A stretch of DNA of 64,000 bases, from positions 160,001 through 224,000 of IMG/VR virus record IMGVR_UViG_3300023213_000432; one strand, given 5' to 3'. Shown in pieces: positions 1 to 64,000 of the stretch; position 1 is the stretch's first letter, and each line of letters opens with the position of its first letter. Source of the DNA: a virus (taxonomy: Duplodnaviria > Caudoviricetes). The notes beneath the pieces are model-generated. The model was given only the letters and a program-made list of their open reading frames with translations. It did not search any database and was not told where the DNA came from. The position numbers were made by a program, and so were the translations under genes.

Positions 1-38
1 TTTCAAGGATAAAATTGAATTTTGTTAGGAAATAATAG

Positions 39-317
39 ATGTTGAATAAAATAAGAAATCGAAAGTCTATTCGCAAACCATGTCCTTGCGGCGGATTATG
101 TGAATGTCATCTGCCTATCCAAGAAAATTGGACGCCATGGCTATTTGCTTTGATACCTTTTGCGGTGCTAATACTTGTATCTTGGTGGGTTAGTACTCTT
201 CCATCAGCGCCACATTATATCGAAGTTAACGGACAAATGTGTCAAATCCAATTCAAACAAACCGGAATTACTAGTACTGGCATGCCAGTAGGACACGATA
301 TAGCGGTGTGTAGATGA
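39..317 (+). CDS. hypothetical membrane protein
   Basis: 92-aa ORF with a Cys cluster followed by one hydrophobic helix (WLFALIPFAVLILVSWWV). Confidence 0.6.
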   Translation: MLNKIRNRKSIRKPCPCGGLCECHLPIQENWTPWLFALIPFAVLILVSWWVSTLPSAPHYIEVNGQMCQIQFKQTGITSTGMPVGHDIAVCR

Positions 318-1073
318 TTAAATGAATTTGCGTCGCTTGAGAAACTTTCTGACCGCACCATGCGTGCAATTAAGTTGGCGAGCAACCTTAACTACACCAA
401 TCTTATTGATCATTTCTAATAGTTCTTTAGGTTCTGGCCAAGAAATTTTCTTTTTAGGTCGCGGATCATATTGAATGTCGGTTAAATGAGACCATGTCCT
501 TCCTTGTAGAATGGCATAAATAGCATTAATTTTCATATCGAAATGATCCGCTATTTCTTGACGTCTCATTCCGCTTTGCGCTAATTTGACAATCTCTAAA
601 ACCTGTTCTTCAGTTAGTTTAGCCATTTTGTGTTTTGATCCGGCATCAAAACTACTCGAAGTGCGTATATTGGTTCCTTTTAACCATGGTATGTGTCCCG
701 CTTTGAATTCTGTTGCTGGAGAAAAATGTTTACCCTTTCTAGCTTTTGAAAGTTTCCTTTTGGTTTCCTCAGTCATGGGCGACTTGTTTCCGCCCGTCCT
801 GATATTATAGCCTTTGATTGGGTTTCTCGTGTCCAATAAACCAATCCAGAATTCTTCAGCAATATCCACTTCTTTCTGAGTTTGCCATGTTTCTATTGGC
901 GTAAAGGAGAAGTTAATGATTTGATATTTTTTGAGAGCCCGACTGACAATCAGAGGTGGATTTTTCATCCGAGCATCGCTTTTGTGGCGTTTCCAGCGAT
1001 TCTTTAAATTTTCGGTTTGTCCAACGTATCGTTTGCCGTTGAGTGTATTTCGGATGACGTAGATATAATGCAT
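318..1073 (-). CDS. GIY-YIG homing endonuclease with NUMOD/HTH DNA-binding repeats
   Basis: N-terminal YIYVIRNTLNGKRYVGQT...RWKRH motif, ETKRKLS (NUMOD3-like) segment and C-terminal HTH modules; free-standing. Confidence 0.9.
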   Translation of the reverse strand: MHYIYVIRNTLNGKRYVGQTENLKNRWKRHKSDARMKNPPLIVSRALKKYQIINFSFTPIETWQTQKEVDIAEEFWIGLLDTRNPIKGYNIRTGGNKSPMTEETKRKLSKARKGKHFSPATEFKAGHIPWLKGTNIRTSSSFDAGSKHKMAKLTEEQVLEIVKLAQSGMRRQEIADHFDMKINAIYAILQGRTWSHLTDIQYDPRPKKKISWPEPKELLEMINKIGVVKVARQLNCTHGAVRKFLKRRKFI

Positions 1074-1110
1074 ATCTACTATATATCATTACACCAATGG
1101 TTTCAACGAA

Positions 1111-2046
1111 TTACAACTGTGTCCAGTTGTTTCCGTCCCATTGCCAAGTATCAGACAACGGATTTGTGAGGTCATTTCCGCCCATTAAGATAACTTTACC
1201 CGATCCATTAGGATCCATACTCAACTGGGCTCCGACGCGACCTGATGGGCTATTGGTTGGGGACTTTTTAGTCCAGTTGGTTCCGTCGAATATCCAAGTT
1301 TCAGGCGGACGAAGACCGAAATTATCTCGACCCCCAAACAAAACGAAGCTTTTATTGACGGTGTCATAGGTCATAGCACATTCTGCGCGAACTGATGGAG
1401 ATGTGGTTGGAGAAAGCTGTGTCCATTGATTGGTAGCATCAATTTTCCAAGTATCATTCAAGAAACTGTTGCTGTTAGATCCCCCAAACATTAAAACATA
1501 GTTTAGCTGTCCGCCACCGGAAATGCCGCCCGCTATCATATGGTTGATGCGAACTGATGGTGATGTAGTTGGAGAAAGTTGTGTCCAAACAGATCCGTTC
1601 CAATTCCAAGTATCATTCAAGAAATTGAGTATATTGCTTCCACCGAACATAATGGTTCCAGTAGCGGGGCTGTATGCCAATTCATGTTTGAAGCGTCCGA
1701 AAGGCGAACCAGAGAAAGCGCCACCCACTCTTGACCAAACGGATCCGTTCCAAGTCCATGTATCCGATAAAACTCCTGCAGTTTCACTTTGTCCCCGACC
1801 TCCAAACAAAACAATGTTAGTGCCGTCAAAAGACATACCGAAATCGAGACGAAGCGGAAGAGGCCCGTTAGGATCGATTTGAGAAGTTGAGACTTGTGTC
1901 CAATCAGTTCCAGACCATGTGTAGGTCATATTCAAATAGTTAGCTTCACCCGGATAATTACCGGTATTCAATAACATAACTATACCGGTTTGACCTTTGT
2001 TGGTCATCGAAGAGTGGCTACATGCTAGTGGGCTATGTGCGGGCAT
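1111..2046 (-). CDS. Kelch-like beta-propeller protein
   Basis: Repeated LFGG...DTW.W.G..WT motifs. Confidence 0.85.
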   Translation of the reverse strand: MPAHSPLACSHSSMTNKGQTGIVMLLNTGNYPGEANYLNMTYTWSGTDWTQVSTSQIDPNGPLPLRLDFGMSFDGTNIVLFGGRGQSETAGVLSDTWTWNGSVWSRVGGAFSGSPFGRFKHELAYSPATGTIMFGGSNILNFLNDTWNWNGSVWTQLSPTTSPSVRINHMIAGGISGGGQLNYVLMFGGSNSNSFLNDTWKIDATNQWTQLSPTTSPSVRAECAMTYDTVNKSFVLFGGRDNFGLRPPETWIFDGTNWTKKSPTNSPSGRVGAQLSMDPNGSGKVILMGGNDLTNPLSDTWQWDGNNWTQL

Positions 2047-2149
2047 TGAGTTTCTCCAAAAAAAGTGGGGACTATCGTAATCCTATACTTAATAATTGAT
2101 AGATTTTAGATAGCTAAAATTAGGGATAAGATGATATTTTACAAAGTGC

Positions 2150-2225
2150 GCGTCAGTAGTTCAATTGGTAGAATATCGCGCTTCCAACGCGAGGGTTGTG
2201 GGATCGTGCCCCACTTGACGCTCCA
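2150..2225 (+). tRNA. tRNA-Gly(TCC)
   Basis: Acceptor GCGTCAG/TTGACGC; anticodon arm TCGCG-CTTCCAA-CGCGA; encoded CCA end. Confidence 0.93.
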
Positions 2226-2230
2226 ATTCA

Positions 2231-2295
2231 GCGAGCATAATTCAGGAGTAGAATCCCGGTGACGGATAACGTTGGTGCAAATCCAACTGCTCGCT
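2231..2295 (+). ncRNA. tRNA-like RNA with truncated anticodon arm (65 nt)
   Basis: Perfect acceptor GCGAGCA/TGCTCGC, D-stem ATTC/GAAT and T-arm GTTGG-TGCAAAT-CCAAC, but only CCG-GTGA-CGG in place of the anticodon arm. Confidence 0.6.
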
Positions 2296-2301
2296 CTAAT
2301 G

Positions 2302-3024
2302 TTACCTTCGATACCACTCGCTTTTGACTTCTGCTTTTTTCTCTGGGCTAACTTTCCATCCAAATATTTGCTGAATATTACCTGATTGACGAACAATCAT
2401 GTATCCGCCCGGTGTCATACTGAATGGAACACTTAGCAATTGCAAGTAATCAAACGGAGCGTCCGTGGCTTGGGCTTGCGGATTAAACCATGTTGGCAAA
2501 ACGAAGTTAGAAACTAATACCAGAGTGCCGTCACCTAAATCAATAGTATAGGAATTTGCTTCCACTGGATCGCACAATTCCAGCGCGTATTCAGTGTAAG
2601 TTTGCCCATCAGCAGCTACCACTCCTGGCCCGTCTGCCCAAAAGTTAACATAATAATCGCCAACCATTTCGCATATTTCGTGGCTCAATACAGACGAAAC
2701 GCTGATGTTTTGTGGGTTAGTAGAATCATAGAGAACAACTCCTCCATTATCTAAAACTGGTTGAGCAAAAATGAAGCCATCTACCACATCATTATCTTCG
2801 GAATGATATCCTAATGCTCCCGCTTGAGTAGTATTGTCTAAGATGCTAACAATCCATGCGCCCGCTGGAATCAAAGTTTGATCTGCGTAAAATGTAATGG
2901 TGCCAGATTGTTGATTCCACGCCGGAAGCACATGCGAAGTAAGTTGAATTTGCACCGCTTGACACATAGAGTTTGCTTGATCATCGGAAATTAAAGTTGA
3001 TTGGTTGATAACAGCGATAAGCAT
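2302..3024 (-). CDS. putative zinc metallopeptidase-like protein
   Basis: GALGYH and SHEICEM (HExxE) motifs followed by ELCDPVE. Confidence 0.55.
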   Translation of the reverse strand: MLIAVINQSTLISDDQANSMCQAVQIQLTSHVLPAWNQQSGTITFYADQTLIPAGAWIVSILDNTTQAGALGYHSEDNDVVDGFIFAQPVLDNGGVVLYDSTNPQNISVSSVLSHEICEMVGDYYVNFWADGPGVVAADGQTYTEYALELCDPVEANSYTIDLGDGTLVLVSNFVLPTWFNPQAQATDAPFDYLQLLSVPFSMTPGGYMIVRQSGNIQQIFGWKVSPEKKAEVKSEWYRR

Positions 3025-3069
3025 ATTTGTCTCCTATTCTCGTTGAATATAAAAAAATATGCGCAGGCT

Positions 3070-3099
3070 CTTGACAATTTTTATATTGAAGGTTAGTTT
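3070..3099 (+). promoter_or_regulatory. sigma70-like promoter upstream of tsf
   Basis: TTGACA-N17-TAGTTT; boundaries approximate. Confidence 0.5.
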
Positions 3100-3102
3100 G
3101 AA

Positions 3103-3993
3103 GTGAGAAAAATCATGAATAATTCCGATCTGATTAGAAAATTAAGATATTTGACAGCTGCGGGGATGAAGGATTGTGCCGATGCTTTAAAAGAAGCAGA
3201 TGATAATCTTCAAAAAGCCATCGATATTCTCAAAATTAAAGGGAAAAATATCGCCTCTGAACGAGAAGATAAGGCGGCGTCTGAAGGAAAAATTAAAGTT
3301 TTATCAAAAGATGATACTTTAATCGTTATGGTAGAATGCAATTGTCAAACTGATTTCACCGCTCGAAGTCCCGAATTTGATGGTTTTGTTACATATGTTG
3401 CTCGGAAATTATTCGAGAGAATTGAAAAGAATGAAGTTTTTACCGTGGAAGATGTGGAAGAAAGACGACAAGAATTAATAATATCTACCAAAGAAAATAT
3501 TGTGGTGCGTCGGTGGTGGACAGAACAAGCCTTTGCCGATAATGCTGGTGTTTTCCGTTATGTTCATAATAATGGAAAAATTGGCGTTCTTTTAACTTTG
3601 TTAGCTCCTTCGGAAACAGTAGAGAATAGCAAAGAATTTGAGCATCTAGGAGATGATTTGGCCATGCAGATAGCGGGCATGAATCCATTGGTGATTTCTC
3701 GTGACCATTTAGAGCCAGCAACCGTGGAACGACAAAAGGATATTTTTGAAAGCCAACTAATGGAGATGAAAAAGCCGCCAGCTGCTTGGGCTAAGATTAT
3801 TGATGGAAAAATGAATAAATGGTATTCTGAAGTCTGTTTGTTGGATCAAGAAAGCGTTGTGACTTCAAAAACCTCAATTCAACAAGTTATAGATAAAGTA
3901 AATAAAGATATTAAAGTTGTTAATTTCATCCGCGCAGTTGTCGGGGAAGAAATTGATCAAAAAGAAAGCAACTTATCAAACGAAGTTGCTTAA
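3103..3993 (+). CDS. tsf: translation elongation factor Ts
   Basis: LRYLTAAGMKDCADAL...KAIDILKIKG, ECNCQTDFTA, YVHNNGKIGV, LAMQIAGMNP and LLDQESV are all EF-Ts hallmarks. Confidence 0.93.
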   Translation: MRKIMNNSDLIRKLRYLTAAGMKDCADALKEADDNLQKAIDILKIKGKNIASEREDKAASEGKIKVLSKDDTLIVMVECNCQTDFTARSPEFDGFVTYVARKLFERIEKNEVFTVEDVEERRQELIISTKENIVVRRWWTEQAFADNAGVFRYVHNNGKIGVLLTLLAPSETVENSKEFEHLGDDLAMQIAGMNPLVISRDHLEPATVERQKDIFESQLMEMKKPPAAWAKIIDGKMNKWYSEVCLLDQESVVTSKTSIQQVIDKVNKDIKVVNFIRAVVGEEIDQKESNLSNEVA

Positions 3994-3998
3994 ACGTT

Positions 3999-4301
3999 AT
4001 GAAAGGAAAAAATAAAATGAATACTGAACAATTAATTAATAAACTTACCAAAGCTATTTCCTTCCAATTTAAGGAAGATAAAACGGCGCCCGGACTTACC
4101 ATTGCAGCTCTTAAAAAGGGATATTATTGTAGTGTGGTGCGCTATAATGGAGCCTTTGCCAAGGATAAGATTGTCTTTTGCCATGCCAAAGGAAAGACCA
4201 TGGATGAGGCGCTCAAAGTGGTAGCCGCCCAATTTTTGAAATCTTCGGTGAAAAAGAATCCTGTTAAAGAATTAAACGATTTGGTCAAGACATCCAAGTA
4301 A
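3999..4301 (+). CDS. hypothetical protein
   Basis: 100-aa ORF collinear with neighbours. Confidence 0.6.
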   Translation: MKGKNKMNTEQLINKLTKAISFQFKEDKTAPGLTIAALKKGYYCSVVRYNGAFAKDKIVFCHAKGKTMDEALKVVAAQFLKSSVKKNPVKELNDLVKTSK

Positions 4302-4317
4302 TCTTATTTTCATAAAA

Positions 4318-4650
4318 ATGTTTAAATTCTTTGAATGGAAATATCTAGGTTATGATCCAAAAACAGATCAGTATCGATCCGAAATCACTATCGTGGATGA
4401 TGATTTTACCGAAACCCTCGTCGCCGCCTCCCCAATCGGCGGCGAAGCCGTTGTTCCACCCGCCACCACCGCCTTAATCGATATTTATTCTCGAAGAAAT
4501 CTCAATGTGGCTGGTAATCTCGTGTTGTTGATGCAAGATATAGAAAGTAAATGGCTAGACATTAAACTACAAATCGAATATTATCAAAAATATATTCCTG
4601 AATATTCAAAATATCACGATCAAGTAATGGGTTATCTAATATTCACATGA
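4318..4650 (+). CDS. dispersed repeat-family protein, copy 1 (DDDF...RRNLNVAGNL...KYHDQV family)
   Basis: Aligns by eye with seven other ORFs in the window; GC-rich variable core at 4408-4473. Confidence 0.85.
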   Translation: MFKFFEWKYLGYDPKTDQYRSEITIVDDDFTETLVAASPIGGEAVVPPATTALIDIYSRRNLNVAGNLVLLMQDIESKWLDIKLQIEYYQKYIPEYSKYHDQVMGYLIFT

Positions 4651-5162
4651 GTCTGCAAGATAAAAAACGCCTCAAGCGGATTAAAAATGACGTCATTGAG
4701 CGAGATGGAATGATTTGTTGCTACTGCGATACTGTATTGACACTCGAAACATTAACACTTGATCATATCGTTCCTGATAGCAAACGAGGAACTTTCAATT
4801 CCACTAATTTGACAGTTTCTTGTAAAACCTGCAATAATAATCGCGGGAACAAGCCATTCTTTGAATATTGTAAAAAATTCAAATTTTCCGAAGATAAAAT
4901 TAATAAGTATAAGCGACTGTATTTTAATAACCTTAAAATCAAAGTATTGAATATTGCTAAGGAAGAATGTTTAAAGAGTGATTGTGCCATTCCTAAAAAA
5001 TTGATTAATAAAGCTTGCCAGATTTTGAAAATCAAACCTATCTCGTTTGCAAATTATGAGAAGGAATACCCATTGAATATTGATTTTTCCACTTCATGTC
5101 GGAGACGGGAAATTAAATTTTGTTTTGAGCAATTAATAAGGATTATAGAAGTGGATACGTAG
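4647..5162 (+). CDS. HNH endonuclease
   Basis: CCYC...TLDHIVPDSKRG...NLTVSCKTCNNNRG. Confidence 0.9.
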   Translation: MSLQDKKRLKRIKNDVIERDGMICCYCDTVLTLETLTLDHIVPDSKRGTFNSTNLTVSCKTCNNNRGNKPFFEYCKKFKFSEDKINKYKRLYFNNLKIKVLNIAKEECLKSDCAIPKKLINKACQILKIKPISFANYEKEYPLNIDFSTSCRRREIKFCFEQLIRIIEVDT

Positions 5163-5170
5163 GAGAGAAA

Positions 5171-5714
5171 ATGGATATTAAACCTTTAAGAGATCATGTT
5201 GTCGTAGTGAACTACCTTTGCCTAAGGGCAAAAGCTTCGCGTTTCATTGACCTAATACTACTAGCGCCTCACCGCGTTTTTGTTTAATGTCCGACTATAT
5301 TCCGTAACCAGACAGGTTTTCATTACGCTATTATGACTTGGTTTTCGTCAATCTTAGCTTAATGTTATATATCACCATATGCGTACTTTTGTTAAAATAT
5401 TTTTGAGAAAACGCATTCATCTCTCGCCTAAAGGCGAGAGTCTTCTGCTATCAATCATGATAAAAGATGCTGCCCCCGATAAAATAGCGGGAGGATTATT
5501 ATATAAGCCCGATATTGTGGAGGAAGAATTTATTACCGGAACTGTGGTGGCTATTGGTTCTGGTAAAATTGCTGCAGACGGTTCTACCGTTCATTTGGAA
5601 ATATCCATTGGTGACAAGATTGTTTTCAATAGACATGCACCAGTTAAATTGAAAATCAAAGATCAAGACTATTTAGTTCTGCGCGAAGATCAGGTATTGT
5701 GCATTTTGCCATGA
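5171..5714 (+). pseudogene. groES: co-chaperonin GroES split by a 253-bp insertion
   Basis: 5171-5206 encodes MDIKPLRDHVVV and 5460-5714 encodes IKDAAPDKIAGGLLYKPD...GTVVAIGSG...GDKIVF...VLREDQVLCIL; joining them gives a 96-aa GroES with canonical spacing. Confidence 0.88.
5207..5459 (-). mobile_element. non-autonomous IS605/TnpB-derived mini-element (left end, internal fragment, right end with reRNA scaffold)
   Basis: Reverse complement matches the left end (cagaagactctcg...gatgaatgcgttttct), an internal tnpB fragment (ttgacgaaaaccaagtcat) and the right end (cggacattaaacaaaaacgcggtgaggcgc...gaaacgcgaagc...TTCAC) of the elements at 31260 and 40545; preceded by TTTAT on the minus strand. Confidence 0.9.
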
Positions 5715-5726
5715 TATAGTTAAGTA

Positions 5727-6677
5727 ATGGAGTTTAGTATGGATTATACATTAGATGTTGTTAGTTCTCATCCTGAGCATCAGGGTAAGACCTTTCGCAA
5801 ATACATAGTAGAGGGTATTGAAACTGTGGGAGTCGCCTATGATGAAAAATTTGAAATTCGTTTTACCAATCATACTTGGCAAAAAGTGCAAGTTAAGATC
5901 ACTTTGGATGGAATCGATGTTTTAACAGGAGAGTTAGCTACTATTGAGCCTACCAAGGATATGTGGGTGGTGCAACCTTATGGAATTTTATCGATTAAAG
6001 CTTGGCCGGAAACAGATCAAGGCGGGGCAGGTTTTGTTTTTACTCATGCCGGTAATAGTGTCGCCGTTCATACTCAAAGCGATTTGACGCATCGAGGAAT
6101 TATTGCAGCTGCGGTTTATGTAGAAGGACATATGGAACCGTTGAAGTTGAACCCTTGGGTACCCTTGGGTACTTCGCCTTATGTGTTGTATACTGGGAAT
6201 AAAATTACTTGGGTTGTTCCTAACACTTGGGTTGTTCCTAACACTTGGACATATTCTAACACTTCGACGTATCCTAACACTTTTACTATTCAAGCGCAAA
6301 ATGCTGCAAGTCTTGCATTTGGTGGTTATGGTGGTGGGGGCAATTGTTCTGCCTCTTTTTCTTGCACTGCGAATGTTCCCAATCCAACTAGCACGCAGGA
6401 TCAACAAAGCTTACCAGCGGTAGGTGCTGGACAATACACTGCGCAACAAATTACTTATTCTGCTGGATTAGTCAAACCAATGTTTTCTCAGATTATTCGA
6501 GTGAGATACCTTTGGTGGTCAGATTTGGCTAACAAGCTGGTTAATCCAACGGCAACCTCATCGCATCCATCAGGATTTCCTTCGGATACCAACGAACGAA
6601 TTAATCTTGGAGCTACTCCTATAATTGGTGAGTCTGATATGGTTACACTTTATTCTCAACCTTTTACTCGTTTTTGA
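5727..6677 (+). CDS. conserved hypothetical protein
   Basis: 316-aa ORF with ITLDGIDVLTG and GIIAAAVYVE motifs and a low-complexity Thr/Ser/Gly central region. Confidence 0.7.
   Translation: MEFSMDYTLDVVSSHPEHQGKTFRKYIVEGIETVGVAYDEKFEIRFTNHTWQKVQVKITLDGIDVLTGELATIEPTKDMWVVQPYGILSIKAWPETDQGGAGFVFTHAGNSVAVHTQSDLTHRGIIAAAVYVEGHMEPLKLNPWVPLGTSPYVLYTGNKITWVVPNTWVVPNTWTYSNTSTYPNTFTIQAQNAASLAFGGYGGGGNCSASFSCTANVPNPTSTQDQQSLPAVGAGQYTAQQITYSAGLVKPMFSQIIRVRYLWWSDLANKLVNPTATSSHPSGFPSDTNERINLGATPIIGESDMVTLYSQPFTRF
6207..6248 (+). repeat. in-frame 18-bp tandem repeat (2.3 copies)
   Basis: acttgggttgttcctaac x2 plus acttgg; encodes TWVVPN TWVVPN TW. Confidence 0.9.
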
Positions 6678-6705
6678 TTAATTATTTAACAAAGGAATTT
6701 TATTT

Positions 6706-6960
6706 ATGAAAAACTCAGCCACCCAAGCCAAGTTTCCATTCGAAGAAGTAGATCATGTTTTCGGAGCCCTTTTCACCGCATTTCATGTAGAAGAAAGAGA
6801 AGACCCGCACTCCCAGTTTCTGGCGCTTTGGGTGCTTTTCTTGCAATGTGCAGGATGGACAGAAGATGAATATTGGGCAGCGGTAGATGAATTGAACGAC
6901 GAAGAAGCATTAGATGACGAAGAGACATTAGAGACAAACGATAAATCAAAACAGAATTAA
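6706..6960 (+). CDS. hypothetical acidic protein
   Basis: 84-aa ORF after AAGGA SD; D/E-rich C-terminus. Confidence 0.6.
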   Translation: MKNSATQAKFPFEEVDHVFGALFTAFHVEEREDPHSQFLALWVLFLQCAGWTEDEYWAAVDELNDEEALDDEETLETNDKSKQN

Positions 6961-6973
6961 ACACAATAGAACG

Positions 6974-7267
6974 ATGCCAATGATGCCAGAAAAGACTATA
7001 GTTTATCTTGTGATAGAAGAAGATCATGATCATATTGATGGTCATTGCCATCATGAAATTATTGGCGGCTTTTTTACTCAGGAAGAGGCGCTGGCGAAAT
7101 GTGCTGAGATGGAGCAAAAACAAAAAGCACGACATGCTTTGACTAATAAATTAAGGCAAGCTAAGAATAGTTTTGATGAAGAAACGAATCGTTTTTTCCT
7201 GTGCCAACTGAAGAGCGAACAGATTGTTATTTCAATTTTGCCACTCAATCTTGTCAATAACCCATGA
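6974..7267 (+). CDS. hypothetical protein; last codons and stop supplied by the IsrB element end
   Basis: ORF ends ...VNNP* within gtcaataacccatga. Confidence 0.6.
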   Translation: MPMMPEKTIVYLVIEEDHDHIDGHCHHEIIGGFFTQEEALAKCAEMEQKQKARHALTNKLRQAKNSFDEETNRFFLCQLKSEQIVISILPLNLVNNP

Positions 7268-7565
7268 CTAAAGTCATGGGCTTGTGCGAAGGATCCTAGT
7301 CAGATTCTTTTGATCAAGACTAAAATATTGTACTAGACAAAGAGAGAAGAAAGGTTATTTAACCAAACAATATTTCAAATAGGCAAATCAGGATCGTTAT
7401 GACGAGACTGGAAAAGATATGCTACTGGATGTTTCGCTAGTCTGTAGCCGCATTTCCGCAAGGAGATGCCAATACCTTATCGATAATTGTAAGGTATTCG
7501 CTGTGTTTTGCTTATGTCGAAGCGAGTTGAACAAGGCACGTAAGTGCAATTTTTGAGGAAATAAT
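7253..7565 (+). ncRNA. omegaRNA (HEARO-like) of IsrB
   Basis: ~310-nt non-coding, hairpin-rich region starting GTCAATAACCC directly upstream of a PLMP-domain ORF, the typical iscB/isrB layout; 3' boundary approximate. Confidence 0.7.
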
Positions 7566-8600
7566 AGAAATTGGTTCCCGTTATCGATAACCACAAACAA
7601 CCATTAATGCCTTGCTCTGAAAAGAGAGCACGGAGACTTATGGAGAAAGGCAGCGCTATCTCATATTGGCAGAAAGGTATCTTCTGTGTCCGTCTAACCA
7701 GAGAACCTTTTAACCGAAAGACACAACCCATTGCTCTTGGCATTGATCCAGGAAGTAAAAGAGAAGGATATACTATTGCTACTAGAAAGGCAGTAGTTCT
7801 CAATATCACAACTAATACTACAGATTGGGTCAAAGATCATATTGATACTCGAAGACAACTACGAAGAACAAGAAGAACTCGTAAAACCCCCTATCGTTCT
7901 TGTCGAGAAAATAGAGCTACTTTGAGGAAAGATCGAGTTCCTCCTTCCACCAAAGCTAGGTGGAATGCTAAATTGCGAATGGTTAAATTTCTTCTGAAAA
8001 TTATTCCTATTACCATTATCAATGTAGAAGATATTGCCGCTGCCACTAAGAAAGGGCAGGCAAAGTGGAATCTTTCTTTCTCTCCTTTAGAAGTGGGAAA
8101 GGTTTGGTTCTATCAAGAAATAGAAAACCTTGGAGTTCAGCTTCTCAAAACCCAAGGACATCAAACTCAAGAAAAACGAGATCAACGAGGCTTTCAAAAA
8201 TCATATTCCAAGCTTAATTATTCTTGGAATGCTCATAACGTAGATAGCCATGTTCTTGCGGAGATAGCGATGGAAACAGAAATCCTTCCATATTATGGAT
8301 TGTGGAAAGTGGAGTTTTTAGAGTTTCATCGAAGACAACTTCATGTTCAGAATCCAATCAAGAATAATGTTAGAAAACAATATGGCACAACTATTTCTAT
8401 AGGAATGTCAAGAGGATCTGTTGTAAGATATAAAAACAAGTTTTATTATCTTGGTGGAAGTAGCAAAGGTAAAGTTTCAATTCATAGTATTATTACAGGA
8501 AAAAGAGTTAAACAATCCGTCAAAAAGAGAGATATTGACGTCTTATATACACAGAATAGGAGAGTTCAATTCCTCCCACGATTAAAATCGTGGGTCTTCT
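7253..8600 (+). mobile_element. IS200/IS605-superfamily IsrB element without tnpA
   Basis: Matching terminal hairpins cccatgact-aa-agtcatggg (7261-7280) and cccacgatt-aa-aatcgtggg (8575-8594) bracket the omegaRNA region and the RRXRR ORF; boundaries approximate. Confidence 0.8.
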
Positions 8601-8647
8601 TGAACCATTTTCATGATTTGAAAAATAAGGATCATATGTATGTCTAA
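7571..8647 (+). CDS. isrB: IsrB (RRXRR/PLMP, split RuvC, no HNH) RNA-guided nickase
   Basis: QPLMPC, RuvC-I GIDPGSK, Arg-rich bridge helix RRQLRRTRR, RuvC-II VEDIAA, RuvC-III HNVDS; no CxxC/HNH insert between RuvC-II and RuvC-III. Confidence 0.82.
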   Translation: MVPVIDNHKQPLMPCSEKRARRLMEKGSAISYWQKGIFCVRLTREPFNRKTQPIALGIDPGSKREGYTIATRKAVVLNITTNTTDWVKDHIDTRRQLRRTRRTRKTPYRSCRENRATLRKDRVPPSTKARWNAKLRMVKFLLKIIPITIINVEDIAAATKKGQAKWNLSFSPLEVGKVWFYQEIENLGVQLLKTQGHQTQEKRDQRGFQKSYSKLNYSWNAHNVDSHVLAEIAMETEILPYYGLWKVEFLEFHRRQLHVQNPIKNNVRKQYGTTISIGMSRGSVVRYKNKFYYLGGSSKGKVSIHSIITGKRVKQSVKKRDIDVLYTQNRRVQFLPRLKSWVFLNHFHDLKNKDHMYV

Positions 8648-8870
8648 CTGGATTGATAGTATTAAACAAGACGGATCTTTTTGTTCTCTCATCACTTCTA
8701 CTGGTGGGGCTTGCATCTATCGACTCAGCGATCGAAAGTGGAAATGGGAGGCTCGTTCCAATGCTGTTACCTTTGTGGATGACAATAGTGGTTGCGGTGT
8801 TTGTTTGCTTAAAGATGATGCTAAGCAAGAAGCAGAGGAATGGTTGAGAGCGCACGGAGAAACTTTATGA
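8640..8870 (+). CDS. hypothetical protein
   Basis: 76-aa ORF overlapping neighbours in operon fashion. Confidence 0.5.
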   Translation: MSNWIDSIKQDGSFCSLITSTGGACIYRLSDRKWKWEARSNAVTFVDDNSGCGVCLLKDDAKQEAEEWLRAHGETL

Positions 8871-9091
8871 TCAAAAAGACTAAGAAATATATTCTGACTA
8901 TTGAGTTCGATACCAAGAAAGCTTGTGAATATTTTATGGAATACCTATGTGAGGCTGGCGAACAGGATTATTGGAAGAGCATGGAGTATGTCGAAGAAAA
9001 GGATACTAGCGACGGTATCACCGCGATCGATTTTGATTATGACTTTAAGAAGGGCAAGATAAAGACTGTTAGTGGAAGACTAGATAAATGA
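8867..9091 (+). CDS. hypothetical protein
   Basis: ATG at 8867 overlaps the upstream stop; its stop overlaps the helicase start. Confidence 0.55.
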   Translation: MIKKTKKYILTIEFDTKKACEYFMEYLCEAGEQDYWKSMEYVEEKDTSDGITAIDFDYDFKKGKIKTVSGRLDK

Positions 9092-10581
9092 CCTCCAAGT
9101 TTCCTCCCAAGAAACCTGAGCAATATATTTTTAAACCTGCTCCGAAACACGAGTGGAACAAATGGCAGCAAGCCATCTTTAAAAATGTCAGTAGCGGGAC
9201 TGGACATACCATTATTGAAGCTTATGCTGGTTCTGGGAAAACGACGACGATTATTGAAAGTTTTCGATACATCCCTAGAGGCAAAAAGTCTATCGCACTC
9301 GCATTTAATAAAATTATTCAAGAGGAACTTCAAGCTCGCGCTCCCAACTTTATAGAAAAAAGAACATTTCATTCCATCGGGCTTCAATGTTTGAAACAAC
9401 GGTTCGGAAACATAGAGATCGATGATAACAAAGCGTTTAATATTGTCAAATCAATTTTAGATACGAATACTAATAATGATTTAATTGTCAATCTGTGTGA
9501 TGCTATTGCGTTTTGCAAATACGGATTGTTGGATACGCCAAGTCAAATTGATGATTTGATTGATCGGTTTGGAATTGATGTTTGTGATTTGCCGCGCTCA
9601 AGTTTTATCGAATTAGTTATTAAGGCATTGGGGGAGTGCAAAAGACAAACCAATATAGTTGATTTTAATGATATGTGTTATCTTCCATTCGTCCTTAATC
9701 TTCCATTAGGAAGATTTCATTTAGTTTTTATCGATGAATACCAAGATCTTAACAAAAGTCAGCTGATAATGGCAAAAAAAATGTGTGACCCTAATGGTGG
9801 AAGGATTATTGCGACCGGAGATGCAAATCAAGCGCTTTATTCATGGCGACTATCTGACACATCTGTGATGGATGAAATTAGAAAACAACCCACCACCAAG
9901 ATTCTTACACTTCCTGTTTCTTATCGTTGTCCTAAAAAGATAATCGCCTTAGCTCAACATTGGGTGCCAGACATTACTTGTCCCGATACTGCCATTGAGG
10001 GTGAAGTGCATGACATTTCTCTTAATTCTCTCTACGATAAAGCGACGCCCGGTTGTTTTATTTTGAGTCGTACTAATGCTCCTCTGATCAAGATTTGCAT
10101 GAATTTTATCAGGCTTGAAATTAAAGCTAATATTCGTGGAAGGGATGTTGGAAAATCTCTTACCTATCTCATTCGCAAATCTAAAAAAAAGAAGATGGAT
10201 GCTTTTCTTAAATGGTTAGAAGATTGGAAAAATGAGGAAGCTGATAAACTTCAAAAAAAGAATATCAATCCCGAAAATATTCTTGATCGATATGAATGTT
10301 TAGTTAATATTTGTGAAGAATGCAAAACATTGGATGAAGTAGTCAAAAAAGTGGAAGAGTTGTTCAACGATACCGATGAGAAGAATATCGTGATTATGAG
10401 CACAGTGCATAAGGCGAAAGGACTTGAAAGAGATGATGTTTTTGTGCTTCGATGGACTTTTCGGGAATGGTTGGATGAGAGTTTGCAGTTTGTAGAAAAG
10501 CCTAATGAAGAAATTAATATAGCATATGTCGCCGGATCGAGGACGTGCAAAAGGCTTTTTTTAGTCAATAAGTTCATCTAA
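9088..10581 (+). CDS. UvrD/Rep-family superfamily 1 helicase
   Basis: AYAGSGKT Walker A, FIDEYQD, GDANQALYSWR, SYRCP, STVHKAKGLE, YVAGSR. Confidence 0.92.
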   Translation: MTSKFPPKKPEQYIFKPAPKHEWNKWQQAIFKNVSSGTGHTIIEAYAGSGKTTTIIESFRYIPRGKKSIALAFNKIIQEELQARAPNFIEKRTFHSIGLQCLKQRFGNIEIDDNKAFNIVKSILDTNTNNDLIVNLCDAIAFCKYGLLDTPSQIDDLIDRFGIDVCDLPRSSFIELVIKALGECKRQTNIVDFNDMCYLPFVLNLPLGRFHLVFIDEYQDLNKSQLIMAKKMCDPNGGRIIATGDANQALYSWRLSDTSVMDEIRKQPTTKILTLPVSYRCPKKIIALAQHWVPDITCPDTAIEGEVHDISLNSLYDKATPGCFILSRTNAPLIKICMNFIRLEIKANIRGRDVGKSLTYLIRKSKKKKMDAFLKWLEDWKNEEADKLQKKNINPENILDRYECLVNICEECKTLDEVVKKVEELFNDTDEKNIVIMSTVHKAKGLERDDVFVLRWTFREWLDESLQFVEKPNEEINIAYVAGSRTCKRLFLVNKFI

Positions 10582-10624
10582 TTAGTCGCCCAATAAAATC
10601 GCATCTTGACGATAAGAACCAAGC

Positions 10625-11920
10625 ATGCTATTACTTCTGCTTTTCAATCCATCGGCTACTGTTTTCAATCCTATTTCACCTCTGCCGGGGCCGGAACCGC
10701 TTCCTCCTAGCGGACCTCGGTTTAGAATGGTGGGACGAGACGAAAACTCTAGTCCCACTCACTTTCGAAGCTGGGTAGTTAATGGTCAGCCCGATTTCCC
10801 CGCCGCTCTTTACGGTGGATTGAAATCCGGCATCAATCCTTTACTAGATGTCAAAGCTTATGAAATTTTCGATCCTACTAGTCCATTTGATTTTAGCCTG
10901 CCAGATGTTCTAAATTGGAACACGACCAAACGGGTGCTTCCTGCTGTTATTTCCAATTCTCAACTTGCCATTATGGATGGTTATGTTTGGTTATTCGGTT
11001 CTCAAAACTCTGCCAAGATTTGGCGAGCCCCTCTTAATAATCCCGCGGATTGGACGGATACTGGGGCTACTTTACCTAAAAACATTTCCGATAGTCAGCT
11101 AGCCGTAATCGATGGCTATGTTTGGCTATTTGGAGGTTTAACGGATGGATACACTGGGAGCGAAACTGATGAAATATTTTCTGCGCCCATTTCCAATCCA
11201 TTATCTTGGACTAATCGAGGTCATGCTCTACCCAAACCACTGTCCGCTTCTCAATTGGTGATCGTGGATGGTTACATGTATATGTTGGGCGGAAGATTGA
11301 ATTCAGGCCCCTATGATGGAATTTGGCAAGCCCCGATTACTAATCCACTAATTTGGACGGATACCGGAAAAAAACTTCCCAACAAGGTGTTCAATTCTCA
11401 AGTATGCATCACTCGTTCTGATGGATATGTTGAACTTCTGGGCGGACAACTTGATGGATATCACTTCACTGATCTTATTTATTATGCTTCCGTTTTCAAT
11501 CCAACTTCTTGGGCTGTTGCTGGAAGATTACCAGCTCAATGTGCGGGCGGACAATTTGCCCAAATAGCCGGTAAGGGATATCTCTTCACGCCTGCCAATA
11601 TTGGCGCTTCTAACACTCGTATTTTTCGGTGTGATTTCGGAACTAATCCTTTTGCTTGGGTGGATGTAGTTAATACTATTCCGGGTGAAATTTCTCAATC
11701 CCAAATAGCGATAATCGATGATAGATTATTTTTATTTGGAGGTTCGGGCAGTAGTGTGATTTTTGCTAGTGACCAAATCATCAAATATCAATTTGCCTCA
11801 CCAGCCGCTTTACAGTATGGATTTATTACTCGCACTCAAGTTTTGGGTATTGGTAATGCTAACAATTTGTTCAAAGTGCTAAGCATGCAACCTTGGAAAA
11901 CCGGATATTTAGATTTTTGA
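10625..11920 (+). CDS. Kelch/galactose-oxidase-like beta-propeller protein
   Basis: Repeated SQL.IIDGYVWLFGG...APxxNPxxW motifs. Confidence 0.75.
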   Translation: MLLLLLFNPSATVFNPISPLPGPEPLPPSGPRFRMVGRDENSSPTHFRSWVVNGQPDFPAALYGGLKSGINPLLDVKAYEIFDPTSPFDFSLPDVLNWNTTKRVLPAVISNSQLAIMDGYVWLFGSQNSAKIWRAPLNNPADWTDTGATLPKNISDSQLAVIDGYVWLFGGLTDGYTGSETDEIFSAPISNPLSWTNRGHALPKPLSASQLVIVDGYMYMLGGRLNSGPYDGIWQAPITNPLIWTDTGKKLPNKVFNSQVCITRSDGYVELLGGQLDGYHFTDLIYYASVFNPTSWAVAGRLPAQCAGGQFAQIAGKGYLFTPANIGASNTRIFRCDFGTNPFAWVDVVNTIPGEISQSQIAIIDDRLFLFGGSGSSVIFASDQIIKYQFASPAALQYGFITRTQVLGIGNANNLFKVLSMQPWKTGYLDF

Positions 11921-11963
11921 TTTGAACTTGACAATTGTATTTTAATAATTAGGATTAGTAGAG

Positions 11964-13085
11964 TCAATCACCACCAACACAAGGTTGATGGCTTGCCGCT
12001 AACATTACTGTTGCGGCATATGGCTCATTGACCAGAGCCTGCTCCTTGTCTATCAAGGAGAGAAGTTCGCAAGCATTTTGCTTGCTCTGCTTTTCAAGCA
12101 GATAATTGTTTCGGATGTTGATAGCAGCGTTGAGATCTGCATTACTTTTAAATCCACACTTACCACAATTAAACAGAGATCTGTCCCGATTAACTTTCTC
12201 GGTATGTCCACAGTTAGAACATTTTTGGGAAGTATAGCGAGCATCTACTTTAACTATTTGCTTCCCAAGCTCTTCTGCTTTATATACCAAAAATTGTTCT
12301 AATTGGTAGAACGTCCAATTAGCAAGCCAACCGTTTAATACTTTTCCTTTCCTATGTTTTCTGATCCCTGTTAAATCTTCCAAAACGAACACATCATATG
12401 GCAAACTAACTAACCATTTGCTGATGATATGATTAATATTACGGCTGAACCGCATTTCTCGTCCGGAACGCTTTTTGAGAAGCCGTTTCGCAGAGCGAGT
12501 GCCTTTTGCCATAAGTTGTCTTTTCACAAAAAGAAACTTGCGTTTCTGCTTTCTGATCTCCCATGCATTATATTGTTGTCCGTCCGACAACGAGACGACA
12601 TTATATAATCCACGATCCACTCCAATAACTTTGTCTGATTGTTTAGTTGTCGGAGTAGAAGAGGTAAAAGTTAGGTTAGCCTTGAAGCAATTCTGTTGCT
12701 TGTTGAAGCCAATAGTAGCGGACTGAAACTTCCAACCACTGTATTTCTTAAAATAAGAAGGAATGCTAATAAGTTGGCGGATTCGTTTTCCGCTCCAAGA
12801 GAAGGAAAGAAGATTGCCCCGAAGAGAAACGGTATTCTTATTGTAGCGAATAGCGGAGTAGGGTTTTTTGATAGGCTTGAATTTAAACTTAACAGCTTTA
12901 ACCGCTTCCAAAGCCTGATCTCGAACGCTTTGAATAACACAGGATGGAATGTTAGGGAACTCTTGGCGGAGTTAACGAGTTTGGAAAGCCCATTCTACGT
13001 GTCGATTGAAGATATCGGAGCAAGTTTTTAGGTAATCGAGGAAGCCGGCGGGAACTTCAATTTTGATGGGCAGAGTTCGTTGCAT
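11964..13085 (-). pseudogene. tnpB: TnpB (IS605 OrfB) with an in-frame stop near the N-terminus
   Basis: ATG at 13085 reads MQRTLPIKIEVP...WAFQTR, then TAA at 12974-12972, then LRQEFPNIPS... in frame with ORF 11964..12911 carrying GVDRG, LEDL, YTSQKC, CxxC and NADLNAAINI; right end TTGAC at about 11963. Confidence 0.85.
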
Positions 13086-13183
13086 TCAAAACATATATGT
13101 CATTATTGATAGATGTTGAAAGAAAAAGAAAGGGGCAGCTATTCTCATAGCACAGGACTATGGATTTCGTTGCCTAAGAGATC

Positions 13184-13564
13184 ATGAAAGACCAAAAACA
13201 AGACCCAATAGTTTGTTATCTTGTAGTTAGAGAAAGTTTAGGAATGACTATGGGAAAAATGGCGGTTCAATGCTGCCATGGCATTCAATATGTATTGGAA
13301 GGATATTATGGTTGGAAATATACTGGACTTGGAACTAAAAGCGTCGAATTGGTGGATGACTGGATAAAGAGCGGACACCGTAAAGTAGTTCTTAAAGCTG
13401 ATGAAAAAGAATGGAAGCAATTAGAAGAATTGTCAGAAGATCATAAAGTGGTAATAGATGCTGGCCTTACTCAACTGGAACCCGGAACATCAACGGTGAT
13501 CGCATTTTTTCCGATGCGAAAGAGTCAATGTCCTAAAATTATCAAAAGATTGCAAGTATTATGA
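13184..13564 (+). CDS. pth2: peptidyl-tRNA hydrolase, Pth2 (archaeal/eukaryotic type)
   Basis: LVVRESLGMTMGKMAVQCCHG, KVVLK, VIDAGLTQLEPGTSTV. Confidence 0.88.
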   Translation: MKDQKQDPIVCYLVVRESLGMTMGKMAVQCCHGIQYVLEGYYGWKYTGLGTKSVELVDDWIKSGHRKVVLKADEKEWKQLEELSEDHKVVIDAGLTQLEPGTSTVIAFFPMRKSQCPKIIKRLQVL

Positions 13565-14316
13565 ATAATGATAGTTTGGGCGACCGTATGAAGTGTTTTG
13601 AGGATGCTTACAGAATTAAATTACCTATTCGTATGCCTGTAATATTGAGAGTCGATGGTTGTCATTTTCACTCTTACACTAAAGGATGTCAGCGCCCATT
13701 CGATGAGAAACTCATTGACTGCATGAATGATACCGCTATCTATTTGTGTAAAAACATCCAGGGGGCGCAACTTGCATATGTTCAATCCGATGAAATTTCT
13801 ATCTTATTGAACAACTACAAAACATTAGAAACACAATCTTGGTTTGAAAATAATCTTCAAAAAATGGCCAGCGTTTCTGCTTCAATGGCTGGAGCGATTT
13901 TTACAGCTAATTCTACTAAGATTTTTGGAGAAATCAGAATGGCAACGTTTGATGCTCGTGTTTTTGTTTTGCCCAAAGAAGAAGTCTGTAATTATCTACT
14001 TTGGCGGCAATTAGATAGTTCCCGCAACTCTGTTCAAATGGTAGCCCGCTCTCATTTTTCTCATAAACAATGTGAAAACAAAAACTGTTCTCAACTTCAA
14101 GAGAAACTTTTTCAAGAGAAAGGTATTAATTGGAATGATCTTCCTACGTGGCAGAAACGAGGACGGTGTGTTGTTAAGAAAAACAAAATGAAAGAAAGTG
14201 TTAATACCCAAACAGGAGAAAAAATAATTGCAGAACGTTCCGAATGGGTTATTGATAATAATATTCCGCTCTTTAATCAATCCCGTGAGTATGTGGAAAA
14301 ATATGTCTGTTTTTGA
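13561..14316 (+). CDS. thg1: tRNA(His) guanylyltransferase / Thg1-like 3'-5' polymerase
   Basis: LRVDGCHFH, YVQSDEIS, FDAR, YLLWRQLD..RNS, KGINWNDLP..KRG. Confidence 0.92.
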   Translation: MNNDSLGDRMKCFEDAYRIKLPIRMPVILRVDGCHFHSYTKGCQRPFDEKLIDCMNDTAIYLCKNIQGAQLAYVQSDEISILLNNYKTLETQSWFENNLQKMASVSASMAGAIFTANSTKIFGEIRMATFDARVFVLPKEEVCNYLLWRQLDSSRNSVQMVARSHFSHKQCENKNCSQLQEKLFQEKGINWNDLPTWQKRGRCVVKKNKMKESVNTQTGEKIIAERSEWVIDNNIPLFNQSREYVEKYVCF

Positions 14317-14392
14317 GAAATCTGTCAAAGATCTGGGATATAGGGACAAGTAAAAGAAAAAATGAACTCTAACCCTCTAACCAAAGGAACTC

Positions 14393-14875
14393 ATGATATT
14401 ATCAAAACTTACTGCTTGGGTATTAGCTGCAGCATTGGTGGCGTCAGGAAATACCACTCCAATGCCTCCCAAATTAGCCCACGGTATCAGCACGATGAGC
14501 TTATCGTTCCCAATTTTCGGTGGGACTGATGGAGCGCAACAAACCGCTGCATTATTGGTGATTTTTGCATGGGGCGAAAGCGGTTATCAAAATCATTTAG
14601 TAGCGGATGATACTTATGGCAAGAAATCGTATGGCGCTTTTATGATCCAAGATTGTGGGCCATATTCTTGTCTGGAGATCATTTCTGATACACAGAAGAG
14701 TTCTTATATGAGCATCGTTTGGCTCGCTAGATCCATGAAATATTGTCCCGAATATCCATTCTGGTTCAGTATATATGCTAGTGGCGGATGTAATAATAGT
14801 GCTGGTAGATTTATCTCCAAAGATCGTTTGCAAAAAGCAAATAATCTAATCAAGATAGTAAAAATAGAAGACTAA
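14393..14875 (+). CDS. secreted lysozyme/transglycosylase-like protein
   Basis: Signal peptide followed by WGESGY and GAFMIQ, resembling an SLT-type catalytic Glu motif. Confidence 0.45.
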   Translation: MILSKLTAWVLAAALVASGNTTPMPPKLAHGISTMSLSFPIFGGTDGAQQTAALLVIFAWGESGYQNHLVADDTYGKKSYGAFMIQDCGPYSCLEIISDTQKSSYMSIVWLARSMKYCPEYPFWFSIYASGGCNNSAGRFISKDRLQKANNLIKIVKIED

Positions 14876-14920
14876 AATAGTCAATATTGCTCAGTGCGCT
14901 GAGACGAAATAAGAGATTTA

Positions 14921-15538
14921 ATGCAAGTTATTATTAATGGAATTCAGTCCGATACTGGTCAATCTATTACCGAAGAAACTTTTAATCGTTGCAATACTTT
15001 TGCGGAAGAATCTGTTGATAGTAATGCGGATCGATATGCGCGGCGCAATCAGTTTAATATTGAAAAAATAAAACTCGATATTCGAACCGGCAAGTTGGGA
15101 GAAGAATTAGTTTATAATATATTAGTCAAACAATTCCCCAATTTAACCAAACCAGATCATACAATTTACTCCAAAAAAGACAAGTCGTGGGCGCCTGATT
15201 TAAGCGATCCTGGTAGCGGAATTGTTATTGGAGTCAAGAGTCAAGAGATCAAATCGGAATTAGCTTATGGAAGATCTTGGGTCTTCCAATATCGAGCCGG
15301 CAAAAATTATGATAGCGACAAGGGTATCTTCGGAGAAAAAGATGACAAACATTATGTGGCGTTTGTTTCTATTAATTCTACCAAAAGAATCGGCGAACTG
15401 CGTGGTGTGGTGAAAGTAAATTGGTTGCATGAAAATAAGTTGTTTAAACCAATGAAGTTGCAACATTTGCAGAATAACAAAATGGCTGTTTATTATGAAG
15501 ATTTGGCTAAGTATGGAAAAGCTTTGTTTCAGCTATGA
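14921..15538 (+). CDS. putative PD-(D/E)XK nuclease
   Basis: GKLGEELV...PDL...IGVKSQ; stop overlaps the methylase start. Confidence 0.45.
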   Translation: MQVIINGIQSDTGQSITEETFNRCNTFAEESVDSNADRYARRNQFNIEKIKLDIRTGKLGEELVYNILVKQFPNLTKPDHTIYSKKDKSWAPDLSDPGSGIVIGVKSQEIKSELAYGRSWVFQYRAGKNYDSDKGIFGEKDDKHYVAFVSINSTKRIGELRGVVKVNWLHENKLFKPMKLQHLQNNKMAVYYEDLAKYGKALFQL

Positions 15539-16365
15539 TCAAAAGCCCCTTTCGATATCCCGGTTCTAAAAATAAAATGATTGTCCCAATAATGGAACAT
15601 CTAATTCCATTAATAGAAAAATATAAAGTATATTGCGAGCCGTTTATTGGAGGGGGCTCTATTTTGTTAGAGATCGCAGAAAAATATCCCAAATTAGAAC
15701 TTTTTGCCAATGATCGCGACGATTGGTGTTCAAGTTTTTGGCAAGTAATGTCTGATCCTGATACCACCAATCTAAATAGATTGCTCCAACTATTGGATAC
15801 TCAACCTACCATCGAACATTTCTATCAACTTCGCGAAACTCCATCAAATGATGTAATGGATTGTGCTTACCGTGCACTGTATTATAACCGCTGTTGTTTT
15901 AGTGGGATTGTGATGAAGGATGATAAAGGGATGGTCAAATCCAATCCCATTGGGGGCAAAAATCAAAAATCCAAATGGAAAGTTGACTGTCGCTATAATG
16001 CCAAAAAGTTAAAGGAAAAAGTCATCAAATGTCATCAATTATTAGCTGGAAGAACAACAGTGGAATGCAAGGACTTTTCGGAATATGATATGTTAATCAA
16101 ATCAGATTATCCTGCCTATTGCGATCCTCCATATGTGATTAAAGGCGGAATGCTTTATTCTGAAAATATGTCACTGATAGAACATAAGCAGTTAGCTAAT
16201 GTTCTGAACAAACGAAATAATTGGATTTTGTCATATGATGATTGCGATGAAGTTAGAGAAATGTATAAAAATAATCAGATAACTACTATTAGGGCCGCAT
16301 ATACAATAAATGGCAAGAAAGAAATGTGGAAAAATAATAACGAATTGATTATTGAACCGATATGA
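15535..16365 (+). CDS. DNA adenine methyltransferase (Dam/D12 class)
   Basis: FRYPGSK, EPFIGGGS, YCDPPY, LSYDD. Confidence 0.9.
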   Translation: MIKSPFRYPGSKNKMIVPIMEHLIPLIEKYKVYCEPFIGGGSILLEIAEKYPKLELFANDRDDWCSSFWQVMSDPDTTNLNRLLQLLDTQPTIEHFYQLRETPSNDVMDCAYRALYYNRCCFSGIVMKDDKGMVKSNPIGGKNQKSKWKVDCRYNAKKLKEKVIKCHQLLAGRTTVECKDFSEYDMLIKSDYPAYCDPPYVIKGGMLYSENMSLIEHKQLANVLNKRNNWILSYDDCDEVREMYKNNQITTIRAAYTINGKKEMWKNNNELIIEPI

Positions 16366-17522
16366 AAAAAGAAAGGAAAAAGTTAAGCAATGAAGAGCTT
16401 TTAGAAAATATTAAACTTTATCTAAAAGTAAATAAGCCGGGCTCGTCTTGTTTAGGTGTTGAAAGACGAGCGGTTTATATAATTTACGCCACAATTAAAT
16501 GTGAAAACGGCCACATTTGGACAACAAAATTTTCTCATATAAAATCGGGGCATTGGTGCGCAGCATGTTTGGGTATTGCAAAGAAAAGTCTAACAGATGT
16601 TCAAATATTTCTAGATCATAATTATAGTGGTTATGTTTGTATAAGTGATGATTATTTTAATACACATATCGACCTCAACATAAAGTGCAATAAAGGGCAT
16701 TCATTCAAAATTAGTTATAAACATTTAGTCCAAAATTCAGTTGCAGGTAAATGTCCAATTTGTCACCATAAAAGAAGAAGACGATTGAGTATTGGGCATA
16801 TCCAGAACTATCTAGACACTAATCATTGTGGTTCCAAATGCATAAAAATGTATCACAAAATCAATAATATAAAAACATATCTGTTAATAGATTGTGGTAA
16901 TGGACACCAATTTGGAATTAGATCGGATGCTCTATTTTTAGGGACATGGTGTCAAAAATGTAGAAAGATTAAAAGCAAAAACGAAATTATTGCGATAATA
17001 ACTGAAAGATGTTCAGAGTCCAAGTTGTTGGATGAAAATTACGTTAATGATAGATACCTGATGTCAATTTACTGTGGTAATGGTCATCAATGGAAAATTA
17101 ATGCTAATAATTTAAAAGATGGACATTGGTGTCCTAAGTGTAGTGAAAGTTTTGGCGAAACTATAACTCGTAAGTATTTTGAAGAAATTTTTGGATTTCA
17201 GTTTCCAAAGGTAAGACCAAATTGGCTCAAAAATCCTATCACTGGATATAATTTAGAACTTGATGGATATTGTGCTGAATTAAATATAGCCTTCGAATAC
17301 CAAGGAGATCAGCATTTTAAAAAAATACCCTTCTTTAAAATGACTGATGAGAGACTTATCTTGTCTCAGCAAAGAGATCAATTTAAAAGGAATTTATGTC
17401 AAAAAATGAACATATCTCTCATTGAGGTGCCACAATTAACTTATTATTTTAGAAAAGACGATCTATATAGGCTTATAATTGATGCTTGTTTGAAGTTGAA
17501 TATTTCGCCAAAGAATACATAA
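16362..17522 (+). CDS. zinc-ribbon repeat protein with C-terminal PD-(D/E)XK/Vsr-like nuclease domain
   Basis: Repeated C.NGH.W...GHWC..C modules; ELDGY...AFEYQGDQH. Confidence 0.75.
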   Translation: MKKERKKLSNEELLENIKLYLKVNKPGSSCLGVERRAVYIIYATIKCENGHIWTTKFSHIKSGHWCAACLGIAKKSLTDVQIFLDHNYSGYVCISDDYFNTHIDLNIKCNKGHSFKISYKHLVQNSVAGKCPICHHKRRRRLSIGHIQNYLDTNHCGSKCIKMYHKINNIKTYLLIDCGNGHQFGIRSDALFLGTWCQKCRKIKSKNEIIAIITERCSESKLLDENYVNDRYLMSIYCGNGHQWKINANNLKDGHWCPKCSESFGETITRKYFEEIFGFQFPKVRPNWLKNPITGYNLELDGYCAELNIAFEYQGDQHFKKIPFFKMTDERLILSQQRDQFKRNLCQKMNISLIEVPQLTYYFRKDDLYRLIIDACLKLNISPKNT

Positions 17523-17556
17523 TTAAATTTGTTGTAGAAATTTGAAGGAGCACGTA

Positions 17557-17871
17557 ATGAAGTATTTGTTAATGTTATGTATGCTATTAAGTTTGACAAG
17601 TTGTGTGGTAGTTGGCCCCGCTGATGTTTACACAGATGAGTGTGTAGTTTTTCATGATGATCTTGGAGAGCGAGAAGTTTGTGGAGTTCGTTATTATCGA
17701 ACTCCCAAAGGCGATCTCTATTATTATGATGAGCGCTTCTCTATTTGGGTCGGCCCGAGAGGGTTTTATCGGGGCGGGATTTATTATTTTGGAATCCATC
17801 CGGGCTATCGCGAATATTACGGCCCTAACTGGTATTATCCTCACGGCTATTTCCGCTACAGAATTCGATGA
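17557..17871 (+). CDS. putative lipoprotein
   Basis: MKYLLMLCMLLSLTSC lipobox after GAAGGAG; Tyr/Gly-rich tail. Confidence 0.6.
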   Translation: MKYLLMLCMLLSLTSCVVVGPADVYTDECVVFHDDLGEREVCGVRYYRTPKGDLYYYDERFSIWVGPRGFYRGGIYYFGIHPGYREYYGPNWYYPHGYFRYRIR

Positions 17872-18164
17872 TCTTGATCTATATTCTTGCCATTTTTGGA
17901 CTTAATTTTGCTATTCGTCAAACAAGCGGGCCTTATGGAAGCATTGCTTGGCTTCGCAATAAGTTAATGTCCAATAGGCATTTAGGCGTCCTTTTTTACC
18001 AACTCTTAGAATGCTCGTTTTGTAGTGGGTTTTGGTGTGGAATTGTGATATGCCTGCTCCAAGGAGAAATACATATTAATCAACTTATTGTGTGGGGTTT
18101 GGCAGGCGCAACTATCAGTCTTATCTTAGATGCAACATTGACCAAATTGTGGTACGAAAAATGA
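17868..18164 (+). CDS. membrane protein (DUF1360-like)
   Basis: Hydrophobic helices with an LLECSFCSGFW motif. Confidence 0.6.
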   Translation: MILIYILAIFGLNFAIRQTSGPYGSIAWLRNKLMSNRHLGVLFYQLLECSFCSGFWCGIVICLLQGEIHINQLIVWGLAGATISLILDATLTKLWYEK

Positions 18165-18769
18165 TCCAACAGTTTTGGGATAGGTGTTCTCTTTGTCCGG
18201 TATGTCATAACCGCCGAGTTCTTAGGGCTTCTGTTGGCCCGGATCGTTTCTTTCGAGACACTTCTTTTCAAAAAGAAGATAATGTTTTTCGGATCAAAAC
18301 CTATTATAAATGGAAAGATTTGAGATATTGTATTCATTTTGATATTGATTGTTTGACCAACACATTTACCGCTTCCTTTGAGGATCAATCAGATCAGTCA
18401 ATGGATGCCGCTATGAGTTTGGAAGATGAGAAATTATTCAAGAGAGTAGATTATGCTCGACCTTATTTTTGGATTGATGGAAATTGTCATCATTGCGAAA
18501 GAACAGCCATTCATACTACCGATATCATTCTTGATATGAGAACTATGCAACTAATACATAATGATATTGGAATCGAAAGAGAACTTATTTATGTTATGAA
18601 TCAATATGAAATAATTTTGCGCCCGCTTCAAAAGGAAATGGATATTGGCAAGCTAATAGACGGTGGTATAAAAATGAGCCAATACTTAACATGTCCTTTA
18701 GTAGATATCGATTTTTCTAATCCCGAACAAGCATTAAAGCGAGTAGAAACTTTATTAGTGTTTGGATGA
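18161..18769 (+). CDS. hypothetical protein with CxxC motifs
   Basis: Likely start MIQQFWDRCSLCPVC overlapping the upstream stop. Confidence 0.6.
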   Translation: MIQQFWDRCSLCPVCHNRRVLRASVGPDRFFRDTSFQKEDNVFRIKTYYKWKDLRYCIHFDIDCLTNTFTASFEDQSDQSMDAAMSLEDEKLFKRVDYARPYFWIDGNCHHCERTAIHTTDIILDMRTMQLIHNDIGIERELIYVMNQYEIILRPLQKEMDIGKLIDGGIKMSQYLTCPLVDIDFSNPEQALKRVETLLVFG

Positions 18770-18772
18770 GAT

Positions 18773-19105
18773 ATGTTTCGATCCTTTGACTGGAAATATC
18801 TGGATTATGATCCAACAACAAATCAATCTCGATACGAAATTATTTTTGTAGATGATGATTTTATCGAGACCACAATCGCTGCCTCCATTGCAGACTATGT
18901 CGTTGTCACCGTTTCCATCGCCCTAATCGATATTTACTCTCGAAGAAATCTCAATGTAGCTGGTAATCTAGTTTTGCTGATGCAATATATAGAAAATAAA
19001 CGGTCATGGGCAGATATTAAATGGCAAATCGAGGAATACCAAAAATGCATTCCAGAATATCAAAAATACCATGATCAAGTAATGGACTATCTAGTATTCA
19101 TGTGA
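18773..19105 (+). CDS. dispersed repeat-family protein, copy 2
   Basis: Conserved family motifs; variable core at 18863-18922. Confidence 0.85.
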   Translation: MFRSFDWKYLDYDPTTNQSRYEIIFVDDDFIETTIAASIADYVVVTVSIALIDIYSRRNLNVAGNLVLLMQYIENKRSWADIKWQIEEYQKCIPEYQKYHDQVMDYLVFM

Positions 19106-19117
19106 GAAAGAAGTAAA

Positions 19118-19453
19118 ATGTTTCAATCTTTTGATTGGAGATATCTGGGTTATAATCTAAAAACAAATCAATCTCAATACGAAACTACTTTCGTAGATGA
19201 TGATTTTATCGAAACAGTCGTCGTTTCCTTCATCAGCACCATCAATGACGGATCTTCCCTCGCCGCTGTTCTGATTGATATTTACTCTCAAAGAAATCTC
19301 AATGTAGCGGGCAATCTTGTGTTGTTAATGCAATATATAGAAAATAAATGGCCATGGATAGATATTAAGTGGCAAATCGAGCGTTATCAAAAAGAAGTTC
19401 CTGAATACCAGAAATACCACGATCAAGTAATGGATTATCTAATATTCATGTAG
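19118..19453 (+). CDS. dispersed repeat-family protein, copy 3 (tandem with copy 2)
   Basis: Conserved family motifs; variable core at 19208-19270. Confidence 0.85.
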   Translation: MFQSFDWRYLGYNLKTNQSQYETTFVDDDFIETVVVSFISTINDGSSLAAVLIDIYSQRNLNVAGNLVLLMQYIENKWPWIDIKWQIERYQKEVPEYQKYHDQVMDYLIFM

Positions 19454-19505
19454 AAGTTGTTATATTGCTCGGTACGCCGAGACGGTTAAAACAGAGGTTG
19501 ATAAA

Positions 19506-20153
19506 ATGGCACTTAAAATTGTTGCAATATCTGATACGCATTCTTATCATCGCAAGATTAGCGTGCCTGATGGTGATGTTCTAGTTTTTGCGGGCGACAT
19601 AACGTGGAAAGGTGAATTAGATATTATTGCTGATTTTGTCAATTGGCTTCGAGAATTACCCCACAAACATAAGTGCGTGATATTTGGCAACCATGAATTA
19701 GGATTTCAACATGGTTTTAAACGGATTCCTGCTATCAATATGATCAAAGAGGCGGGAGCACATTATCTTGAGGATAGCGGGGTTGAAATTGAAGGGAAAC
19801 TTTTTTGGGGTAGCCCATGGCAGCCATGGTTTCACGATTGGGAATGGAATTTACCACGAGGAGAAAAATTGGCCAAAAGATGGGCTATGATACCTAAGGA
19901 AACTAACGTTTTGTTGTGCCATGGCCCTCCATTCGGCATTGGTAGTTTGGACTTGCTAGATTCTGGCGAGAGGGTTGGTTGTGAAGAGCTGACTAAAAGA
20001 ATAAAAACTCTTCCAGAATTGGAATTATTTGTGTGCGGTCATATTCATTCGGGATACTCTAAGCACATAGAAAATAATGTTACTTTTGTGAATGCTGCTA
20101 GTTGCGACGAACAGTATAATCCAATTAATCCTCCGATTATTGTGGATTTATGA
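19506..20153 (+). CDS. calcineurin-like metallophosphoesterase
   Basis: SDTH, AGD, GNHE, CHGPP, CGHIH. Confidence 0.92.
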   Translation: MALKIVAISDTHSYHRKISVPDGDVLVFAGDITWKGELDIIADFVNWLRELPHKHKCVIFGNHELGFQHGFKRIPAINMIKEAGAHYLEDSGVEIEGKLFWGSPWQPWFHDWEWNLPRGEKLAKRWAMIPKETNVLLCHGPPFGIGSLDLLDSGERVGCEELTKRIKTLPELELFVCGHIHSGYSKHIENNVTFVNAASCDEQYNPINPPIIVDL

Positions 20154-20273
20154 TTTCCAATTTTGACCAGATTTGATGGCACCAATAGTGCTCTAACTAA
20201 CATTGTATATTTTGGCTATTTCTTTTTGTGTTAGATCATTATTTAATGAACCGATTGTGATTGAGGTATAAGA

Positions 20274-20621
20274 ATGAAGAAGAAAAATTATTTTATTGTA
20301 ATCAGCAAGGACATCGATGATTTCGACCCGTCAACCCTCATGCCTAATCCAATTATTGTATTAGGGGCAACTAATATGGAAGCCAAATATTTCAATGATC
20401 TGTCAGGTGAAATTTCAATTGAGGTAAATGGAGATGAAGTGTTCTTTTCTTGCAGCGGCAAAATGCATCATCAGATTGCTGGGCTTCAAAAGCAAATTGC
20501 TAAAAAAGAAAAACAATTTGCACAGCATATCAGAAGCATGAAATTGGCTCTTGGAGTTATGAAAGAGGGACTAAAAGTCGCTCGCAAAGCCATCAAGAAA
20601 AACAAAAGCAATGAACTATAA
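20274..20621 (+). CDS. hypothetical protein
   Basis: 115-aa collinear ORF. Confidence 0.55.
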   Translation: MKKKNYFIVISKDIDDFDPSTLMPNPIIVLGATNMEAKYFNDLSGEISIEVNGDEVFFSCSGKMHHQIAGLQKQIAKKEKQFAQHIRSMKLALGVMKEGLKVARKAIKKNKSNEL

Positions 20622-20799
20622 AGAATTAGCAAGAAAATGGTTGATTGAACACGAGCATTATGAACACGAACATTCTTTCAACGATGATTTAGAAAGCCTT
20701 TTGACATTAATTACTACGGCAGTTGATCATTATTTTGATACTTATGAAGAAATAGCGCCGACGGAATGCAAGAATTGTAAGTGTGGAAGGTTTAAATGA
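20611..20799 (+). CDS. hypothetical protein
   Basis: 62-aa ORF overlapping neighbours. Confidence 0.5.
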   Translation: MNYKELARKWLIEHEHYEHEHSFNDDLESLLTLITTAVDHYFDTYEEIAPTECKNCKCGRFK

Positions 20800-21158
20800 T
20801 TAAATTCAAATTATTCAGTGAATACGGCAGATCCTTCAAGGAATACTTGCCAAAGAAGTGCAAAAGATTGCCATCTCCTTTCACCCTGAAACATATCAAG
20901 CCGGGGATGTTCAATAAAACGGTGATGAAAAGATTACAATCCGCTAAAGAAAACGGTATGAAAATCGCTGTTCGGAAGTATGCTGGTTATAACCTTGTCG
21001 GCATTTTAGTAATCAACGAAGAAGATCAAAAAGAACAAAAGAAGGAACTCACTAGCCTCAAAAGAAAATATACTCGGTTGCTGAAAGATGAGAAGGTGAT
21101 AGAGTTTTTGAACATCAAAGCTAAATTGTTTATATTGACTAACGGGGCGGATTTATAA
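20796..21158 (+). CDS. hypothetical protein
   Basis: 120-aa collinear ORF. Confidence 0.55.
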   Translation: MIKFKLFSEYGRSFKEYLPKKCKRLPSPFTLKHIKPGMFNKTVMKRLQSAKENGMKIAVRKYAGYNLVGILVINEEDQKEQKKELTSLKRKYTRLLKDEKVIEFLNIKAKLFILTNGADL

Positions 21159-21635
21159 GTGATTTTAGCCATCACCGGTCATAGACCCTCGAAATTAGGT
21201 GGATTTTCTCTCCCCAATCCAACCTATCTCAAAGTTTGTCAAGCCTTGGATGCCAAGTTCCGAGAACTGAAGCCAGAAAAGATTATTGTAGGAATGTCAC
21301 AGGGGATCGATCAATATGCAGCTTTTGTGGCTCATAAACTTGGAATACCATTCATTGCCGCTGTTCCATTTGTGGGACAAGAAAAGATTTGGCCCGCCGC
21401 CGCGCAAAAGACCTATCACCAACTCTTGAAGTTAGCATCGAAACAAGTGATTGTGAGTGAGGGCGGATATTCAATAGAAAAGATGATGATTAGGAATGAA
21501 TGGATGGTAGATCAGGCTGATATGATTTTAGCTTGTTTTGATAAAACTACCAAAAATGGTGGAACATATAATTGTATCCAATATGTCATTAAAAAAAGCA
21601 AACCAATTATCTTTATAGATCCCAAAGAACTTTAA
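21159..21635 (+). CDS. SLOG/YspA (DUF1273)-like protein
   Basis: AITGHRP, GMSQGID, IRNEWMVD, GGTYNC. Confidence 0.85.
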   Translation: MILAITGHRPSKLGGFSLPNPTYLKVCQALDAKFRELKPEKIIVGMSQGIDQYAAFVAHKLGIPFIAAVPFVGQEKIWPAAAQKTYHQLLKLASKQVIVSEGGYSIEKMMIRNEWMVDQADMILACFDKTTKNGGTYNCIQYVIKKSKPIIFIDPKEL

Positions 21636-21638
21636 TAA

Positions 21639-22883
21639 ATGGAAAAAATAATGATAACTTATAAACCTAACGATTTTCGAACATATACTAAACAAGATGT
21701 AGAAAAACTTCGAGGCTCTTTTCAAATAGAATACACTGTTGCCAAAATGGGCGCCGAAAGATTATGGTGGCTTTTTAATAATCGTCCATACATCAAAGCA
21801 CTTGGGGCACTAACTGGCAATCAAGCTATGCAAATGGTCAAAGCAGGATTGGAAGCTATCTATTTGAGTGGTTGGCAAGTAGCCGCCGATAATAATACTT
21901 ATGGTGGCATGTATCCAGATCAATCTATTTATCCTGTCAACAGTGTTCCTAATGTGGTCAAGAAAGTTAATAATACTTTATTTCGAGCAGATCAAATTGA
22001 ACATGTTGAAGGCGGTGTCAAACGACATTGGTTAGCCCCGATTATAGCTGATGCTGAAGCTGGTTTTGGTGGATGCTTGAATTCTTTTGAATTAGCCAAG
22101 AACATGATTGAGGCAGGGGCAGCCGGCATTCATTATGAGGATCAGTTGTCGAGTGAAAAGAAATGTGGGCATTTGTCGGGCAAAGTATTGATTCCAACAT
22201 CTTCCTTCATTAAACATCTTATTGCCGCCCGATTAGCAGCAGATGTTTGTGGCACTAAAACGGTATTAGTTGCTCGAACAGATGCGGATAGTGCCCAGTT
22301 TATTACTTCGGATGCGGATGAATATGACGCTCCCTTTATTGATAAGGAAAAGCGAAGTAAAGATGGCTTCTATAAGGTGATAGGCGATCCAATAGATCGT
22401 TGCGTTGCTCGTGGTTTAGCTTATGCTCCTTATGCGGATATGTTATGGATGGAGACGAGCACGCCTTCATTGGAACAAGCTCAAAAATTTGCTGAAGGTA
22501 TCCATGCTAAATATCCTGACAAACTTCTTGCCTATAATAATTCGCCGTCTTTCAATTGGAAAAAACATCTTTCCAATAAGGAAATTGCAACATTCCAAGA
22601 CGAATTGGGCAAATTAGGCTATAAGTTTCAATTTATTACGTTAGCAGGCTTCCATGCACTCAATACCAGTATGTTTGAGTTAGCAGCCGGATATAAAGAG
22701 CATGGGATGAGTGCTTATGTAGAGTTGCAAGAGAAAGAGCTTGGATTGCAGGAGCTAGGATTTAGCGCAGTGAAACATCAAAGAGAAATTGGAACCGGAT
22801 ATTTCGACATGGTTCGCCAAGTGATCGATGGTAATTCAGAAATGTCAGCGTTAGAACATTCGACGGAAAAGAAACAATTTTGA
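21639..22883 (+). CDS. aceA: isocitrate lyase
   Basis: [36 protein letters not shown] catalytic loop, [42 protein letters not shown]. Confidence 0.96.
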
Positions 22884-22895
22884 GGAGATTAAATT

Positions 22896-23177
22896 ATGGA
22901 AGAGATCGTAAAATTGATTATTGATTGTACAAAGTTGGGTAACATAGTAGATAGCGAAAGACTTTCCATTGAGAGATCTGAAAAAGAAGGAAAGGAAATG
23001 TTTAAGGTTAAGATAAGTTATTTTGAAATCTGCAATGTAAGTTTGTATCAGGCGCTTTTGGAATTGAAAAGTAAGTTAGTATCTGAAATACAAGACAGAA
23101 TACAAATGACTTTGCGAGACGCAACTGATAAACTTAATACTTATTCTAAAATGTTGGAAGAAGCGGGTTGTCAATAA
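22896..23177 (+). CDS. hypothetical protein
   Basis: 93-aa ORF after GAGGAG. Confidence 0.6.
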   Translation: MEEIVKLIIDCTKLGNIVDSERLSIERSEKEGKEMFKVKISYFEICNVSLYQALLELKSKLVSEIQDRIQMTLRDATDKLNTYSKMLEEAGCQ

Positions 23178-23194
23178 GATGATATAAACAACGC

Positions 23195-23269
23195 GGCACG
23201 GTAGCCCAATTGGCAGGAGGCGGAATATTCAAAGTATTCACAGTGTCAGTTCGAATCTGATCCGTGCTA
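23195..23269 (+). tRNA. tRNA-Leu(CAA), short variable loop
   Basis: Acceptor GGCACGG/CCGTGCT; anticodon arm GAATA-TTCAAAG-TATTC; T-arm GTCAG-TTCGAAT-CTGAT. Confidence 0.85.
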
Positions 23270-23274
23270 CGAAT

Positions 23275-23354
23275 GGTGTTGTGTCGTAATGCGGCCGAGC
23301 AACGTTTAGATCGTTGTGCCCGAAGGCGTGTAGGTTCGAGTTCTACCAGTACCA
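23275..23354 (+). tRNA. tRNA-Leu(TAG), long variable arm
   Basis: Anticodon arm CAACG-TTTAGAT-CGTTG; variable hairpin GCC-CGAA-GGC; T-loop TTCGAGT. Confidence 0.85.
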
Positions 23355-23360
23355 GTAAGA

Positions 23361-24371
23361 TTAATTCACAAAATAGAAAAATTGTATTGGATTGCCACCC
23401 TTTTTATCATAATCTTCTATTAGTCGTTTTTCTCTTTTGAGAATGCCTCTTTTGTATAGTCGTTCTATAAATTTGACACTATATTGTTCAGTCATTATTG
23501 ATAAATTGTTTGCAGCAAATATAGTGTTTAATGGTAATAACAATTCTTTTGCTGGCGTTGGGCCAAATTTTTGCAGAACTTTGAGTGTTAATATTTCTTT
23601 CGCAGAGGGATGCATTCTATTTTTGAAATTAGCATCTGCCAACGGCGGCACATCAGTATAAAATCTGGCTTCTGTTTTTCTCCAAATCTCTGATTTTCTT
23701 GCCATACTTTCTGGGAAAACATTATCAATCTCTTGGAGTAGTTTTCTTGCTGCGCTATCACATGCAACGATACGTAATTTTTCATGACCATCTTTGGCTA
23801 TACCCAAATGTAGAAGGCTGAAATGTTCATTATATCGTTTAGACAACATAGTAGCCAAAAACTCAACATCTTCTGGTAAAAACCCTTCGGTGCATAATCG
23901 AAGATAAAAACGATATTTGGATGCACGTGTTTTGATGTGCCCATCATCAGCAAACCAAACTGCTAATGTTAACGGAGTTAATTCAATATTTCTTGGTACC
24001 ATTTTAATGATCTTGTCTTGCCATGGTTTATACCAAATATCATAGTAATATGTGAATACAGGAAAACGACGTGTTTTTATGCTTGCCATTTCATAAATTT
24101 TATTGTTGATTAATTTTCCATTGATAGTTGGTGCAGGACAACCTCTATGGTAAATGTCTGCGGTTATATATTCATGAAATATTTCATGTTGCCATAGTAG
24201 ATAGTTAATATCTTCAGCGCTTCTTTCAATAGAAAGGCTCGCGTTAGATCGTGAATTTTCCCTTCCAGCCAAGGAACCATCCCCCAACAATAATCCAGTC
24301 ATTATTTCATGTTGAATGCCTGTTAATGGATGTTTCAGGGTATTAATTTCTTCTGCTGTTAATCTTGCCAC
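23361..24371 (-). CDS. LAGLIDADG homing endonuclease (free-standing, abutting tRNA genes)
   Basis: GLLLGDGSL and LAVWFADDG motifs. Confidence 0.9.
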   Translation of the reverse strand: MARLTAEEINTLKHPLTGIQHEIMTGLLLGDGSLAGRENSRSNASLSIERSAEDINYLLWQHEIFHEYITADIYHRGCPAPTINGKLINNKIYEMASIKTRRFPVFTYYYDIWYKPWQDKIIKMVPRNIELTPLTLAVWFADDGHIKTRASKYRFYLRLCTEGFLPEDVEFLATMLSKRYNEHFSLLHLGIAKDGHEKLRIVACDSAARKLLQEIDNVFPESMARKSEIWRKTEARFYTDVPPLADANFKNRMHPSAKEILTLKVLQKFGPTPAKELLLPLNTIFAANNLSIMTEQYSVKFIERLYKRGILKREKRLIEDYDKKGGNPIQFFYFVN

Positions 24372-24399
24372 ATTCAGTTATATATCAGCTTTTCAGCAG

Positions 24400-24837
24400 T
24401 TATTTTGCATAATTGGCAATTAGCCGATCATTAATCTCAAATGAAGATTTTTTCTTTTTGGGCTCGCTGACTTCAATGCTTGGATAGTGTTTTTTGACAG
24501 CTCGCCTTACTGCCTCTTGAAGTTCACCTAATGTTCCTGAATACCATAAAGGTTTGTTCTTATGTTGGTGAGACCGCGCAATAGCATTTCTAGCTTGGTT
24601 TGCATCATTAATCGGGTAGTGATCAGCATCATCAAGCACCTTAGGACTTTCTGCCGGAAATACCACTTTCCCCCTTTGCCTTACTTTTGCTTTAGGGTCG
24701 AGTTTTCTCTTCCTTTTATCAGCCGTTTTTTCCAATTCTTCAGCGGCAGACTTTTCAAAATCAGCGACGCGCAGCAAAAGTTGATTAACTTGGGACATCA
24801 GAAACTCCGTTTGGGGACGATATATGAAATATGCCAT
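24400..24837 (-). CDS. conserved phage hypothetical protein
   Basis: RKLDPKAKVR...VFPAES...DHYPINDANQARNAIAR. Confidence 0.65.
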   Translation of the reverse strand: MAYFIYRPQTEFLMSQVNQLLLRVADFEKSAAEELEKTADKRKRKLDPKAKVRQRGKVVFPAESPKVLDDADHYPINDANQARNAIARSHQHKNKPLWYSGTLGELQEAVRRAVKKHYPSIEVSEPKKKKSSFEINDRLIANYAK

Positions 24838-24907
24838 TCAATTGGCATAGTTAGACAAATATGGTGATGTAAATAGGCATTCAAATCGCCTTGGAATCGC
24901 CACTTCT

Positions 24908-24977
24908 GCCCCACGTGCCGGATGCACAGCAGTGTTTTCTAAACACAGCCCGCTCCGTTCAACTCGGAGGTGGGGTG
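24908..24977 (+). tRNA. atypical tRNA-Arg(TCT) with reduced D-arm
   Basis: Acceptor GCCCCAC/GTGGGGT; anticodon arm GTGT-TTTCTAA-ACAC; T-arm CTCCG-TTCAACT-CGGAG; lacks U8 and has a short D region. Confidence 0.6.
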
Positions 24978-24986
24978 CTAAACTTT

Positions 24987-25060
24987 TTTCGCGTAGTTCA
25001 ATGGATTAGAACATCGGTCTACGGAACCGAAAGTTGCAGGTTCAAGTCCTGCCGCGAAAA
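24987..25060 (+). tRNA. tRNA-Arg(ACG)
   Basis: Acceptor TTTCGCG/CGCGAAA; anticodon arm TCGGT-CTACGGA-ACCGA; T-arm GCAGG-TTCAAGT-CCTGC. Confidence 0.92.
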
Positions 25061-25100
25061 CTAATCAACCCAACCCTTTCCCCTTGAAAGAAACATCATT

Positions 25101-25445
25101 ATGAACAAGAAAATTCGACGCGTCGTCATTGAAAGTCCCTATGCCGGAAATATTGAAAAAAACCTTCGCTATCTCCGAGCCTGCATGCGAGATTGTCTCT
25201 TGAAAAATGAGGCGCCTTTTGCTAGCCATGGCCTATACACAATGCCGGGAGTTCTTCGAGACGAAGTTCCCGAAGAGCGAATGCATGGAATTATTGCCGG
25301 ATTTGCTTGGAGAGAAATTAGCGATGCCACCATTGTTTATACTGACCTTGAAATTTCCAAAGGAATGGAATATGGTATTGCCCATGCCAAAGAATTGGGA
25401 CATCTCATCGAATATAGAGCATTAGGTGGGGAATGGAGCAAATGA
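25101..25445 (+). CDS. conserved phage protein (nucleoside deoxyribosyltransferase-like fold)
   Basis: VVIESPYAG, APFASHGLY, ISKGMEYGI. Confidence 0.65.
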   Translation: MNKKIRRVVIESPYAGNIEKNLRYLRACMRDCLLKNEAPFASHGLYTMPGVLRDEVPEERMHGIIAGFAWREISDATIVYTDLEISKGMEYGIAHAKELGHLIEYRALGGEWSK

Positions 25446-25596
25446 AGAAAACAAAGCGAAAGCGAAAACGACATTCTTGCTGCAATTCTCCTCAACCTCT
25501 ATATTATTCTTCGTGGAAAGATGAAGATGGTAGATGTGTTAATTGTGGTAAACCACTAAAGTATGGAGATAAATTATTGAAACGAGAAAATTATAA

Positions 25597-25884
25597 ATGA
25601 CCGCTAAAGTAGTAAATATTAATTCTGGCGAGCCCTTCGATGTCTATGTTGGGCGTCCGCCAAAATTTGGAAATACTTTTACTCATCTCCAGCATCTTGG
25701 AGGCAATCTCATCATAGTGGATACCCGAGAAGAAGCTGTTGCTCGTTATGAAGAATGGATTCGTTCTCAACCCGAACTTATGCTTGCCGCTAAACAAGAA
25801 CTCAAAAATAAAGTTCTTGCTTGTCACTGTCATCCACTTGCGTATCATGCCGATGTTCTTTTACGCATCGCCAACGAAGAATAA
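25597..25884 (+). CDS. DUF4326-like protein
   Basis: DVYVGRPPKFGN and ELKNKVLACHCHP...HADVL. Confidence 0.8.
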   Translation: MTAKVVNINSGEPFDVYVGRPPKFGNTFTHLQHLGGNLIIVDTREEAVARYEEWIRSQPELMLAAKQELKNKVLACHCHPLAYHADVLLRIANEE

Positions 25885-25887
25885 TTA

Positions 25888-26193
25888 ATGAGACCTACCT
25901 TTATTACTCAAGAACATATTATACGCTGGAACGAATTGATGCAACAAGATCCTCTGTTCCCGCCTGCTCTTTTTAAATCCTCCATCATTTTGGAAGTTTG
26001 TTATGCTGGACTTTATCTTCAAGAAGAACTTCATAAACTTCAATGTCCTGAAGAATTAATTACTCGAATTCAGTGGCATGGCGGAAAATTGTCTTTTGGT
26101 CGAGATCCATGGGAGATTCATCTTCAACTCTTGAATGACTATAAAGACAATCAGCTAACTTTTGAGGACGATCCCGATCTTCCGCTCAATTGA
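25888..26193 (+). CDS. hypothetical protein
   Basis: 101-aa collinear ORF. Confidence 0.6.
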   Translation: MRPTFITQEHIIRWNELMQQDPLFPPALFKSSIILEVCYAGLYLQEELHKLQCPEELITRIQWHGGKLSFGRDPWEIHLQLLNDYKDNQLTFEDDPDLPLN

Positions 26194-26215
26194 ACAACAT
26201 TTATTTCTTAAAATA

Positions 26216-26244
26216 TTGACCAATTAATCATTCGTATTTATATT
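26216..26244 (+). promoter_or_regulatory. sigma70-like promoter
   Basis: TTGACC-N17-TATATT upstream of the MoxR gene. Confidence 0.5.
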
Positions 26245-26264
26245 TTGCTCCCAATGGAATTATT

Positions 26265-27398
26265 ATGACTCAACCCAATCACAAAAACATGACTGTTTCC
26301 GATTTCAATTTGGTTAAACTAAACACCAAACAATTATCGGAACATATTGCAGCCACTATTCAAGGCGGCGGAAACATCGCCATTTTTGGCAAGCGTGGCA
26401 CCGGCAAAACAGAAATTTCTAAACAAGAGATTAAAAACGCTGGGCTTCAAGAAGTTTATATTAACCTCTCAGTTTTGGAAAGAACAGATTTAGCCGGATT
26501 TCCTCGGGTGTTATGTGCTGATCAGACAGAGAAATACGTGGAATATTTGCTTCCCCAGTTTTACAAGCCATTAATTGAGGGCAATAAAGAAGCGGTAGTT
26601 GTTTTTGATGAAGTAGATAAAGCTGATCCTAGCATTTGGGCACCCTTGTTAGAATTTACTCAATTCAAAAGTATTAATCAGCGATCTCTTCCCAATCTCA
26701 AATCTATTATTATGACGGGCAACTTAATTTCCGAAGGCGGCTCTCGTCCTAGTTTGCCACTATTGGATCGCAGTGAAAAATATTTAGTGGAAGCGGATGC
26801 TACTCTTTGGTTAGATTGGGCTGCCAAAGTTGGGCATATTCACCCTGCCATTCGAGCTTATATTTCTGACAATAATTTGGATTTGCATGGTGTTGCTGAC
26901 CCGGAAGATCGTTATGCCGATCCTTCTCCTCGTGGTTGGACAAATGCTTCCAAGATCTTGCAAAAAGGTGAAGAACAGGGCTGGAATACTGCTCTTCTTA
27001 AGCAAAAAGTTCATGGATGTGTTGGAAAAGCTGCTGGTATTAAATATGACATTTACTATGAGCATTATCAACAACTCTTGCCGATGATTGATGATTTGTT
27101 TCGAGGAAAGGACATTTTGGATCAGTATGAGAAAATGGAACCATCTAAAAAGATGGTGGCTTGTATGATTGCTTGCACTCGACTAGCTAATCAATTAGAT
27201 CTTGCTACGCCAGAGCAACCGCCGCCTACCATTTCCATCATTGGAAAGTTTTTACAACATGTTTCTTATGAAAATGCTTATATTGCGATTCGGGGCTCCA
27301 TTCAATTAGAACGATTTATTAAGTTCAAATTAGATATTCATCCAGATTGGAAAGAACATGTTAAGGAGCTTAAAGATCGAATCAAAGTTAGAATTTGA
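26265..27398 (+). CDS. MoxR-like AAA+ ATPase
   Basis: GKRGTGKT Walker A, VVFDEVDKA Walker B, MTGN, LLDR, PSPRGW. Confidence 0.88.
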   Translation: MTQPNHKNMTVSDFNLVKLNTKQLSEHIAATIQGGGNIAIFGKRGTGKTEISKQEIKNAGLQEVYINLSVLERTDLAGFPRVLCADQTEKYVEYLLPQFYKPLIEGNKEAVVVFDEVDKADPSIWAPLLEFTQFKSINQRSLPNLKSIIMTGNLISEGGSRPSLPLLDRSEKYLVEADATLWLDWAAKVGHIHPAIRAYISDNNLDLHGVADPEDRYADPSPRGWTNASKILQKGEEQGWNTALLKQKVHGCVGKAAGIKYDIYYEHYQQLLPMIDDLFRGKDILDQYEKMEPSKKMVACMIACTRLANQLDLATPEQPPPTISIIGKFLQHVSYENAYIAIRGSIQLERFIKFKLDIHPDWKEHVKELKDRIKVRI

Positions 27399-27401
27399 AA
27401 A

Positions 27402-27692
27402 ATGTTTCGATCTTATAGTTTGAAACCTCTAGATTACGGATACGAAATCACCATCGTGGATGATGATTTTACTGAATCTGCCTTCGCCATGAACGTGCCC
27501 TCCGTCACTGCCCTGATTAATATTTACTCTCGAAGAAATCTTAATGTGTCTGGCAATTTAGCTTTACTAATACGATATGGAGAATATAAACACTCATGGG
27601 ATATAAAAAGGCAAATTAAATGGTTTCAAGCATATGTTCCTGAATACCAGAAATACCATGATCAAGTAATAGACTATCTAATATTTTTGTGA
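27402..27692 (+). CDS. dispersed repeat-family protein, copy 4 (between MoxR and VWA genes)
   Basis: Conserved family motifs; shorter N-terminus; variable core at 27471-27512. Confidence 0.85.
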   Translation: MFRSYSLKPLDYGYEITIVDDDFTESAFAMNVPSVTALINIYSRRNLNVSGNLALLIRYGEYKHSWDIKRQIKWFQAYVPEYQKYHDQVIDYLIFL

Positions 27693-27773
27693 AGATTGTT
27701 ATATTAATTAAAAAGAAAGGAAAGGGCAAAATCCTACTGCAAACAAGAGCACAGGTCTTTTTGCCTATGAATC

Positions 27774-29315
27774 ATGAAATTTTCTCGTGTAATTGGAAAA
27801 ATTGATCCCAAGCTGATAGAACAAGCTGAAAGAAAATTATCAGAAGTGTTTTTGGAATTAGGAACACGATATGACAATATGGTAGTAGGAAGCGGATTAG
27901 GAGGAGATCCATTTGTCTTCACCCTTCTCTATCCAGTGCAACACATAGCTACTCTTAATATTCCAACTGCCGCCACTGATGGTATTAGATATTATTGGAA
28001 TCCCAAGTTCGTTATTAAACGTTCTAAAATTGGTTTGCGAATTGTTTCGGCTCACGAAGCTTTTCATGCCAACTACATGCATCCCCAAAGACGAGGTTCT
28101 CGATTGCCCAAATTGTGGAATATCGCCATTGATTATATTGTTAATGGAATTATCATGGAAGATTTACAATTCCGTGAGCCGAAAACCAAATTAAATCCCG
28201 AGGACACTTTCATCAAGCATTTGGGAAGATTTATGACTTTGACCCAATATGCGGAATACATCAAGGATCCTTTTGCTAAGATCAAAGGGTTCGATGATTT
28301 GGTTCCTGCAGAGAACGAAAATGGAGTCGAATTACCAGCGCCCGGAGAGGATCGAGAATTAACGCCTCAAGAAACCCGAGAACTAGAAAGAAGAGAAAAA
28401 TCGGTCAAATTTTATTTCGCGGATCCCAACTTAAGCGAGGAGATGAAAAAACCAGAACGAATTTACGATCACCTTTATAATTTGTTGCCCAAGTGTCCCA
28501 AGTGTGGTCAAGTAGGTATTTATCCTAATCCCAACAAGAACAAAAATAAAGCCGATCATAAAGATCACGACCATAAAGATAATAAAAAATGTGATCATGA
28601 AGGGGGTATTGATATTTTTGGATTGGGCGGTTCCACCATGGATGAACACATGGATACCGAAGAAAGCGAGGAAAAGTTAGCTAAACGATTATCTGATGCT
28701 ATGGAAACTTCCAAAAAGATGGCTGGTAAAATTCCCGCAGCTTTGGAAGAAGAGTTGGGAAAATTAATTGCTCCCAAGATCGCTTGGAAAGATGTGATTC
28801 GTGGAAGGATATTAAAATCTAGGGCTGGTAATGAACGTAATGATTGGACGCGATTTCGAACTCGTCCCATGTTTTTTGGTTTATTGGTACCTAAAAGAAA
28901 AGGTTATGTAGCTAGATTTGGTTGTTTGTTAGATACAAGCGGATCGATGAGCAAGGATGATTTAGTTTTTGGGATATCTCAACTTCAAGGACTAGATGAA
29001 AGAAATGAAGGCATTATTGTTCCTGCTGATGCTCAGTGTTATTGGGATCGAGCCACCAAGATTAGAGCTTGTAATGCGGAAGAGTTGAGTAAAGTAAAGA
29101 TAGTAGGAAAAGGTGGTACAATGTTCGGAAACTTTTTCTCTGATTATGAAAAACAAATTGGGCGAGTAGATTTTCTAATTTGTATAACCGACGGATTTTT
29201 GATGGATACCGATATTGCGGCGATGGTGCAACCTAAAGTGCCAGTGTATTGGATTTTGACCAGTAATTCTACTTTCAAGGCGCCCTTTGGAAAAGTATTT
29301 CAGTTAAGGGATTGA
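27774..29315 (+). CDS. DUF2201-like metallopeptidase plus VWA domain protein (MoxR partner)
   Basis: PTAATDG, AHEAFH (HExxH), WNIAIDY, LLDTSGSMS MIDAS, GGT, ITDG. Confidence 0.88.
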   Translation: MKFSRVIGKIDPKLIEQAERKLSEVFLELGTRYDNMVVGSGLGGDPFVFTLLYPVQHIATLNIPTAATDGIRYYWNPKFVIKRSKIGLRIVSAHEAFHANYMHPQRRGSRLPKLWNIAIDYIVNGIIMEDLQFREPKTKLNPEDTFIKHLGRFMTLTQYAEYIKDPFAKIKGFDDLVPAENENGVELPAPGEDRELTPQETRELERREKSVKFYFADPNLSEEMKKPERIYDHLYNLLPKCPKCGQVGIYPNPNKNKNKADHKDHDHKDNKKCDHEGGIDIFGLGGSTMDEHMDTEESEEKLAKRLSDAMETSKKMAGKIPAALEEELGKLIAPKIAWKDVIRGRILKSRAGNERNDWTRFRTRPMFFGLLVPKRKGYVARFGCLLDTSGSMSKDDLVFGISQLQGLDERNEGIIVPADAQCYWDRATKIRACNAEELSKVKIVGKGGTMFGNFFSDYEKQIGRVDFLICITDGFLMDTDIAAMVQPKVPVYWILTSNSTFKAPFGKVFQLRD

Positions 29316-29316
29316 T

Positions 29317-29505
29317 ATGTTGCAGGGAATAATAAATGCTATCGCGAGTTTTGAAAGAGAAACTGGAACTAAGCCAGCTGGATTAGTTTTGACTAAACAT
29401 CAATTTGATTGTTTACTGTCTGAACTGGTCTCAAAATGTGTTAAGTTTGAGAGCGGAAGCGATCCATATTGCGGTATTGTTTTGTATGGAACAAGGATCG
29501 AGTAG
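29317..29505 (+). CDS. hypothetical protein
   Basis: 62-aa ORF immediately after the VWA gene. Confidence 0.45.
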   Translation: MLQGIINAIASFERETGTKPAGLVLTKHQFDCLLSELVSKCVKFESGSDPYCGIVLYGTRIE

Positions 29506-29591
29506 ATTAACGAAAATACTAATGAACTTTGAGAAAGAAAAAATAATTTATCAATTGTGTTCCAAATATACCAATAATATATCATTTTAAT

Positions 29592-30506
29592 ATGGTTAAG
29601 TTTTCCAATGAATTTTTGCTTCCTCATGTCCTAACAAATATTCAACATCAAGTTTTAGTAGGATCACTATTGGGTGATGGATCATTAGAATTGCCTGGCA
29701 AATTTCCACGAATGAAGATTGGTCGTCAAATCAAAGATCATTTGTATTTGGAATGGGAATATAGTCTTTTTCAAGATTTATGCAAGAGTGGCATCAAAAC
29801 AATATGTCGATATGATAGCAGATACAATAAAGCATATAAGCATGTATATTTTCAGACACGAGCGGTGCCGGCATTTTTGAATTATTATCACCAATGGTAT
29901 CCTAATGGAAAAAAGACAGTCCCCAAAGATTTGAAATTAACGTCCCTTATATTGGCAGTATGGTTTGCCGACGATGGCTGTATTATTCGCAAAAATAATC
30001 ATTTAACACTCAAAATAGCGACAGACGGATTTGGATTTGAAGGCGCCAATAGATTATCCCAAAAATTAGAGCAAAGATATAGTTGCAAATTTCCAATCTA
30101 TCAAAAACAAAAAAATAAAGATTTGTGGTTTATAAAAACATCAACGCGTGCCGCCCAACCATTTATTAAAGATATCGCTCCACATATTGAGCAGATGGGC
30201 ATGAGCAGGAAATCTGACTTATGGAAGAGTTTTGATCTCAACACAATTCCTATCGCTGGCAGAATGCCTAATAAGGAAGCAGAAAAACAATTATACAAAG
30301 CAATTTTAAAACTACAGGATTTTTCAGTCAATAAATTAGTTAGTTTAGCAGACCAATATGATATTAATACATTACGCTCATATTTAAATGATTTTATTAA
30401 AGACGGCTATTTAATTAGATATGAAGGTTCAGAAAAATGGAATTTATATCATTACAAAATGACTAATACGGGAAAAAATTTTTTCCGAGAGGTAGCTAGA
30501 AAATGA
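29592..30506 (+). CDS. LAGLIDADG homing endonuclease (free-standing)
   Basis: GSLLGDGSL and LAVWFADDG; homologous to 23361..24371. Confidence 0.9.
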   Translation: MVKFSNEFLLPHVLTNIQHQVLVGSLLGDGSLELPGKFPRMKIGRQIKDHLYLEWEYSLFQDLCKSGIKTICRYDSRYNKAYKHVYFQTRAVPAFLNYYHQWYPNGKKTVPKDLKLTSLILAVWFADDGCIIRKNNHLTLKIATDGFGFEGANRLSQKLEQRYSCKFPIYQKQKNKDLWFIKTSTRAAQPFIKDIAPHIEQMGMSRKSDLWKSFDLNTIPIAGRMPNKEAEKQLYKAILKLQDFSVNKLVSLADQYDINTLRSYLNDFIKDGYLIRYEGSEKWNLYHYKMTNTGKNFFREVARK

Positions 30507-30583
30507 GTTTGATAGGATTAGTGGCGCTATCGATAGTGTTAGTGGTTGGACTATATGGAAATATGTTAAAGGATAAAGAATAA

Positions 30584-30922
30584 ATGTTTCGATCTTACGA
30601 TTATAAATATCTTGGATTTAACAATAAAACAGATCAATGGCGATATGAAATTACTATCATGGATGACAACTTTACTGAAACTGCTGTTGCCGCCGCCGTC
30701 GCGGACGTTGGCGACAATGACGCTACGCGCATCGCCGCTGTCCTTATCGATATTTATTCTCGAAGAAATCTCAATGTGGCCGGTAATCTAGTTCTGCTGA
30801 TGCAATATATAGAAAATAAATGGTCACGTGATATTAAAAGGCAAATTGAATTGTATCAGGAACATATTATAGAATATCAGAAATATCATGATCAGGTAAT
30901 GGGTTACTTGGTATTTATATGA
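30584..30922 (+). CDS. dispersed repeat-family protein, copy 5
   Basis: Conserved family motifs; variable core at 30674-30742. Confidence 0.85.
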   Translation: MFRSYDYKYLGFNNKTDQWRYEITIMDDNFTETAVAAAVADVGDNDATRIAAVLIDIYSRRNLNVAGNLVLLMQYIENKWSRDIKRQIELYQEHIIEYQKYHDQVMGYLVFI

Positions 30923-30929
30923 GGACAAA

Positions 30930-31253
30930 ATGATTATCATTACGGAAAAAGCAGTCGCCAAATTAAAAGAATTTTCTAAAAGTGAAGGAATTGGGCACTT
31001 GTGTGTCCGATTGAAGGTAGTATCTGGCGGCTGTGCCGGACTGAGTAGAGATATGTTCTTCGAAGATTTCGTTGATGAGACGGATGAAGTAATGGAGATA
31101 GATGGTATCAAAATCATCGTTGATCCCATTTCTTATCAGTTTTTAGAAAATACTTCTATCGATTATCAAGAAACTCAGTTTCAAAGTGGGTTTAGGTTTT
31201 CTGCCCCTGAAACCAAGATGAGTTGTGGGTGCGGAAAGAGTTTTTCGGTGTAA
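30930..31253 (+). CDS. iscA: IscA/HesB A-type Fe-S carrier protein
   Basis: RLKVVSGGCAG, IDYQET...GF, CGCGKSF. Confidence 0.9.
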   Translation: MIIITEKAVAKLKEFSKSEGIGHLCVRLKVVSGGCAGLSRDMFFEDFVDETDEVMEIDGIKIIVDPISYQFLENTSIDYQETQFQSGFRFSAPETKMSCGCGKSFSV

Positions 31254-31259
31254 TTTTAT

Positions 31260-32573
31260 CCTGATAATATCAGAAAATTCTCGTCTTAAGTAACATATGA
31301 ATGCGTCTTTTAGAAAAGACATAGAAAAATAATCTCATTACAAAAACTTTACATAACGCAAGATATAATTATACGTGATGCAAAAAGCCTTCAAATTCCG
31401 TTTCTATCCAACCGAAGCTCAGAAAGACTTCCTCTCTCAACAATTCGGAGCGGTTCGTTTCATCTATAATTTCTTCCTTGCTCATCGAAAAGACGAATAT
31501 CTCAATAATAAGAAAAGTTTAACTTATTACGATGATGCTAAGGGTTTAACCGAACTCAAATCCAAAAATGGCTATGAATGGCTTTACGATATTAACAGTC
31601 AAACGTTGCAAGCATCTCTTCGTAATTTAGAAGTAGCTTATACTAGCTTTTTCAAAAAGCGAACCAAATTCCCTCGCTTTCATTCTAAAAAGAATAGACA
31701 ATCCATTAAAATACCGCAAAACTTCAAGATCGAAAACAACCGGCTCTTTATTCCCAAACTCAAGGATGGAATCAAAATTAACCAACATCAACCACTCGCT
31801 GGTAAAATAACTTGCTGTTTTATCTCTAAAACACCATCCGATAAATATTATGTTTCTATCTTATGCGAGACGGATACCGTTCAGTTAAAAAAGAACGATA
31901 ACGTCATCGGTATTGATTTGGGTAGCAAATATCTAGTAGTTTCTTCCGATAAAAACAAGATAGACAATCCCAAGTTCTATCGTAAATTAGAAAAGAAACT
32001 CATTTTTGAACAACGACAACTCTCCCATAAACAAAAAGGTTCTAACAATAAAAACAAACAAAGAAAGGTAGTCGCAAAAATACACGAACGAATAGCCAAC
32101 AGCAGAAATGATTTTCTTCATAAACTGACAAAACAACTAATTGACGAAAACCAAGTCATTATAGCAGAAACTCTGTCAGTTAAAAACATGATGAAAAATC
32201 ACTGCTTGGCGAAGTCAATCTCGGATGCTAGCTGGGGAGAACTGGTAAGACAGTTAGAATATAAATCTAAATGGTATGGAAGAACTTTCCATCAAATAGA
32301 TAAATTCTTCCCATCCAGTAAAACCTGTCATAATTGTCAGTTTGTATTAAATGATCTGCCATTATCGATCAGAGAATGGGATTGTCCAAGTTGCAAACAG
32401 CATCATGATCGAGATATAAATGCTTCTCTTAATATAAGAGATAAGGGCATGATAGATTTAAACTTGTCTGGTTGTGGGATACAATCGGACATTAAACAAA
32501 AACGCGGTGAGGCGCCAATGTTAATTGGGTCAATGAAACGCGAAGCTTTTGCCTTAAGGCAAGAGTAATTCAC
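31260..32573 (+). mobile_element. IS605-family TnpB-only element
   Basis: Preceded by TTTAT (31255-31259); left-end hairpin region; right end ...gcaagagtaaTTCAC; near-identical to the element at 40545. Confidence 0.85.
31375..32568 (+). CDS. tnpB: TnpB RNA-guided endonuclease (intact RuvC)
   Basis: HTH_OrfB start KAFKFRFYPT, GIDLG, IAETL, FFPSSKTC, CxxC, HDRDINA. Confidence 0.95.
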   Translation: MMQKAFKFRFYPTEAQKDFLSQQFGAVRFIYNFFLAHRKDEYLNNKKSLTYYDDAKGLTELKSKNGYEWLYDINSQTLQASLRNLEVAYTSFFKKRTKFPRFHSKKNRQSIKIPQNFKIENNRLFIPKLKDGIKINQHQPLAGKITCCFISKTPSDKYYVSILCETDTVQLKKNDNVIGIDLGSKYLVVSSDKNKIDNPKFYRKLEKKLIFEQRQLSHKQKGSNNKNKQRKVVAKIHERIANSRNDFLHKLTKQLIDENQVIIAETLSVKNMMKNHCLAKSISDASWGELVRQLEYKSKWYGRTFHQIDKFFPSSKTCHNCQFVLNDLPLSIREWDCPSCKQHHDRDINASLNIRDKGMIDLNLSGCGIQSDIKQKRGEAPMLIGSMKREAFALRQE

Positions 32574-32722
32574 CAGCATATTCGATTACTTTTTTTTTCG
32601 TATAACCATTGGCAATTTTTGATTTCCACTTCCTATCAAACCAGATGTAGCTTTTTTGGACAAACTCTGTATAGAATTAGTAAAGCGTTCCTTATTCGCT
32701 TAAATTTTTGGCATTCCATTAA

Positions 32723-33055
32723 ATGACTAATATCCAATTAACACCAGCCGCTCTTGACCAAATCAAAAAACAAATTGCTCTTCGTGGAACGCCTGACGTT
32801 TATCTGCGATTAGGAATTAAGGGTGGTGATTGTGCTGGGTTTTCCTATGTCCTTTCATACGAGGACAAAGAGCCTAAAGAGCGAGATATTTCTTTCCAGA
32901 TTGATGGCATCAAAGTAATCATTGACAAGAAAAGCATTCTTTATTTAGAAGGCGTCACACTTGACTGGAAATCATCTTTAATGGAACAAGGTTTCTTTTT
33001 TATCAATCCACATGAAAAAAGCCGCTGTTCCTGCGGTAAATCATTTTCTGTTTAG
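32723..33055 (+). CDS. iscA: IscA/HesB A-type Fe-S carrier protein, second paralog
   Basis: LRLGIKGGDCAG, LEGVTLDW, CSCGKSF. Confidence 0.9.
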   Translation: MTNIQLTPAALDQIKKQIALRGTPDVYLRLGIKGGDCAGFSYVLSYEDKEPKERDISFQIDGIKVIIDKKSILYLEGVTLDWKSSLMEQGFFFINPHEKSRCSCGKSFSV

Positions 33056-33091
33056 CATGTTATATATCTCCATGATCCTTCAAAGGAAATC

Positions 33092-34195
33092 ATGGGGAAC
33101 GCCCTCAATCTACAAGAAATAAATCAAGAAGAAGCGCTTAATCTTACAAAGTTCTACATACAATCCAATCAAAATTGTTTCTTTTTTGGACGTCGTGGAA
33201 CAGGAAAGACTGAAATTAGTATTCAAGCCGCCAAAGAATGCGGGTATCGAGTAAATTATATTAATCTATCAGTTTTAGAGCGCAGCGATCTCTTAGGAAT
33301 GCCGTCGTTATTTGACAAAAGCGAAGTGGTTAATTACAAGTCTCCTGTTTTTTTACCTTCGTTAAGTAAAGATGAAAAACCGAACACTGTGCTTGTGTTT
33401 GATGAAATTGACAAGTGCTATCATGATCTTACCGCCCCTTTGTTAGAGGTGTTGCAGTTTCGACGAATAAATGATCGCCCGCTTAATGTGGTCTCTTGTA
33501 TTCTTACTGGCAATCTCCCTAATGAGGAAACATTAAGTTCTCAAATATCCACAGCTGTTTTGGATCGAGGTGCTAAATATATTCTCTCTTTCAATTTAGA
33601 AAAGTGGTTAGAATGGGCTAAAGCTCACAATGTGCATGATCTTATCTTGGGATTTTTGAGTAAGCATCCTGATTTGGCTTGTGGTGAGCCAGATGATGTT
33701 AATTATGCTTCTCCATCTCCTCGTGGCTGGACGTTGGCCTCTCATGCTATCATCAAAGCTAGGATATTGAAGATCGTAGATATTAAGACTATCACTCAAA
33801 TAATTGCTGGTTTTGTTGGTCATAATGCGGCGGCATTGTTCGAAATTTGGTATTCTTGTTTTAGAAAATTTGACCCTTATGTGGTAAATTTGATTGAAGC
33901 AGGTAAGATGACTTTGGACTTTTCTCTTTTGGAACCTACAGAGAAAATTGTTTTTGTTATTGCAGTTTGCCTTCATACTAAACTAAAAACGTTGGAAGCT
34001 AAAACTAAAAATAAATTTCTTTTTTTAGAAAACTTATGTAAGTTTTATGCAGGATACCCCATTGATCCTGAAACTAAGTTAATGGGATTGAATAATGCTT
34101 TTACTTTCGAGATGATTGCGGCTCAGAAATGGTATGCTTGCAAGCCGTTTTTTGAATTGTTTAGTCAGATTGTTCAAGGAACAACTATAAAATGA
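33092..34195 (+). CDS. MoxR-like AAA+ ATPase, second paralog
   Basis: GRRGTGKT, VFDEIDK, LTGN, VLDR, PSPRGW. Confidence 0.85.
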   Translation: MGNALNLQEINQEEALNLTKFYIQSNQNCFFFGRRGTGKTEISIQAAKECGYRVNYINLSVLERSDLLGMPSLFDKSEVVNYKSPVFLPSLSKDEKPNTVLVFDEIDKCYHDLTAPLLEVLQFRRINDRPLNVVSCILTGNLPNEETLSSQISTAVLDRGAKYILSFNLEKWLEWAKAHNVHDLILGFLSKHPDLACGEPDDVNYASPSPRGWTLASHAIIKARILKIVDIKTITQIIAGFVGHNAAALFEIWYSCFRKFDPYVVNLIEAGKMTLDFSLLEPTEKIVFVIAVCLHTKLKTLEAKTKNKFLFLENLCKFYAGYPIDPETKLMGLNNAFTFEMIAAQKWYACKPFFELFSQIVQGTTIK

Positions 34196-34245
34196 GAACT
34201 TGACAACTAATTTTTTGGAATTACACTATTGGGAATGAGGTAAAA

Positions 34246-34569
34246 ATGAGCGAGTTGAAGATGATTGATGATGAGAATTTTGATAGCGAAGTATTAAAAT
34301 CGGAAGTGCCAGTATTGATAGATTTTGGGGCAACATGGTGCCCTCCTTGTAAAGCGCAACTTCCTATTCTAGAAGAGTTCGCCGCTTCTCATCAAGAAGA
34401 AATTAAGGTAGTCAAGATTGATATCGATGATAGTCCCCGTTCAACATCGAGGTTTGGCATTCGTTCCATTCCTGCATTGATGTTGTTCAATAAAGGACAC
34501 CGAATAGATACCAAGGTGGGGCTGACATCATTGGCCGGATTGACTGAGATGTTAAAAAAAGTTGGTTGA
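34246..34569 (+). CDS. trxA: thioredoxin
   Basis: DFGATWCPPCK, FGIRSIPAL. Confidence 0.92.
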   Translation: MSELKMIDDENFDSEVLKSEVPVLIDFGATWCPPCKAQLPILEEFAASHQEEIKVVKIDIDDSPRSTSRFGIRSIPALMLFNKGHRIDTKVGLTSLAGLTEMLKKVG

Positions 34570-35500
34570 TTTGAAAATGTTGAAAGTTATTATGCTAGTG
34601 GGTGCTCCTGCATCTGGAAAATCCACATGGGCTAAGCAGGAAATTGCCAAAGATCCGCTCAATTGGTGTCGGATTTCTAATGATGATTTACGAAATATGT
34701 GTAACGGATATGTTTTTTCTGCCGGATATGAGAAGTTTATCACCGATATCCGCAATCATCTTTTACGAGAAGCGCTGCACCGAAATATGAATGTTATTTT
34801 GGACAATGTCAATTCCAACAATAAACACTGGGAAACGACTTGTAAAATCGCGGTGGAGTCCCATAAGAACGTACAGGTGTTTGAAAAACATTTCTTTGAG
34901 GAACTAGATGTGTTGTTGGAGCGCAATGCTAAACGAGAAGGATCAGCTCGAGTTCCCGATGAAGCAGTAAAACGATTTTTCAAGGAATTGGGCGGAACAC
35001 AATTTAAGTTTTCCAATTCAAAAAATGAAACTTTTTTCAAACGGAACCAAGAAGTTGTAGATGCTCCTGTTTGGAATGATTCTCTTTCCACAGCTATAAT
35101 TTCAGATTTGGACGGAACACTTGCACTAATACACAATCGTAACCCATATGATGCTTCTGATTGTGACATTAAAGATTTACCGAATACGCCAGTAGTAAAA
35201 TCTGTTCAGCTTTATCATGACGCTGGATACAAAATAGTATTCTGTTCAGGACGTGAGGATAAATTTGAGCCTGAAACTCGACGTTTCATAGATAAACATT
35301 TGCCTAATATTACATATGAGCTTCATATGCGTAAGACGGGTGATTTCAGAAAAGATGCTATTATCAAAGAAGAAATTTATCGCAATAATATTGAAGGAAA
35401 ATATAATGTGATATTAATTTTGGATGATCGCGGACAAGTGGTTTCCTTATGGAGGTCACTAGGATTAACTTGTTTTCAGGTTGCTCCTGGAGAATTTTGA
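34562..35500 (+). CDS. polynucleotide 5'-kinase/3'-phosphatase (T4 PseT/Pnkp-like)
   Basis: GAPASGKST kinase P-loop, then HAD phosphatase motifs DLDGT, SGR, K and LDDR. Confidence 0.9.
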   Translation: MVDLKMLKVIMLVGAPASGKSTWAKQEIAKDPLNWCRISNDDLRNMCNGYVFSAGYEKFITDIRNHLLREALHRNMNVILDNVNSNNKHWETTCKIAVESHKNVQVFEKHFFEELDVLLERNAKREGSARVPDEAVKRFFKELGGTQFKFSNSKNETFFKRNQEVVDAPVWNDSLSTAIISDLDGTLALIHNRNPYDASDCDIKDLPNTPVVKSVQLYHDAGYKIVFCSGREDKFEPETRRFIDKHLPNITYELHMRKTGDFRKDAIIKEEIYRNNIEGKYNVILILDDRGQVVSLWRSLGLTCFQVAPGEF

Positions 35501-35534
35501 TCAAAAAATTTAGAAACTTTCTGGAATCATAGTA

Positions 35535-36269
35535 ATGAACCAAATCTTTAATCAAGACTGTCTCGATATGAACGTTAGCGATCTATCTTTGGTGTATTTG
35601 GATCCGCCTTATGCCTCTGTTAGCGAAGATCGTTATTATGGCATTGGAAAAGATATCAACGAATATCTTGATTACATGGAAGCAAGGCTCACCAAAATTT
35701 TCTCTTTTATGGACAAGAAAGCCTCCAATATTCTTCTTCATGCTGATTTTAAGTGTGTTCATTATCTTAAAGTTAGGGCAGATGCTATTTTTGGTAGGAA
35801 CAATTTCCAGAACGAGATTATCTGGTGTTATACTAATCCAAGCAGTGTCAAAGCTCATCTTCCAAGAAAGCACGATAATATTTTGTGGTATGGTATCGGA
35901 GACTATGCTTTCAATCAAGAGTTTGTTCCATATACCGGTAATTTGCGAGTAGGTGGGAAAACTTCTTGGAATTCAGATGTCAAACTAGAAAATTACCTAG
36001 ATAAGGGGAAAAAACTAGAAGATTATTGGACGGATATCCCGGCGTTATGTCGTAATGAAAGCGAGAAGCTTGGATATCCCACGCAAAAACCAATCAAGTT
36101 AATGGAACGAATTATTAAAATGTTTTCTAATAAGGGAGATTTAGTGTGCGATCCTTTCTGCGGGAGTGGAAGTTTTTTGGAAGCAGCTAGACTATTGGAA
36201 CGAAATTTTGTGGGTTATGATATTTCTTTGCAGGCATGTGAGATAGTCAAAAAAAGATTGGGTATATGA
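35535..36269 (+). CDS. DNA methyltransferase (N4/N6, beta class)
   Basis: YLDPPY, YPTQKP, DPFCGSGS. Confidence 0.92.
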   Translation: MNQIFNQDCLDMNVSDLSLVYLDPPYASVSEDRYYGIGKDINEYLDYMEARLTKIFSFMDKKASNILLHADFKCVHYLKVRADAIFGRNNFQNEIIWCYTNPSSVKAHLPRKHDNILWYGIGDYAFNQEFVPYTGNLRVGGKTSWNSDVKLENYLDKGKKLEDYWTDIPALCRNESEKLGYPTQKPIKLMERIIKMFSNKGDLVCDPFCGSGSFLEAARLLERNFVGYDISLQACEIVKKRLGI

Positions 36270-36508
36270 TTTTTGCGATCGGTATTTTGTTAGCTTTATT
36301 AATTATTTACTTTCTGTTTATTAGAGGAATATTGTGGAAAGGAATTGTTGGAGCTTTTGCTTTTTATGGAATGCGATTATTTTTGCTGACTTATTTTCCT
36401 AGCAGCCACAATATTTGTATGATAACGGTGGGACATAATTTCATGTGGGCCGAGATTGTTCCGTTGGTGGTATTGTTAATGGCTGCTATATGTTCGAGAG
36501 ATAAGTAA
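36266..36508 (+). CDS. hypothetical membrane protein
   Basis: Three hydrophobic segments. Confidence 0.6.
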   Translation: MIFAIGILLALLIIYFLFIRGILWKGIVGAFAFYGMRLFLLTYFPSSHNICMITVGHNFMWAEIVPLVVLLMAAICSRDK

Positions 36509-36826
36509 ATGTTTAAATCTTTTAACTTTAAATATTTAGATCATGATTCAAAGAAAGCTAAGTATCGATACGAAATCATTATTGTGGATGATGATTTTAC
36601 CGAAGTCGCCGACGCGCTCGTTTGTGGTCGTCCCACTGCCGACGCCGCCGCCGCATTAATCACTATTTATTCTCGAAGAAATCTCAACGTAGCTGGTAAT
36701 TTAGCGTTGTTTATGCAATTTACAGAACATGAATGGTCATGGCGAAGTATTGAATGGCATCAAAAAGAAATTCCAGAATACCCAAAATACCACGATCAAG
36801 TAATAGGCTATCTAGCATTTATGTAA
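36509..36826 (+). CDS. dispersed repeat-family protein, copy 6
   Basis: Conserved family motifs; variable core at 36599-36655. Confidence 0.85.
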   Translation: MFKSFNFKYLDHDSKKAKYRYEIIIVDDDFTEVADALVCGRPTADAAAALITIYSRRNLNVAGNLALFMQFTEHEWSWRSIEWHQKEIPEYPKYHDQVIGYLAFM

Positions 36827-36830
36827 AAAT

Positions 36831-37034
36831 ATGAAATATAATCAATTAATGAATGAAAGCGGATTTTTAACTCCACAAGGTAAGAAATGGATAGATGATA
36901 AGATTTTGCCCAGCATCATCGAGATTCTTGATGACATGGAGACAGAAAATCAAATGCGAATTGTAGGTGGCGCTTTGTCCAAACAAATTGGGGATCTAAT
37001 TGCAAATAAGTTGGTGGAACGAAAATTTACGTAA
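36831..37034 (+). CDS. hypothetical protein
   Basis: 67-aa collinear ORF. Confidence 0.55.
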   Translation: MKYNQLMNESGFLTPQGKKWIDDKILPSIIEILDDMETENQMRIVGGALSKQIGDLIANKLVERKFT

Positions 37035-37058
37035 AATTAAAACAATCTAAAGTGCCCG

Positions 37059-38270
37059 ATGTTATTAGTTCAACAATTGTTACAAACCAAAACATTTAAA
37101 GATTTAGAAAATGAGCACGGCGTTTTTGCTTCTTTTGATAAGTCTGGGAAATTTTGGAGCCTAAACTATGATCAGATTTTATCAAAAGAGAGTGATCTTC
37201 TTGCTCAGCAATGCCGCGGATTAATTTTGACTTGTGCAGATGGCAAATCCTTAAATCCAATAGCAAAAGAAGCAAACAACGGATTAGATTACAGTGATAT
37301 TTGTCCTGGCTCTACTGCCATTTTGGCGGCACCTCTTTTTAGGTTTTTCAATGAAGGTCAAGGCGCCGCTGCTAAAATAAATTGGGACAATCCCGACCTT
37401 AAAATTTATGAGAAAATGGATGGGTCTTTAATAATCGTTTGGTATAATTCATTTTCTAATGAGTGGAATGTAGCCACTCGAAGTGTGCCTCGGGCTGATC
37501 TTTTAATGGATAATGGGCTTTATACTTTTCGCACTTTGTTCGAGAAAGTATTAATAGAAACTACAGGCATAACATTTGGGGTCTGGTCTGATAAATTGAA
37601 CCAAGACATCACTTATTGTTTTGAATTATGTAGCCAATATAACAAAATTGTAGTTAGCTATCCAATAAGTTCAATTACGTTAATTGCTGCAAGGAATATT
37701 AAAACATTGCAAGAAATTGACATATCCGAATTAGATATAGGTATCCGTCATGTTCGATCTTATTCTACTATGTCCGTCGCTGAATTGGTAAATTGGGTTT
37801 CTACCCTCAATCCTCTAGAACATGAAGGCGTAGTAGTTAGAGATAGCAATTTCAATCGAATTAAAGTAAAGAATGCTAATTACGTTGCCTACTCGAAAGT
37901 TCGTGATAGTCTTGGGCACTCTGAACGAAATTGTATGGAACTTATTCTTTTAGGTAAGGATGACGATGTAGCATCTTTTCTCCCTGAAGAAATTGTCCAA
38001 AATCTAGCTCAACTCAAAGTCAAACTTAATGCCCTTATTCGGCATTACGATGAGATTTATCAATCTGTTGCTAAGGAAGCTACCGATAGAAAATCTTTTG
38101 CTTTGTTAATTGCCAAAAATAAAGAATTGTGGGGCGCCCCCCTTTTCCAAATCTATGCTCGAAAGTGTTCCGATGTCCGTGATTTTATTGAGAAAAATAA
38201 GAAGAACGGCTCTTATTCTGCTGGTTTTCTTGATAAGTTGTTGGATTTGACAAAATCATTTTCAGTGTGA
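37059..38270 (+). CDS. RNA ligase (T4 Rnl1-like)
   Basis: FRFFN, EKMDGS adenylation motif, YCFEL, HEGVVV, RIKVKN. Confidence 0.88.
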   Translation: MLLVQQLLQTKTFKDLENEHGVFASFDKSGKFWSLNYDQILSKESDLLAQQCRGLILTCADGKSLNPIAKEANNGLDYSDICPGSTAILAAPLFRFFNEGQGAAAKINWDNPDLKIYEKMDGSLIIVWYNSFSNEWNVATRSVPRADLLMDNGLYTFRTLFEKVLIETTGITFGVWSDKLNQDITYCFELCSQYNKIVVSYPISSITLIAARNIKTLQEIDISELDIGIRHVRSYSTMSVAELVNWVSTLNPLEHEGVVVRDSNFNRIKVKNANYVAYSKVRDSLGHSERNCMELILLGKDDDVASFLPEEIVQNLAQLKVKLNALIRHYDEIYQSVAKEATDRKSFALLIAKNKELWGAPLFQIYARKCSDVRDFIEKNKKNGSYSAGFLDKLLDLTKSFSV

Positions 38271-38285
38271 TATAGAATATAATAG

Positions 38286-38750
38286 TTGTTAGAACAACAA
38301 ATAACCTACGGAGATCATATGTTATCAATTTGGAATAATCCTTTTTTGTCGGTGCGAACAAAGTCAGACACTAAATTATCTACTAAGAGCTACATTGATC
38401 GTCTCTTTAAAGATACTTTTGAAATCGAAATGGGCGATTTGTTTCATCCAATAATTCAAATAGGAATAGAGCAGAAAGCCGATAATGGTAATATGGTTGT
38501 TTCTGTAGATCTTCCCGGCATCGCTGAAGAAGACATTAATGTTGAATTAGTAGATAATGTCATCACCATTAAAGGCGAGAGAAAAACTCAAACTTCTGCC
38601 TATTCTGTTCAAAAATCTTTTACTATCCCAGAAGGATATGATCCAAATGACATTAAGGCGGAACTGAAGAATGGCGTTTTGACATTTACTTTTGTTAGCA
38701 AAACGCCTATCAAATCAGAACCTAAAAAGATAGCCATCACCACCAAATAA
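38286..38750 (+). CDS. small heat shock protein (Hsp20); likely start at ATG 38319
   Basis: VDLPGI..EDINVEL..NVITIKGER, AELKNGVL. Confidence 0.9.
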   Translation: MLEQQITYGDHMLSIWNNPFLSVRTKSDTKLSTKSYIDRLFKDTFEIEMGDLFHPIIQIGIEQKADNGNMVVSVDLPGIAEEDINVELVDNVITIKGERKTQTSAYSVQKSFTIPEGYDPNDIKAELKNGVLTFTFVSKTPIKSEPKKIAITTK

Positions 38751-38819
38751 TTTTCTAGTCATACTAGTTTTGAAAGCCAAGCGTTTATACCCTTGACTTT
38801 TGTCGATATATAGTTTGTA

Positions 38820-39551
38820 ATGACTAAGTACTCTCATGGTCGGGATTATGATCATGATTTTTCTCAATGGCTTAAAAAGTGTGAGGACATCACTTTAGAC
38901 ATCCTGTCAGAGAAACGTTCTCATGCGGAACAATTAGATAAACTTCAAACTGAAATTATCCGAGACAATAATTCAGCATTTGCTTGTTTTTTTGCTATTG
39001 ATTTCCCATCTTTTAAACCTTACAGGATGCAAAAAGTTATCTTCGATACTCGGGATCACAAGTATGCCGTGTTATTTGCTCAACAAGTAGAAAATGCAGA
39101 TATCAAAGCCCTCCAAAAATTAGTGATTCAGTCCAAGAAATTAAAATTCATTTGCCAATTTGCTCGTTTGGTGCCTAAAGCTAATCATCGGTTGTTAGAA
39201 AAGATCATCCTAAAATCCAAAGATGTTAAATATGCTCATATGTGGATCAAACATGTCAAAAGCGCCCAGATCAAAAGATTTAAAGATATTATCATTGCTT
39301 CTAAAAATCCCAGCTATTTATTGGAACTAGCTAAACATTTAACTAACCTCCAAGATATTGTCATCATTGAAGATTTAATTATTGCAACTAGTTCTTTTGT
39401 TCATATCCGAGCTATGGCTACCAAAATCAAGCTAGCTAACGTGGATAAACTAGAACAGGCAGTTTTAGAAAGCGGAAACACTAAAGAGATTAGGAAATTC
39501 GCTCGAGCCGTTAAACAATCTAAAATGAAGAAATTCTTACTCGTTGATTGA
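38820..39551 (+). CDS. hypothetical helical-repeat protein
   Basis: 243-aa ORF with repeated ADI.ALQ..V/II.SK.KY motifs. Confidence 0.65.
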   Translation: MTKYSHGRDYDHDFSQWLKKCEDITLDILSEKRSHAEQLDKLQTEIIRDNNSAFACFFAIDFPSFKPYRMQKVIFDTRDHKYAVLFAQQVENADIKALQKLVIQSKKLKFICQFARLVPKANHRLLEKIILKSKDVKYAHMWIKHVKSAQIKRFKDIIIASKNPSYLLELAKHLTNLQDIVIIEDLIIATSSFVHIRAMATKIKLANVDKLEQAVLESGNTKEIRKFARAVKQSKMKKFLLVD

Positions 39552-40112
39552 ACAGTGATAAATTTTGCAAGTGTTGGCTAGATCAATGGATGTAATGTGA
39601 TCTGATCCATAGTCTATCAAAGGAAACATTAAAGTATAATAATCATTAACATTATGTGGCAATCCAATGCTGTGTCCCAATTCGTGCAAAACTACCATTC
39701 GAAACGCAGACGGATCTATTCTTCCATCTACTAGTTCAATATTAGGAATTAAAGCACGCCCATTGTAAAATCCTAAGATAGTGTGTTCTGATCCGCTAAT
39801 CGCTTCAAGGAACAACACCCTAGGATGCATTGGAGGCTCTTTCAATACCATGATACCATTGGTGACATCCAGAGGCGCATCAGATGGTAATTTGACGACA
39901 TCAAATTCGATAACATGATCGGTGGCATCTGCCCATTCTTCAGCGGCAGAGACAATTTCGTTTGTTTCCGTTTGTGTAAAGTTTGAATCAAGATATAGTA
40001 TTTTATGAAAGTGAGTAGGAGTGGAAAGCGGAGTTTTAATGCATAATAAACTAAACAGAATGATGAGAATAGTGGCGGTAGTGATAGAGTAAAAATGAAG
40101 TGAGCGAAACAT
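39537..40112 (-). CDS. matrixin/M10-like zinc metalloprotease
   Basis: VLHELGHSIGLPH followed by a Met-turn (TLMFP); N-terminal signal or anchor. Confidence 0.88.
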   Translation of the reverse strand: MFRSLHFYSITTATILIILFSLLCIKTPLSTPTHFHKILYLDSNFTQTETNEIVSAAEEWADATDHVIEFDVVKLPSDAPLDVTNGIMVLKEPPMHPRVLFLEAISGSEHTILGFYNGRALIPNIELVDGRIDPSAFRMVVLHELGHSIGLPHNVNDYYTLMFPLIDYGSDHITSIDLANTCKIYHCSINE

Positions 40113-40183
40113 TTGTTAAAAGATGCTTAATTATGGTGGTGAGACCAACAGCCGGAAATTATTGAACAAAAGGGAGGAATGTC

Positions 40184-40212
40184 TTGACACGCGTCTGTTG
40201 GATGTCCATAAT
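40184..40212 (+). promoter_or_regulatory. sigma70-like promoter
   Basis: TTGACA-N17-CATAAT. Confidence 0.6.
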
Positions 40213-40247
40213 AGTGTATATTGATATATCAACAAAGGAATTAACTG

Positions 40248-40475
40248 ATGTTGCGACGTTTCCACTTTGAAAGGGGTAAAGATGTGTCAGGTATTAGCGG
40301 AATTGGAATTGTGGCAGAAGGCGTGTTATTAACCGATACTAAAGAGTGTGTAGTGCATTGGTTGGGAAAGCGCGCTTGCATTAATATCTATCATTCCTTG
40401 GAAGATGTTATTTTTGTCCATGGACATGAAGGAAGTACCCAAATTGTTTGGGACGATCCAGAAGAGAAGAATTGA
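40248..40475 (+). CDS. conserved phage hypothetical protein
   Basis: RRFHFERGKDVSGISGIGIVAEGV...HGHEGSTQIVW. Confidence 0.7.
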   Translation: MLRRFHFERGKDVSGISGIGIVAEGVLLTDTKECVVHWLGKRACINIYHSLEDVIFVHGHEGSTQIVWDDPEEKN

Positions 40476-40544
40476 AAAAAGATAAATTAAGAACGATTGT
40501 AGTCGGAGATTTACATTGTTGTCTTGTAGAATTTGAAGAGTTAT
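40472..40544 (+). pseudogene. N-terminal remnant of a metallophosphatase truncated at the TnpB insertion
   Basis: TTG start overlapping the upstream stop reads MKKDKLRTIVVGDLHCCLVEFEEL (GDxH motif) up to the element left end; no continuation after the right end. Confidence 0.55.
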
Positions 40545-41859
40545 CTAAATTAAGCAGAAAACTCTCGTTTTCAAGCGAAAGATGAATGCGTTTTCTAGAA
40601 AAGACACACAAAAATAATCTCATTAACAAAAAATATTCATAACGTAAGATATAATTATACGTGATACAAAAAGCTTTCAAATTCCGTCTCTATCCAACTG
40701 GACAGCAAAAAGACTTTCTATCTCAACAATTCGGAGCAGTTCGTTTTGTCTATAATTTCTTCCTTGTCCATCGAAGGGACGAATACTTCAACAATAAGAA
40801 AAGCTTAACTTATTACGACGATGCTAAGAGTCTAACCGAACTAAAATCCAAAAACGGCTATGAATGGCTTTACGATATTAATAGTCAAACTTTGCAAGCC
40901 TCATTAAGAAATCTTGAAGTGGCATATACTAGCTTTTTCAAAAAACGAACCAAATTCCCTCGCTTTCATTCCAAAAAGAATAGACAGTGCATCAAAATAC
41001 CTCAGAATTTCAAGATCGAAAACAACCGCCTTTTTATTCCCAAACTCAAAGATGGGATTAAGATCAATCAGCATCAATCGCTCACCGGCAAACCCATCTG
41101 CTGTTTCATTTCTAAAACGCCATCAGATAAATATTATGTTTCTATCTTATGCGAGACGAATGTCACTCAGTTAAAAAAGAACGATAACGTTATCGGTATT
41201 GATTTAGGCAGTAAGCATATTGTCGTTTCCTCAAATGGATCTAAAATAGAAAACCCCAAGTTCTATCGCAAATTAGAAAAGAAACTCGCTTTTGAGCAGA
41301 AACAACTCTCCCATAAACAAAAAGGTTCTAACAATAAAAATAAACAAAGAAAGGTAGTAGCAAGAATACACGAACGAATAGCTAATAGCAGAAATGATTT
41401 TCTTCACAAACTGACAAAACAACTAATTGACGAAAACCAAGTCATTATAGCGGAAACCCTGTCAGTTAAAAACATGATGAAAAATCATTGTTTGGCGAAA
41501 AGCATATCTGATGCTAGCTGGAGCGAACTGTTAAGACAGTTAGAATATAAGTCTAAATGGTATGGGAGAACTTTTTATCAAATAGATAAGTTTTTTCCAA
41601 GTAGCAAAACCTGTAATAGTTGTCAGTTCGTACTAGATGATCTACCATTATCGATCAGAGAATGGGATTGTCCAAGTTGCAAACAGCATCATGATCGAGA
41701 TATAAATGCCGCCCTCAATATAAGAGATAAAGGCATGATAGATTTAAACTTGTCTGGCTTCGGAATGCAGCCGGACATTAAACAAAAACGCGGTGAGGCG
41801 CTAGTATTAACTAGGTCAATGAAACGCGAAGCTCTTGCTTTCAAGCAAGAGTAATTCAC
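40545..41859 (+). mobile_element. IS605-family TnpB-only element
   Basis: Preceded by TTAT (40541-40544); same ends as the element at 31260; right end TTCAC at 41859. Confidence 0.85.
40661..41854 (+). CDS. tnpB: TnpB RNA-guided endonuclease (intact RuvC)
   Basis: Same length and motifs as 31375..32568 (GIDLG, IAETL, HDRDINA). Confidence 0.95.
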   Translation: MIQKAFKFRLYPTGQQKDFLSQQFGAVRFVYNFFLVHRRDEYFNNKKSLTYYDDAKSLTELKSKNGYEWLYDINSQTLQASLRNLEVAYTSFFKKRTKFPRFHSKKNRQCIKIPQNFKIENNRLFIPKLKDGIKINQHQSLTGKPICCFISKTPSDKYYVSILCETNVTQLKKNDNVIGIDLGSKHIVVSSNGSKIENPKFYRKLEKKLAFEQKQLSHKQKGSNNKNKQRKVVARIHERIANSRNDFLHKLTKQLIDENQVIIAETLSVKNMMKNHCLAKSISDASWSELLRQLEYKSKWYGRTFYQIDKFFPSSKTCNSCQFVLDDLPLSIREWDCPSCKQHHDRDINAALNIRDKGMIDLNLSGFGMQPDIKQKRGEALVLTRSMKREALAFKQE

Positions 41860-41880
41860 CAGGCAAAGTGTGTTGTATAG

Positions 41881-42213
41881 ATGTTTCGATCCTGCGAATG
41901 GAAATATATAGGGTATGATGACAACGTAAATCTATGACGATACGAAATAATTATCGTGGATGATGATTTTACTGAAACCGCCGTCTCTGACAACGGCGAT
42001 CCTTACTCCATGGTCGGCGCTGCCTCCGCCCTGATCGATATTTACTCTCGAAGAAATCTCAATGTAGCTGGCAATCTAGTGTTGTTGATGCAATATATAG
42101 AAAATAAATGGTCATGGCAAGATATTAAATGTCAAATTAGATGGTATCAGAAATACATTCCTGAATATCAGAAATGCCACGATCAAGTGATGGACTATCT
42201 GGTATTTATGTGA
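41881..42213 (+). pseudogene. dispersed repeat-family copy 7 with premature TGA at codon 19
   Basis: ATG 41881 reads MFRSCEWKYIGYDDNVNL*RYEIIIVDDDF...; TGA at 41935-41937 lies where copy 5 has TGG. Confidence 0.8.
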
Positions 42214-42222
42214 AAAAGTAAA

Positions 42223-42549
42223 ATGTTTCAATCTTGCGCGCTTAAATATTTAAGCTATTCTCCACAAACAAATTGGAAGCGATACACAATTACCATTGTA
42301 GATGATACCTTTACTGAAACCGTTAGTTGTTATGCTGCTGGAGAAGCTTATGCTGTCGTTTCCGTTCTAATTAATATTTATTCTCAAAAAAATCTCAATG
42401 TAGCTAGTAATTTAGCCTTACTAATGCAACATTTGGAGCGTAAATGGGCATCAATTAATATTAAATGGCAAATAGAGTATTATCAAAAATACGTTCCCGG
42501 ATATCAGAAATACCACGATCAAGTAATGGAATATTTAGTATTTTTGTGA
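42223..42549 (+). CDS. dispersed repeat-family protein, copy 8 (tandem with copy 7)
   Basis: Conserved family motifs; variable core at 42313-42366 uses mostly NNT codons. Confidence 0.85.
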   Translation: MFQSCALKYLSYSPQTNWKRYTITIVDDTFTETVSCYAAGEAYAVVSVLINIYSQKNLNVASNLALLMQHLERKWASINIKWQIEYYQKYVPGYQKYHDQVMEYLVFL

Positions 42550-42563
42550 GGAAATGATATTAA

Positions 42564-42728
42564 ATGAAAATTCTTAAGTGTGCCCTTTGTTATGGCGAAG
42601 TCGATGTTGTTGGCGGAGAACGATCTATCAACAAAAAGATTAAATGTCAAAAATGCGGCTTCTCCAATCAAGAAGAAAAGCCGCATCCTGAAGTGATGGT
42701 TATTCGAAAACGAATAATGACAGATTAA
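42564..42728 (+). CDS. small zinc-ribbon protein
   Basis: MKILKCALC...KCQKCG, two CxxC pairs; below the ORF-track length cutoff. Confidence 0.5.
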   Translation: MKILKCALCYGEVDVVGGERSINKKIKCQKCGFSNQEEKPHPEVMVIRKRIMTD

Positions 42729-42928
42729 CCGAAGATTTTCTTCCACAAAGATTTGAGGTTATCAATTATTGTTTTGACAAAGGCTATGACAACTGGTATT
42801 TGGTCTTTAAGATATGCGACGAACATGACGAGAACCATCAAAAAAGTTAGCAATGAAATCATGGGTGTGTTCCTGTGGTATAGATTCGGCTTCCAAGATT
42901 ATGCTTAAAAATTGATAATTCGTTAGAA

Positions 42929-45052
42929 CTAGTCAATGATTTGATGCTTGTTGGCTCGATACCATTCGATGGTTTGTTGGAGTCCAGTGCGAAGATCGGT
43001 GGAGGCTGTCCAGTTGAGGAGGGTTTTGGCGCGTGAGATATCGAGACATCTTCTAGGCTGACCATCTGACACTTCATTTGTGAAGATCGCGTTTCCAGTA
43101 AAACCGGTTAGTTCTTTGATAAGGTGAGCTAATTTATAGATGGAAATTTCTTTGCCAGTGCCCAAGTTGATGGGAAGATTGGTATCCAACTTGATGTTAA
43201 TGGCTTTAGTAATGGCGTCGGCACAATCCGACACGTGCAAAAATTCTCTGGTAGCTGCTCCTGAGCCCCAGCATTCCACAACAGGAAGGTTCTTTTCAAT
43301 AGCAGTATCAAATTTTCGAATTAATGCAGGAATGACGTGACTATTAGTAAGATCGAAATGATCGTGATTCCCAAACATGTTAGTTGGAATGAGATGAGCG
43401 CCTTTGATACCATATTGTTGTCGATAAGTTTGTCCTAACATCATGAGCGTTCTCTTACTCTGTGAGTAGGGAAAATTGGTTTCCTCTGCGGCACCGTTCC
43501 AAATGTCATCTTCTTTGAAAGGAACAGAACAGTATTTAGGATATGAACAATTATGAACAATTAATCCGTTAATATTATAGGTTTCGTTGGTGGTACTAAA
43601 ATTATATATATCAATATTTTGACGATAAATTTCTTTTTTAGACAAAACAGGAATGCACCAATCTGTAACATTATCATATGAATTGCATTCTACATTATAT
43701 CTGCTCCTTTTGGTTTTAGGATGTAAAAATTCTCTATATTCTGGGAAAAAGTCGTTGACTAATTTTTTACAAAATGAACCAGAGTATTTTAGCGTCCATG
43801 AACCGTTGCCTTGTATTTTTCTGGATTTAATATAAGAAATTGTTGGTTTTCGGTAATGAATCGATCCATAATATCCTAAAGAAAGTATCAAATCACGGAC
43901 TTGATAAATAAGGTTCTGTGAAGCACTTGTCATTTGAACAGTATTTATAAATTGCCCATTTGCATACTTTCTTCGACTAATGTGCCCATCTCCCATTATG
44001 TATGCTTTAAGAAATGAAATTTTCATTTCTCGTTCCAAATTATAAATCCAGCTTGGAATTTTTTTATAATGGCAAGTTTTTCTGGGAGCATTTTCCAAGT
44101 AAAAATTATCATGTAAAAATTCTTGTAGTTGTTTTGAACTAAAATCTAATCTATAACCTTTTTGATTACGACAGTGATTAACGCGAAGGGTTCTTTTGAA
44201 AAGTTTTTTAGTTATTTTTTGTAAAGCATCAATTGTTGGCTGTTCATTTTCTCCTAAATAAATGCTAATTTCGCCAGTGTGTGTTGCTGCATAGCCTTCC
44301 GCCAAATACCACCCAAAAAATTCCATCAACTCTTTTGTTATTTCTATTGTAGTATCTAGCGCAACTGTTTTATTATTCAAATTTTTTGTTCTCCAAGAAT
44401 TATTTATATTGTTTAATTTAATATTTGTAATTTTGTTGGATGAATCTGTTGTTTGAAGAACCAAATGATCATTTGATTTCAAATTTTGCGCAGGCACCCA
44501 TGTAATGTTATTGTTCCTTTTAACGAGAAATGGATGTTCTGGGGTAGTTGTGATTTTTTCTCCTCCAAAACTTCTTATTTCTATTAAATTACCAGTATAA
44601 ATTTGACGAATTAATTTTTCTATTTTAGCTGGACGATCTTTACCAATCACAAAATCATTGAGTTTTATATTATCAATTTGAATATATGTTAAATTATTTA
44701 GTTTAACCAAACAATCTTTTGTAAAACAAACTGTTCCAAGCGAATAAACATAGGGGATATTGTGTTTCCTAGCACATTCAAAAATGTTAAGTGCCATTTG
44801 AGTATTATCTCGGAGAAAATCCGCAGGATTATTTTTATTTGCTAAAATGCCTCCGCACTTGGCTGCGAGATGTAGGATTGCATCTGGGTTTTCTAACCAT
44901 ATAGAATTCAATTCGACATTAGGATTTAATAGATTAAGAGCTTTGCTTGACGGAGCAATAACTTGATGTTCTATTTTTAATTTCTCGATTACAGGTTTTC
45001 CGAGAAAACCGTTTCCGCCAGTTACTAAGATTTTCATTTTATTAAACTCCAA
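42929..45052 (-). CDS. fcl: GDP-L-fucose synthase containing an intein
   Basis: GGNGFLG, HLAAKCGGI.AN...PADF..DN, then after the intein CSYPK, YSQSK, PTNMFG.HD...SHVIPALIRKF, WGSG...REFLH; spliced length 314 aa. Confidence 0.92.
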   Translation of the reverse strand: MEFNKMKILVTGGNGFLGKPVIEKLKIEHQVIAPSSKALNLLNPNVELNSIWLENPDAILHLAAKCGGILANKNNPADFLRDNTQMALNIFECARKHNIPYVYSLGTVCFTKDCLVKLNNLTYIQIDNIKLNDFVIGKDRPAKIEKLIRQIYTGNLIEIRSFGGEKITTTPEHPFLVKRNNNITWVPAQNLKSNDHLVLQTTDSSNKITNIKLNNINNSWRTKNLNNKTVALDTTIEITKELMEFFGWYLAEGYAATHTGEISIYLGENEQPTIDALQKITKKLFKRTLRVNHCRNQKGYRLDFSSKQLQEFLHDNFYLENAPRKTCHYKKIPSWIYNLEREMKISFLKAYIMGDGHISRRKYANGQFINTVQMTSASQNLIYQVRDLILSLGYYGSIHYRKPTISYIKSRKIQGNGSWTLKYSGSFCKKLVNDFFPEYREFLHPKTKRSRYNVECNSYDNVTDWCIPVLSKKEIYRQNIDIYNFSTTNETYNINGLIVHNCSYPKYCSVPFKEDDIWNGAAEETNFPYSQSKRTLMMLGQTYRQQYGIKGAHLIPTNMFGNHDHFDLTNSHVIPALIRKFDTAIEKNLPVVECWGSGAATREFLHVSDCADAITKAINIKLDTNLPINLGTGKEISIYKLAHLIKELTGFTGNAIFTNEVSDGQPRRCLDISRAKTLLNWTASTDLRTGLQQTIEWYRANKHQIID
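43550..44728 (-). mobile_element. 393-aa intein with LAGLIDADG homing endonuclease
   Basis: Starts CFTKDCLV, block B TTPEHPF, endonuclease motifs GWYLAEG and AYIMGDG, ends IVHN followed by a +1 Cys. Confidence 0.93.
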
Positions 45053-45084
45053 TTTTCTTTAGTTCTAAATATATCTTTTTTCAC

Positions 45085-46044
45085 TTATATTGAAGCCATA
45101 CATTCTTCAATCATTTCATCAATAATATCATCCACTGTATATTTTGCTTTCCACCCTAATTCTTTTTGGATTTTACTACTGTCTGGATCTAACTGATCCA
45201 CTTCATTAGGTCTATAATATTTGCTGGATACTTTTACATAATCTTTCCAATTTAATCCAAGTTTAGTAAAAACTTTTTCAATGAATTCTTGAACGGTAAT
45301 CATTGGATTGGAGCCAATGACATAATCTTTTGGTTCTGCTGCATTCATCATCAGCAGCATCCCATCAATCACATCATTAACATGGTTCCAACTACGACGC
45401 GCCTCAATATTACCAATAACTAATTCTTTTTGTAATCCTTTTGATATTTTGCAAGCTGCCTGACACACCTTCATAGTTAGAAAGGTAGGAGATCGTTTTT
45501 TACTTTCGTGGTTAAACGATACGCTGTTAATCGCGAATAATCCATATGCCGTTCGATAATTTTTAACTGTCCAGTAAGCGGCAAGTTTGGCCACGCCATA
45601 TGGGCTTTGCGGATGCATCGCGGTTTCTTCGTTTTGAGGAGCTTTGGAACTGCCAAAAAGTTCAGAAGTTGAAGCCTGTAGAAACCTGGTTTTAGGACTA
45701 TATAATCTAATTGCTTCCAAGCATCTGATGACTCCACCACCATCAACATTTAGAACATAATCAGGAAGATCAAAACTTACTTTAACGTGAGACAAAGCTC
45801 CCAAATTAAAAAAGTAATCTGGTTTGCTGCTGCTTATAAAAGAATTTACACTGCCAGTATCTGATAGATCACCATATGATAGTTCAAGATTAGGATGATT
45901 GAATATGTGTTCAATTCTTTCTGTGTTGAAAGAGCTGCTTTTACGGATCATACCAAAAACTTGATACCCATCATTAAGCAATCTTTCAGCCAAAATAGAG
46001 CCGCATTGTCCCGTAATACCCGTAATTGCCGCCACTTTACTCAT
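45085..46044 (-). CDS. gmd: GDP-mannose 4,6-dehydratase
   Basis: ITGITGQ, ALSHVKVSF, QASTSELFG, SPYGVAK, FNHES, LVIGNIEARR. Confidence 0.92.
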   Translation of the reverse strand: MSKVAAITGITGQCGSILAERLLNDGYQVFGMIRKSSSFNTERIEHIFNHPNLELSYGDLSDTGSVNSFISSSKPDYFFNLGALSHVKVSFDLPDYVLNVDGGGVIRCLEAIRLYSPKTRFLQASTSELFGSSKAPQNEETAMHPQSPYGVAKLAAYWTVKNYRTAYGLFAINSVSFNHESKKRSPTFLTMKVCQAACKISKGLQKELVIGNIEARRSWNHVNDVIDGMLLMMNAAEPKDYVIGSNPMITVQEFIEKVFTKLGLNWKDYVKVSSKYYRPNEVDQLDPDSSKIQKELGWKAKYTVDDIIDEMIEECMASI

Positions 46045-46965
46045 TTATTCTGCCTCTTCTTCCTCATATATCGTCTTAAAATATTCTATCGTCTTCTCAA
46101 TGCCCCTTTCCAAATCCCATTGAGGTTTCCATCCTTTTGCTTGAAGCTTCTCAGAAGATAATCTTGTATGCATCAATTCTCCCTTAATCGCTTCTCCATA
46201 AACAATTTTAGATTGACTTCCTGTTTTCTCCAAAATCATTTTAGTCACCTCATTGACACTAGTTTGCGTATTAGAGCTGACATTGTAGGTTCCTTCCAAA
46301 TCCATTGCCAAAAGATTGGCTTGAACAACCGAATAACAATCGATAAAATCTCTGGTTGCCTCACCTGAACCAAAGATTACGAGATCTTCCCCCTTTAACG
46401 CTTTCTCAATAAAAATGGAAATTATTCCAGCTTCGCCCTTACTGTTTTGGCGCGGGCCGTAGCAATTAGAATATCGTAGAGCGACATAGGGCAGATTATA
46501 CAATGCTAAATACTTTTCCACCGTCAATTTTGCCAATCCATATGGACTTTGAGGGTTGCACTCGGATGTTTCCTTCCATGGAAGAGGCGCCTTAGGAGAA
46601 TAGATGGCTCCCCCCGTTGAGGAAAAAATTAATTTCTTCACACTCGTCCTCACACAGTTTTCTATAATGTTGAGACTGCCCACAATATTAGTACTAGCGT
46701 CAAAGCGAGGTTCTTTGATAGAGTGGCGCAGATTTATTTGGGCAGCTAAATGGAAAACATAATCAAAATGGTGTTTATCAAAGATTTTACGAATCATCGC
46801 AGGATCAGTAATATCTTCTTTGTAAAAGGCGACGGGCGAATGAAGATTATCAAGGGAACCAGTGGAAAGGTTATCAATTACTACTATTTGATGAGATTGT
46901 TGAGCCAACGCATCTACTAAATGAGACCCGATAAATCCGCAACCTCCCGTGATTAAAATTTGCAT
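46045..46965 (-). CDS. NAD-dependent nucleotide-sugar 4-epimerase (GalE-like)
   Basis: TGGCGFIGSH, HLAAQ, SSTGGAIY, YGLAK, RYSNCYGPRQ. Confidence 0.9.
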   Translation of the reverse strand: MQILITGGCGFIGSHLVDALAQQSHQIVVIDNLSTGSLDNLHSPVAFYKEDITDPAMIRKIFDKHHFDYVFHLAAQINLRHSIKEPRFDASTNIVGSLNIIENCVRTSVKKLIFSSTGGAIYSPKAPLPWKETSECNPQSPYGLAKLTVEKYLALYNLPYVALRYSNCYGPRQNSKGEAGIISIFIEKALKGEDLVIFGSGEATRDFIDCYSVVQANLLAMDLEGTYNVSSNTQTSVNEVTKMILEKTGSQSKIVYGEAIKGELMHTRLSSEKLQAKGWKPQWDLERGIEKTIEYFKTIYEEEEAE

Positions 46966-47927
46966 GTTGCCTCTTTTTGAGCTAGTTCTAAATCGTAATC
47001 CACCATTTCTTTTATTAAGTCAGTAAAGCTATATTTAGCTTTCCAATTCAGATGAGTTTGAATTTTGGTAATGTTGCCGCATAGAGTGTTTTCTGTAGTG
47101 TTCCTAAGAAATTTAGGATCTATCAAGACATAATCTTTCCAGTTTAAATCACAATATTCAAAAGCCAACTCTACCAATTCTTGGATCGAATGAGTCTGTC
47201 CAGAAGCAACAACAAAATCATCAGCTTGATGGTGAGTAATAATTTTGTAAATGGCTTCGGCGGTATCTTGGGCATGACTGAAATCGCGACATGATTGTAA
47301 ATTGCCAAGAGTGAGCGTCTTTTGCAAACCATATTTGATCCGAGCGGCTCCTTTGGTAATTTTACGAAAAACATATTCTTCGCTGCGGCGAGGACTTTCA
47401 CTATTAAAACAGATAGCATTACAAGCGAATACCCCCGTTTTGCGATAAGCTATGGTTGCCTGATACCCAATAAACTTAGCTTGAGCATAAGGGGATTGAG
47501 GATCTAATGGGCTAATTTCATTTTGAGGTGCCGGACTACTACCAAACATCAGGGCACTTCCCAGAGTAATAAAACGAGTGAATGGACTGTATTGTTGAAT
47601 GGCTTGCAAACAGGAAGAAACCGCATTGCCCGTGGCTTTCATGGTGTATTCTGCATTATCAAAAGAAGAGACAACGTTGGATTGTGCTGCACAATTGATA
47701 AAAAAATCAGGACATTTGCTAGCTAAACTATTAACAAAAGGCACATAAGTGATGTCTCCGGAGATAAGAGACAATTTAGAATCAGAAAGTAATGGCTCCA
47801 TGTATGTTGGCATGGGCTTGTCGAGATTATGAATTACCCCCCAGACTTCGTAATTTGCTTTCAAAAAAAGTTCGGTCAAATATGATCCAATTTGACCGGT
47901 AACGCCAGTAATACAAACAGTCGGCAT
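46953..47927 (-). CDS. second GDP-mannose 4,6-dehydratase-like protein
   Basis: ITGVTGQIGSYL, AAQSNV..SF, SPYAQAK, FNSESPRR, LGNL...RD. Confidence 0.85.
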   Translation of the reverse strand: MPTVCITGVTGQIGSYLTELFLKANYEVWGVIHNLDKPMPTYMEPLLSDSKLSLISGDITYVPFVNSLASKCPDFFINCAAQSNVVSSFDNAEYTMKATGNAVSSCLQAIQQYSPFTRFITLGSALMFGSSPAPQNEISPLDPQSPYAQAKFIGYQATIAYRKTGVFACNAICFNSESPRRSEEYVFRKITKGAARIKYGLQKTLTLGNLQSCRDFSHAQDTAEAIYKIITHHQADDFVVASGQTHSIQELVELAFEYCDLNWKDYVLIDPKFLRNTTENTLCGNITKIQTHLNWKAKYSFTDLIKEMVDYDLELAQKEATCKF

Positions 47928-47980
47928 ATCGCGGTATATATCGTGGGTAGATGTGAATTTCTAAAATTAGTGAGAGAAAC

Positions 47981-48601
47981 ATGCAGATAGAGTTTCAAGG
48001 ACAAGCCCGCCAAGATGAATTTGTTGCCAATATTTTGAATTTTAAAGAAGATGGATATTATTTGGACATCGGAAGTTGTGATGCAATTTCTACCAGTAAT
48101 ACTTATTACCTCGAATCATTAGGATGGAATGGGATTTGCGTAGAAATTGATCCACAACATGTCAAAAGTTATGATGCTCGAACGTGTTATTTCGTGAATG
48201 GTGATGCTACTCAACTTGATTATAAGGATTTGTTGGATCGAAGAAATTATCCACCACACATTGATTATTTATCATTGGACGTGGATGAATTAAGCACCGC
48301 AGTTCTCCAGAAATTACCCCTCGACGATTACAGATTTAATATCATTACTATCGAACATGATTTTTATCGACTTGGTGGTGAATTCCGAGATATTCAAAGA
48401 GGTCTTTTACATAAACATGGGTATTCACTATTATTTGCAGATGTATTAGTGCCGCTCAACGACGAATTCCCGCCTGACTGCGCTTTTGAGGATTGGTGGA
48501 TTGATCCCACAACTTTTGATATGGAGATCATGAAGAAGTTAAGCGCGGAAAAATTATACCCCAAACAAATAATTGATGTCCTCAAGGAATCCAAATCATG
48601 A
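47981..48601 (+). CDS. FkbM-like SAM methyltransferase
   Basis: QARQD, YLDIGSCD...SNT, GICVE, IDYLSLDVD, ITIEHD. Confidence 0.85.
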   Translation: MQIEFQGQARQDEFVANILNFKEDGYYLDIGSCDAISTSNTYYLESLGWNGICVEIDPQHVKSYDARTCYFVNGDATQLDYKDLLDRRNYPPHIDYLSLDVDELSTAVLQKLPLDDYRFNIITIEHDFYRLGGEFRDIQRGLLHKHGYSLLFADVLVPLNDEFPPDCAFEDWWIDPTTFDMEIMKKLSAEKLYPKQIIDVLKESKS

Positions 48602-49344
48602 TTAATATATATACTATCCAATTCAATGATGCCGATTATTTACGATGGCAACATCGAACTTTTGAAAGATTTTGTAAGGACGCTTATCGAATAATTTGCA
48701 TCAACAATGCCTATGATAATTGGCGTAATAAAGAAGAAATTCGAACCACAGCCGTCGAATTAGGAATAGAACACCATTTTCCTCAAGGCGTCAATAATGT
48801 TAAAGGTGGGTGGGCTCATCAATCTGCTCTCAATTGGACTTGGCGTAACCTTATCATTCATAACAATGACATTAACATGATTTTAGATCATGATATGTTT
48901 TTAATCCGAGATTTTTCTTGTGCAGGCATGCAAGAAGATGTTTGGAGCGTGATGCAAGGGCGCGGAGGTCATATTAGATATTTTTGGCCCGGATTTATGG
49001 TAGTCAATAACACTCTAAGAGATAAAGAGACAGCGGATTTTACTGGCGGGATAATTGATGGTCATCCATGCGATAGTGGCGGCAACTGGCATCACTATCT
49101 TCAAAGGCACCCAGATCTCAAGATTAAAGGGTTATCGATGGTGCATATTTGTGCGGAACAAGGCAACCTAGATGTATTACCTCCTGAGATTTTGGGCGAA
49201 TATGATGATAAAATCGATCCTATCCAAATACTGGAAAATCATACCATTCATTTTCGGAATGGTTCCAATTGGGCACAGAATCCTAATATTGGAAAAAAGA
49301 AAGAACACCTTATCAAAATTCTTAATTTTTATTTAAATAAATGA
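48598..49344 (+). CDS. putative glycosyltransferase (GT-A-like)
   Basis: ILDHDMFL DxD motif; homologous to 52486..53328. Confidence 0.6.
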   Translation: MINIYTIQFNDADYLRWQHRTFERFCKDAYRIICINNAYDNWRNKEEIRTTAVELGIEHHFPQGVNNVKGGWAHQSALNWTWRNLIIHNNDINMILDHDMFLIRDFSCAGMQEDVWSVMQGRGGHIRYFWPGFMVVNNTLRDKETADFTGGIIDGHPCDSGGNWHHYLQRHPDLKIKGLSMVHICAEQGNLDVLPPEILGEYDDKIDPIQILENHTIHFRNGSNWAQNPNIGKKKEHLIKILNFYLNK

Positions 49345-50312
49345 GCGAAATTAAAGTTGTCATTTTTGTAGTCACATTTAATCGTCTAAACACTCTTCGG
49401 AGATCGCTAGATGCTTATCGGGGATTTGCCACTCCACACGAAATTGTTATCATCAATAATGGCACCGATGATCCTCATGCGCTAGAATACCTTAATTCAT
49501 TGCCATATAAAGTTTATACTTTTCCTCAAATCTTTACCACCGATGCATTGGGGGCTAATATCGCTGCTGGTGTTCGAAAATATTATGACGAAGGCAACTA
49601 TGCTCCCTACTATGCAGTTTCGGATTGCGATATTTGCTTTGAAGGCGCACCACACAACACTTTAGATGCGTATATCGATTTATACCAAGCACTCGGTGGC
49701 AGATTTAATGTTGGCCCTGCCTTGATGATTGATCAGATACCTAACCACTATCCTCTAAAAAACAAAGCTATCATTGATAGTGCGTTTGATTTGCTTCCAC
49801 GTAATCAAAGAACATGGAACGGCATCCAATACAGTGAAGTTCCGATCGATACTACTTTTTGTTTATTTAGCGCTTCCAATACTCATTTTAGACGGCTGAC
49901 TAACACTATTCGTGTTAATAAGCCATACGCCGCCCACCATCTTGATTGGTATATTGACATTCGGAGCCCACAAGAAGATCAGGTGCGATACATGTTCAAG
50001 AAAAGTCCGATTGGTTCCTCAGGCGGCACCTATATTTCTGGTATGTATGAAGATTTACGAGTATCTCCAGAATATGCTTTTCAAAAAAGAATTGGAGAAT
50101 GGTCAAATAGAGAGCTTGCCTCATATTACATCGAGCCATATAATATTGCGTGGATGCTTCAATTTGGAATTGGATGCCAACAAGATATTGCTGAATCAAA
50201 AAGATGGATGACCAAAATGATTAAAACTTATGGAATTCATAAGGTAGATAAAATTTCCAATGAAGACTACTTTAAAATGATCTATGAGAACGATTTTGGA
50301 TGCCTCCGATGA
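49341..50312 (+). CDS. glycosyltransferase family 2-like protein
   Basis: VVTFNR, INNGTDD, SDCD, IDTTF. Confidence 0.75.
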   Translation: MSEIKVVIFVVTFNRLNTLRRSLDAYRGFATPHEIVIINNGTDDPHALEYLNSLPYKVYTFPQIFTTDALGANIAAGVRKYYDEGNYAPYYAVSDCDICFEGAPHNTLDAYIDLYQALGGRFNVGPALMIDQIPNHYPLKNKAIIDSAFDLLPRNQRTWNGIQYSEVPIDTTFCLFSASNTHFRRLTNTIRVNKPYAAHHLDWYIDIRSPQEDQVRYMFKKSPIGSSGGTYISGMYEDLRVSPEYAFQKRIGEWSNRELASYYIEPYNIAWMLQFGIGCQQDIAESKRWMTKMIKTYGIHKVDKISNEDYFKMIYENDFGCLR

Positions 50313-50977
50313 TTGCTATTTTTTGTCATATTTTTTATTCAAGAACATGGACTGATATTCGAGAGAGGTTAAGAAATTTTCCATTTCCTTTCAATCTTTA
50401 TATTAATCTTGTTGAGGGTCATTCTAGTCCGCTACTCAATATCATCGTTGCAGAGTTTCCGAGCGCTAAGATTCAGATTTCTCCCAATCAAGGAATGGAT
50501 CCCGGCGGACAACTTTGCACCCTCAATTATTGGTTAAAAGAAGGAGAAAACGAAGATTTTTTAATTTTCATTCATTCCAAGAACGATGATAGTCTGCGGG
50601 ACTTAATGATGAGCATTATTACTCCAGAAAAAGCCAGAAAAGCGATGGAACTTTTTAATGATCCTCAAGTGGGGATGGTCGGCGTTCAAGAGTGGAATCT
50701 ATACCCGCCAAAAATGTATAGTGCTCCTATTCACTTTTGTGATTACTATTGTGAGAAACTTGGTTTGAATAATTTTGAAACTAATCGTTTTGGATTTATT
50801 GGTGGAACTCAATTTTGGGTGCGCTCTTCTATTTATCGCAAAGTTTTTCAAAATGCTCCTATTCTTGATATTGTCGGCGAACTTCCTCCCTATGAAACTG
50901 GAAGTAAAACTCATGCCTTAGAACGAATTTTTGGGTATATTGTTTTGAGCGAAGGATTTAAAATCGAAGGCGTCTGA
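50300..50977 (+). CDS. rhamnan synthesis F (RgpF)-like glycosyltransferase
   Basis: HIFY, NQGMDPG, IHSK, FIGGTQFWVR, HALERIFG. Confidence 0.75.
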   Translation: MPPMIAIFCHIFYSRTWTDIRERLRNFPFPFNLYINLVEGHSSPLLNIIVAEFPSAKIQISPNQGMDPGGQLCTLNYWLKEGENEDFLIFIHSKNDDSLRDLMMSIITPEKARKAMELFNDPQVGMVGVQEWNLYPPKMYSAPIHFCDYYCEKLGLNNFETNRFGFIGGTQFWVRSSIYRKVFQNAPILDIVGELPPYETGSKTHALERIFGYIVLSEGFKIEGV

Positions 50978-50978
50978 C

Positions 50979-51515
50979 ATGACACTAAGAGAATTATTTT
51001 GGAGTAAAGGATCGTCTTACTATTTAACTGACAAAGACACCCATCATACTTATTTGGAGACATATTCTAAATTGTTCGGTAAATGGGAGAAAGAACCGAT
51101 TACTATTTTGGAAGTGGGAGTATATAAAGGTGGTAGCTTGAGACTATTTGAAGAATATTTTGTTAACGCTACCATTATTGGTTATGACATTAAGGATTGG
51201 GGCGATATTCAATGTAAACGAGCTACTCGTATTCTTAAAGATTTTGGACAAGTATCTTCCACAGAATTACCGGACAATATTACCATCGCTATTGAAGATG
51301 GGGCTCATGACTTTCATAGTCAGTTTGACTTTGTCAGAAAAGTGTGGCCTAAGATGGCATCAGGCGGAATTATGGTAATTGAAGATATTTTCACTCGCAA
51401 ATTGGGAGAGATGAAAACTGCTTTGGATGCTATTCGAATGCCGTATGAATTGCTAACATTTTATCCTCCAAAGGACGAGGATAACGATAACTTATTTATT
51501 ATTCGAAAAGATTAA
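50979..51515 (+). CDS. class I SAM methyltransferase (sugar O-methyltransferase-like)
   Basis: TDK..HH.Y, ILEVGVYKGGS, IEDGAH, VIEDI. Confidence 0.85.
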   Translation: MTLRELFWSKGSSYYLTDKDTHHTYLETYSKLFGKWEKEPITILEVGVYKGGSLRLFEEYFVNATIIGYDIKDWGDIQCKRATRILKDFGQVSSTELPDNITIAIEDGAHDFHSQFDFVRKVWPKMASGGIMVIEDIFTRKLGEMKTALDAIRMPYELLTFYPPKDEDNDNLFIIRKD

Positions 51516-52495
51516 TTTATATCAATGGTTGGCAAATATTCGTCCATATAAGTGGTAAGCTTATCTGTCGTTAAAAGAAAATCAGCAGACGAATATTCTT
51601 TGCTCAAATTATTTTTGGGCAAACTATTTTTGACGACAACAAAATAATTATCTCGAACATCCGTTCTGAGCGCCTCTTCAGTGGTTAACATAATTTCGTC
51701 CAATTTTTCCACTCCTCGTAAGCCAATTATTTTGTAAGGTTTGTTAAATTTCTTGCTAAAGTATTCTATTAAATCAAGGATTTTCATTGAAGAAAGTTTT
51801 GGCACCCACATCTCTCCGTTTTGTCCCCGCTTTATAGTATCATTGATTAAATTAACTGCTTCAGAAAGCGTCATCATAAATCTTGTCATTGCTGGATGTG
51901 TTAAAGTAAAACAATTGATTTTGGAATCTTTGGACTGTTTTATTAATAATGGTATTATGCTGCCCTTGGAGCACAAAACATTGCCATATCTAACTACGAT
52001 TACTTTGGAAGTGGAGCCATCAAAATGATTAGATAAGTTGAACATAATTTTTTCGGAAATGGACTTGCACATTCCATAAATACTGATCGGCCCAGCCGCT
52101 TTATCTGTAGATATAAAACATGTTATTTGGGGCGCCCATGCTTTTATTAGACTCAATGATTGGATTGCATTGGCAATATTTAATATACCTAGAATATTGG
52201 TTTTGACGCTTTCTTCTGGAAATTTTTCACAAATGTCTATTTGTTTAAGTGCTTGCGCGATGATTACGATATCTGGTTTTTCTTGTAACAAAATTTCTTT
52301 AACTCTTTTGTCATCTCTAACATCACAAATGGTAGTGGAAAGATTGTTGTGTTTGAAGCGATTACTTATTTCCCAGTGTTTGGCTTCGTCGCGAGAAGCT
52401 ACAACAATTTCATATCGATCGATGTAAAACTTTACCAGCTCATTGCCTAAGGAACCTGCTCCACCGAATATTAACATTTTGGTCATTAGTCCCAT
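51512..52495 (-). CDS. UDP-GlcNAc 4,6-dehydratase/epimerase (CapD/FnlA/PseB family)
   Basis: GGAGSLG, SRDEAK, STDKA, YGMCK, VRYGNV..SKGSIIP, TRF.M, GLRGVEK. Confidence 0.88.
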   Translation of the reverse strand: MGLMTKMLIFGGAGSLGNELVKFYIDRYEIVVASRDEAKHWEISNRFKHNNLSTTICDVRDDKRVKEILLQEKPDIVIIAQALKQIDICEKFPEESVKTNILGILNIANAIQSLSLIKAWAPQITCFISTDKAAGPISIYGMCKSISEKIMFNLSNHFDGSTSKVIVVRYGNVLCSKGSIIPLLIKQSKDSKINCFTLTHPAMTRFMMTLSEAVNLINDTIKRGQNGEMWVPKLSSMKILDLIEYFSKKFNKPYKIIGLRGVEKLDEIMLTTEEALRTDVRDNYFVVVKNSLPKNNLSKEYSSADFLLTTDKLTTYMDEYLPTIDIN

Positions 52496-53328
52496 CCGAA
52501 ATATTCGTTATTTTGCATTTGAAAATTATGCTCTTTGGCTATTATTATTCCGTCTATGGTTCCATAAACAAATTTTTTGACAAATTCTGATTTTAATCTG
52601 TGATGGTCTTCGGAGCGCCAATCCCAATTACTACTAGCGCGATAATGTAAAAACTCATTACCAAAAAATTCAATATGATATTCATCATTATATTCATTAA
52701 GAAGACTATCAGGGATACAATGTCTGTTACCGTTTTGTTCTTTGATGTGCCAGCTGCTTTTTAAATTTTTGACTTTTTCTTTCATACTTGGGTGTGATTG
52801 AAAATATAAATATGTTCCGCCTCCGGTATCTAATGCCACTTCTACTCCAGTATCGTAAAGTTTTGGCCCCTCCCAATCAATAGTTTCAGCATCGGGTATA
52901 TTTTCTGTATCCATTATAACTACAGCCGGGCCCAAATAATGATAATGTGGGCGACGTTTATAATACGCTCCTGCGAACGCATAATCCTTCATAAAATCGT
53001 TGATATTGAGTTTCTTAATTAAGAAAATATCACCATCCATCATAATGGTAAAAGTTCCATTGTTTTTAATGGAGTGATTTTTCCAAACATAGTTGAATGC
53101 GTCGGCATGTTGTTTGCCAACCGGGCCTTCACTGTAAAACGTTTCTATTATTTCCAATTTTAGTTCAGAAGCTGCGTTGTTTATTTCTTGACGATGATTA
53201 GGATCTCGTGCGTTATTGACCACAATTAATTCAAATTGATCGGAAAGATGACATTTGAAACTATCAAGCTGCCATTTGATTATGTCTGCTCTATTGCAGT
53301 GGATAGTGTATATTTTGACTGGCTTCAT
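52486..53328 (-). CDS. putative glycosyltransferase (GT-A-like)
   Basis: MMDGDIFL DxD motif; homologous to 48598..49344. Confidence 0.6.
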   Translation of the reverse strand: MKPVKIYTIHCNRADIIKWQLDSFKCHLSDQFELIVVNNARDPNHRQEINNAASELKLEIIETFYSEGPVGKQHADAFNYVWKNHSIKNNGTFTIMMDGDIFLIKKLNINDFMKDYAFAGAYYKRRPHYHYLGPAVVIMDTENIPDAETIDWEGPKLYDTGVEVALDTGGGTYLYFQSHPSMKEKVKNLKSSWHIKEQNGNRHCIPDSLLNEYNDEYHIEFFGNEFLHYRASSNWDWRSEDHHRLKSEFVKKFVYGTIDGIIIAKEHNFQMQNNEYFGWD

Positions 53329-54103
53329 TCATAAACTCTTTCAGCTCATATAGTTGTATTCTGAGTGGCAAACTTTGAATATCTGGCATTAACGTCCTAT
53401 TAACAGAGTTTGTATCAGTATGACTAATTATTGATTTCTGACATTCAAAAATTTCGTTGATAAGTTGAAGCAAACTAAATTTACTAATGGATTCTGATGC
53501 TATTTGTTTAATTCCTATTTGATATGTGGAAGCATGAATGATGTTATCAATAATTTTAGCCAATTCCAAAGTGGTTATTCCTGACCACCAGTGATTAACA
53601 AATCCCTTGACAGGGTTTTGCGAAGTATGTCTGAACCATTCAAATAATCCGAAGTTATCTTTGGATGGCCCGATTATGCTGGTTCGTAAGATCATAGCAT
53701 TTAAATCATCTTCTCCTTTAGCTTTGGATTTGCCATAACTGTCTTCGGCATCTTTTACATCATTGATGCAATACGATTTGCCCGCAGCTAGATTGCCGGA
53801 AAAAACGCAATCGCTTGAAATGTGAAACAATTTTTTGCATTTCGGTACGAGTTTATGTGGAAAATCATCGTTAAGCCTAAAAAATAAATTATCATCCGAT
53901 GATTTTTGTTTGATTAGTCCAATACAGTTAATGACATAATCATATTTTAACAATAGGGGAGGCTCAACTAAAGCATTGAATTCTTTTCTTGTCCATGCTG
54001 TAATAGCGTAACCAATTTTTGTTAGGTATTGAGAAATCGTGGAGCCTGCCATTCCGCTAGCCCCTAATACCAAGATCTTGCACGAATTACGTGTTATTGA
54101 CAC
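53291..54103 (-). CDS. RmlD-like nucleotide-sugar 4-reductase
   Basis: VLGASGMAG, HISSDCVFSG, YGKSK, LRTSIIG. Confidence 0.85.
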   Translation of the reverse strand: MSITRNSCKILVLGASGMAGSTISQYLTKIGYAITAWTRKEFNALVEPPLLLKYDYVINCIGLIKQKSSDDNLFFRLNDDFPHKLVPKCKKLFHISSDCVFSGNLAAGKSYCINDVKDAEDSYGKSKAKGEDDLNAMILRTSIIGPSKDNFGLFEWFRHTSQNPVKGFVNHWWSGITTLELAKIIDNIIHASTYQIGIKQIASESISKFSLLQLINEIFECQKSIISHTDTNSVNRTLMPDIQSLPLRIQLYELKEFMNEASQNIHYPLQ

Positions 54104-55011
54104 GTTTTTTCCAGAAAATCCAAAATCGCACCTATTCTATTGATGTAGGTATGTTTATTTTTAACAACATCCATCAAGGCGTGCAATTCCGTTAGAGGCA
54201 TACTTTCCATATATGTTCGAGCATTATAGAATAAGAGACGAGTATCGTTATTGTGAATTACTTTTTGTTGGAATAGTTCATGAATTCGTGGAGAATTGGT
54301 GATTCCCATTTGTCCATAACTAATATTTTTAAAAATCCTACAAGGAACATATCCTTTTTCATGTTGCCATTTACCCACAATAGTTGGTGCCATGTAAGAA
54401 TTTTGAATGAATTTGATATGTTCTTCTGGAACAACATTCATTCCATGCTCAAATCGAATACCGTTGGCTTGACATGCTTGTTGAAATGGAGTGATCTGAT
54501 CCAGATTACCAAAAGATCCTTCGCCCACAGTTCCGACCCAACGAATTAATTTGCTTTCGCTATTAAATACTCTGTTGGATTTATTGGCTTCTATCTCATG
54601 AGGCAGCAAATCAGTCGCCCATGGGAAATAAATGCATTTGCCATCGTAATCCGCTAAAACACAGTCATCCATTTTGGTGGTATTGTATTTCAAAGCATCG
54701 TCTGTATATGTTTGCATTCTAACCGCTTTATTGTCAGCAATTAGCGGCAAATATTTAGGATCATAGCAGTTATGAATAACATATAAACAATTATGACTAA
54801 TAGGAATTTTCTTATCTACTTGACCCTCGGTTAAATATAGGGTATTCGTGTGAAAGCTATCATTTACATTATCGTTATCGTCAAACCAATAGGCTTGGGC
54901 TCCTAGATGCTTGAAAGCTTTGACATAGGCTTGATGAATATAATAGAAAGTATTTTCTGTGGTCTTATGACCCCATAAAACAACTTTCCAATCTGTATAA
55001 TTAAACTGCAT
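54094..55011 (-). CDS. putative glycosyltransferase (GT-B/CgeB-like)
   Basis: VVLWGH, FPWATDLLP, CRIFKNISYG; located in the glycan cluster. Confidence 0.6.
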   Translation of the reverse strand: MQFNYTDWKVVLWGHKTTENTFYYIHQAYVKAFKHLGAQAYWFDDNDNVNDSFHTNTLYLTEGQVDKKIPISHNCLYVIHNCYDPKYLPLIADNKAVRMQTYTDDALKYNTTKMDDCVLADYDGKCIYFPWATDLLPHEIEANKSNRVFNSESKLIRWVGTVGEGSFGNLDQITPFQQACQANGIRFEHGMNVVPEEHIKFIQNSYMAPTIVGKWQHEKGYVPCRIFKNISYGQMGITNSPRIHELFQQKVIHNNDTRLLFYNARTYMESMPLTELHALMDVVKNKHTYINRIGAILDFLEKTCQ

Positions 55012-55618
55012 TTTGATCCTGTTGATTGATATATATGCCTATCATAGATTTCCCATCCAAATAATACATGCGGCATCTTTCTTCATTCATTATGTATTTT
55101 TGGGTTATGTTAAATAATGTGTATGGGGAAAACCAGTACTTGTGATCCGGATGCACGATTTCAAAAGCATATTCGTCTTCTTGAGTCATTTCTTTTTGAT
55201 AGTGTAAAATATTGGGAACACTAATAAAAACTTCTTTGGATTTAATAACAAAAATCTGATCTAAAAATTCTTTAGCATTTATCACATGTTCCAAAACTTC
55301 TGGTACAATCACTATATCATATTCTTGATCGCAAGTTTCAAAATTTGAAAAATATGTTCCGGGATACGCTTCTTGTAATTTTTGTAAATCTTCCTTATTG
55401 ACATCCATTCCGTGCAACTCAGAAGCTGTTTCAATCAACTTGATATGTAAATTATGTCCTGGACCATATACCATCGCATCAGCACATCCAATATGTAGAA
55501 CCTTTTTATCTTTGCATAGGTTTTTAAAGAAATCAAATCTGGTTTCCGTCACGTTAATCATGTGAATTTTTTGCAAATAAAAGTCTTCTGTTTTTTCATA
55601 AATCATATTTGCTTCCAA
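55001..55618 (-). CDS. class I SAM methyltransferase
   Basis: KVLHIGCAD, GMD, EVLEHV, VSVPN. Confidence 0.8.
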   Translation of the reverse strand: MEANMIYEKTEDFYLQKIHMINVTETRFDFFKNLCKDKKVLHIGCADAMVYGPGHNLHIKLIETASELHGMDVNKEDLQKLQEAYPGTYFSNFETCDQEYDIVIVPEVLEHVINAKEFLDQIFVIKSKEVFISVPNILHYQKEMTQEDEYAFEIVHPDHKYWFSPYTLFNITQKYIMNEERCRMYYLDGKSMIGIYINQQDQNAV

Positions 55619-56328
55619 GATGATGGTAAAAGATCTCTAGTGTTGTGAGATAATGCTGGGCCAAACCAACGAGCAGGGGCGACCACAATTTTAGTAGGAA
55701 GTTTATTAAGATAAGCGCTCCACCACCCAAACGTACTATTGCAAACAATCTGGTTTTCACAACTGGCCATTAATGCCAGATCTTCGATCGGACTTCTTCC
55801 TTCTGAGAATATAACGTTATTGCCTGTAAAATTAGCTTTGCACCACGGAATATCATCCGAGAAAATAATGTATTGGTTTGTTTTAGCAATTTCCATGGCT
55901 TTTTGGTAATAGTCCATTCCTAGCTGTATATACTCTCTTGTTAGAGTTAAGTAATCTCCGCGCCTTATGTGTATCGCAGTATAGCCGTATTTGATTCCAA
56001 ATCCAATTTTTGGAGTAAGTAGATGTTGGATGGTGTCCTGACAATCTTCGAAATATTTGATGGATTGATAAAATCCTACTAAATCTACAGTAGCGTTTAT
56101 AGTGTCTCGGTGTGGAATGGGCGCATAATGAAAATGAGGTTCATTGTAAGTGATGGTTGGCTGGATAGAATTGGAAAAGCATCCGTGCAAATTGAAGTGA
56201 GGAGCATAGTCCCATGGTGGAAATAGGTATTTATCGTTATTGCGAATAGCAAGAGCAATGGTAGCGGCACACTGAAAGAGCTGATTTCCAAGTCTGCCTT
56301 GCTTTCCGAGATTAGTAAAAGTGATCAT
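55603..56328 (-). CDS. alpha-1,2-fucosyltransferase (GT11)
   Basis: GRLGNQLFQ, GFYQS..YF, HIRRGDY, FSDDIPWC, NSTFGWWSAYL. Confidence 0.92.
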   Translation of the reverse strand: MITFTNLGKQGRLGNQLFQCAATIALAIRNNDKYLFPPWDYAPHFNLHGCFSNSIQPTITYNEPHFHYAPIPHRDTINATVDLVGFYQSIKYFEDCQDTIQHLLTPKIGFGIKYGYTAIHIRRGDYLTLTREYIQLGMDYYQKAMEIAKTNQYIIFSDDIPWCKANFTGNNVIFSEGRSPIEDLALMASCENQIVCNSTFGWWSAYLNKLPTKIVVAPARWFGPALSHNTRDLLPSSWKQI

Positions 56329-56429
56329 GATTTAGTCTTTACGCTGAAACTGATCGGCATTTTTAATTTCTTTGCACCCACAACATTTTTTGGTTATTAG
56401 GTTTTGTTTTTCAAGATTGGTGGGCGTGA

Positions 56430-57113
56430 TCATGTTGGTTTTTTCTTTTTGTGTCTAATTTTGGTAGATCCGTCTAATATATTTTGTTTTGCAGATAATG
56501 GTCTAAGATTTTCCAACGACCAGCATTCCCTGAATTCTTCGTCTTCCATCGAAGTATAGCGAAATGTTGAGTGGGGAATAATGTGATCTAATTGCCACTT
56601 CCAAGTGGAGGGATCATTATTATTCCAAGTTTTAGAATCATAACTTCCGTGATTATCTTTATTCATCCATGGTTCAAATTGATTTTTTATATGGTTCCAA
56701 AATTCTTCCATAGAATATGGCAAATAATTTAATGTAGATCTGCCGCCCTTACTTGATCCTTCGTGTTTTAAATGATATGCTATCATTTTAGATATAAGTT
56801 TTTTAAGTTTAAATTGAATGTCTTCTTGTATTCTTTCTTTTTCTCTTTCATTATTTCTTTTTAGAATTTTCTTTTTATTGATTGGATCTGTACGATATTC
56901 TTTTTGATATTTTATTTTTTCTTCTCTATGGGTTTGATAATACTGCTTATCATATTTTATTTTATCTTCTTTATGTAGTTGCGCATATTTTCGAAAACAC
57001 TCGCTGCATTTTCCACTTTTTCTTCCATCCTTTCTTTCAAATTGAGACGGAAAAAATTCTTCTTTTGTTTTTATTAGACCGCATTCGTTACATTGTTTGG
57101 TTTTGATATTCAT
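56430..57113 (-). CDS. HNH-like endonuclease (DHIIP...CW.L.NLRP family)
   Basis: N-terminal CxxC pairs; WQLDHIIP...CWSLENLRPLSAKQN. Confidence 0.7.
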   Translation of the reverse strand: MNIKTKQCNECGLIKTKEEFFPSQFERKDGRKSGKCSECFRKYAQLHKEDKIKYDKQYYQTHREEKIKYQKEYRTDPINKKKILKRNNEREKERIQEDIQFKLKKLISKMIAYHLKHEGSSKGGRSTLNYLPYSMEEFWNHIKNQFEPWMNKDNHGSYDSKTWNNNDPSTWKWQLDHIIPHSTFRYTSMEDEEFRECWSLENLRPLSAKQNILDGSTKIRHKKKKPT

Positions 57114-59431
57114 GATCTTATTTTAATGTGATCTTTGTCAAGAAGTAATATCTTCGGTTGCCAATTATGTCCTCCCCACTTTGTTTTATATCTCTCAATA
57201 TCTGTTTGGGGATAATGATATGAGGGTGAAAGATTAAGGGTTGGAGGATGATCTGCAAAATATTTGTTGAGTATACTTTCATCATGGTAAATTGGAATTA
57301 TTCCATTTTTTTGATCTTCTTCCAATGCTTCGGAGCACCATTTGGCTAATTCTAAATATTGCTCTCGTTTCCCGCCACTAAATCCGCCACCATAATAAAA
57401 TTTTCTTTTAGCAGGTTCAATGTAAGATGTTGATTTGGTATTGTTTTCAAATGGGCCACTTCCATCTAAATGCCCACAATGCCTTACTCCCACTAATTGT
57501 TCTATGATCGCATTATTCACAGTATCAACAAACAAACAATCTACATCAACATAAAAAAGATATTCTTCTTGCACAAACTTATCAGCATGTTGTGTAAAAT
57601 GTTTAAATCTATCCATGCTTGCATACGGGAAAGGTCGATGTTCAATTGGTATCTTGATAACTGGACGCCTAGAAACAATTTCAGCATTACTATCCGTGAA
57701 AATATAATAAGACACGTCATAATCATTTAGGAAATAATTATCAGCGGAAGAAATCATTCCCTGAATAAATCGATCATACTTGCCCGTAGCAATCATTATT
57801 AAGCCAACAGTAGTTCTGAAGGGGTTCGTATCTACTCGTTGATACTTGGGCAACCCTCGAATATAGCGATCCAAAAATTGCTGCATTTCCATATTAACTT
57901 TATGATCATTAATTGGATTTTCCAAATTATAGACATAAAGAATATCATGCAAATATTTGGCTCGATGTCCCGACATTTCCATCATGGGAAACATCATGGC
58001 CAAGTCCCATGTCATTGGATAGAAGTGTCCATCCTTCATCAAATCTTCTTTTTTAATCTCCTTGAATAACCAAGCATAGAAAGTTCTCAAATGGCTAGCG
58101 CCCCAAGTAAAATTGCGAAAAGAGTTAGAATCAATCACGTGACCCGGATAGGGAGCAGCTACTCCTACTCCGCCCATTGGATGATTAGTATATTGTCCAT
58201 AAGTCATCCAGATGTCTTCTCTGGAATAAATATCATTGAGTCGATTAAGAACATTATCATTGGGAAGCCAATCATCTCCATCCAACGTTAGCACGATTTC
58301 GTCATCCCCGCAACTATGGATCATATTGTAAAGATTGCCTAATGCACCAATTCTAGTTTCATTTTTATGCACGGTAGCAATATTAGCTCGTCCCGAAGCA
58401 TGCACTGCCTCTTTGACCAAGCCAAAAGTGTTGTCCTTAGAACAGTCATCGGTAAATAGCACCCGAAAATTATCGTAATTTTGATTAAGAGCAGAATTAA
58501 TATTCCTCATGCACCATTGAGCATTATTGTAGCTTGGAATGACAATAGCAAACCTTTTGCCATGCTTAAAGTTACGAGTCCTAATACGGATAGGTGGATT
58601 AGAAATAGGAGCGCCGCCGGGCGCAGCTGTTGGCACATGTCCAGACAAAGATGGCGGAGTAAAGAAAACTGGTGGGGATTGACTGGCGGTGGTTTGATAT
58701 CGATAATTGGCTGTTTGGAAAAAATTGAGGGATGGAGGAATAAGAGATGGCGGAGGCTCTGGGGGGGATGGAGGAATCGGACGAGCAAACTGAATGGGAC
58801 TGGTATTTTTGACCGCAATCCATAATCTTCGATTGTTTGAATTGCTTTTTCCATCGTTTCTATCTACCCAATCATAGGTATAATCACCGGAATTGAATCT
58901 ATTGTTGTCCAATCGTTTCCAATTCATTCCACATTCTGCCATAACTCGTTCAATAGCGGCGGTGGAAGGACGACAACTTACCCCGTTAATAGAGAGATCG
59001 TAGATGGCTTTGTTTTCTTGAAGCAATTCATGTTTGAAGGGATCCGCGGAGTCGCAAACGGTGGTTTCTAGGACTAGGTGAGTAGTGGCTGCACAAACTG
59101 CCCGCAAATGAGCCGTATAATCTCGCAAATGACAAAGCAAATCCAAATCTAAAATAATATCAAAAGCTTTATTGCCGAAGGGCCAGCCTTGATCTAAATC
59201 GGCTTGCAGGGTTTTGATGCCGGGATATTTTTTATTGGCTACTTTAAGATGTTCTGGACGGGCATCTATCGCGGTGACATCAGCACCTAATCGATATAAG
59301 GCAGCACTAATATCAGCGTGCCCACATCCTAGATCTAGAAGCCGCTTATAATAGAAAAACTTATAGCCATAGAATTCAATAATACCTTTGATGCGTTTGG
59401 CGTTCCAATCAATATAGCGTCCGTCGAACAC
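57110..59431 (-). CDS. three-domain protein: SAM methyltransferase, GT2 and GT6
   Basis: LDLGCGHA; Pro-rich linker; VIPSYN...DDCS...LDGDD; IATGKY...YVDVD...YYGGGFSGG...HDESILNKY. Confidence 0.88.
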   Translation of the reverse strand: MFDGRYIDWNAKRIKGIIEFYGYKFFYYKRLLDLGCGHADISAALYRLGADVTAIDARPEHLKVANKKYPGIKTLQADLDQGWPFGNKAFDIILDLDLLCHLRDYTAHLRAVCAATTHLVLETTVCDSADPFKHELLQENKAIYDLSINGVSCRPSTAAIERVMAECGMNWKRLDNNRFNSGDYTYDWVDRNDGKSNSNNRRLWIAVKNTSPIQFARPIPPSPPEPPPSLIPPSLNFFQTANYRYQTTASQSPPVFFTPPSLSGHVPTAAPGGAPISNPPIRIRTRNFKHGKRFAIVIPSYNNAQWCMRNINSALNQNYDNFRVLFTDDCSKDNTFGLVKEAVHASGRANIATVHKNETRIGALGNLYNMIHSCGDDEIVLTLDGDDWLPNDNVLNRLNDIYSREDIWMTYGQYTNHPMGGVGVAAPYPGHVIDSNSFRNFTWGASHLRTFYAWLFKEIKKEDLMKDGHFYPMTWDLAMMFPMMEMSGHRAKYLHDILYVYNLENPINDHKVNMEMQQFLDRYIRGLPKYQRVDTNPFRTTVGLIMIATGKYDRFIQGMISSADNYFLNDYDVSYYIFTDSNAEIVSRRPVIKIPIEHRPFPYASMDRFKHFTQHADKFVQEEYLFYVDVDCLFVDTVNNAIIEQLVGVRHCGHLDGSGPFENNTKSTSYIEPAKRKFYYGGGFSGGKREQYLELAKWCSEALEEDQKNGIIPIYHDESILNKYFADHPPTLNLSPSYHYPQTDIERYKTKWGGHNWQPKILLLDKDHIKIRS

Positions 59432-59448
59432 TTGAATAATCCTCTTTC

Positions 59449-60216
59449 TTATTTATTGGATTTTATTAGTCGAAGGGTTTGATGACGAATTCTATTAACA
59501 CCATCTAAACAATTTTGTTTAGCAGACAAAGGACGAAGATTGGAAAGAGCCCAACACTTTTTAAAATTGTCATCTTTCATAGACATGTAAGGCAAATCAG
59601 ATTGAGGAATAATATGATCAATTTGCCAAGTCCAAGTATTTGGATCTTTATCGTTCCATATTTTAGCGTTGTATTTGCCATGATTATTCCAGTTCATCCA
59701 AGGCTCAAATTGGTTTTCGAGGTGAGCTTTCAGTTTTTCTTTTGTGTAATTCAAATATTCTAATATGGAGTGTCCTTCTTTGGAACTGGCGTTGGCTTTA
59801 AGCGCATGTCCAATTTGGATGGAAAAATATTGTCTTAATTTATAAGACGGATCTTTTAACCGGTGTCTTTTTTCATTTTTAGCTTTGCGGGCATTTATGG
59901 ATACTTTATTTGCTTGACGATATTGTTTATTAAATGTTTTTGCCTTTTCTTTATTGATTTGATAATATTGCTTATTGTAGATAGTTTTTTGTGATTTTTT
60001 AGTTTGATTATTGTATTTTATTTTTTCCTTATTATTTTGATAGTATTGTTTGGCATATGTTATTTTTTCTTCTTTATTATTTAGATAGTGTTGTTTGGCG
60101 TAATTGTTTTGGCATTCTTTGCATAATGAAGAGTTTTTACTGAATTGATCAATGGGTTTGTTTAATCTGCAGGCTCGTTCGGGAAAATTTTTGCTATTAC
60201 ATTGCTTTGTTTTCAT
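59449..60216 (-). CDS. HNH-like endonuclease (same family as 56430)
   Basis: WQIDHIIP...CWALSNLRPLSAKQN; KQYYQ repeats. Confidence 0.7.
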   Translation of the reverse strand: MKTKQCNSKNFPERACRLNKPIDQFSKNSSLCKECQNNYAKQHYLNNKEEKITYAKQYYQNNKEKIKYNNQTKKSQKTIYNKQYYQINKEKAKTFNKQYRQANKVSINARKAKNEKRHRLKDPSYKLRQYFSIQIGHALKANASSKEGHSILEYLNYTKEKLKAHLENQFEPWMNWNNHGKYNAKIWNDKDPNTWTWQIDHIIPQSDLPYMSMKDDNFKKCWALSNLRPLSAKQNCLDGVNRIRHQTLRLIKSNK

Positions 60217-61070
60217 GTATTTTTAATAGAACTTTGGTGACGAATTTTGGTGGCGCCATCGATGTAATTTTGTTTTGCGGAAAATGGACGGAGATTATCT
60301 AGTGCCCAACATTTTAGAAAGTTTTCTTCTTTCATTGACTTAAATGGAAGAACACTCTGTGGAATAATATGATCTATTTGCCAAATCCAAGTTGAAATAT
60401 CATTATCATTCCATGTTTTTGCATTGTATTTGCCATAATTATTCCAATTCATCCATGGTTCAAAAAGATTTTCGATGTGTTCTTTTAATTGTCTTGCGGT
60501 GTAGGGTAAAAATTCTAATGTTGAATGTCCTTCTTTAGAGCCACCATTGGATTTGAGAATGCGCCCAATTCTAATGGATATGTATTGTCTTAATTTGAAT
60601 TCTGGATTCTCGGCGCGCCTTTTATGCTCTCGTTTTGATTTTTGTATGTTGATCGTTTCTTTGTTTTCTTTGCTGTATTTTTTATTATAATCTCGAACTT
60701 CTTCTTTATGATCTTGTTTATATTTTTGGTTATAATTCTTAATTTCTTTTTTATGCTTTAATTTCCATTGACAACTACGATCATTTTCGCAGAATCTACA
60801 ATCGCTTCTATAATACCCTCCATCGAATCTAAATTCAGTTATTGGTTTTGATATTAAACATTTAGGACATTTCTTGATGGTTCCTTCTAACTTTTGAACA
60901 TAAATATCAATGGCTTTTGGCGACTTGGCTCGTTCTTTTTTGGAGAACACGTTTTTTTTATTAGCACAATTTTTGCACAGAGAAGAATGACTGTGAAATT
61001 GATCAATCGGCTTTATTAAATTACATGACCAATCTGGGTGCTTTTTACTGTTGCATTGTTTTGTTTTCAT
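60213..61070 (-). CDS. HNH-like endonuclease (same family as 56430)
   Basis: WQIDHIIP...CWALDNLRPFSAKQN; CPKC/CRFC. Confidence 0.7.
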   Translation of the reverse strand: MKTKQCNSKKHPDWSCNLIKPIDQFHSHSSLCKNCANKKNVFSKKERAKSPKAIDIYVQKLEGTIKKCPKCLISKPITEFRFDGGYYRSDCRFCENDRSCQWKLKHKKEIKNYNQKYKQDHKEEVRDYNKKYSKENKETINIQKSKREHKRRAENPEFKLRQYISIRIGRILKSNGGSKEGHSTLEFLPYTARQLKEHIENLFEPWMNWNNYGKYNAKTWNDNDISTWIWQIDHIIPQSVLPFKSMKEENFLKCWALDNLRPFSAKQNYIDGATKIRHQSSIKNT

Positions 61071-61840
61071 GAATCGTTTAATTCTTGAAGCGAAAATGGT
61101 AAATAGATGGGCTTTTTACCAGAACTATAATCGTGACAGTCCTGAAAGAATTTAGGACGGTTCTCATCACCATATTTATTTTTGAACTCTCTATATTCGC
61201 CTTTGTCTAATTCACCAGACCCAAAATGAAGACCATTTTCTTTGATGTATCCAAGGCGGTATCCTGCTAATCGCGCTCTCCATCCCCAATTTGCGTCTTC
61301 ATGGGCATACCATTTATATTCCGTGGTAAAGAACCCAATTTTCTCATGCAAATCTCTTTCAAACACCATATTTGCAGTTCCTAGGTTACCTGCCGCTTTA
61401 TGTTGAAAAGTCTTTCCATTCTGAGTAATCAGCGGGTATATAGCGTCTTCCATATTAACACCGATTGAAAACCTACTCACTGCCGTCATAATATCCACAC
61501 ATTCTTTCAACCATCCCATCGGCATTTCTACATCATTATCCAAGCATCCCAAAAAATAGTCCTTATATTTATCGGCAATCTGAAGTCCTTGATTTCTTCC
61601 GCTAGCAATTCCTAAATTTTTCTCATTGCAGTGTAGATCATAATTTTGACAATATTCCGATTTTTTTAAAAGAGAGGGTAGTTCATCAGAGAGCCAACTA
61701 ACGGTGCCATCTAAACTTCCATTATCTACTACAATCAATCTGAATGGTGAATTAGTAGTCATTAACAAGCTGGACATCATTCTTTTGGTAAGCTCTAATC
61801 GATTGTAAGTGCAAAGCATCAAAGAAACAGTGGTAGTCAT
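61067..61840 (-). CDS. glycosyltransferase family 2
   Basis: CTYNR, VVDNGSLDGT, NLGIASGRN, LDND, HED. Confidence 0.9.
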   Translation of the reverse strand: MTTTVSLMLCTYNRLELTKRMMSSLLMTTNSPFRLIVVDNGSLDGTVSWLSDELPSLLKKSEYCQNYDLHCNEKNLGIASGRNQGLQIADKYKDYFLGCLDNDVEMPMGWLKECVDIMTAVSRFSIGVNMEDAIYPLITQNGKTFQHKAAGNLGTANMVFERDLHEKIGFFTTEYKWYAHEDANWGWRARLAGYRLGYIKENGLHFGSGELDKGEYREFKNKYGDENRPKFFQDCHDYSSGKKPIYLPFSLQELNDS

Positions 61841-61933
61841 AAGAAAGGATATATCAAAGAATGATGATTAACTTATTGATTTTTAGCGGGATGTGGATCG
61901 TTATTTTGTCCCTGCTAACTCTTTCGTATATGG

Positions 61934-62473
61934 TTGATGACCCCCCGTCTAATTAGGCTTAGGTTTTGGCAAAAATTAGCCCAATCAATACCTGCTAATC
62001 TTCCCACAGCTCAAGTAACTAAAAATCAACCAGTGAGCGGAACTCCTCCCACTTTTATCGCCTCCGAGTGGTATCCTTCTATTATTATTGGGTGGCAGTC
62101 TAAAAATGTTCCTTGGATTAATGGTTTAACTAGTTTAATCAATACTGCTTTATTTTACACCAGCAACGGACAAATTCATATTCCTTGGATGCGAGCCCAA
62201 AACTTCTTTTTTCAATTGGATCAGATCCCCTCAGTTGATCTACGTAATTTAATGAACTTTACCAAACTTATGTATAATCAAATTTTTACCAATTTAGGAT
62301 ATTCTTATCAACAATCATTAACGCCCCAACAAATAACAGCAAAAGTTAATATTTTGCGGAATAGTCCATTCCTTCTCAATTTATCTTTGACCAACCCAAG
62401 TTCCCAACTAGCGAGCAAAATCGGCGGAAATCTTCGACAATTTATCGTTAATTATTTGTTGCAAATTAAATAA
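61934..62473 (+). CDS. hypothetical protein
   Basis: 179-aa ORF; RLRFWQKLAQ start. Confidence 0.65.
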   Translation: MMTPRLIRLRFWQKLAQSIPANLPTAQVTKNQPVSGTPPTFIASEWYPSIIIGWQSKNVPWINGLTSLINTALFYTSNGQIHIPWMRAQNFFFQLDQIPSVDLRNLMNFTKLMYNQIFTNLGYSYQQSLTPQQITAKVNILRNSPFLLNLSLTNPSSQLASKIGGNLRQFIVNYLLQIK

Positions 62474-62495
62474 TCCATCGTTATATTTTTTCCCA

Positions 62496-63284
62496 ATGTC
62501 CTCCATCAAGCTCAAAGATCGAATCGATTCTTATCGTGAAGCATCTCAATATTATCTCACTCCTCGGCTTCCCATTATCATCTCGGTGAATGGTAGGGCA
62601 TCTTCCAAATTAACATCCCTATTGGATAAGCCATATGATGCCAAATTTGCAGAGTGTATTCTTTCTACGGCTCAACAACTATGTTCCGAGATTGAAGGTG
62701 CAGTTTTGGCGTATCAGCATAATGACGAAATTGTGGTAATAGCTCGAAATGATCAATCTTTAAATACTCTTCCTTGGTTTGATAATAAACTTCAAAAAAT
62801 TTGTTCTATTGCTGCCTCCATTGCTACGGAACATTTTGGTGCTTGTTGCGCTGCAGTAGAGTTAAATTTGTGCGGAGCTTCTCATTTCTTTTCGGAAGTT
62901 TTTGTGGTACCCAACGAAGTGGAAGCTATCAATACCATCATTTATAATCAGCAAAAAAATCTACATACTTCTATTCAGTTCGCTTGCTATTACGAGTTTA
63001 TCAAAAAACATGACAAAAATGCTATTCGAGATATGTTACAGGGATTAAGTATTGATGAAAAGATCGATCTACTCCGTCAAGATTGTGGAGTAAATTTCAA
63101 CGAATACCCAGCGGTATTTCGCAGAGGAGCAGCTATCTATAAAGCTCCAACTTTTACAGAAGAAGGCGGCATTAAAAACAAATGGGTAATTAATAAAGAA
63201 TTGCCAATTTTTTCTAAGGATCAAGTGCTGCTCAATAACATTCTTCGAACTGGAAGCGATATTGTTCGGAAAGAGAGTTTTTGA
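62496..63284 (+). CDS. divergent Thg1-like protein
   Basis: Colinear with 13561..14316 (LKDRIDSYR, LPIIISVNGR, YQHNDEI, WFDNKLQKI, GVNFNEYP...RRG) but VDG is VNG and QSDE is HNDE. Confidence 0.8.
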   Translation: MSSIKLKDRIDSYREASQYYLTPRLPIIISVNGRASSKLTSLLDKPYDAKFAECILSTAQQLCSEIEGAVLAYQHNDEIVVIARNDQSLNTLPWFDNKLQKICSIAASIATEHFGACCAAVELNLCGASHFFSEVFVVPNEVEAINTIIYNQQKNLHTSIQFACYYEFIKKHDKNAIRDMLQGLSIDEKIDLLRQDCGVNFNEYPAVFRRGAAIYKAPTFTEEGGIKNKWVINKELPIFSKDQVLLNNILRTGSDIVRKESF

Positions 63285-63535
63285 TGGATTGTTTTAAATC
63301 TAAATGCCCTTGTTGTGGTCACATCATTTATTGGATGGGATCTAATACTTTCTTTGTTAAGATTGATTATCCTGTGTGTTTTCGATGTGGCACTCAAACT
63401 CGAGAACAAGACAAAAGTATTGATCGAGAAAGTATTATTGGGAGAACATATGAGTTAAGGTTGCTAAGAGCTTTGATGGATATTCCTGATATTCACTGGG
63501 ATATTCAAGCATTTATTCATGAGCACAAACATTAA
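63281..63535 (+). CDS. small zinc-ribbon hypothetical protein
   Basis: CPCC...CFRC. Confidence 0.55.
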   Translation: MMDCFKSKCPCCGHIIYWMGSNTFFVKIDYPVCFRCGTQTREQDKSIDRESIIGRTYELRLLRALMDIPDIHWDIQAFIHEHKH

Positions 63536-63812
63536 AAAATTGGTGGTATTAGCGGATGCTTTTGAGAAGAAATTGGCAACAGAAAATGCAGGTGAATATG
63601 GTGGAAAAGGTGAATTTGAGTTGCCGTCAGACCATAAAGCTGCAATGGTTTTGAAAAACGGAACATTTTCTTGTGCGAACTGTAAGTTCGTTAATGTTGA
63701 AAAACACGAATGTAATAGTGTTCATTATATTAAATGGAATGGTGAAAGCAGAAAATTACCAAATGCGCCGCTCACTTTTATTTGCTCAGATTGGTTTGAG
63801 CCGAAAAATTGA
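63519..63812 (+). CDS. hypothetical protein
   Basis: 97-aa ORF with CANC...C...CSDW. Confidence 0.6.
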   Translation: MSTNIKKLVVLADAFEKKLATENAGEYGGKGEFELPSDHKAAMVLKNGTFSCANCKFVNVEKHECNSVHYIKWNGESRKLPNAPLTFICSDWFEPKN

Positions 63813-63860
63813 TGAGTAGGAATTGACAATGCTACATAAATAATTATTATGTATGTGTGC

Positions 63861-63931
63861 GCCTCGTTAGTTTAACAGTAAAACATGCTGATGTGTATCA
63901 GCAATCGTCAGATCATTTCTGACACGAGGCT
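63861..63931 (+). ncRNA. tRNA-like RNA with perfect stems but non-canonical loops
   Basis: Acceptor GCCTCGT/ACGAGGC; D-stem GTTT/AAAC with no GG in the loop; anticodon arm TGCTG-ATGTGTAT-CAGCA (8-nt loop); T-loop ATCATTT. Confidence 0.6.
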
Positions 63932-63941
63932 CCCAAAGTAA

Positions 63942-64000
63942 GCCCATTTCGTATAGTGGTTATTACTTAACTTCGGTAAAGTTGAAAGCTGAGTTCGATT
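63942..64000 (+). tRNA. tRNA-Thr(GGT), truncated by the window end
   Basis: GCCCATT..., anticodon arm TAACT-TCGGTAA-AGTTG (C at position 33), T-arm begins CTGAG-TTCGATT. Confidence 0.7.

Follow-up and report, generated by a model that had tools for sequence, protein, structure and literature searches.

The hypervariable, C-rich segment that occupies the same place in each copy of a small jumbo-phage gene, here called the core, is probably a coding simple-sequence repeat, that is, a half-decayed (GCC)n tract set in a tolerant loop that varies across the whole protein family. The best-supported account is that the repeat is still active in some phages and roughly half decayed in the genome in which it was noticed, the IMG/VR record G000. 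Bearing on this reading are a strong and sharply local codon bias, a spectrum of decay that is even across the three codon positions, a correlation between decay and the age of the flanking sequence, the absence of DGR parts from the genomes searched, and the purer repeats that are carried by relatives.

G000 is a jumbo phage of 327,423 bp with 38.5 % GC and a CheckV completeness of 76 %. The window, i.e. the whole 64,000-nt stretch of DNA that was analysed, consists of bases 160001-224000 of that record. It encodes EF-Ts, isocitrate lyase, PNKP and RNA ligase, as well as an abundance of selfish nucleases, including HNH, LAGLIDADG and RRXRR types and six copies of TnpB. A profile search of the whole record recovered 16 copies of a gene family encoding proteins of about 110 aa, all of them on the + strand and four as tandem pairs; it is the biggest paralog family of G000. 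Eight copies are in the window, and their ORFs can be aligned end to end. The core was defined as the stretch that separates the F-x-E of DDDFxE from the L-I-D-I-Y-S block, and so begins 6 nt later than the segments of the initial annotation, the x-Glu codons after DDDF being left out. All eight segments proved to be where that annotation had placed them, and its counts of C-ending codons are matched exactly once the two x-Glu codons are added back, including the 12 T-ending codons among 18 in copy 8. Its eight copies are all present, with the correction that copy 7 carries an in-frame TGA.

Copy 1 (4318..4650, 110 aa) has a core of 20 codons at 4414-4473 with a GC content of 0.73 and 15 C-ending codons; an exact look-up of its protein returned no record, and its stop codon overlaps, by ATGA, the start of an HNH endonuclease gene at 4647-5162. 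Copies 2 and 3 form a tandem pair, with the former (18773..19105, 110 aa) containing an 18-codon core at 18869-18922 (GC 0.54, 11 C-ending) and the latter (19118..19453, 111 aa, with a TAG stop at 19451-19453) a 19-codon core at 19214-19270 (GC 0.53, 12 C-ending). Copy 4 (27402..27692) encodes 96 aa and has a short N-terminus, and its core at 27477-27512 comprises 12 codons (GC 0.64, 8 C-ending). Copy 5 (30584..30922, 112 aa; core 30680-30742, 21 codons, GC 0.68, 12 C-ending) is flanked by a LAGLIDADG endonuclease gene and an Fe-S assembly gene and is syntenic with P0021 of the related contig L038, while copy 6 (36509..36826, 105 aa; core 36605-36655, 17 codons, GC 0.75, 10 C-ending) is syntenic with P0020 of L038 and P0025 of L042. 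In copy 7 (41881..42213; core 41977-42030, 18 codons, GC 0.67, 13 C-ending), the TGA is at 41935-41937, codon 19, and a restart at the GTG at 41956 would yield 85 aa. A TnpB (OrfB_IS605) gene at 40661-41854 lies immediately upstream, across a gap of 26 nt. Despite the TGA, the flanks of copy 7 are near the family consensus and the fraction of its core codons ending in C (C3) is still 0.72; the copy is either a recent pseudogene, a gene restarted at the GTG at 41956 or one that is read through. Copy 8 (42223..42549, 108 aa) has a 16-codon core at 42319-42366 (GC 0.46) with only 3 C-ending and 11 T-ending codons. Outside the window, G000 34320-34450 holds a decayed 17th copy, recognizable by MFKSYE... 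and ...ITITDDDFI with stops between them, which ends exactly where a core would be expected to start. Several family copies begin 0-3 nt behind the stop codon of the preceding gene or share an ATGA overlap with the gene that follows.

The 16 cores of G000 consist of 12-24 whole codons, in frame and free of stops, and have a GC content of 0.44-0.75 between flanks of 0.29-0.33, with sharp boundaries at the core edges. Among their 292 codons, 172 (59 %) end in C, as against 57.3 (20 %) expected from G000 synonymous usage (z=17.1), whereas the flanks of the family are slightly poor in C3 by the same standard (z=-3.2). The bias is not an effect of amino-acid content, because 22 control windows of similar A/V/T/S/I/G/D composition in other G000 genes have a mean C3 of 0.21 and a maximum of 0.33; the cores, with a mean of 0.59, clearly exceed them (Mann-Whitney p=8e-7), and 15 of the 16 are above the control maximum. 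One of the conditions set beforehand as refuting the initial interpretation was that the third positions of the cores would not differ from those of other Ala/Val-rich G000 segments, and they do differ. With G-ending codons depleted (13/292), what is favoured is C rather than GC as such, and this depletion led to the rejection of both GC-biased gene conversion and capture of GC-rich host DNA as its source. Within the cores, GCC occurs 57 times in frame and once in each of the other frames. The Pro/Ala-rich stretch at G000 289332-289421, the end of another gene, uses mixed third bases in that gene's frame, and thereby serves as an internal contrast to the codon-homogeneous cores. In low-complexity regions built by slippage, homogeneous codon runs go together with high length variability, while mixed synonymous codons betray selection at the protein level (PMC10124876). 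The cores bear this accepted mark of slippage, their codon homogeneity exceeding both the synonymous usage of G000 and the matched controls. Beyond composition, the order of codons in one core is unrelated to that in another (best local score 14, P(set max)=0.25), and the residual similarity of the best pair, 17 nt, is not significant after multiple testing; the cores are, as first described, completely different between copies.

Immediately after the core, about 30 nt (4474-4520 in the window, and the equivalent in all 16 copies) are conserved at synonymous sites; Ser is TCT in all 16 copies, Leu is the rare CTC in 14/16 and CGA AGA occurs in about 85 %, while the other four-fold sites of the gene look saturated. 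This conservation is specific to the lineage, because two related clades (B and C, below) vary the same codons, and it may reflect either a gene-conversion tract or a constraint at the nucleotide level.

The codon with the smallest distance to all core codons of G000 is GCC. Measured against it, 45, 51 and 41 % of codons depart from G, C and C at the first, second and third positions, respectively, leaving 55, 49 and 59 % unchanged. The departures are made up of transitions (25, 29 and 27 % of codons), transversions to A or T (13, 13 and 9 %) and transversions to G or C (7, 9 and 4 %), and the three spectra are indistinguishable (chi-square p=0.10, G000 cores). Decay of a (GCC)n tract under AT-biased, transition-rich mutation would give equal spectra of this kind. 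The equality points to a decay that is blind to codon position, as neither a process targeted to one codon position nor strong selection on amino acids would yield it. The family copies in G000 are old paralogs, with a flank dS of 0.86 (pS 0.51) and dN/dS of 0.22, alongside a core pN of 0.56 and pS of 0.59. Thus, the amount of change in the cores is close to that at the neutral sites of the same genes, and hypermutation is not needed to explain them. The decay model also predicts that C3 should fall as copies age, and this is borne out; core C3 declines with the distance of the flanks from the family consensus (Spearman -0.72, p=0.002; -0.68, p=0.003, when only third positions are used). Copy 8 has both the most diverged flanks and the most decayed core. 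The initial annotation, which took copy 8 to have been ameliorated, was right, and its remark applies family-wide. Of the three candidate processes that it offered, the one favoured by the equal spectra, the link to flank age and the purer relatives is that of a (GCC)n tract which first expanded and then decayed; its suggestion that an undescribed process repeatedly rewrites the segment finds no support, the departure from GCC being position-blind and scaling with flank age.

On the favoured reading, an in-frame (GCC)n-type triplet tract would have arisen, presumably by slipped-strand expansion, in the part of a small phage protein gene that encodes strand 3, a loop and helix 1 of the predicted fold. 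The gene would subsequently have multiplied, reaching at least 16 copies in G000, and the tract of each copy would have decayed independently through point mutation, mostly C-to-T and G-to-A, combined with insertion and deletion of whole codons; the C-ending bias would then be the third base of the repeat unit, not yet erased. A homogeneous ancestor holds no positional information, so that tracts decayed from it would share composition and not order. The composition common to the decayed cores is one in which NNC exceeds NNT and the residues are Ala, Val, Thr, Ser, Ile, Asp and Gly. Slippage as the generator of such a tract, like the purity of the ancestral repeat, is a presumption drawn from these patterns. 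It is not directly visible in G000, where the count of adjacent identical codons (20) is close to that in shuffled cores (19.4), and hence it must be old. The lack of tandem periodicity in G000 is what would be expected of a decayed tract, yet it is not positive evidence for one.

The correlation between C3 and flank age would be equally expected if C3 had been selected and the selection then relaxed in degenerating copies. According to that account, diversifying selection acts on the loop as a determinant of specificity, and some advantage in the nucleotide sequence or its translation maintains the NNC codons. We regard this as the most serious competitor, though a rather improbable one. The loop is indeed hypervariable across about 1000 clusters of the family, and the flanks of the copies cluster by genome and seem homogenised while the cores remain distinct, both of which would suit a diversified determinant. 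However, the G000 spectrum is equal at synonymous and non-synonymous positions, and core pN is close to pS, with no sign of dN exceeding dS. Moreover, there is no known mechanism that would produce a codon-preference island of 50 nt. A signal of RNA structure is absent from the cores, and a conserved hairpin was rejected, as fold energies are the same as those of codon-shuffled cores (mean z +0.28). Nor can there be a common C-rich RNA function, because the repeat unit of clade B is G-rich; a role in Rho loading or as an anti-SD sequence was discarded for this reason and because Pro is rare.

The codon repertoire of the cores naturally brings DGRs to mind, and adenine mutagenesis of a DGR-like kind was among the processes initially considered. 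A DGR requires an RT together with a TR that closely matches the VR and mismatches biased to adenine, and the fold is nearly always that of a C-type lectin (PMC8144416). The PF00078 reverse transcriptase profile, for which positive controls responded, had no match at E<=1 in G000 (327 kb, 76 % complete) or in the phage genomes G001 (118 kb) and G002 (406 kb, 95 % complete), and the Pfam notes on the called genes of five related contigs likewise include no RT. The observation that the window has no RT thus extends to the G000 record as sampled and to two further genomes. When profiles of the flanks (the 45 nt that precede and the 66 nt that follow the core) were run with nhmmer, they matched only the 16 copies and the decayed N-terminal fragment at G000 34320-34450, which means that no template repeat is present; the genome search that had been suggested, for an RT and for a template repeat sharing the flanks, therefore yielded neither in G000 at its 76 % completeness. 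Matches to the cores elsewhere in G000 and G001 are at chance level (longest exact match 14 nt), so that silent donor cassettes can be excluded there, as can guide-like partners.

Unsampled sequence might still encode a DGR, or some other system directed by a template, that rewrites the segment from, e.g., an (AAC)n, (ACC)n or (GTCGAG)n repeat, with one adenine-derived base per unit being variable and slips of register producing the variation in length. The NNC/NNY repertoire does resemble DGR variable codons, the G000 record is 76 % complete and in certain relatives the variation falls on a single base of each unit (the first of NCC, the fifth of GTC GNG), but we consider such a system very unlikely. 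No RT or TR was found in G000 as sampled, there are 16 targets of unequal length and the fold, as modelled, is not a C-type lectin. As a proxy for adenine bias, the G000 spectrum, equal and dominated by transitions at all three positions, does not fit a DGR, whereas the one-base variation of the relatives could. Compared with DGR variable regions of the Bordetella phage BPP-1 Mtd type (PMC8144416), the family is alike in having a short, hypervariable, NNC/NNY-rich segment between conserved flanks in a phage gene. It differs in that neither RT nor template repeat was found, in the variable length and 16 targets, in a predicted fold that is neither C-type lectin nor Ig, in the position of the segment away from the C-terminus, and in a spectrum of change that is transition-dominated and equal at the three codon positions. 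DGR-like adenine mutagenesis is accordingly left without support, given the lack in G000 of an RT, a template repeat and a core donor, the differing lengths, which had already been seen as a poor fit to a DGR and are here counted against one, and the predicted fold. NNC codons alone do not imply a DGR, and a tempting false lead is thereby removed. The comparison also shows, by example, how a decaying triplet repeat can be distinguished from targeted mutagenesis, namely by an equal spectrum at the three positions, decay that goes with flank age, and purer relatives.

The sharp GC boundaries of the cores raise another alternative, in which foreign or untemplated GC-rich DNA is inserted repeatedly at one site, whether as a mobile GC-rich element or as filler from the repair of an endonuclease cut. 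Analogues of the former are the GC clusters of yeast mitochondria and the Rickettsia palindromic elements (RPE). Many homing endonuclease and TnpB genes are nearby, some adjoining family copies, and the decayed fragment at G000 34320-34450 stops at the would-be start of a core. Nevertheless, insertion of GC-rich DNA, which was also on the initial list of candidates, ranks as the least likely of the readings weighed here. The cores lack any hairpin or palindrome signal, have no copies elsewhere in G000 or G001 and show no similarity to one another. They are built of whole codons, free of stops and have C phased at position 3, and the relatives show a tandem unit structure instead. Palindromic mini-elements like those of yeast mitochondria and Rickettsia were set aside for want of a hairpin signal and of copies elsewhere. 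Translational bypass, as in the T4 gene 60 gap and the mitochondrial byps, was rejected too, since the 16 cores and those of the relatives are whole-codon, stop-free and codon-phased.

The case for a repeat is carried further by the relatives, whose DNA came from three groups. In clade C (G002 and some genes of L036), the core is of normal composition. In clade A' (L037, L038 and L041), where the GC content of the locus is 0.44-0.45, the cores are near-pure (NCC)n with a GC content of 0.75-0.84, and 33 GCC, 13 ACC and 7 TCC are found among 68 codons. In clade B (L036 and L040), they are strict hexamer arrays, (GTC GNG)n, in which NNY and NNR alternate in 95 of 99 instances, as against 52 expected (p<0.0002). 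The choice of codons again departs from local usage. GCC accounts for 49 % of the relatives' core codons vs 36 % of the Ala codons in the surrounding loci, and GTC for 39 of the 46 Val codons at NNY positions vs 14 % of Val codons in the surrounding loci; GGG makes up 17 % of Gly codons in the clade B genomes, where both GTC and GGG are rare. Adjacent identical codons in clade A' (19 vs 17.5 when shuffled) are not in significant excess. Core length changes in whole units and outpaces the divergence of the flanks. P0021 and P0023, for example, have flanks that are 96-98 % identical and cores that differ by an 18-nt indel plus about 18 % substitutions, and clade B cores range from 11 to 23 codons at a flank identity of 80-95 %. 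Within L036 (ENA ERZ25039507 contig_20094, 205 kb), at least six family genes are crowded into 13 kb at 2900-16000, and the genome combines hexamer-repeat cores with ordinary ones.

The purer tracts vary in a manner of their own. In the units of clade A', the first position is more variable than the third, synonymous one (37 vs 16 %; heterogeneity p=0.004). In 52 % of clade B units, GNG has a middle base other than G; the third base is G in 46 of the 52 even codons, and the remaining six, which end in A, are all GCA, the codon that closes each array. All four nucleotides occur at position 1 of NCC and at position 5 of GTC GNG, with the adjacent synonymous bases fixed. Plain neutral decay fails to predict this one-base variation in clades A' and B, and unit turnover, selection or targeted mutation is needed as well. 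Turnover of units, with a few variant units being amplified and selection acting on an exposed strand face, could give these patterns. The excess of non-synonymous variation at one base per unit in these sister clades is likewise a point for diversifying selection on the loop. It is also conceivable, as a long shot, that the sister-clade tracts are diversified at one fixed base per unit by a targeted mutator working from a simple-repeat template; such a mutator may be a remote or unusual DGR or a system independent of RT, in which case the G000 copies may be its burnt-out products.

Among known systems, codon-homogeneous low-complexity regions and coding tri- and hexanucleotide microsatellites, built by replication slippage (PMC10124876; PMC3523016), are the closest to a decaying triplet repeat. 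As in these, the repeat unit is one or two codons long and keeps to the reading frame, synonymous usage is off the genome norm, length changes by whole units, and the tract is broken up and stabilized by point mutation in a tolerant part of the protein. Unlike the usual microsatellites, however, the tract of this family occupies one fixed loop of a multi-copy phage gene and is met with in three stages, ranging from pure hexamer through near-pure triplet to half-decayed, it forms a GC-rich island in an AT-rich jumbo phage, and it would fall, according to the structural model, in a strand and the start of a helix rather than in a disordered linker. Bacterial contingency loci are phase-variable genes in which simple-sequence repeats change rapidly in length and switch expression on and off. 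They too have simple-sequence tracts within genes, but the family tract alters the peptide and not an on/off state; its units being 3 or 6 nt long, the frame is always kept.

An AlphaFold (AF2) model built from a 44-sequence alignment (pLDDT 92) has strands at residues 2-13, 18-27 and 31-38 and a loop at 39-45, followed by four helices. The core takes in strand 3 and the loop as well as the first turn of helix 1, and this is the least confident block of the model (mean 75). The cores start with strand-prone residues (T/V/I) and end Ala-rich, in keeping with strand 3 and helix 1 of the model, and if the model is right, this match would speak for selection on the loop. Fold searches against PDB, BFVD and AFDB clusters, along with a wide VIA search, gave nothing significant (best Z 5.1). 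No lectin is among the fold matches listed, although absence from that list is not proof. A likeness to the dsRBD amounts to a weak strand-strand-strand-helix match (TM ~0.4) and was not relied on. In 161 parsed family proteins, mostly from the best 150, the distance from DxDFxE to the Y-x-K-R-N-L-N-V helix segment ranges from 3 to 30 residues, and the variable segment is mostly ordinary, non-repetitive sequence, with about one-fifth of cases rich in A/V/G/T/S. From this range it follows that the core site is a generally variable loop on a conserved scaffold. Lying beside the invariant Asp27 and Asn67, the loop probably sets binding specificity.

The protein family itself is more interesting than the mechanism behind the core. 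It is widespread and unnamed, encodes proteins of about 110 aa in up to 16 copies per genome, and is common to otherwise unrelated jumbo phages. A word-indexed search returned 45 related proteins, while an exhaustive profile search returned representatives of 1007 clusters at E<=0.001, a number that falls to 421 at 1e-10, which puts the family at about 1000 clusters at 50 % identity. Family proteins have no match in Pfam or PADLOC and the window copies have none in PHROGs, and a scan of metagenome contigs with the family profile found no relative.

Collinearity with G000 extends to the contigs L037, L038 and L042, in which neighbouring proteins are 55-75 % identical and family copies occupy three shared positions. 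Even so, copy 4 is absent from its syntenic position in L038, and copies 7 and 8 are absent from L042, the loci being otherwise collinear. Syntenic cores are no more alike than random pairs (ranks 2, 8, 11 and 15 of 16), at a divergence too great for the comparison to be informative; S-V-R and Cys-Gly matches picked out by eye between syntenic copies are not significant. In a tree of the flanks alone, copies cluster by genome lineage and not by position, so the flanks either evolve in concert or belong to copies that have been replaced. Concerted evolution by gene conversion is familiar from multigene families in which scaffolds are homogenised and hypervariable regions stay distinct. The present family is alike, in that the flanks of syntenic copies cluster by genome while the cores differ, and gene conversion may be at work in it, to judge from the conflict of tree and synteny. 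Unlike donor-cassette families, it shows no donor cassettes or expression-site logic, and its copies appear to be independent full genes.

Exchange between genomes is suggested by G001 (IMGVR_UViG_3300023212_000464; L043-L048, e.g. 99702-100841), which shares 18 of its 138 ORFs with G000. The shared ORFs are mostly from multi-copy paralog families of G000, and one TnpB has 95.5 % amino-acid identity; mobile genes seem to pass between jumbo phages that are otherwise unrelated. G001 carries two genes of the present family, with about 78 % nucleotide identity and homology that runs from about 5 nt before the ATG to the stop. Homology bounded by the gene in genomes that are otherwise unlike indicates that the family gene behaves as a gene-sized, horizontally exchanged cassette.

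Follow-up and report, generated by a model that had tools for sequence, protein, structure and literature searches.

Dispersed single-ORF paralogues of a huge phage: an old gene family that probably evolves in concert

Free-standing homing endonuclease genes of large phages, such as the seg and mob genes of T4, are single ORFs wedged between conserved genes and present or absent among relatives. Lineage-specific duplication of small protein families, tandem arrays included, is known from the head paralogues of phiKZ and SPN3US and from the gene "accordions" of poxviruses. In T4-type phages, genes unrelated to one another form PeSL-flanked ORFan cassettes, each set off by a repeated promoter and stem-loop, and gene-sized insertion, deletion and replacement between conserved genes of these large lytic phages proceed via short-repeat recombination (Arbiol et al. 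2010, PMC2839356; Comeau et al. 2014, PMC4122927). The ultra-small mycobacteriophage elements MPME1 and MPME2 measure a few hundred bp, carry one small ORF and lie at different sites in related phages; their ends are inverted repeats, insertion adds 6 bp, and copies from different phages are identical (PMC3029335). Interlocus gene conversion and the concerted evolution of multigene families have been defined (PMC2720389), with prokaryotic cases described (PMC6053082).

The window analysed in this study is a stretch of 64,000 nt (G000:C1:160001-224000) of a virus contig of 327,423 bp (G000) that represents a huge phage. It contains eight copies of a small gene, which were verified on the + strand at the positions given in a preliminary description (Table 1; copies are designated by their first nucleotide) and aligned over their full length with copy 4318 at 56–70% amino acid identity. 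Extension of the search to the remaining genome (profile search and nhmmer) brought the count in G000 to 16 full copies and one 64-nt 5′ fragment, all on the + strand. They form 12 loci, four tandem sets and eight singletons, scattered among operons, and constitute the largest paralogue family of the contig. As in the phiKZ, SPN3US and poxvirus families, a small protein family was thus duplicated within a lineage, whereas here most copies are dispersed single ORFs and both the protein family and its fold are undescribed. Related huge phages carry 8–19 family copies per genome. One related contig, G001, has two copies; it corresponds to another, complementary portion of the genome than the window and was for this reason not used to look for empty sites of the window copies. 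In a Megablast search, GenBank phages yielded no match to 12 kb of the window, and an Rfam search over the window returned tRNAs only. No public sequencing run was listed for positions 27001-37000 of the window.

Table 1. Family copies, GCC-rich cores and hairpin elements in the window (positions in nt of the window).
Feature	Position	Strand	Product (aa)	Setting or sequence
Family copy	4318-4650	+	110	Downstream of EF-Ts gene and 100-aa ORF; stop codon overlaps ATG of HNH endonuclease gene (4647-5162)
Family copy	18773-19105	+	110	Tandem pair, member one; ATG 3 nt past 225-aa ORF upstream
Family copy	19118-19453	+	111	Tandem pair, member two
Family copy	27402-27692	+	96	Between AAA ATPase gene (26265-27398) and DUF2201/VWA partner (27774-29315)
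Family copy	30584-30922	+	112	Immediately 5′ of Fe-S biosynthesis gene; LAGLIDADG gene just upstream; TnpB gene 450 nt downstream
Family copy	36509-36826	+	105	ATG abuts stop of 80-aa membrane-protein gene; 67-aa ORF and RNA ligase gene 3′
Family copy with TGA nonsense codon	41881-42213	+		Tandem pair, member one; 26 nt past TnpB gene
Family copy	42223-42549	+	108	Tandem pair, member two
Length-variable GCC-rich core	4414-4473	+		In copy 4318
GCC-rich core	18869-18922			In copy 18773
GCC-rich core	19214-19270			In copy 19118
GCC-rich core	27477-27512			In copy 27402
GCC-rich core	30680-30742			In copy 30584
GCC-rich core	36605-36655			In copy 36509
GCC-rich core	41977-42030			In copy 41881
GCC-rich core	42319-42366			In copy 42223
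Hairpin element	19467-19481	+		ATT-GCTCGG-TACG-CCGAG-AC, 14 nt 3′ of copy 19118
Hairpin element, further example	14889-14903

The tandem copies 18773 and 19118 are separated by a 12-nt spacer, gaaagaagtaaa, and similar spacers occur in two other tandem sets. The similar spacers would suit tandem pairs copied from a single two-gene cassette; in the tree, however, first members of tandem sets were not paired with first members, nor second with second. Copy 42223 formed the earliest branch within the clade of this phage. The nonsense codon announced for copy 41881 is a single in-frame TGA at codon 19 (41935-41937). No TGA-suppressor tRNA is encoded by the G000 contig, and this copy is probably a pseudogene or gives an N-terminally truncated product.

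Pairwise DNA identity among the copies is 62–79%, with no pair above the upper value, so that a nucleotide similarity first reported as high is better called moderate. Mean dS among copies is 1.03, and dN/dS is 0.30 overall and 0.17 in the C-terminal core, in agreement with the constraint at the protein level that had been proposed. Since the mean dS is about 1 and the identity no higher, the copying was not recent, contrary to the original suggestion; the copies are old and stand at long-held sites, and a recently jumping unit probably does not account for their likeness. Although phage-borne, of similar size and gene content and likewise located at different sites in related phages, the family differs from MPME1 and MPME2, both in the divergence of its copies and in having no inverted repeats.

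Similarity between copies ends at the ORF boundaries, and the ATG-to-stop segment is indeed the exact unit to which homology is confined. The flanks and ends also proved as described beforehand: BLASTN of 400-nt flanks remained at chance level (best E 0.011, 14 nt), no terminal inverted repeat recurred between copies (ends of four copies checked), and no transposase accompanies the copies. Conserved subterminal hairpin ends, as in IS200/IS605 cargo or PATE-like elements, were not seen in these unconserved flanks. The short 3′ flank common to copies 19118 and 27402 is real, and at copy 19118 it is the 5′ half of a recurring hairpin element, which occurs 7–8 times in the contig and stands beside three of the 12 family loci, on one side only. 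In a consensus scan for promoters, such as a moron would carry together with a terminator of its own, promoter-like sites were no more frequent than by chance and did not bracket the copies, the consensus being one that may not suit the promoter type of the host. Unlike PeSL cassettes, the loci have no bracketing promoter and stem-loop and no homology between their flanks, and it is the gene itself that is repeated; the tandem repeats of the family could nevertheless release mini-circles in a similar way.

The tight packing noted at the outset is borne out by an ATG 0–3 nt from the upstream stop codon at five of the 12 loci. Such precise stop/ATG junctions make up 12.7% genome-wide (p 0.012). 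A copy would be a promoter-less ORF placed in the sense orientation within an operon and, because its start often abuts an upstream stop codon, would probably be expressed by read-through transcription and translational coupling. The absence of a promoter and the size of the unit would also suit retro-copying of mRNA, the RNA intermediate offered earlier as an example. This route is extremely improbable: no reverse transcriptase was found in the five related contigs, the polycistronic messages of phages make a copy running from ATG to stop unexpected, the copies are old, and the tandem sets with shared spacers point to duplication at the DNA level.

The product seems to belong to an undescribed α/β protein family of about 110 residues that is specific to an uncultured huge-phage lineage and comprises about 960 metagenome clusters at 50% identity. 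Pfam, PHROGs and NCBIfam, searched with up to 81 members, gave no significant match, so that the already characterised domain considered beforehand did not turn up there; PADLOC and PDB sequences gave none either. Likewise, tblastn of GenBank phages with two family members gave no match, and scanning of metagenome contigs and GTDB genomes with back-translated motifs confirmed no relative. Among proteins of 260–2000 aa no fused or longer form was detected; the sole double form is P0048 (191 aa). The structure model is confident (pLDDT 94), and fold searches (Foldseek on PDB and BFVD, ESM Atlas, VIA-align wide) yielded matches at chance level only, with Foldseek E at least 0.05 and VIA Z at most 5.1. 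These matches were partial resemblances to dsRBD and to RNase H-like βββα units, from which a nuclease function was not accepted. Two residues, D27 and Y57, are invariant across 81 diverse members; as these are only one Asp and one Tyr for the whole family, a small binding or accessory protein is tentatively considered likelier than an enzyme.

Copies were present or absent between conserved neighbour genes in related genomes. The nearer relatives are represented by short contigs, which at that distance allowed a comparison at four of the 12 sites of G000; relatives A and B come from samples 3300044521 and SRR21686402. Three of these four, those of window copies 36509 and 30584 and of genome copy 243754, were occupied in relatives whose flanking genes share only 55–75% identity. 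The site of copy 36509 is occupied in L109, L111, L113 and L114 and empty in G003 and G004; at the position of copy 30584 a copy is also found in L109 and none in L111. At the site of copy 243754, adjoining an Mre11-like gene, the 5′ junction (...KEKPVE-stop/ATG) is identical down to the nucleotide. The junction between the Mre11-like and Rad50-like genes, occupied in G000, is an overlap (ATGA) of the two genes in G003 and G004. At the AAA/DUF2201 junction (copy 27402), L109 is empty, with an 18-nt spacer, and G003 has a TnpB element. The distant 406-kb relative G003 has no site in common with G000 and provides clean empty sites, among them that of G001 copy 17163 (one of two). Conversely, an array of four copies in G003 and G002 occupies a junction at which the orthologous genes of G000 overlap by 40 nt. 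The proposed copying of the unit to new sites is upheld in so far as different junctions were colonised in each lineage and clean empty sites exist. Possession of the same copies at the same loci by relatives, named in the preliminary description as evidence of ancient paralogy, was thus observed at most of the comparable sites, but side by side with empty ones.

Targeted insertion would agree as well with the precise stop/ATG junctions and the clean empty sites; an example would be a self-mobile, ORF-sized selfish element acting in a homing-like manner, whose product would cut or mark empty junctions so that repair copies the ORF in. The clean presence or absence between conserved, translationally coupled gene pairs, the enrichment of stop/ATG junctions over the genome background, the multiple copies in every related genome and the purifying selection on the protein are all consistent with such an element, as is the junction that holds a family copy in G000 and TnpB in G003. 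Some copies lie beside HNH, LAGLIDADG or TnpB genes; TnpB adjoins one family locus and is within about 450 nt at another. Free-standing homing genes are themselves abundant in the G000 contig (HNH, LAGLIDADG) and, like the family copies, are single ORFs between conserved genes. Selfish-gene neighbours at three of the 12 loci are not significant by a rough estimate. No nuclease motif (as sought for GIY-YIG, HNH, LAGLIDADG, PD-(D/E)xK and EDxHD) was recognised in the profile and fold searches, which matched no nuclease or recombinase family or fold; the family has only the two invariant residues and many paralogues per genome. In addition, the copies are old and their sites stable in relatives, yet same-site copies are dissimilar, where homing would make them similar. 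Homing-like mobility is accordingly regarded as unlikely. The same low standing is given to a new ORF-sized selfish element of huge phages that would spread by conversion-like copy-and-paste at the stop/start junction of translationally coupled genes, with an unrecognised fold and without inverted repeats, transposase or known nuclease.

The grouping of copies in the tree followed the genome and not the site, with all 16 G000 copies and the two G001 copies in a single clade (100/99). Clades of same-site copies were rejected by AU tests (p 5e-5, 2e-10 and 5e-5), and the rejection held when two of the tests were rerun without the variable columns. Copies at shared sites have 64–73% amino acid and 75–78% nucleotide identity with paralogues of their own genome, as compared with 42–54% and 54–58%, respectively, with the same-site copy in relatives. 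The synonymous difference is 0.52 within G000 and 0.80 to relatives, equal-GC relatives included; a base-composition artefact behind the clustering by genome was excluded, since relatives of equal GC give the same outcome. Paralogues of one genome are thus closer to each other than copies at orthologous sites are, at synonymous sites too, as in concerted evolution. Recombination between paralogues is seen directly in relative A, where copy L109_5146 matches L110_105 at about 97% identity, starting 5 nt upstream of the ATG and ending near codon 93, and over its last ~50 nt switches to about 95% identity with a third copy. Inside G000 the best pair for a conversion tract had p 5e-4 (global p 0.09). 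As there is no significant recent tract, homogenisation in this phage is inferred from the trees and is old (dS about 1), unlike an ongoing process. Described cases differ also in setting: here the family is viral, with 16–18 dispersed single-ORF copies of ~330 bp within unrelated operons.

Clustering by genome and the absence of significant tracts in G000 might also reflect independent expansion in each lineage, with repeated landing in the same permissive junctions and no need for gene conversion; junctions such as AAA/DUF2201 do take different insertions in different phages. Coincidence at three of four comparable sites out of ~500 junctions, the nucleotide-identical 5′ junction at the Mre11-like gene and the chimeric copy of relative A argue against parallel insertion, which is held to be quite improbable. 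Gene conversion between residents explains the likeness of the copies better than ongoing transposition does, so that the earlier idea of a travelling unit is supported in part. The preferred reading, with a probability of roughly 0.6, is an old multigene family in which sites are slowly gained and lost, copies duplicate in tandem and gene conversion keeps the members evolving in concert. New sites would be a rare outcome of ectopic insertion at the borders of genes and of tandem duplication, and would then be long-lasting, as the shared and empty sites in relatives show. Resident copies would recombine by interlocus gene conversion, raising likeness within a genome above that between same sites; similarity would stop exactly at the ATG and the stop codon because conversion acts where homology exists, which is only inside the ORF.

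Every copy contains a core that varies in length from 12 to 24 codons and is restricted to this clade. Of the core codons, 59% end in C, as compared with 12% in the remainder of the gene, and 86% end in a pyrimidine; A is scarce in the core, whose flanks are well conserved. These features recall an NNC-rich segment written by a DGR or another targeted hypermutation system, which is nonetheless very improbable: no reverse transcriptase (RVT_1) was found in G000-G004, a template repeat is absent elsewhere in the contig, and the length of the core is not fixed. The leading bases at the three codon positions are G (55%), C (49%) and C (59%), the transition product ranking second at each. In relative A the core consists simply of GCC/TCC/ACC repeats, and an 18-nt indel falls within it in an otherwise 97%-identical pair. 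The base composition at each of the three positions agrees with decay from GCC; the hypervariable core is therefore a (GCC)n tract in decay and not a DGR target. It would represent an imperfect poly-alanine tract whose length is changed by slippage and which is eroded by GC-to-AT transitions.

An apparently programmed hypervariable NNC segment is thereby accounted for. Similarity that matches an ORF exactly, combined with clustering by genome, can mimic recent transposition, which calls for caution with "mobile cassettes" read from one genome. The family provides a worked example of dispersed single-ORF phage paralogues evolving in concert and, being large, unnamed and present in many copies per genome, is a target for structural and functional work on huge phages.

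Eight ORFs of the dispersed family (about 110 aa) were identified in the window, all on the + strand; they aligned end to end and showed 56–70% amino acid identity to the first copy. Copy 41881 indeed contains a TGA at codon 19. Since the contig of this phage (G000) encodes two suppressor tRNAs with a CUA anticodon and none for TGA, this copy is a plain nonsense allele. G000 is an IMG/VR virus contig of 327,423 bp, of which the window covers bases 160001–224000, and its completeness is estimated at 76%. Searching it with a nucleotide HMM as well as a protein profile revealed 16 full copies and one 64-nt 5′ fragment, again all on the + strand. They are laid out as four tandem sets and eight singletons, and the family ranks largest among the paralogue families of the contig. 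Coordinates of these and other features are collected in the table.

The similarity starts at the ATG and stops at the stop codon, and nucleotide HMM matches were confined to model positions 1–333. In agreement with the preliminary description, nothing common above chance was found in 400-nt flanks of 12 loci, and no inverted repeat recurred at the copy ends. The ATG abuts an in-frame stop at 5 of 12 loci, as against 12.7% of all ORFs (p 0.012). The 5′ fragment represents 13 codons of a third tandem unit following copies 147770 and 148118 with the same spacer, and breaks off immediately ahead of an AlkB-like 2OG-Fe(II) oxygenase gene.

Features of the phage contig and compared junctions
Feature	Window	Genome	Other contigs	Strand
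Family copies (starts)	4318, 18773, 19118, 27402, 30584, 36509, 41881, 42223			+
Nonsense codon, copy 41881	41935–41937			+
Further family copies (starts)		147770, 148118, 243754		+
5′ fragment		148480–148543		+
AAA ATPase–DUF2201/VWA junction	26265–29315		G003 303254–308215; L109 1518–4193	
Mre11-like/Rad50-like pair (outside window)		242563–246341		
Elongation factor Ts homologue	3103–3993			
Epimerase gene with intein	42929–45052			−
tRNA-Ala(AGC)		147116–147189		
tRNA-Thr(GGU)	63942–64014	223942–224014		
Hairpin element	14889–14903, 19467–19481	139022, 142454, 147252, 147712, 228916; weaker about 120390		+
Six-member uncharacterised family		103954, 145976, 309693 and others		

Pairwise nucleotide identity among the copies was 62–79%, with a mean dS of 1.03 and a dN/dS of 0.30, down to 0.17 in the C-terminal core. 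The copies, previously described as recent but constrained, are thus under constraint yet not recent.

The family is also multicopy in related IMG/VR contigs, and co-oriented in every case: 19 copies in G003 (406 kb, 95% complete), 13 in G002 (157 kb), 8 in G004 (120 kb) and 2 in G001 (IMGVR_UViG_3300023212_000464, 118 kb). G001 is syntenic with positions 56–118 kb of G003, the stretch that G000 lacks; it equals G000 in GC content, has a TnpB 95.5% identical to that of G000, and its two family copies fall inside the G000 clade. G001 probably constitutes the rest of the phage to which G000 belongs, or of a very similar or sister phage. No family site is common to G000 and G003, whose orthologues are 40–55% identical. 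The Mre11-like and Rad50-like genes are split by a family copy in G000 (243754) and in L110, a contig of a nearer relative, and overlap (ATGA) in G003 and G004; a four-copy array separates deaminase and aminotransferase genes in G003 and G002, the G000 orthologues of which overlap by 40 nt. One G001 copy occupies a site empty in G003. In G002, G003 and G004, which form a close trio, positions are retained for most copies, with clean cases of presence or absence and tandem copy-number changes.

The nearer relatives comprised L109 and L110 (one JGI sample, together relative A), L111, L113 and L114, with flanking genes 55–75% identical to those of G000. The junction of copy 36509 is occupied in four nearer relatives (L109, L111, L113 and L114), that of 30584 has a family copy in L109 and none in L111, and that of 243754 has a copy in L110 with an identical 5′ junction (...KEKPVE-stop/ATG); at the 41881/42223 site L111 carries other genes. 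The occupation of the same junctions indicates that the sites are old and that gain and loss are slow. The AAA ATPase–DUF2201/VWA junction, which holds copy 27402 in G000, a TnpB element in G003 and only an 18-nt spacer in L109, is an insertion hot spot. Parallel insertion into such junctions, whereby relatives would have acquired same-site copies independently, is a less likely explanation than exchange between long-resident copies.

In the family tree, the 16 G000 and two G001 copies formed one clade (100/99), with the copies of the nearer relatives as its sister. Trees uniting same-site copies were rejected by AU tests (p 5e-5, 2e-10 and 5e-5), and the rejection held in the two tests rerun without variable columns. 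In the conserved core, three shared-site G000 copies were 64–73% (amino acid) and 75–78% (nucleotide) identical to their 15 in-genome paralogues, versus only 42–54% and 54–58% to the same-site copy in relatives. The synonymous difference was 0.52 within G000 versus 0.80 to relatives; since relatives of equal GC content gave the same contrast, base composition is not the cause of the grouping by genome. Such grouping despite common sites is what interlocus gene conversion (defined in PMC2720389) classically produces. Exchange between copies is displayed directly in relative A by the mosaic copy L109_5146, about 97% identical to L110_105, which lies at a different site, over a stretch beginning 5 nt ahead of the ATG and ending near codon 93, and matching L109_10001 at about 95% over its last ~50 nt. 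As no conversion tract inside G000 was globally significant, we infer that homogenisation there is old. Much of the recent appearance of the copies stems from conversion.

Between ...DDDF(T/I)E and (A)LIDIYS the genes contain an unalignable core of 12–24 codons, in which C occupies the third position of 59% of codons versus 12% in the remainder of the gene. Codon positions 1, 2 and 3 are G (55%), C (49%) and C (59%), the transition product being second at all three, and codon usage, led by GCC, is described by a model in which the positions are independent. Only the G000/G001 clade and the relatives nearer to it show this bias; G002–G004 lack it. Two copies in a relative, about 97% identical outside the core, differ inside it by an 18-nt indel and about 20% mismatches, and their core is a plain GCC/TCC/ACC repeat. 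In our reading, the core is an imperfect (GCC)n poly-alanine microsatellite undergoing slippage and decay. A diversity-generating retroelement, with the core as its target, is less likely and was rejected on the GCC-decay pattern, the lack of a reverse transcriptase in the five related contigs and the lack of a template repeat. Retro-copying through the RNA intermediate suggested earlier is likewise less likely. The GCC and ACC codons that dominate the variable cores should be decoded by two tRNAs of the phage itself, tRNA-Ala(AGC) and tRNA-Thr(GGU); the gene for the former is located some 580 nt upstream of family locus 147770.

The data show an old family, with long-held sites, rare site gain or loss at gene boundaries, tandem duplication (including the cut-off third unit) and exchange between copies. 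It did reach new sites, which in part supports the proposal of a gene-sized mobile unit, but its spread was slow and long past. As to mechanism, concerted multigene families are the nearest analogue; for the gene-sized insertion pattern these are PeSL cassettes, MPMEs and free-standing homing genes, although the family lacks the defining features of the first two. A self-mobile, homing-like gene would be compatible with the clean junctions and empty sites; however, neither a nuclease domain to back the likeness nor a nuclease signature of any other kind was found, the copies are old and same-site copies are dissimilar, which makes it improbable.

Promoter-like sites at the copies were at chance level only, for a consensus that may not be that of the host, and all copies run in the direction of most genes on their contigs. 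The copies would lack promoters of their own and probably depend on the surrounding operon and on termination-reinitiation. Conversion would be restricted to the ORF, the sole homologous stretch, so that similarity would stay ORF-precise. An analogy with PeSL mini-circles (PMC2839356) suggests a possible origin of new sites: one-unit circles freed from tandem sets may undergo illegitimate reintegration.

A hairpin, (A/T)ATT-GCTC(A/G)G-UNCG-like loop-C(T/C)GAG-AC, occurs 7–8 times, always on one strand. The elements are mostly intergenic (that at 142454 lies inside a called ORF), three lie within 100 nt of family loci, and a compensatory substitution, A:T to G:C, is seen in the stem. The element is absent from G001–G004, has no Rfam match and may be a regulatory or processing signal. 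The elongation factor Ts homologue (Pfam EF_TS, E 5e-48) lies just upstream of copy 4318. The coding sequence of one of six NAD-dependent epimerase/dehydratase paralogues is split by a LAGLIDADG-containing intein. Multicopy selfish genes of the contig comprise six TnpB, six RRXRR, six LAGLIDADG_3-type and two LAGLIDADG_2 genes, plus HNH.

No family member, nor any of 81 diverse relatives, matched Pfam, PHROGs, NCBIfam, PADLOC or PDB sequences, and none was found in GenBank phage records or GTDB genomes. The AlphaFold model, a confident one (pLDDT 94, pTM 0.86), predicts three N-terminal strands followed by five helices, with no fold match above chance in any library (Foldseek E >= 0.05, VIA Z <= 5.1, Atlas TM <= 0.55). 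Only D27 and Y57 are invariant in the 81 members, which speaks against an enzyme whose active site is built from several residues. The sole two-domain form found, P0048 (191 aa, from a 196-kb JGI contig), apparently joins two tandem copies in one protein. In an exhaustive profile search, 959 representative clusters passed E <= 1e-3, of which 387 remained at 1e-10, and the matches listed were nearly all stand-alone proteins of about 85–130 residues. The protein family is new and widespread in huge phages.
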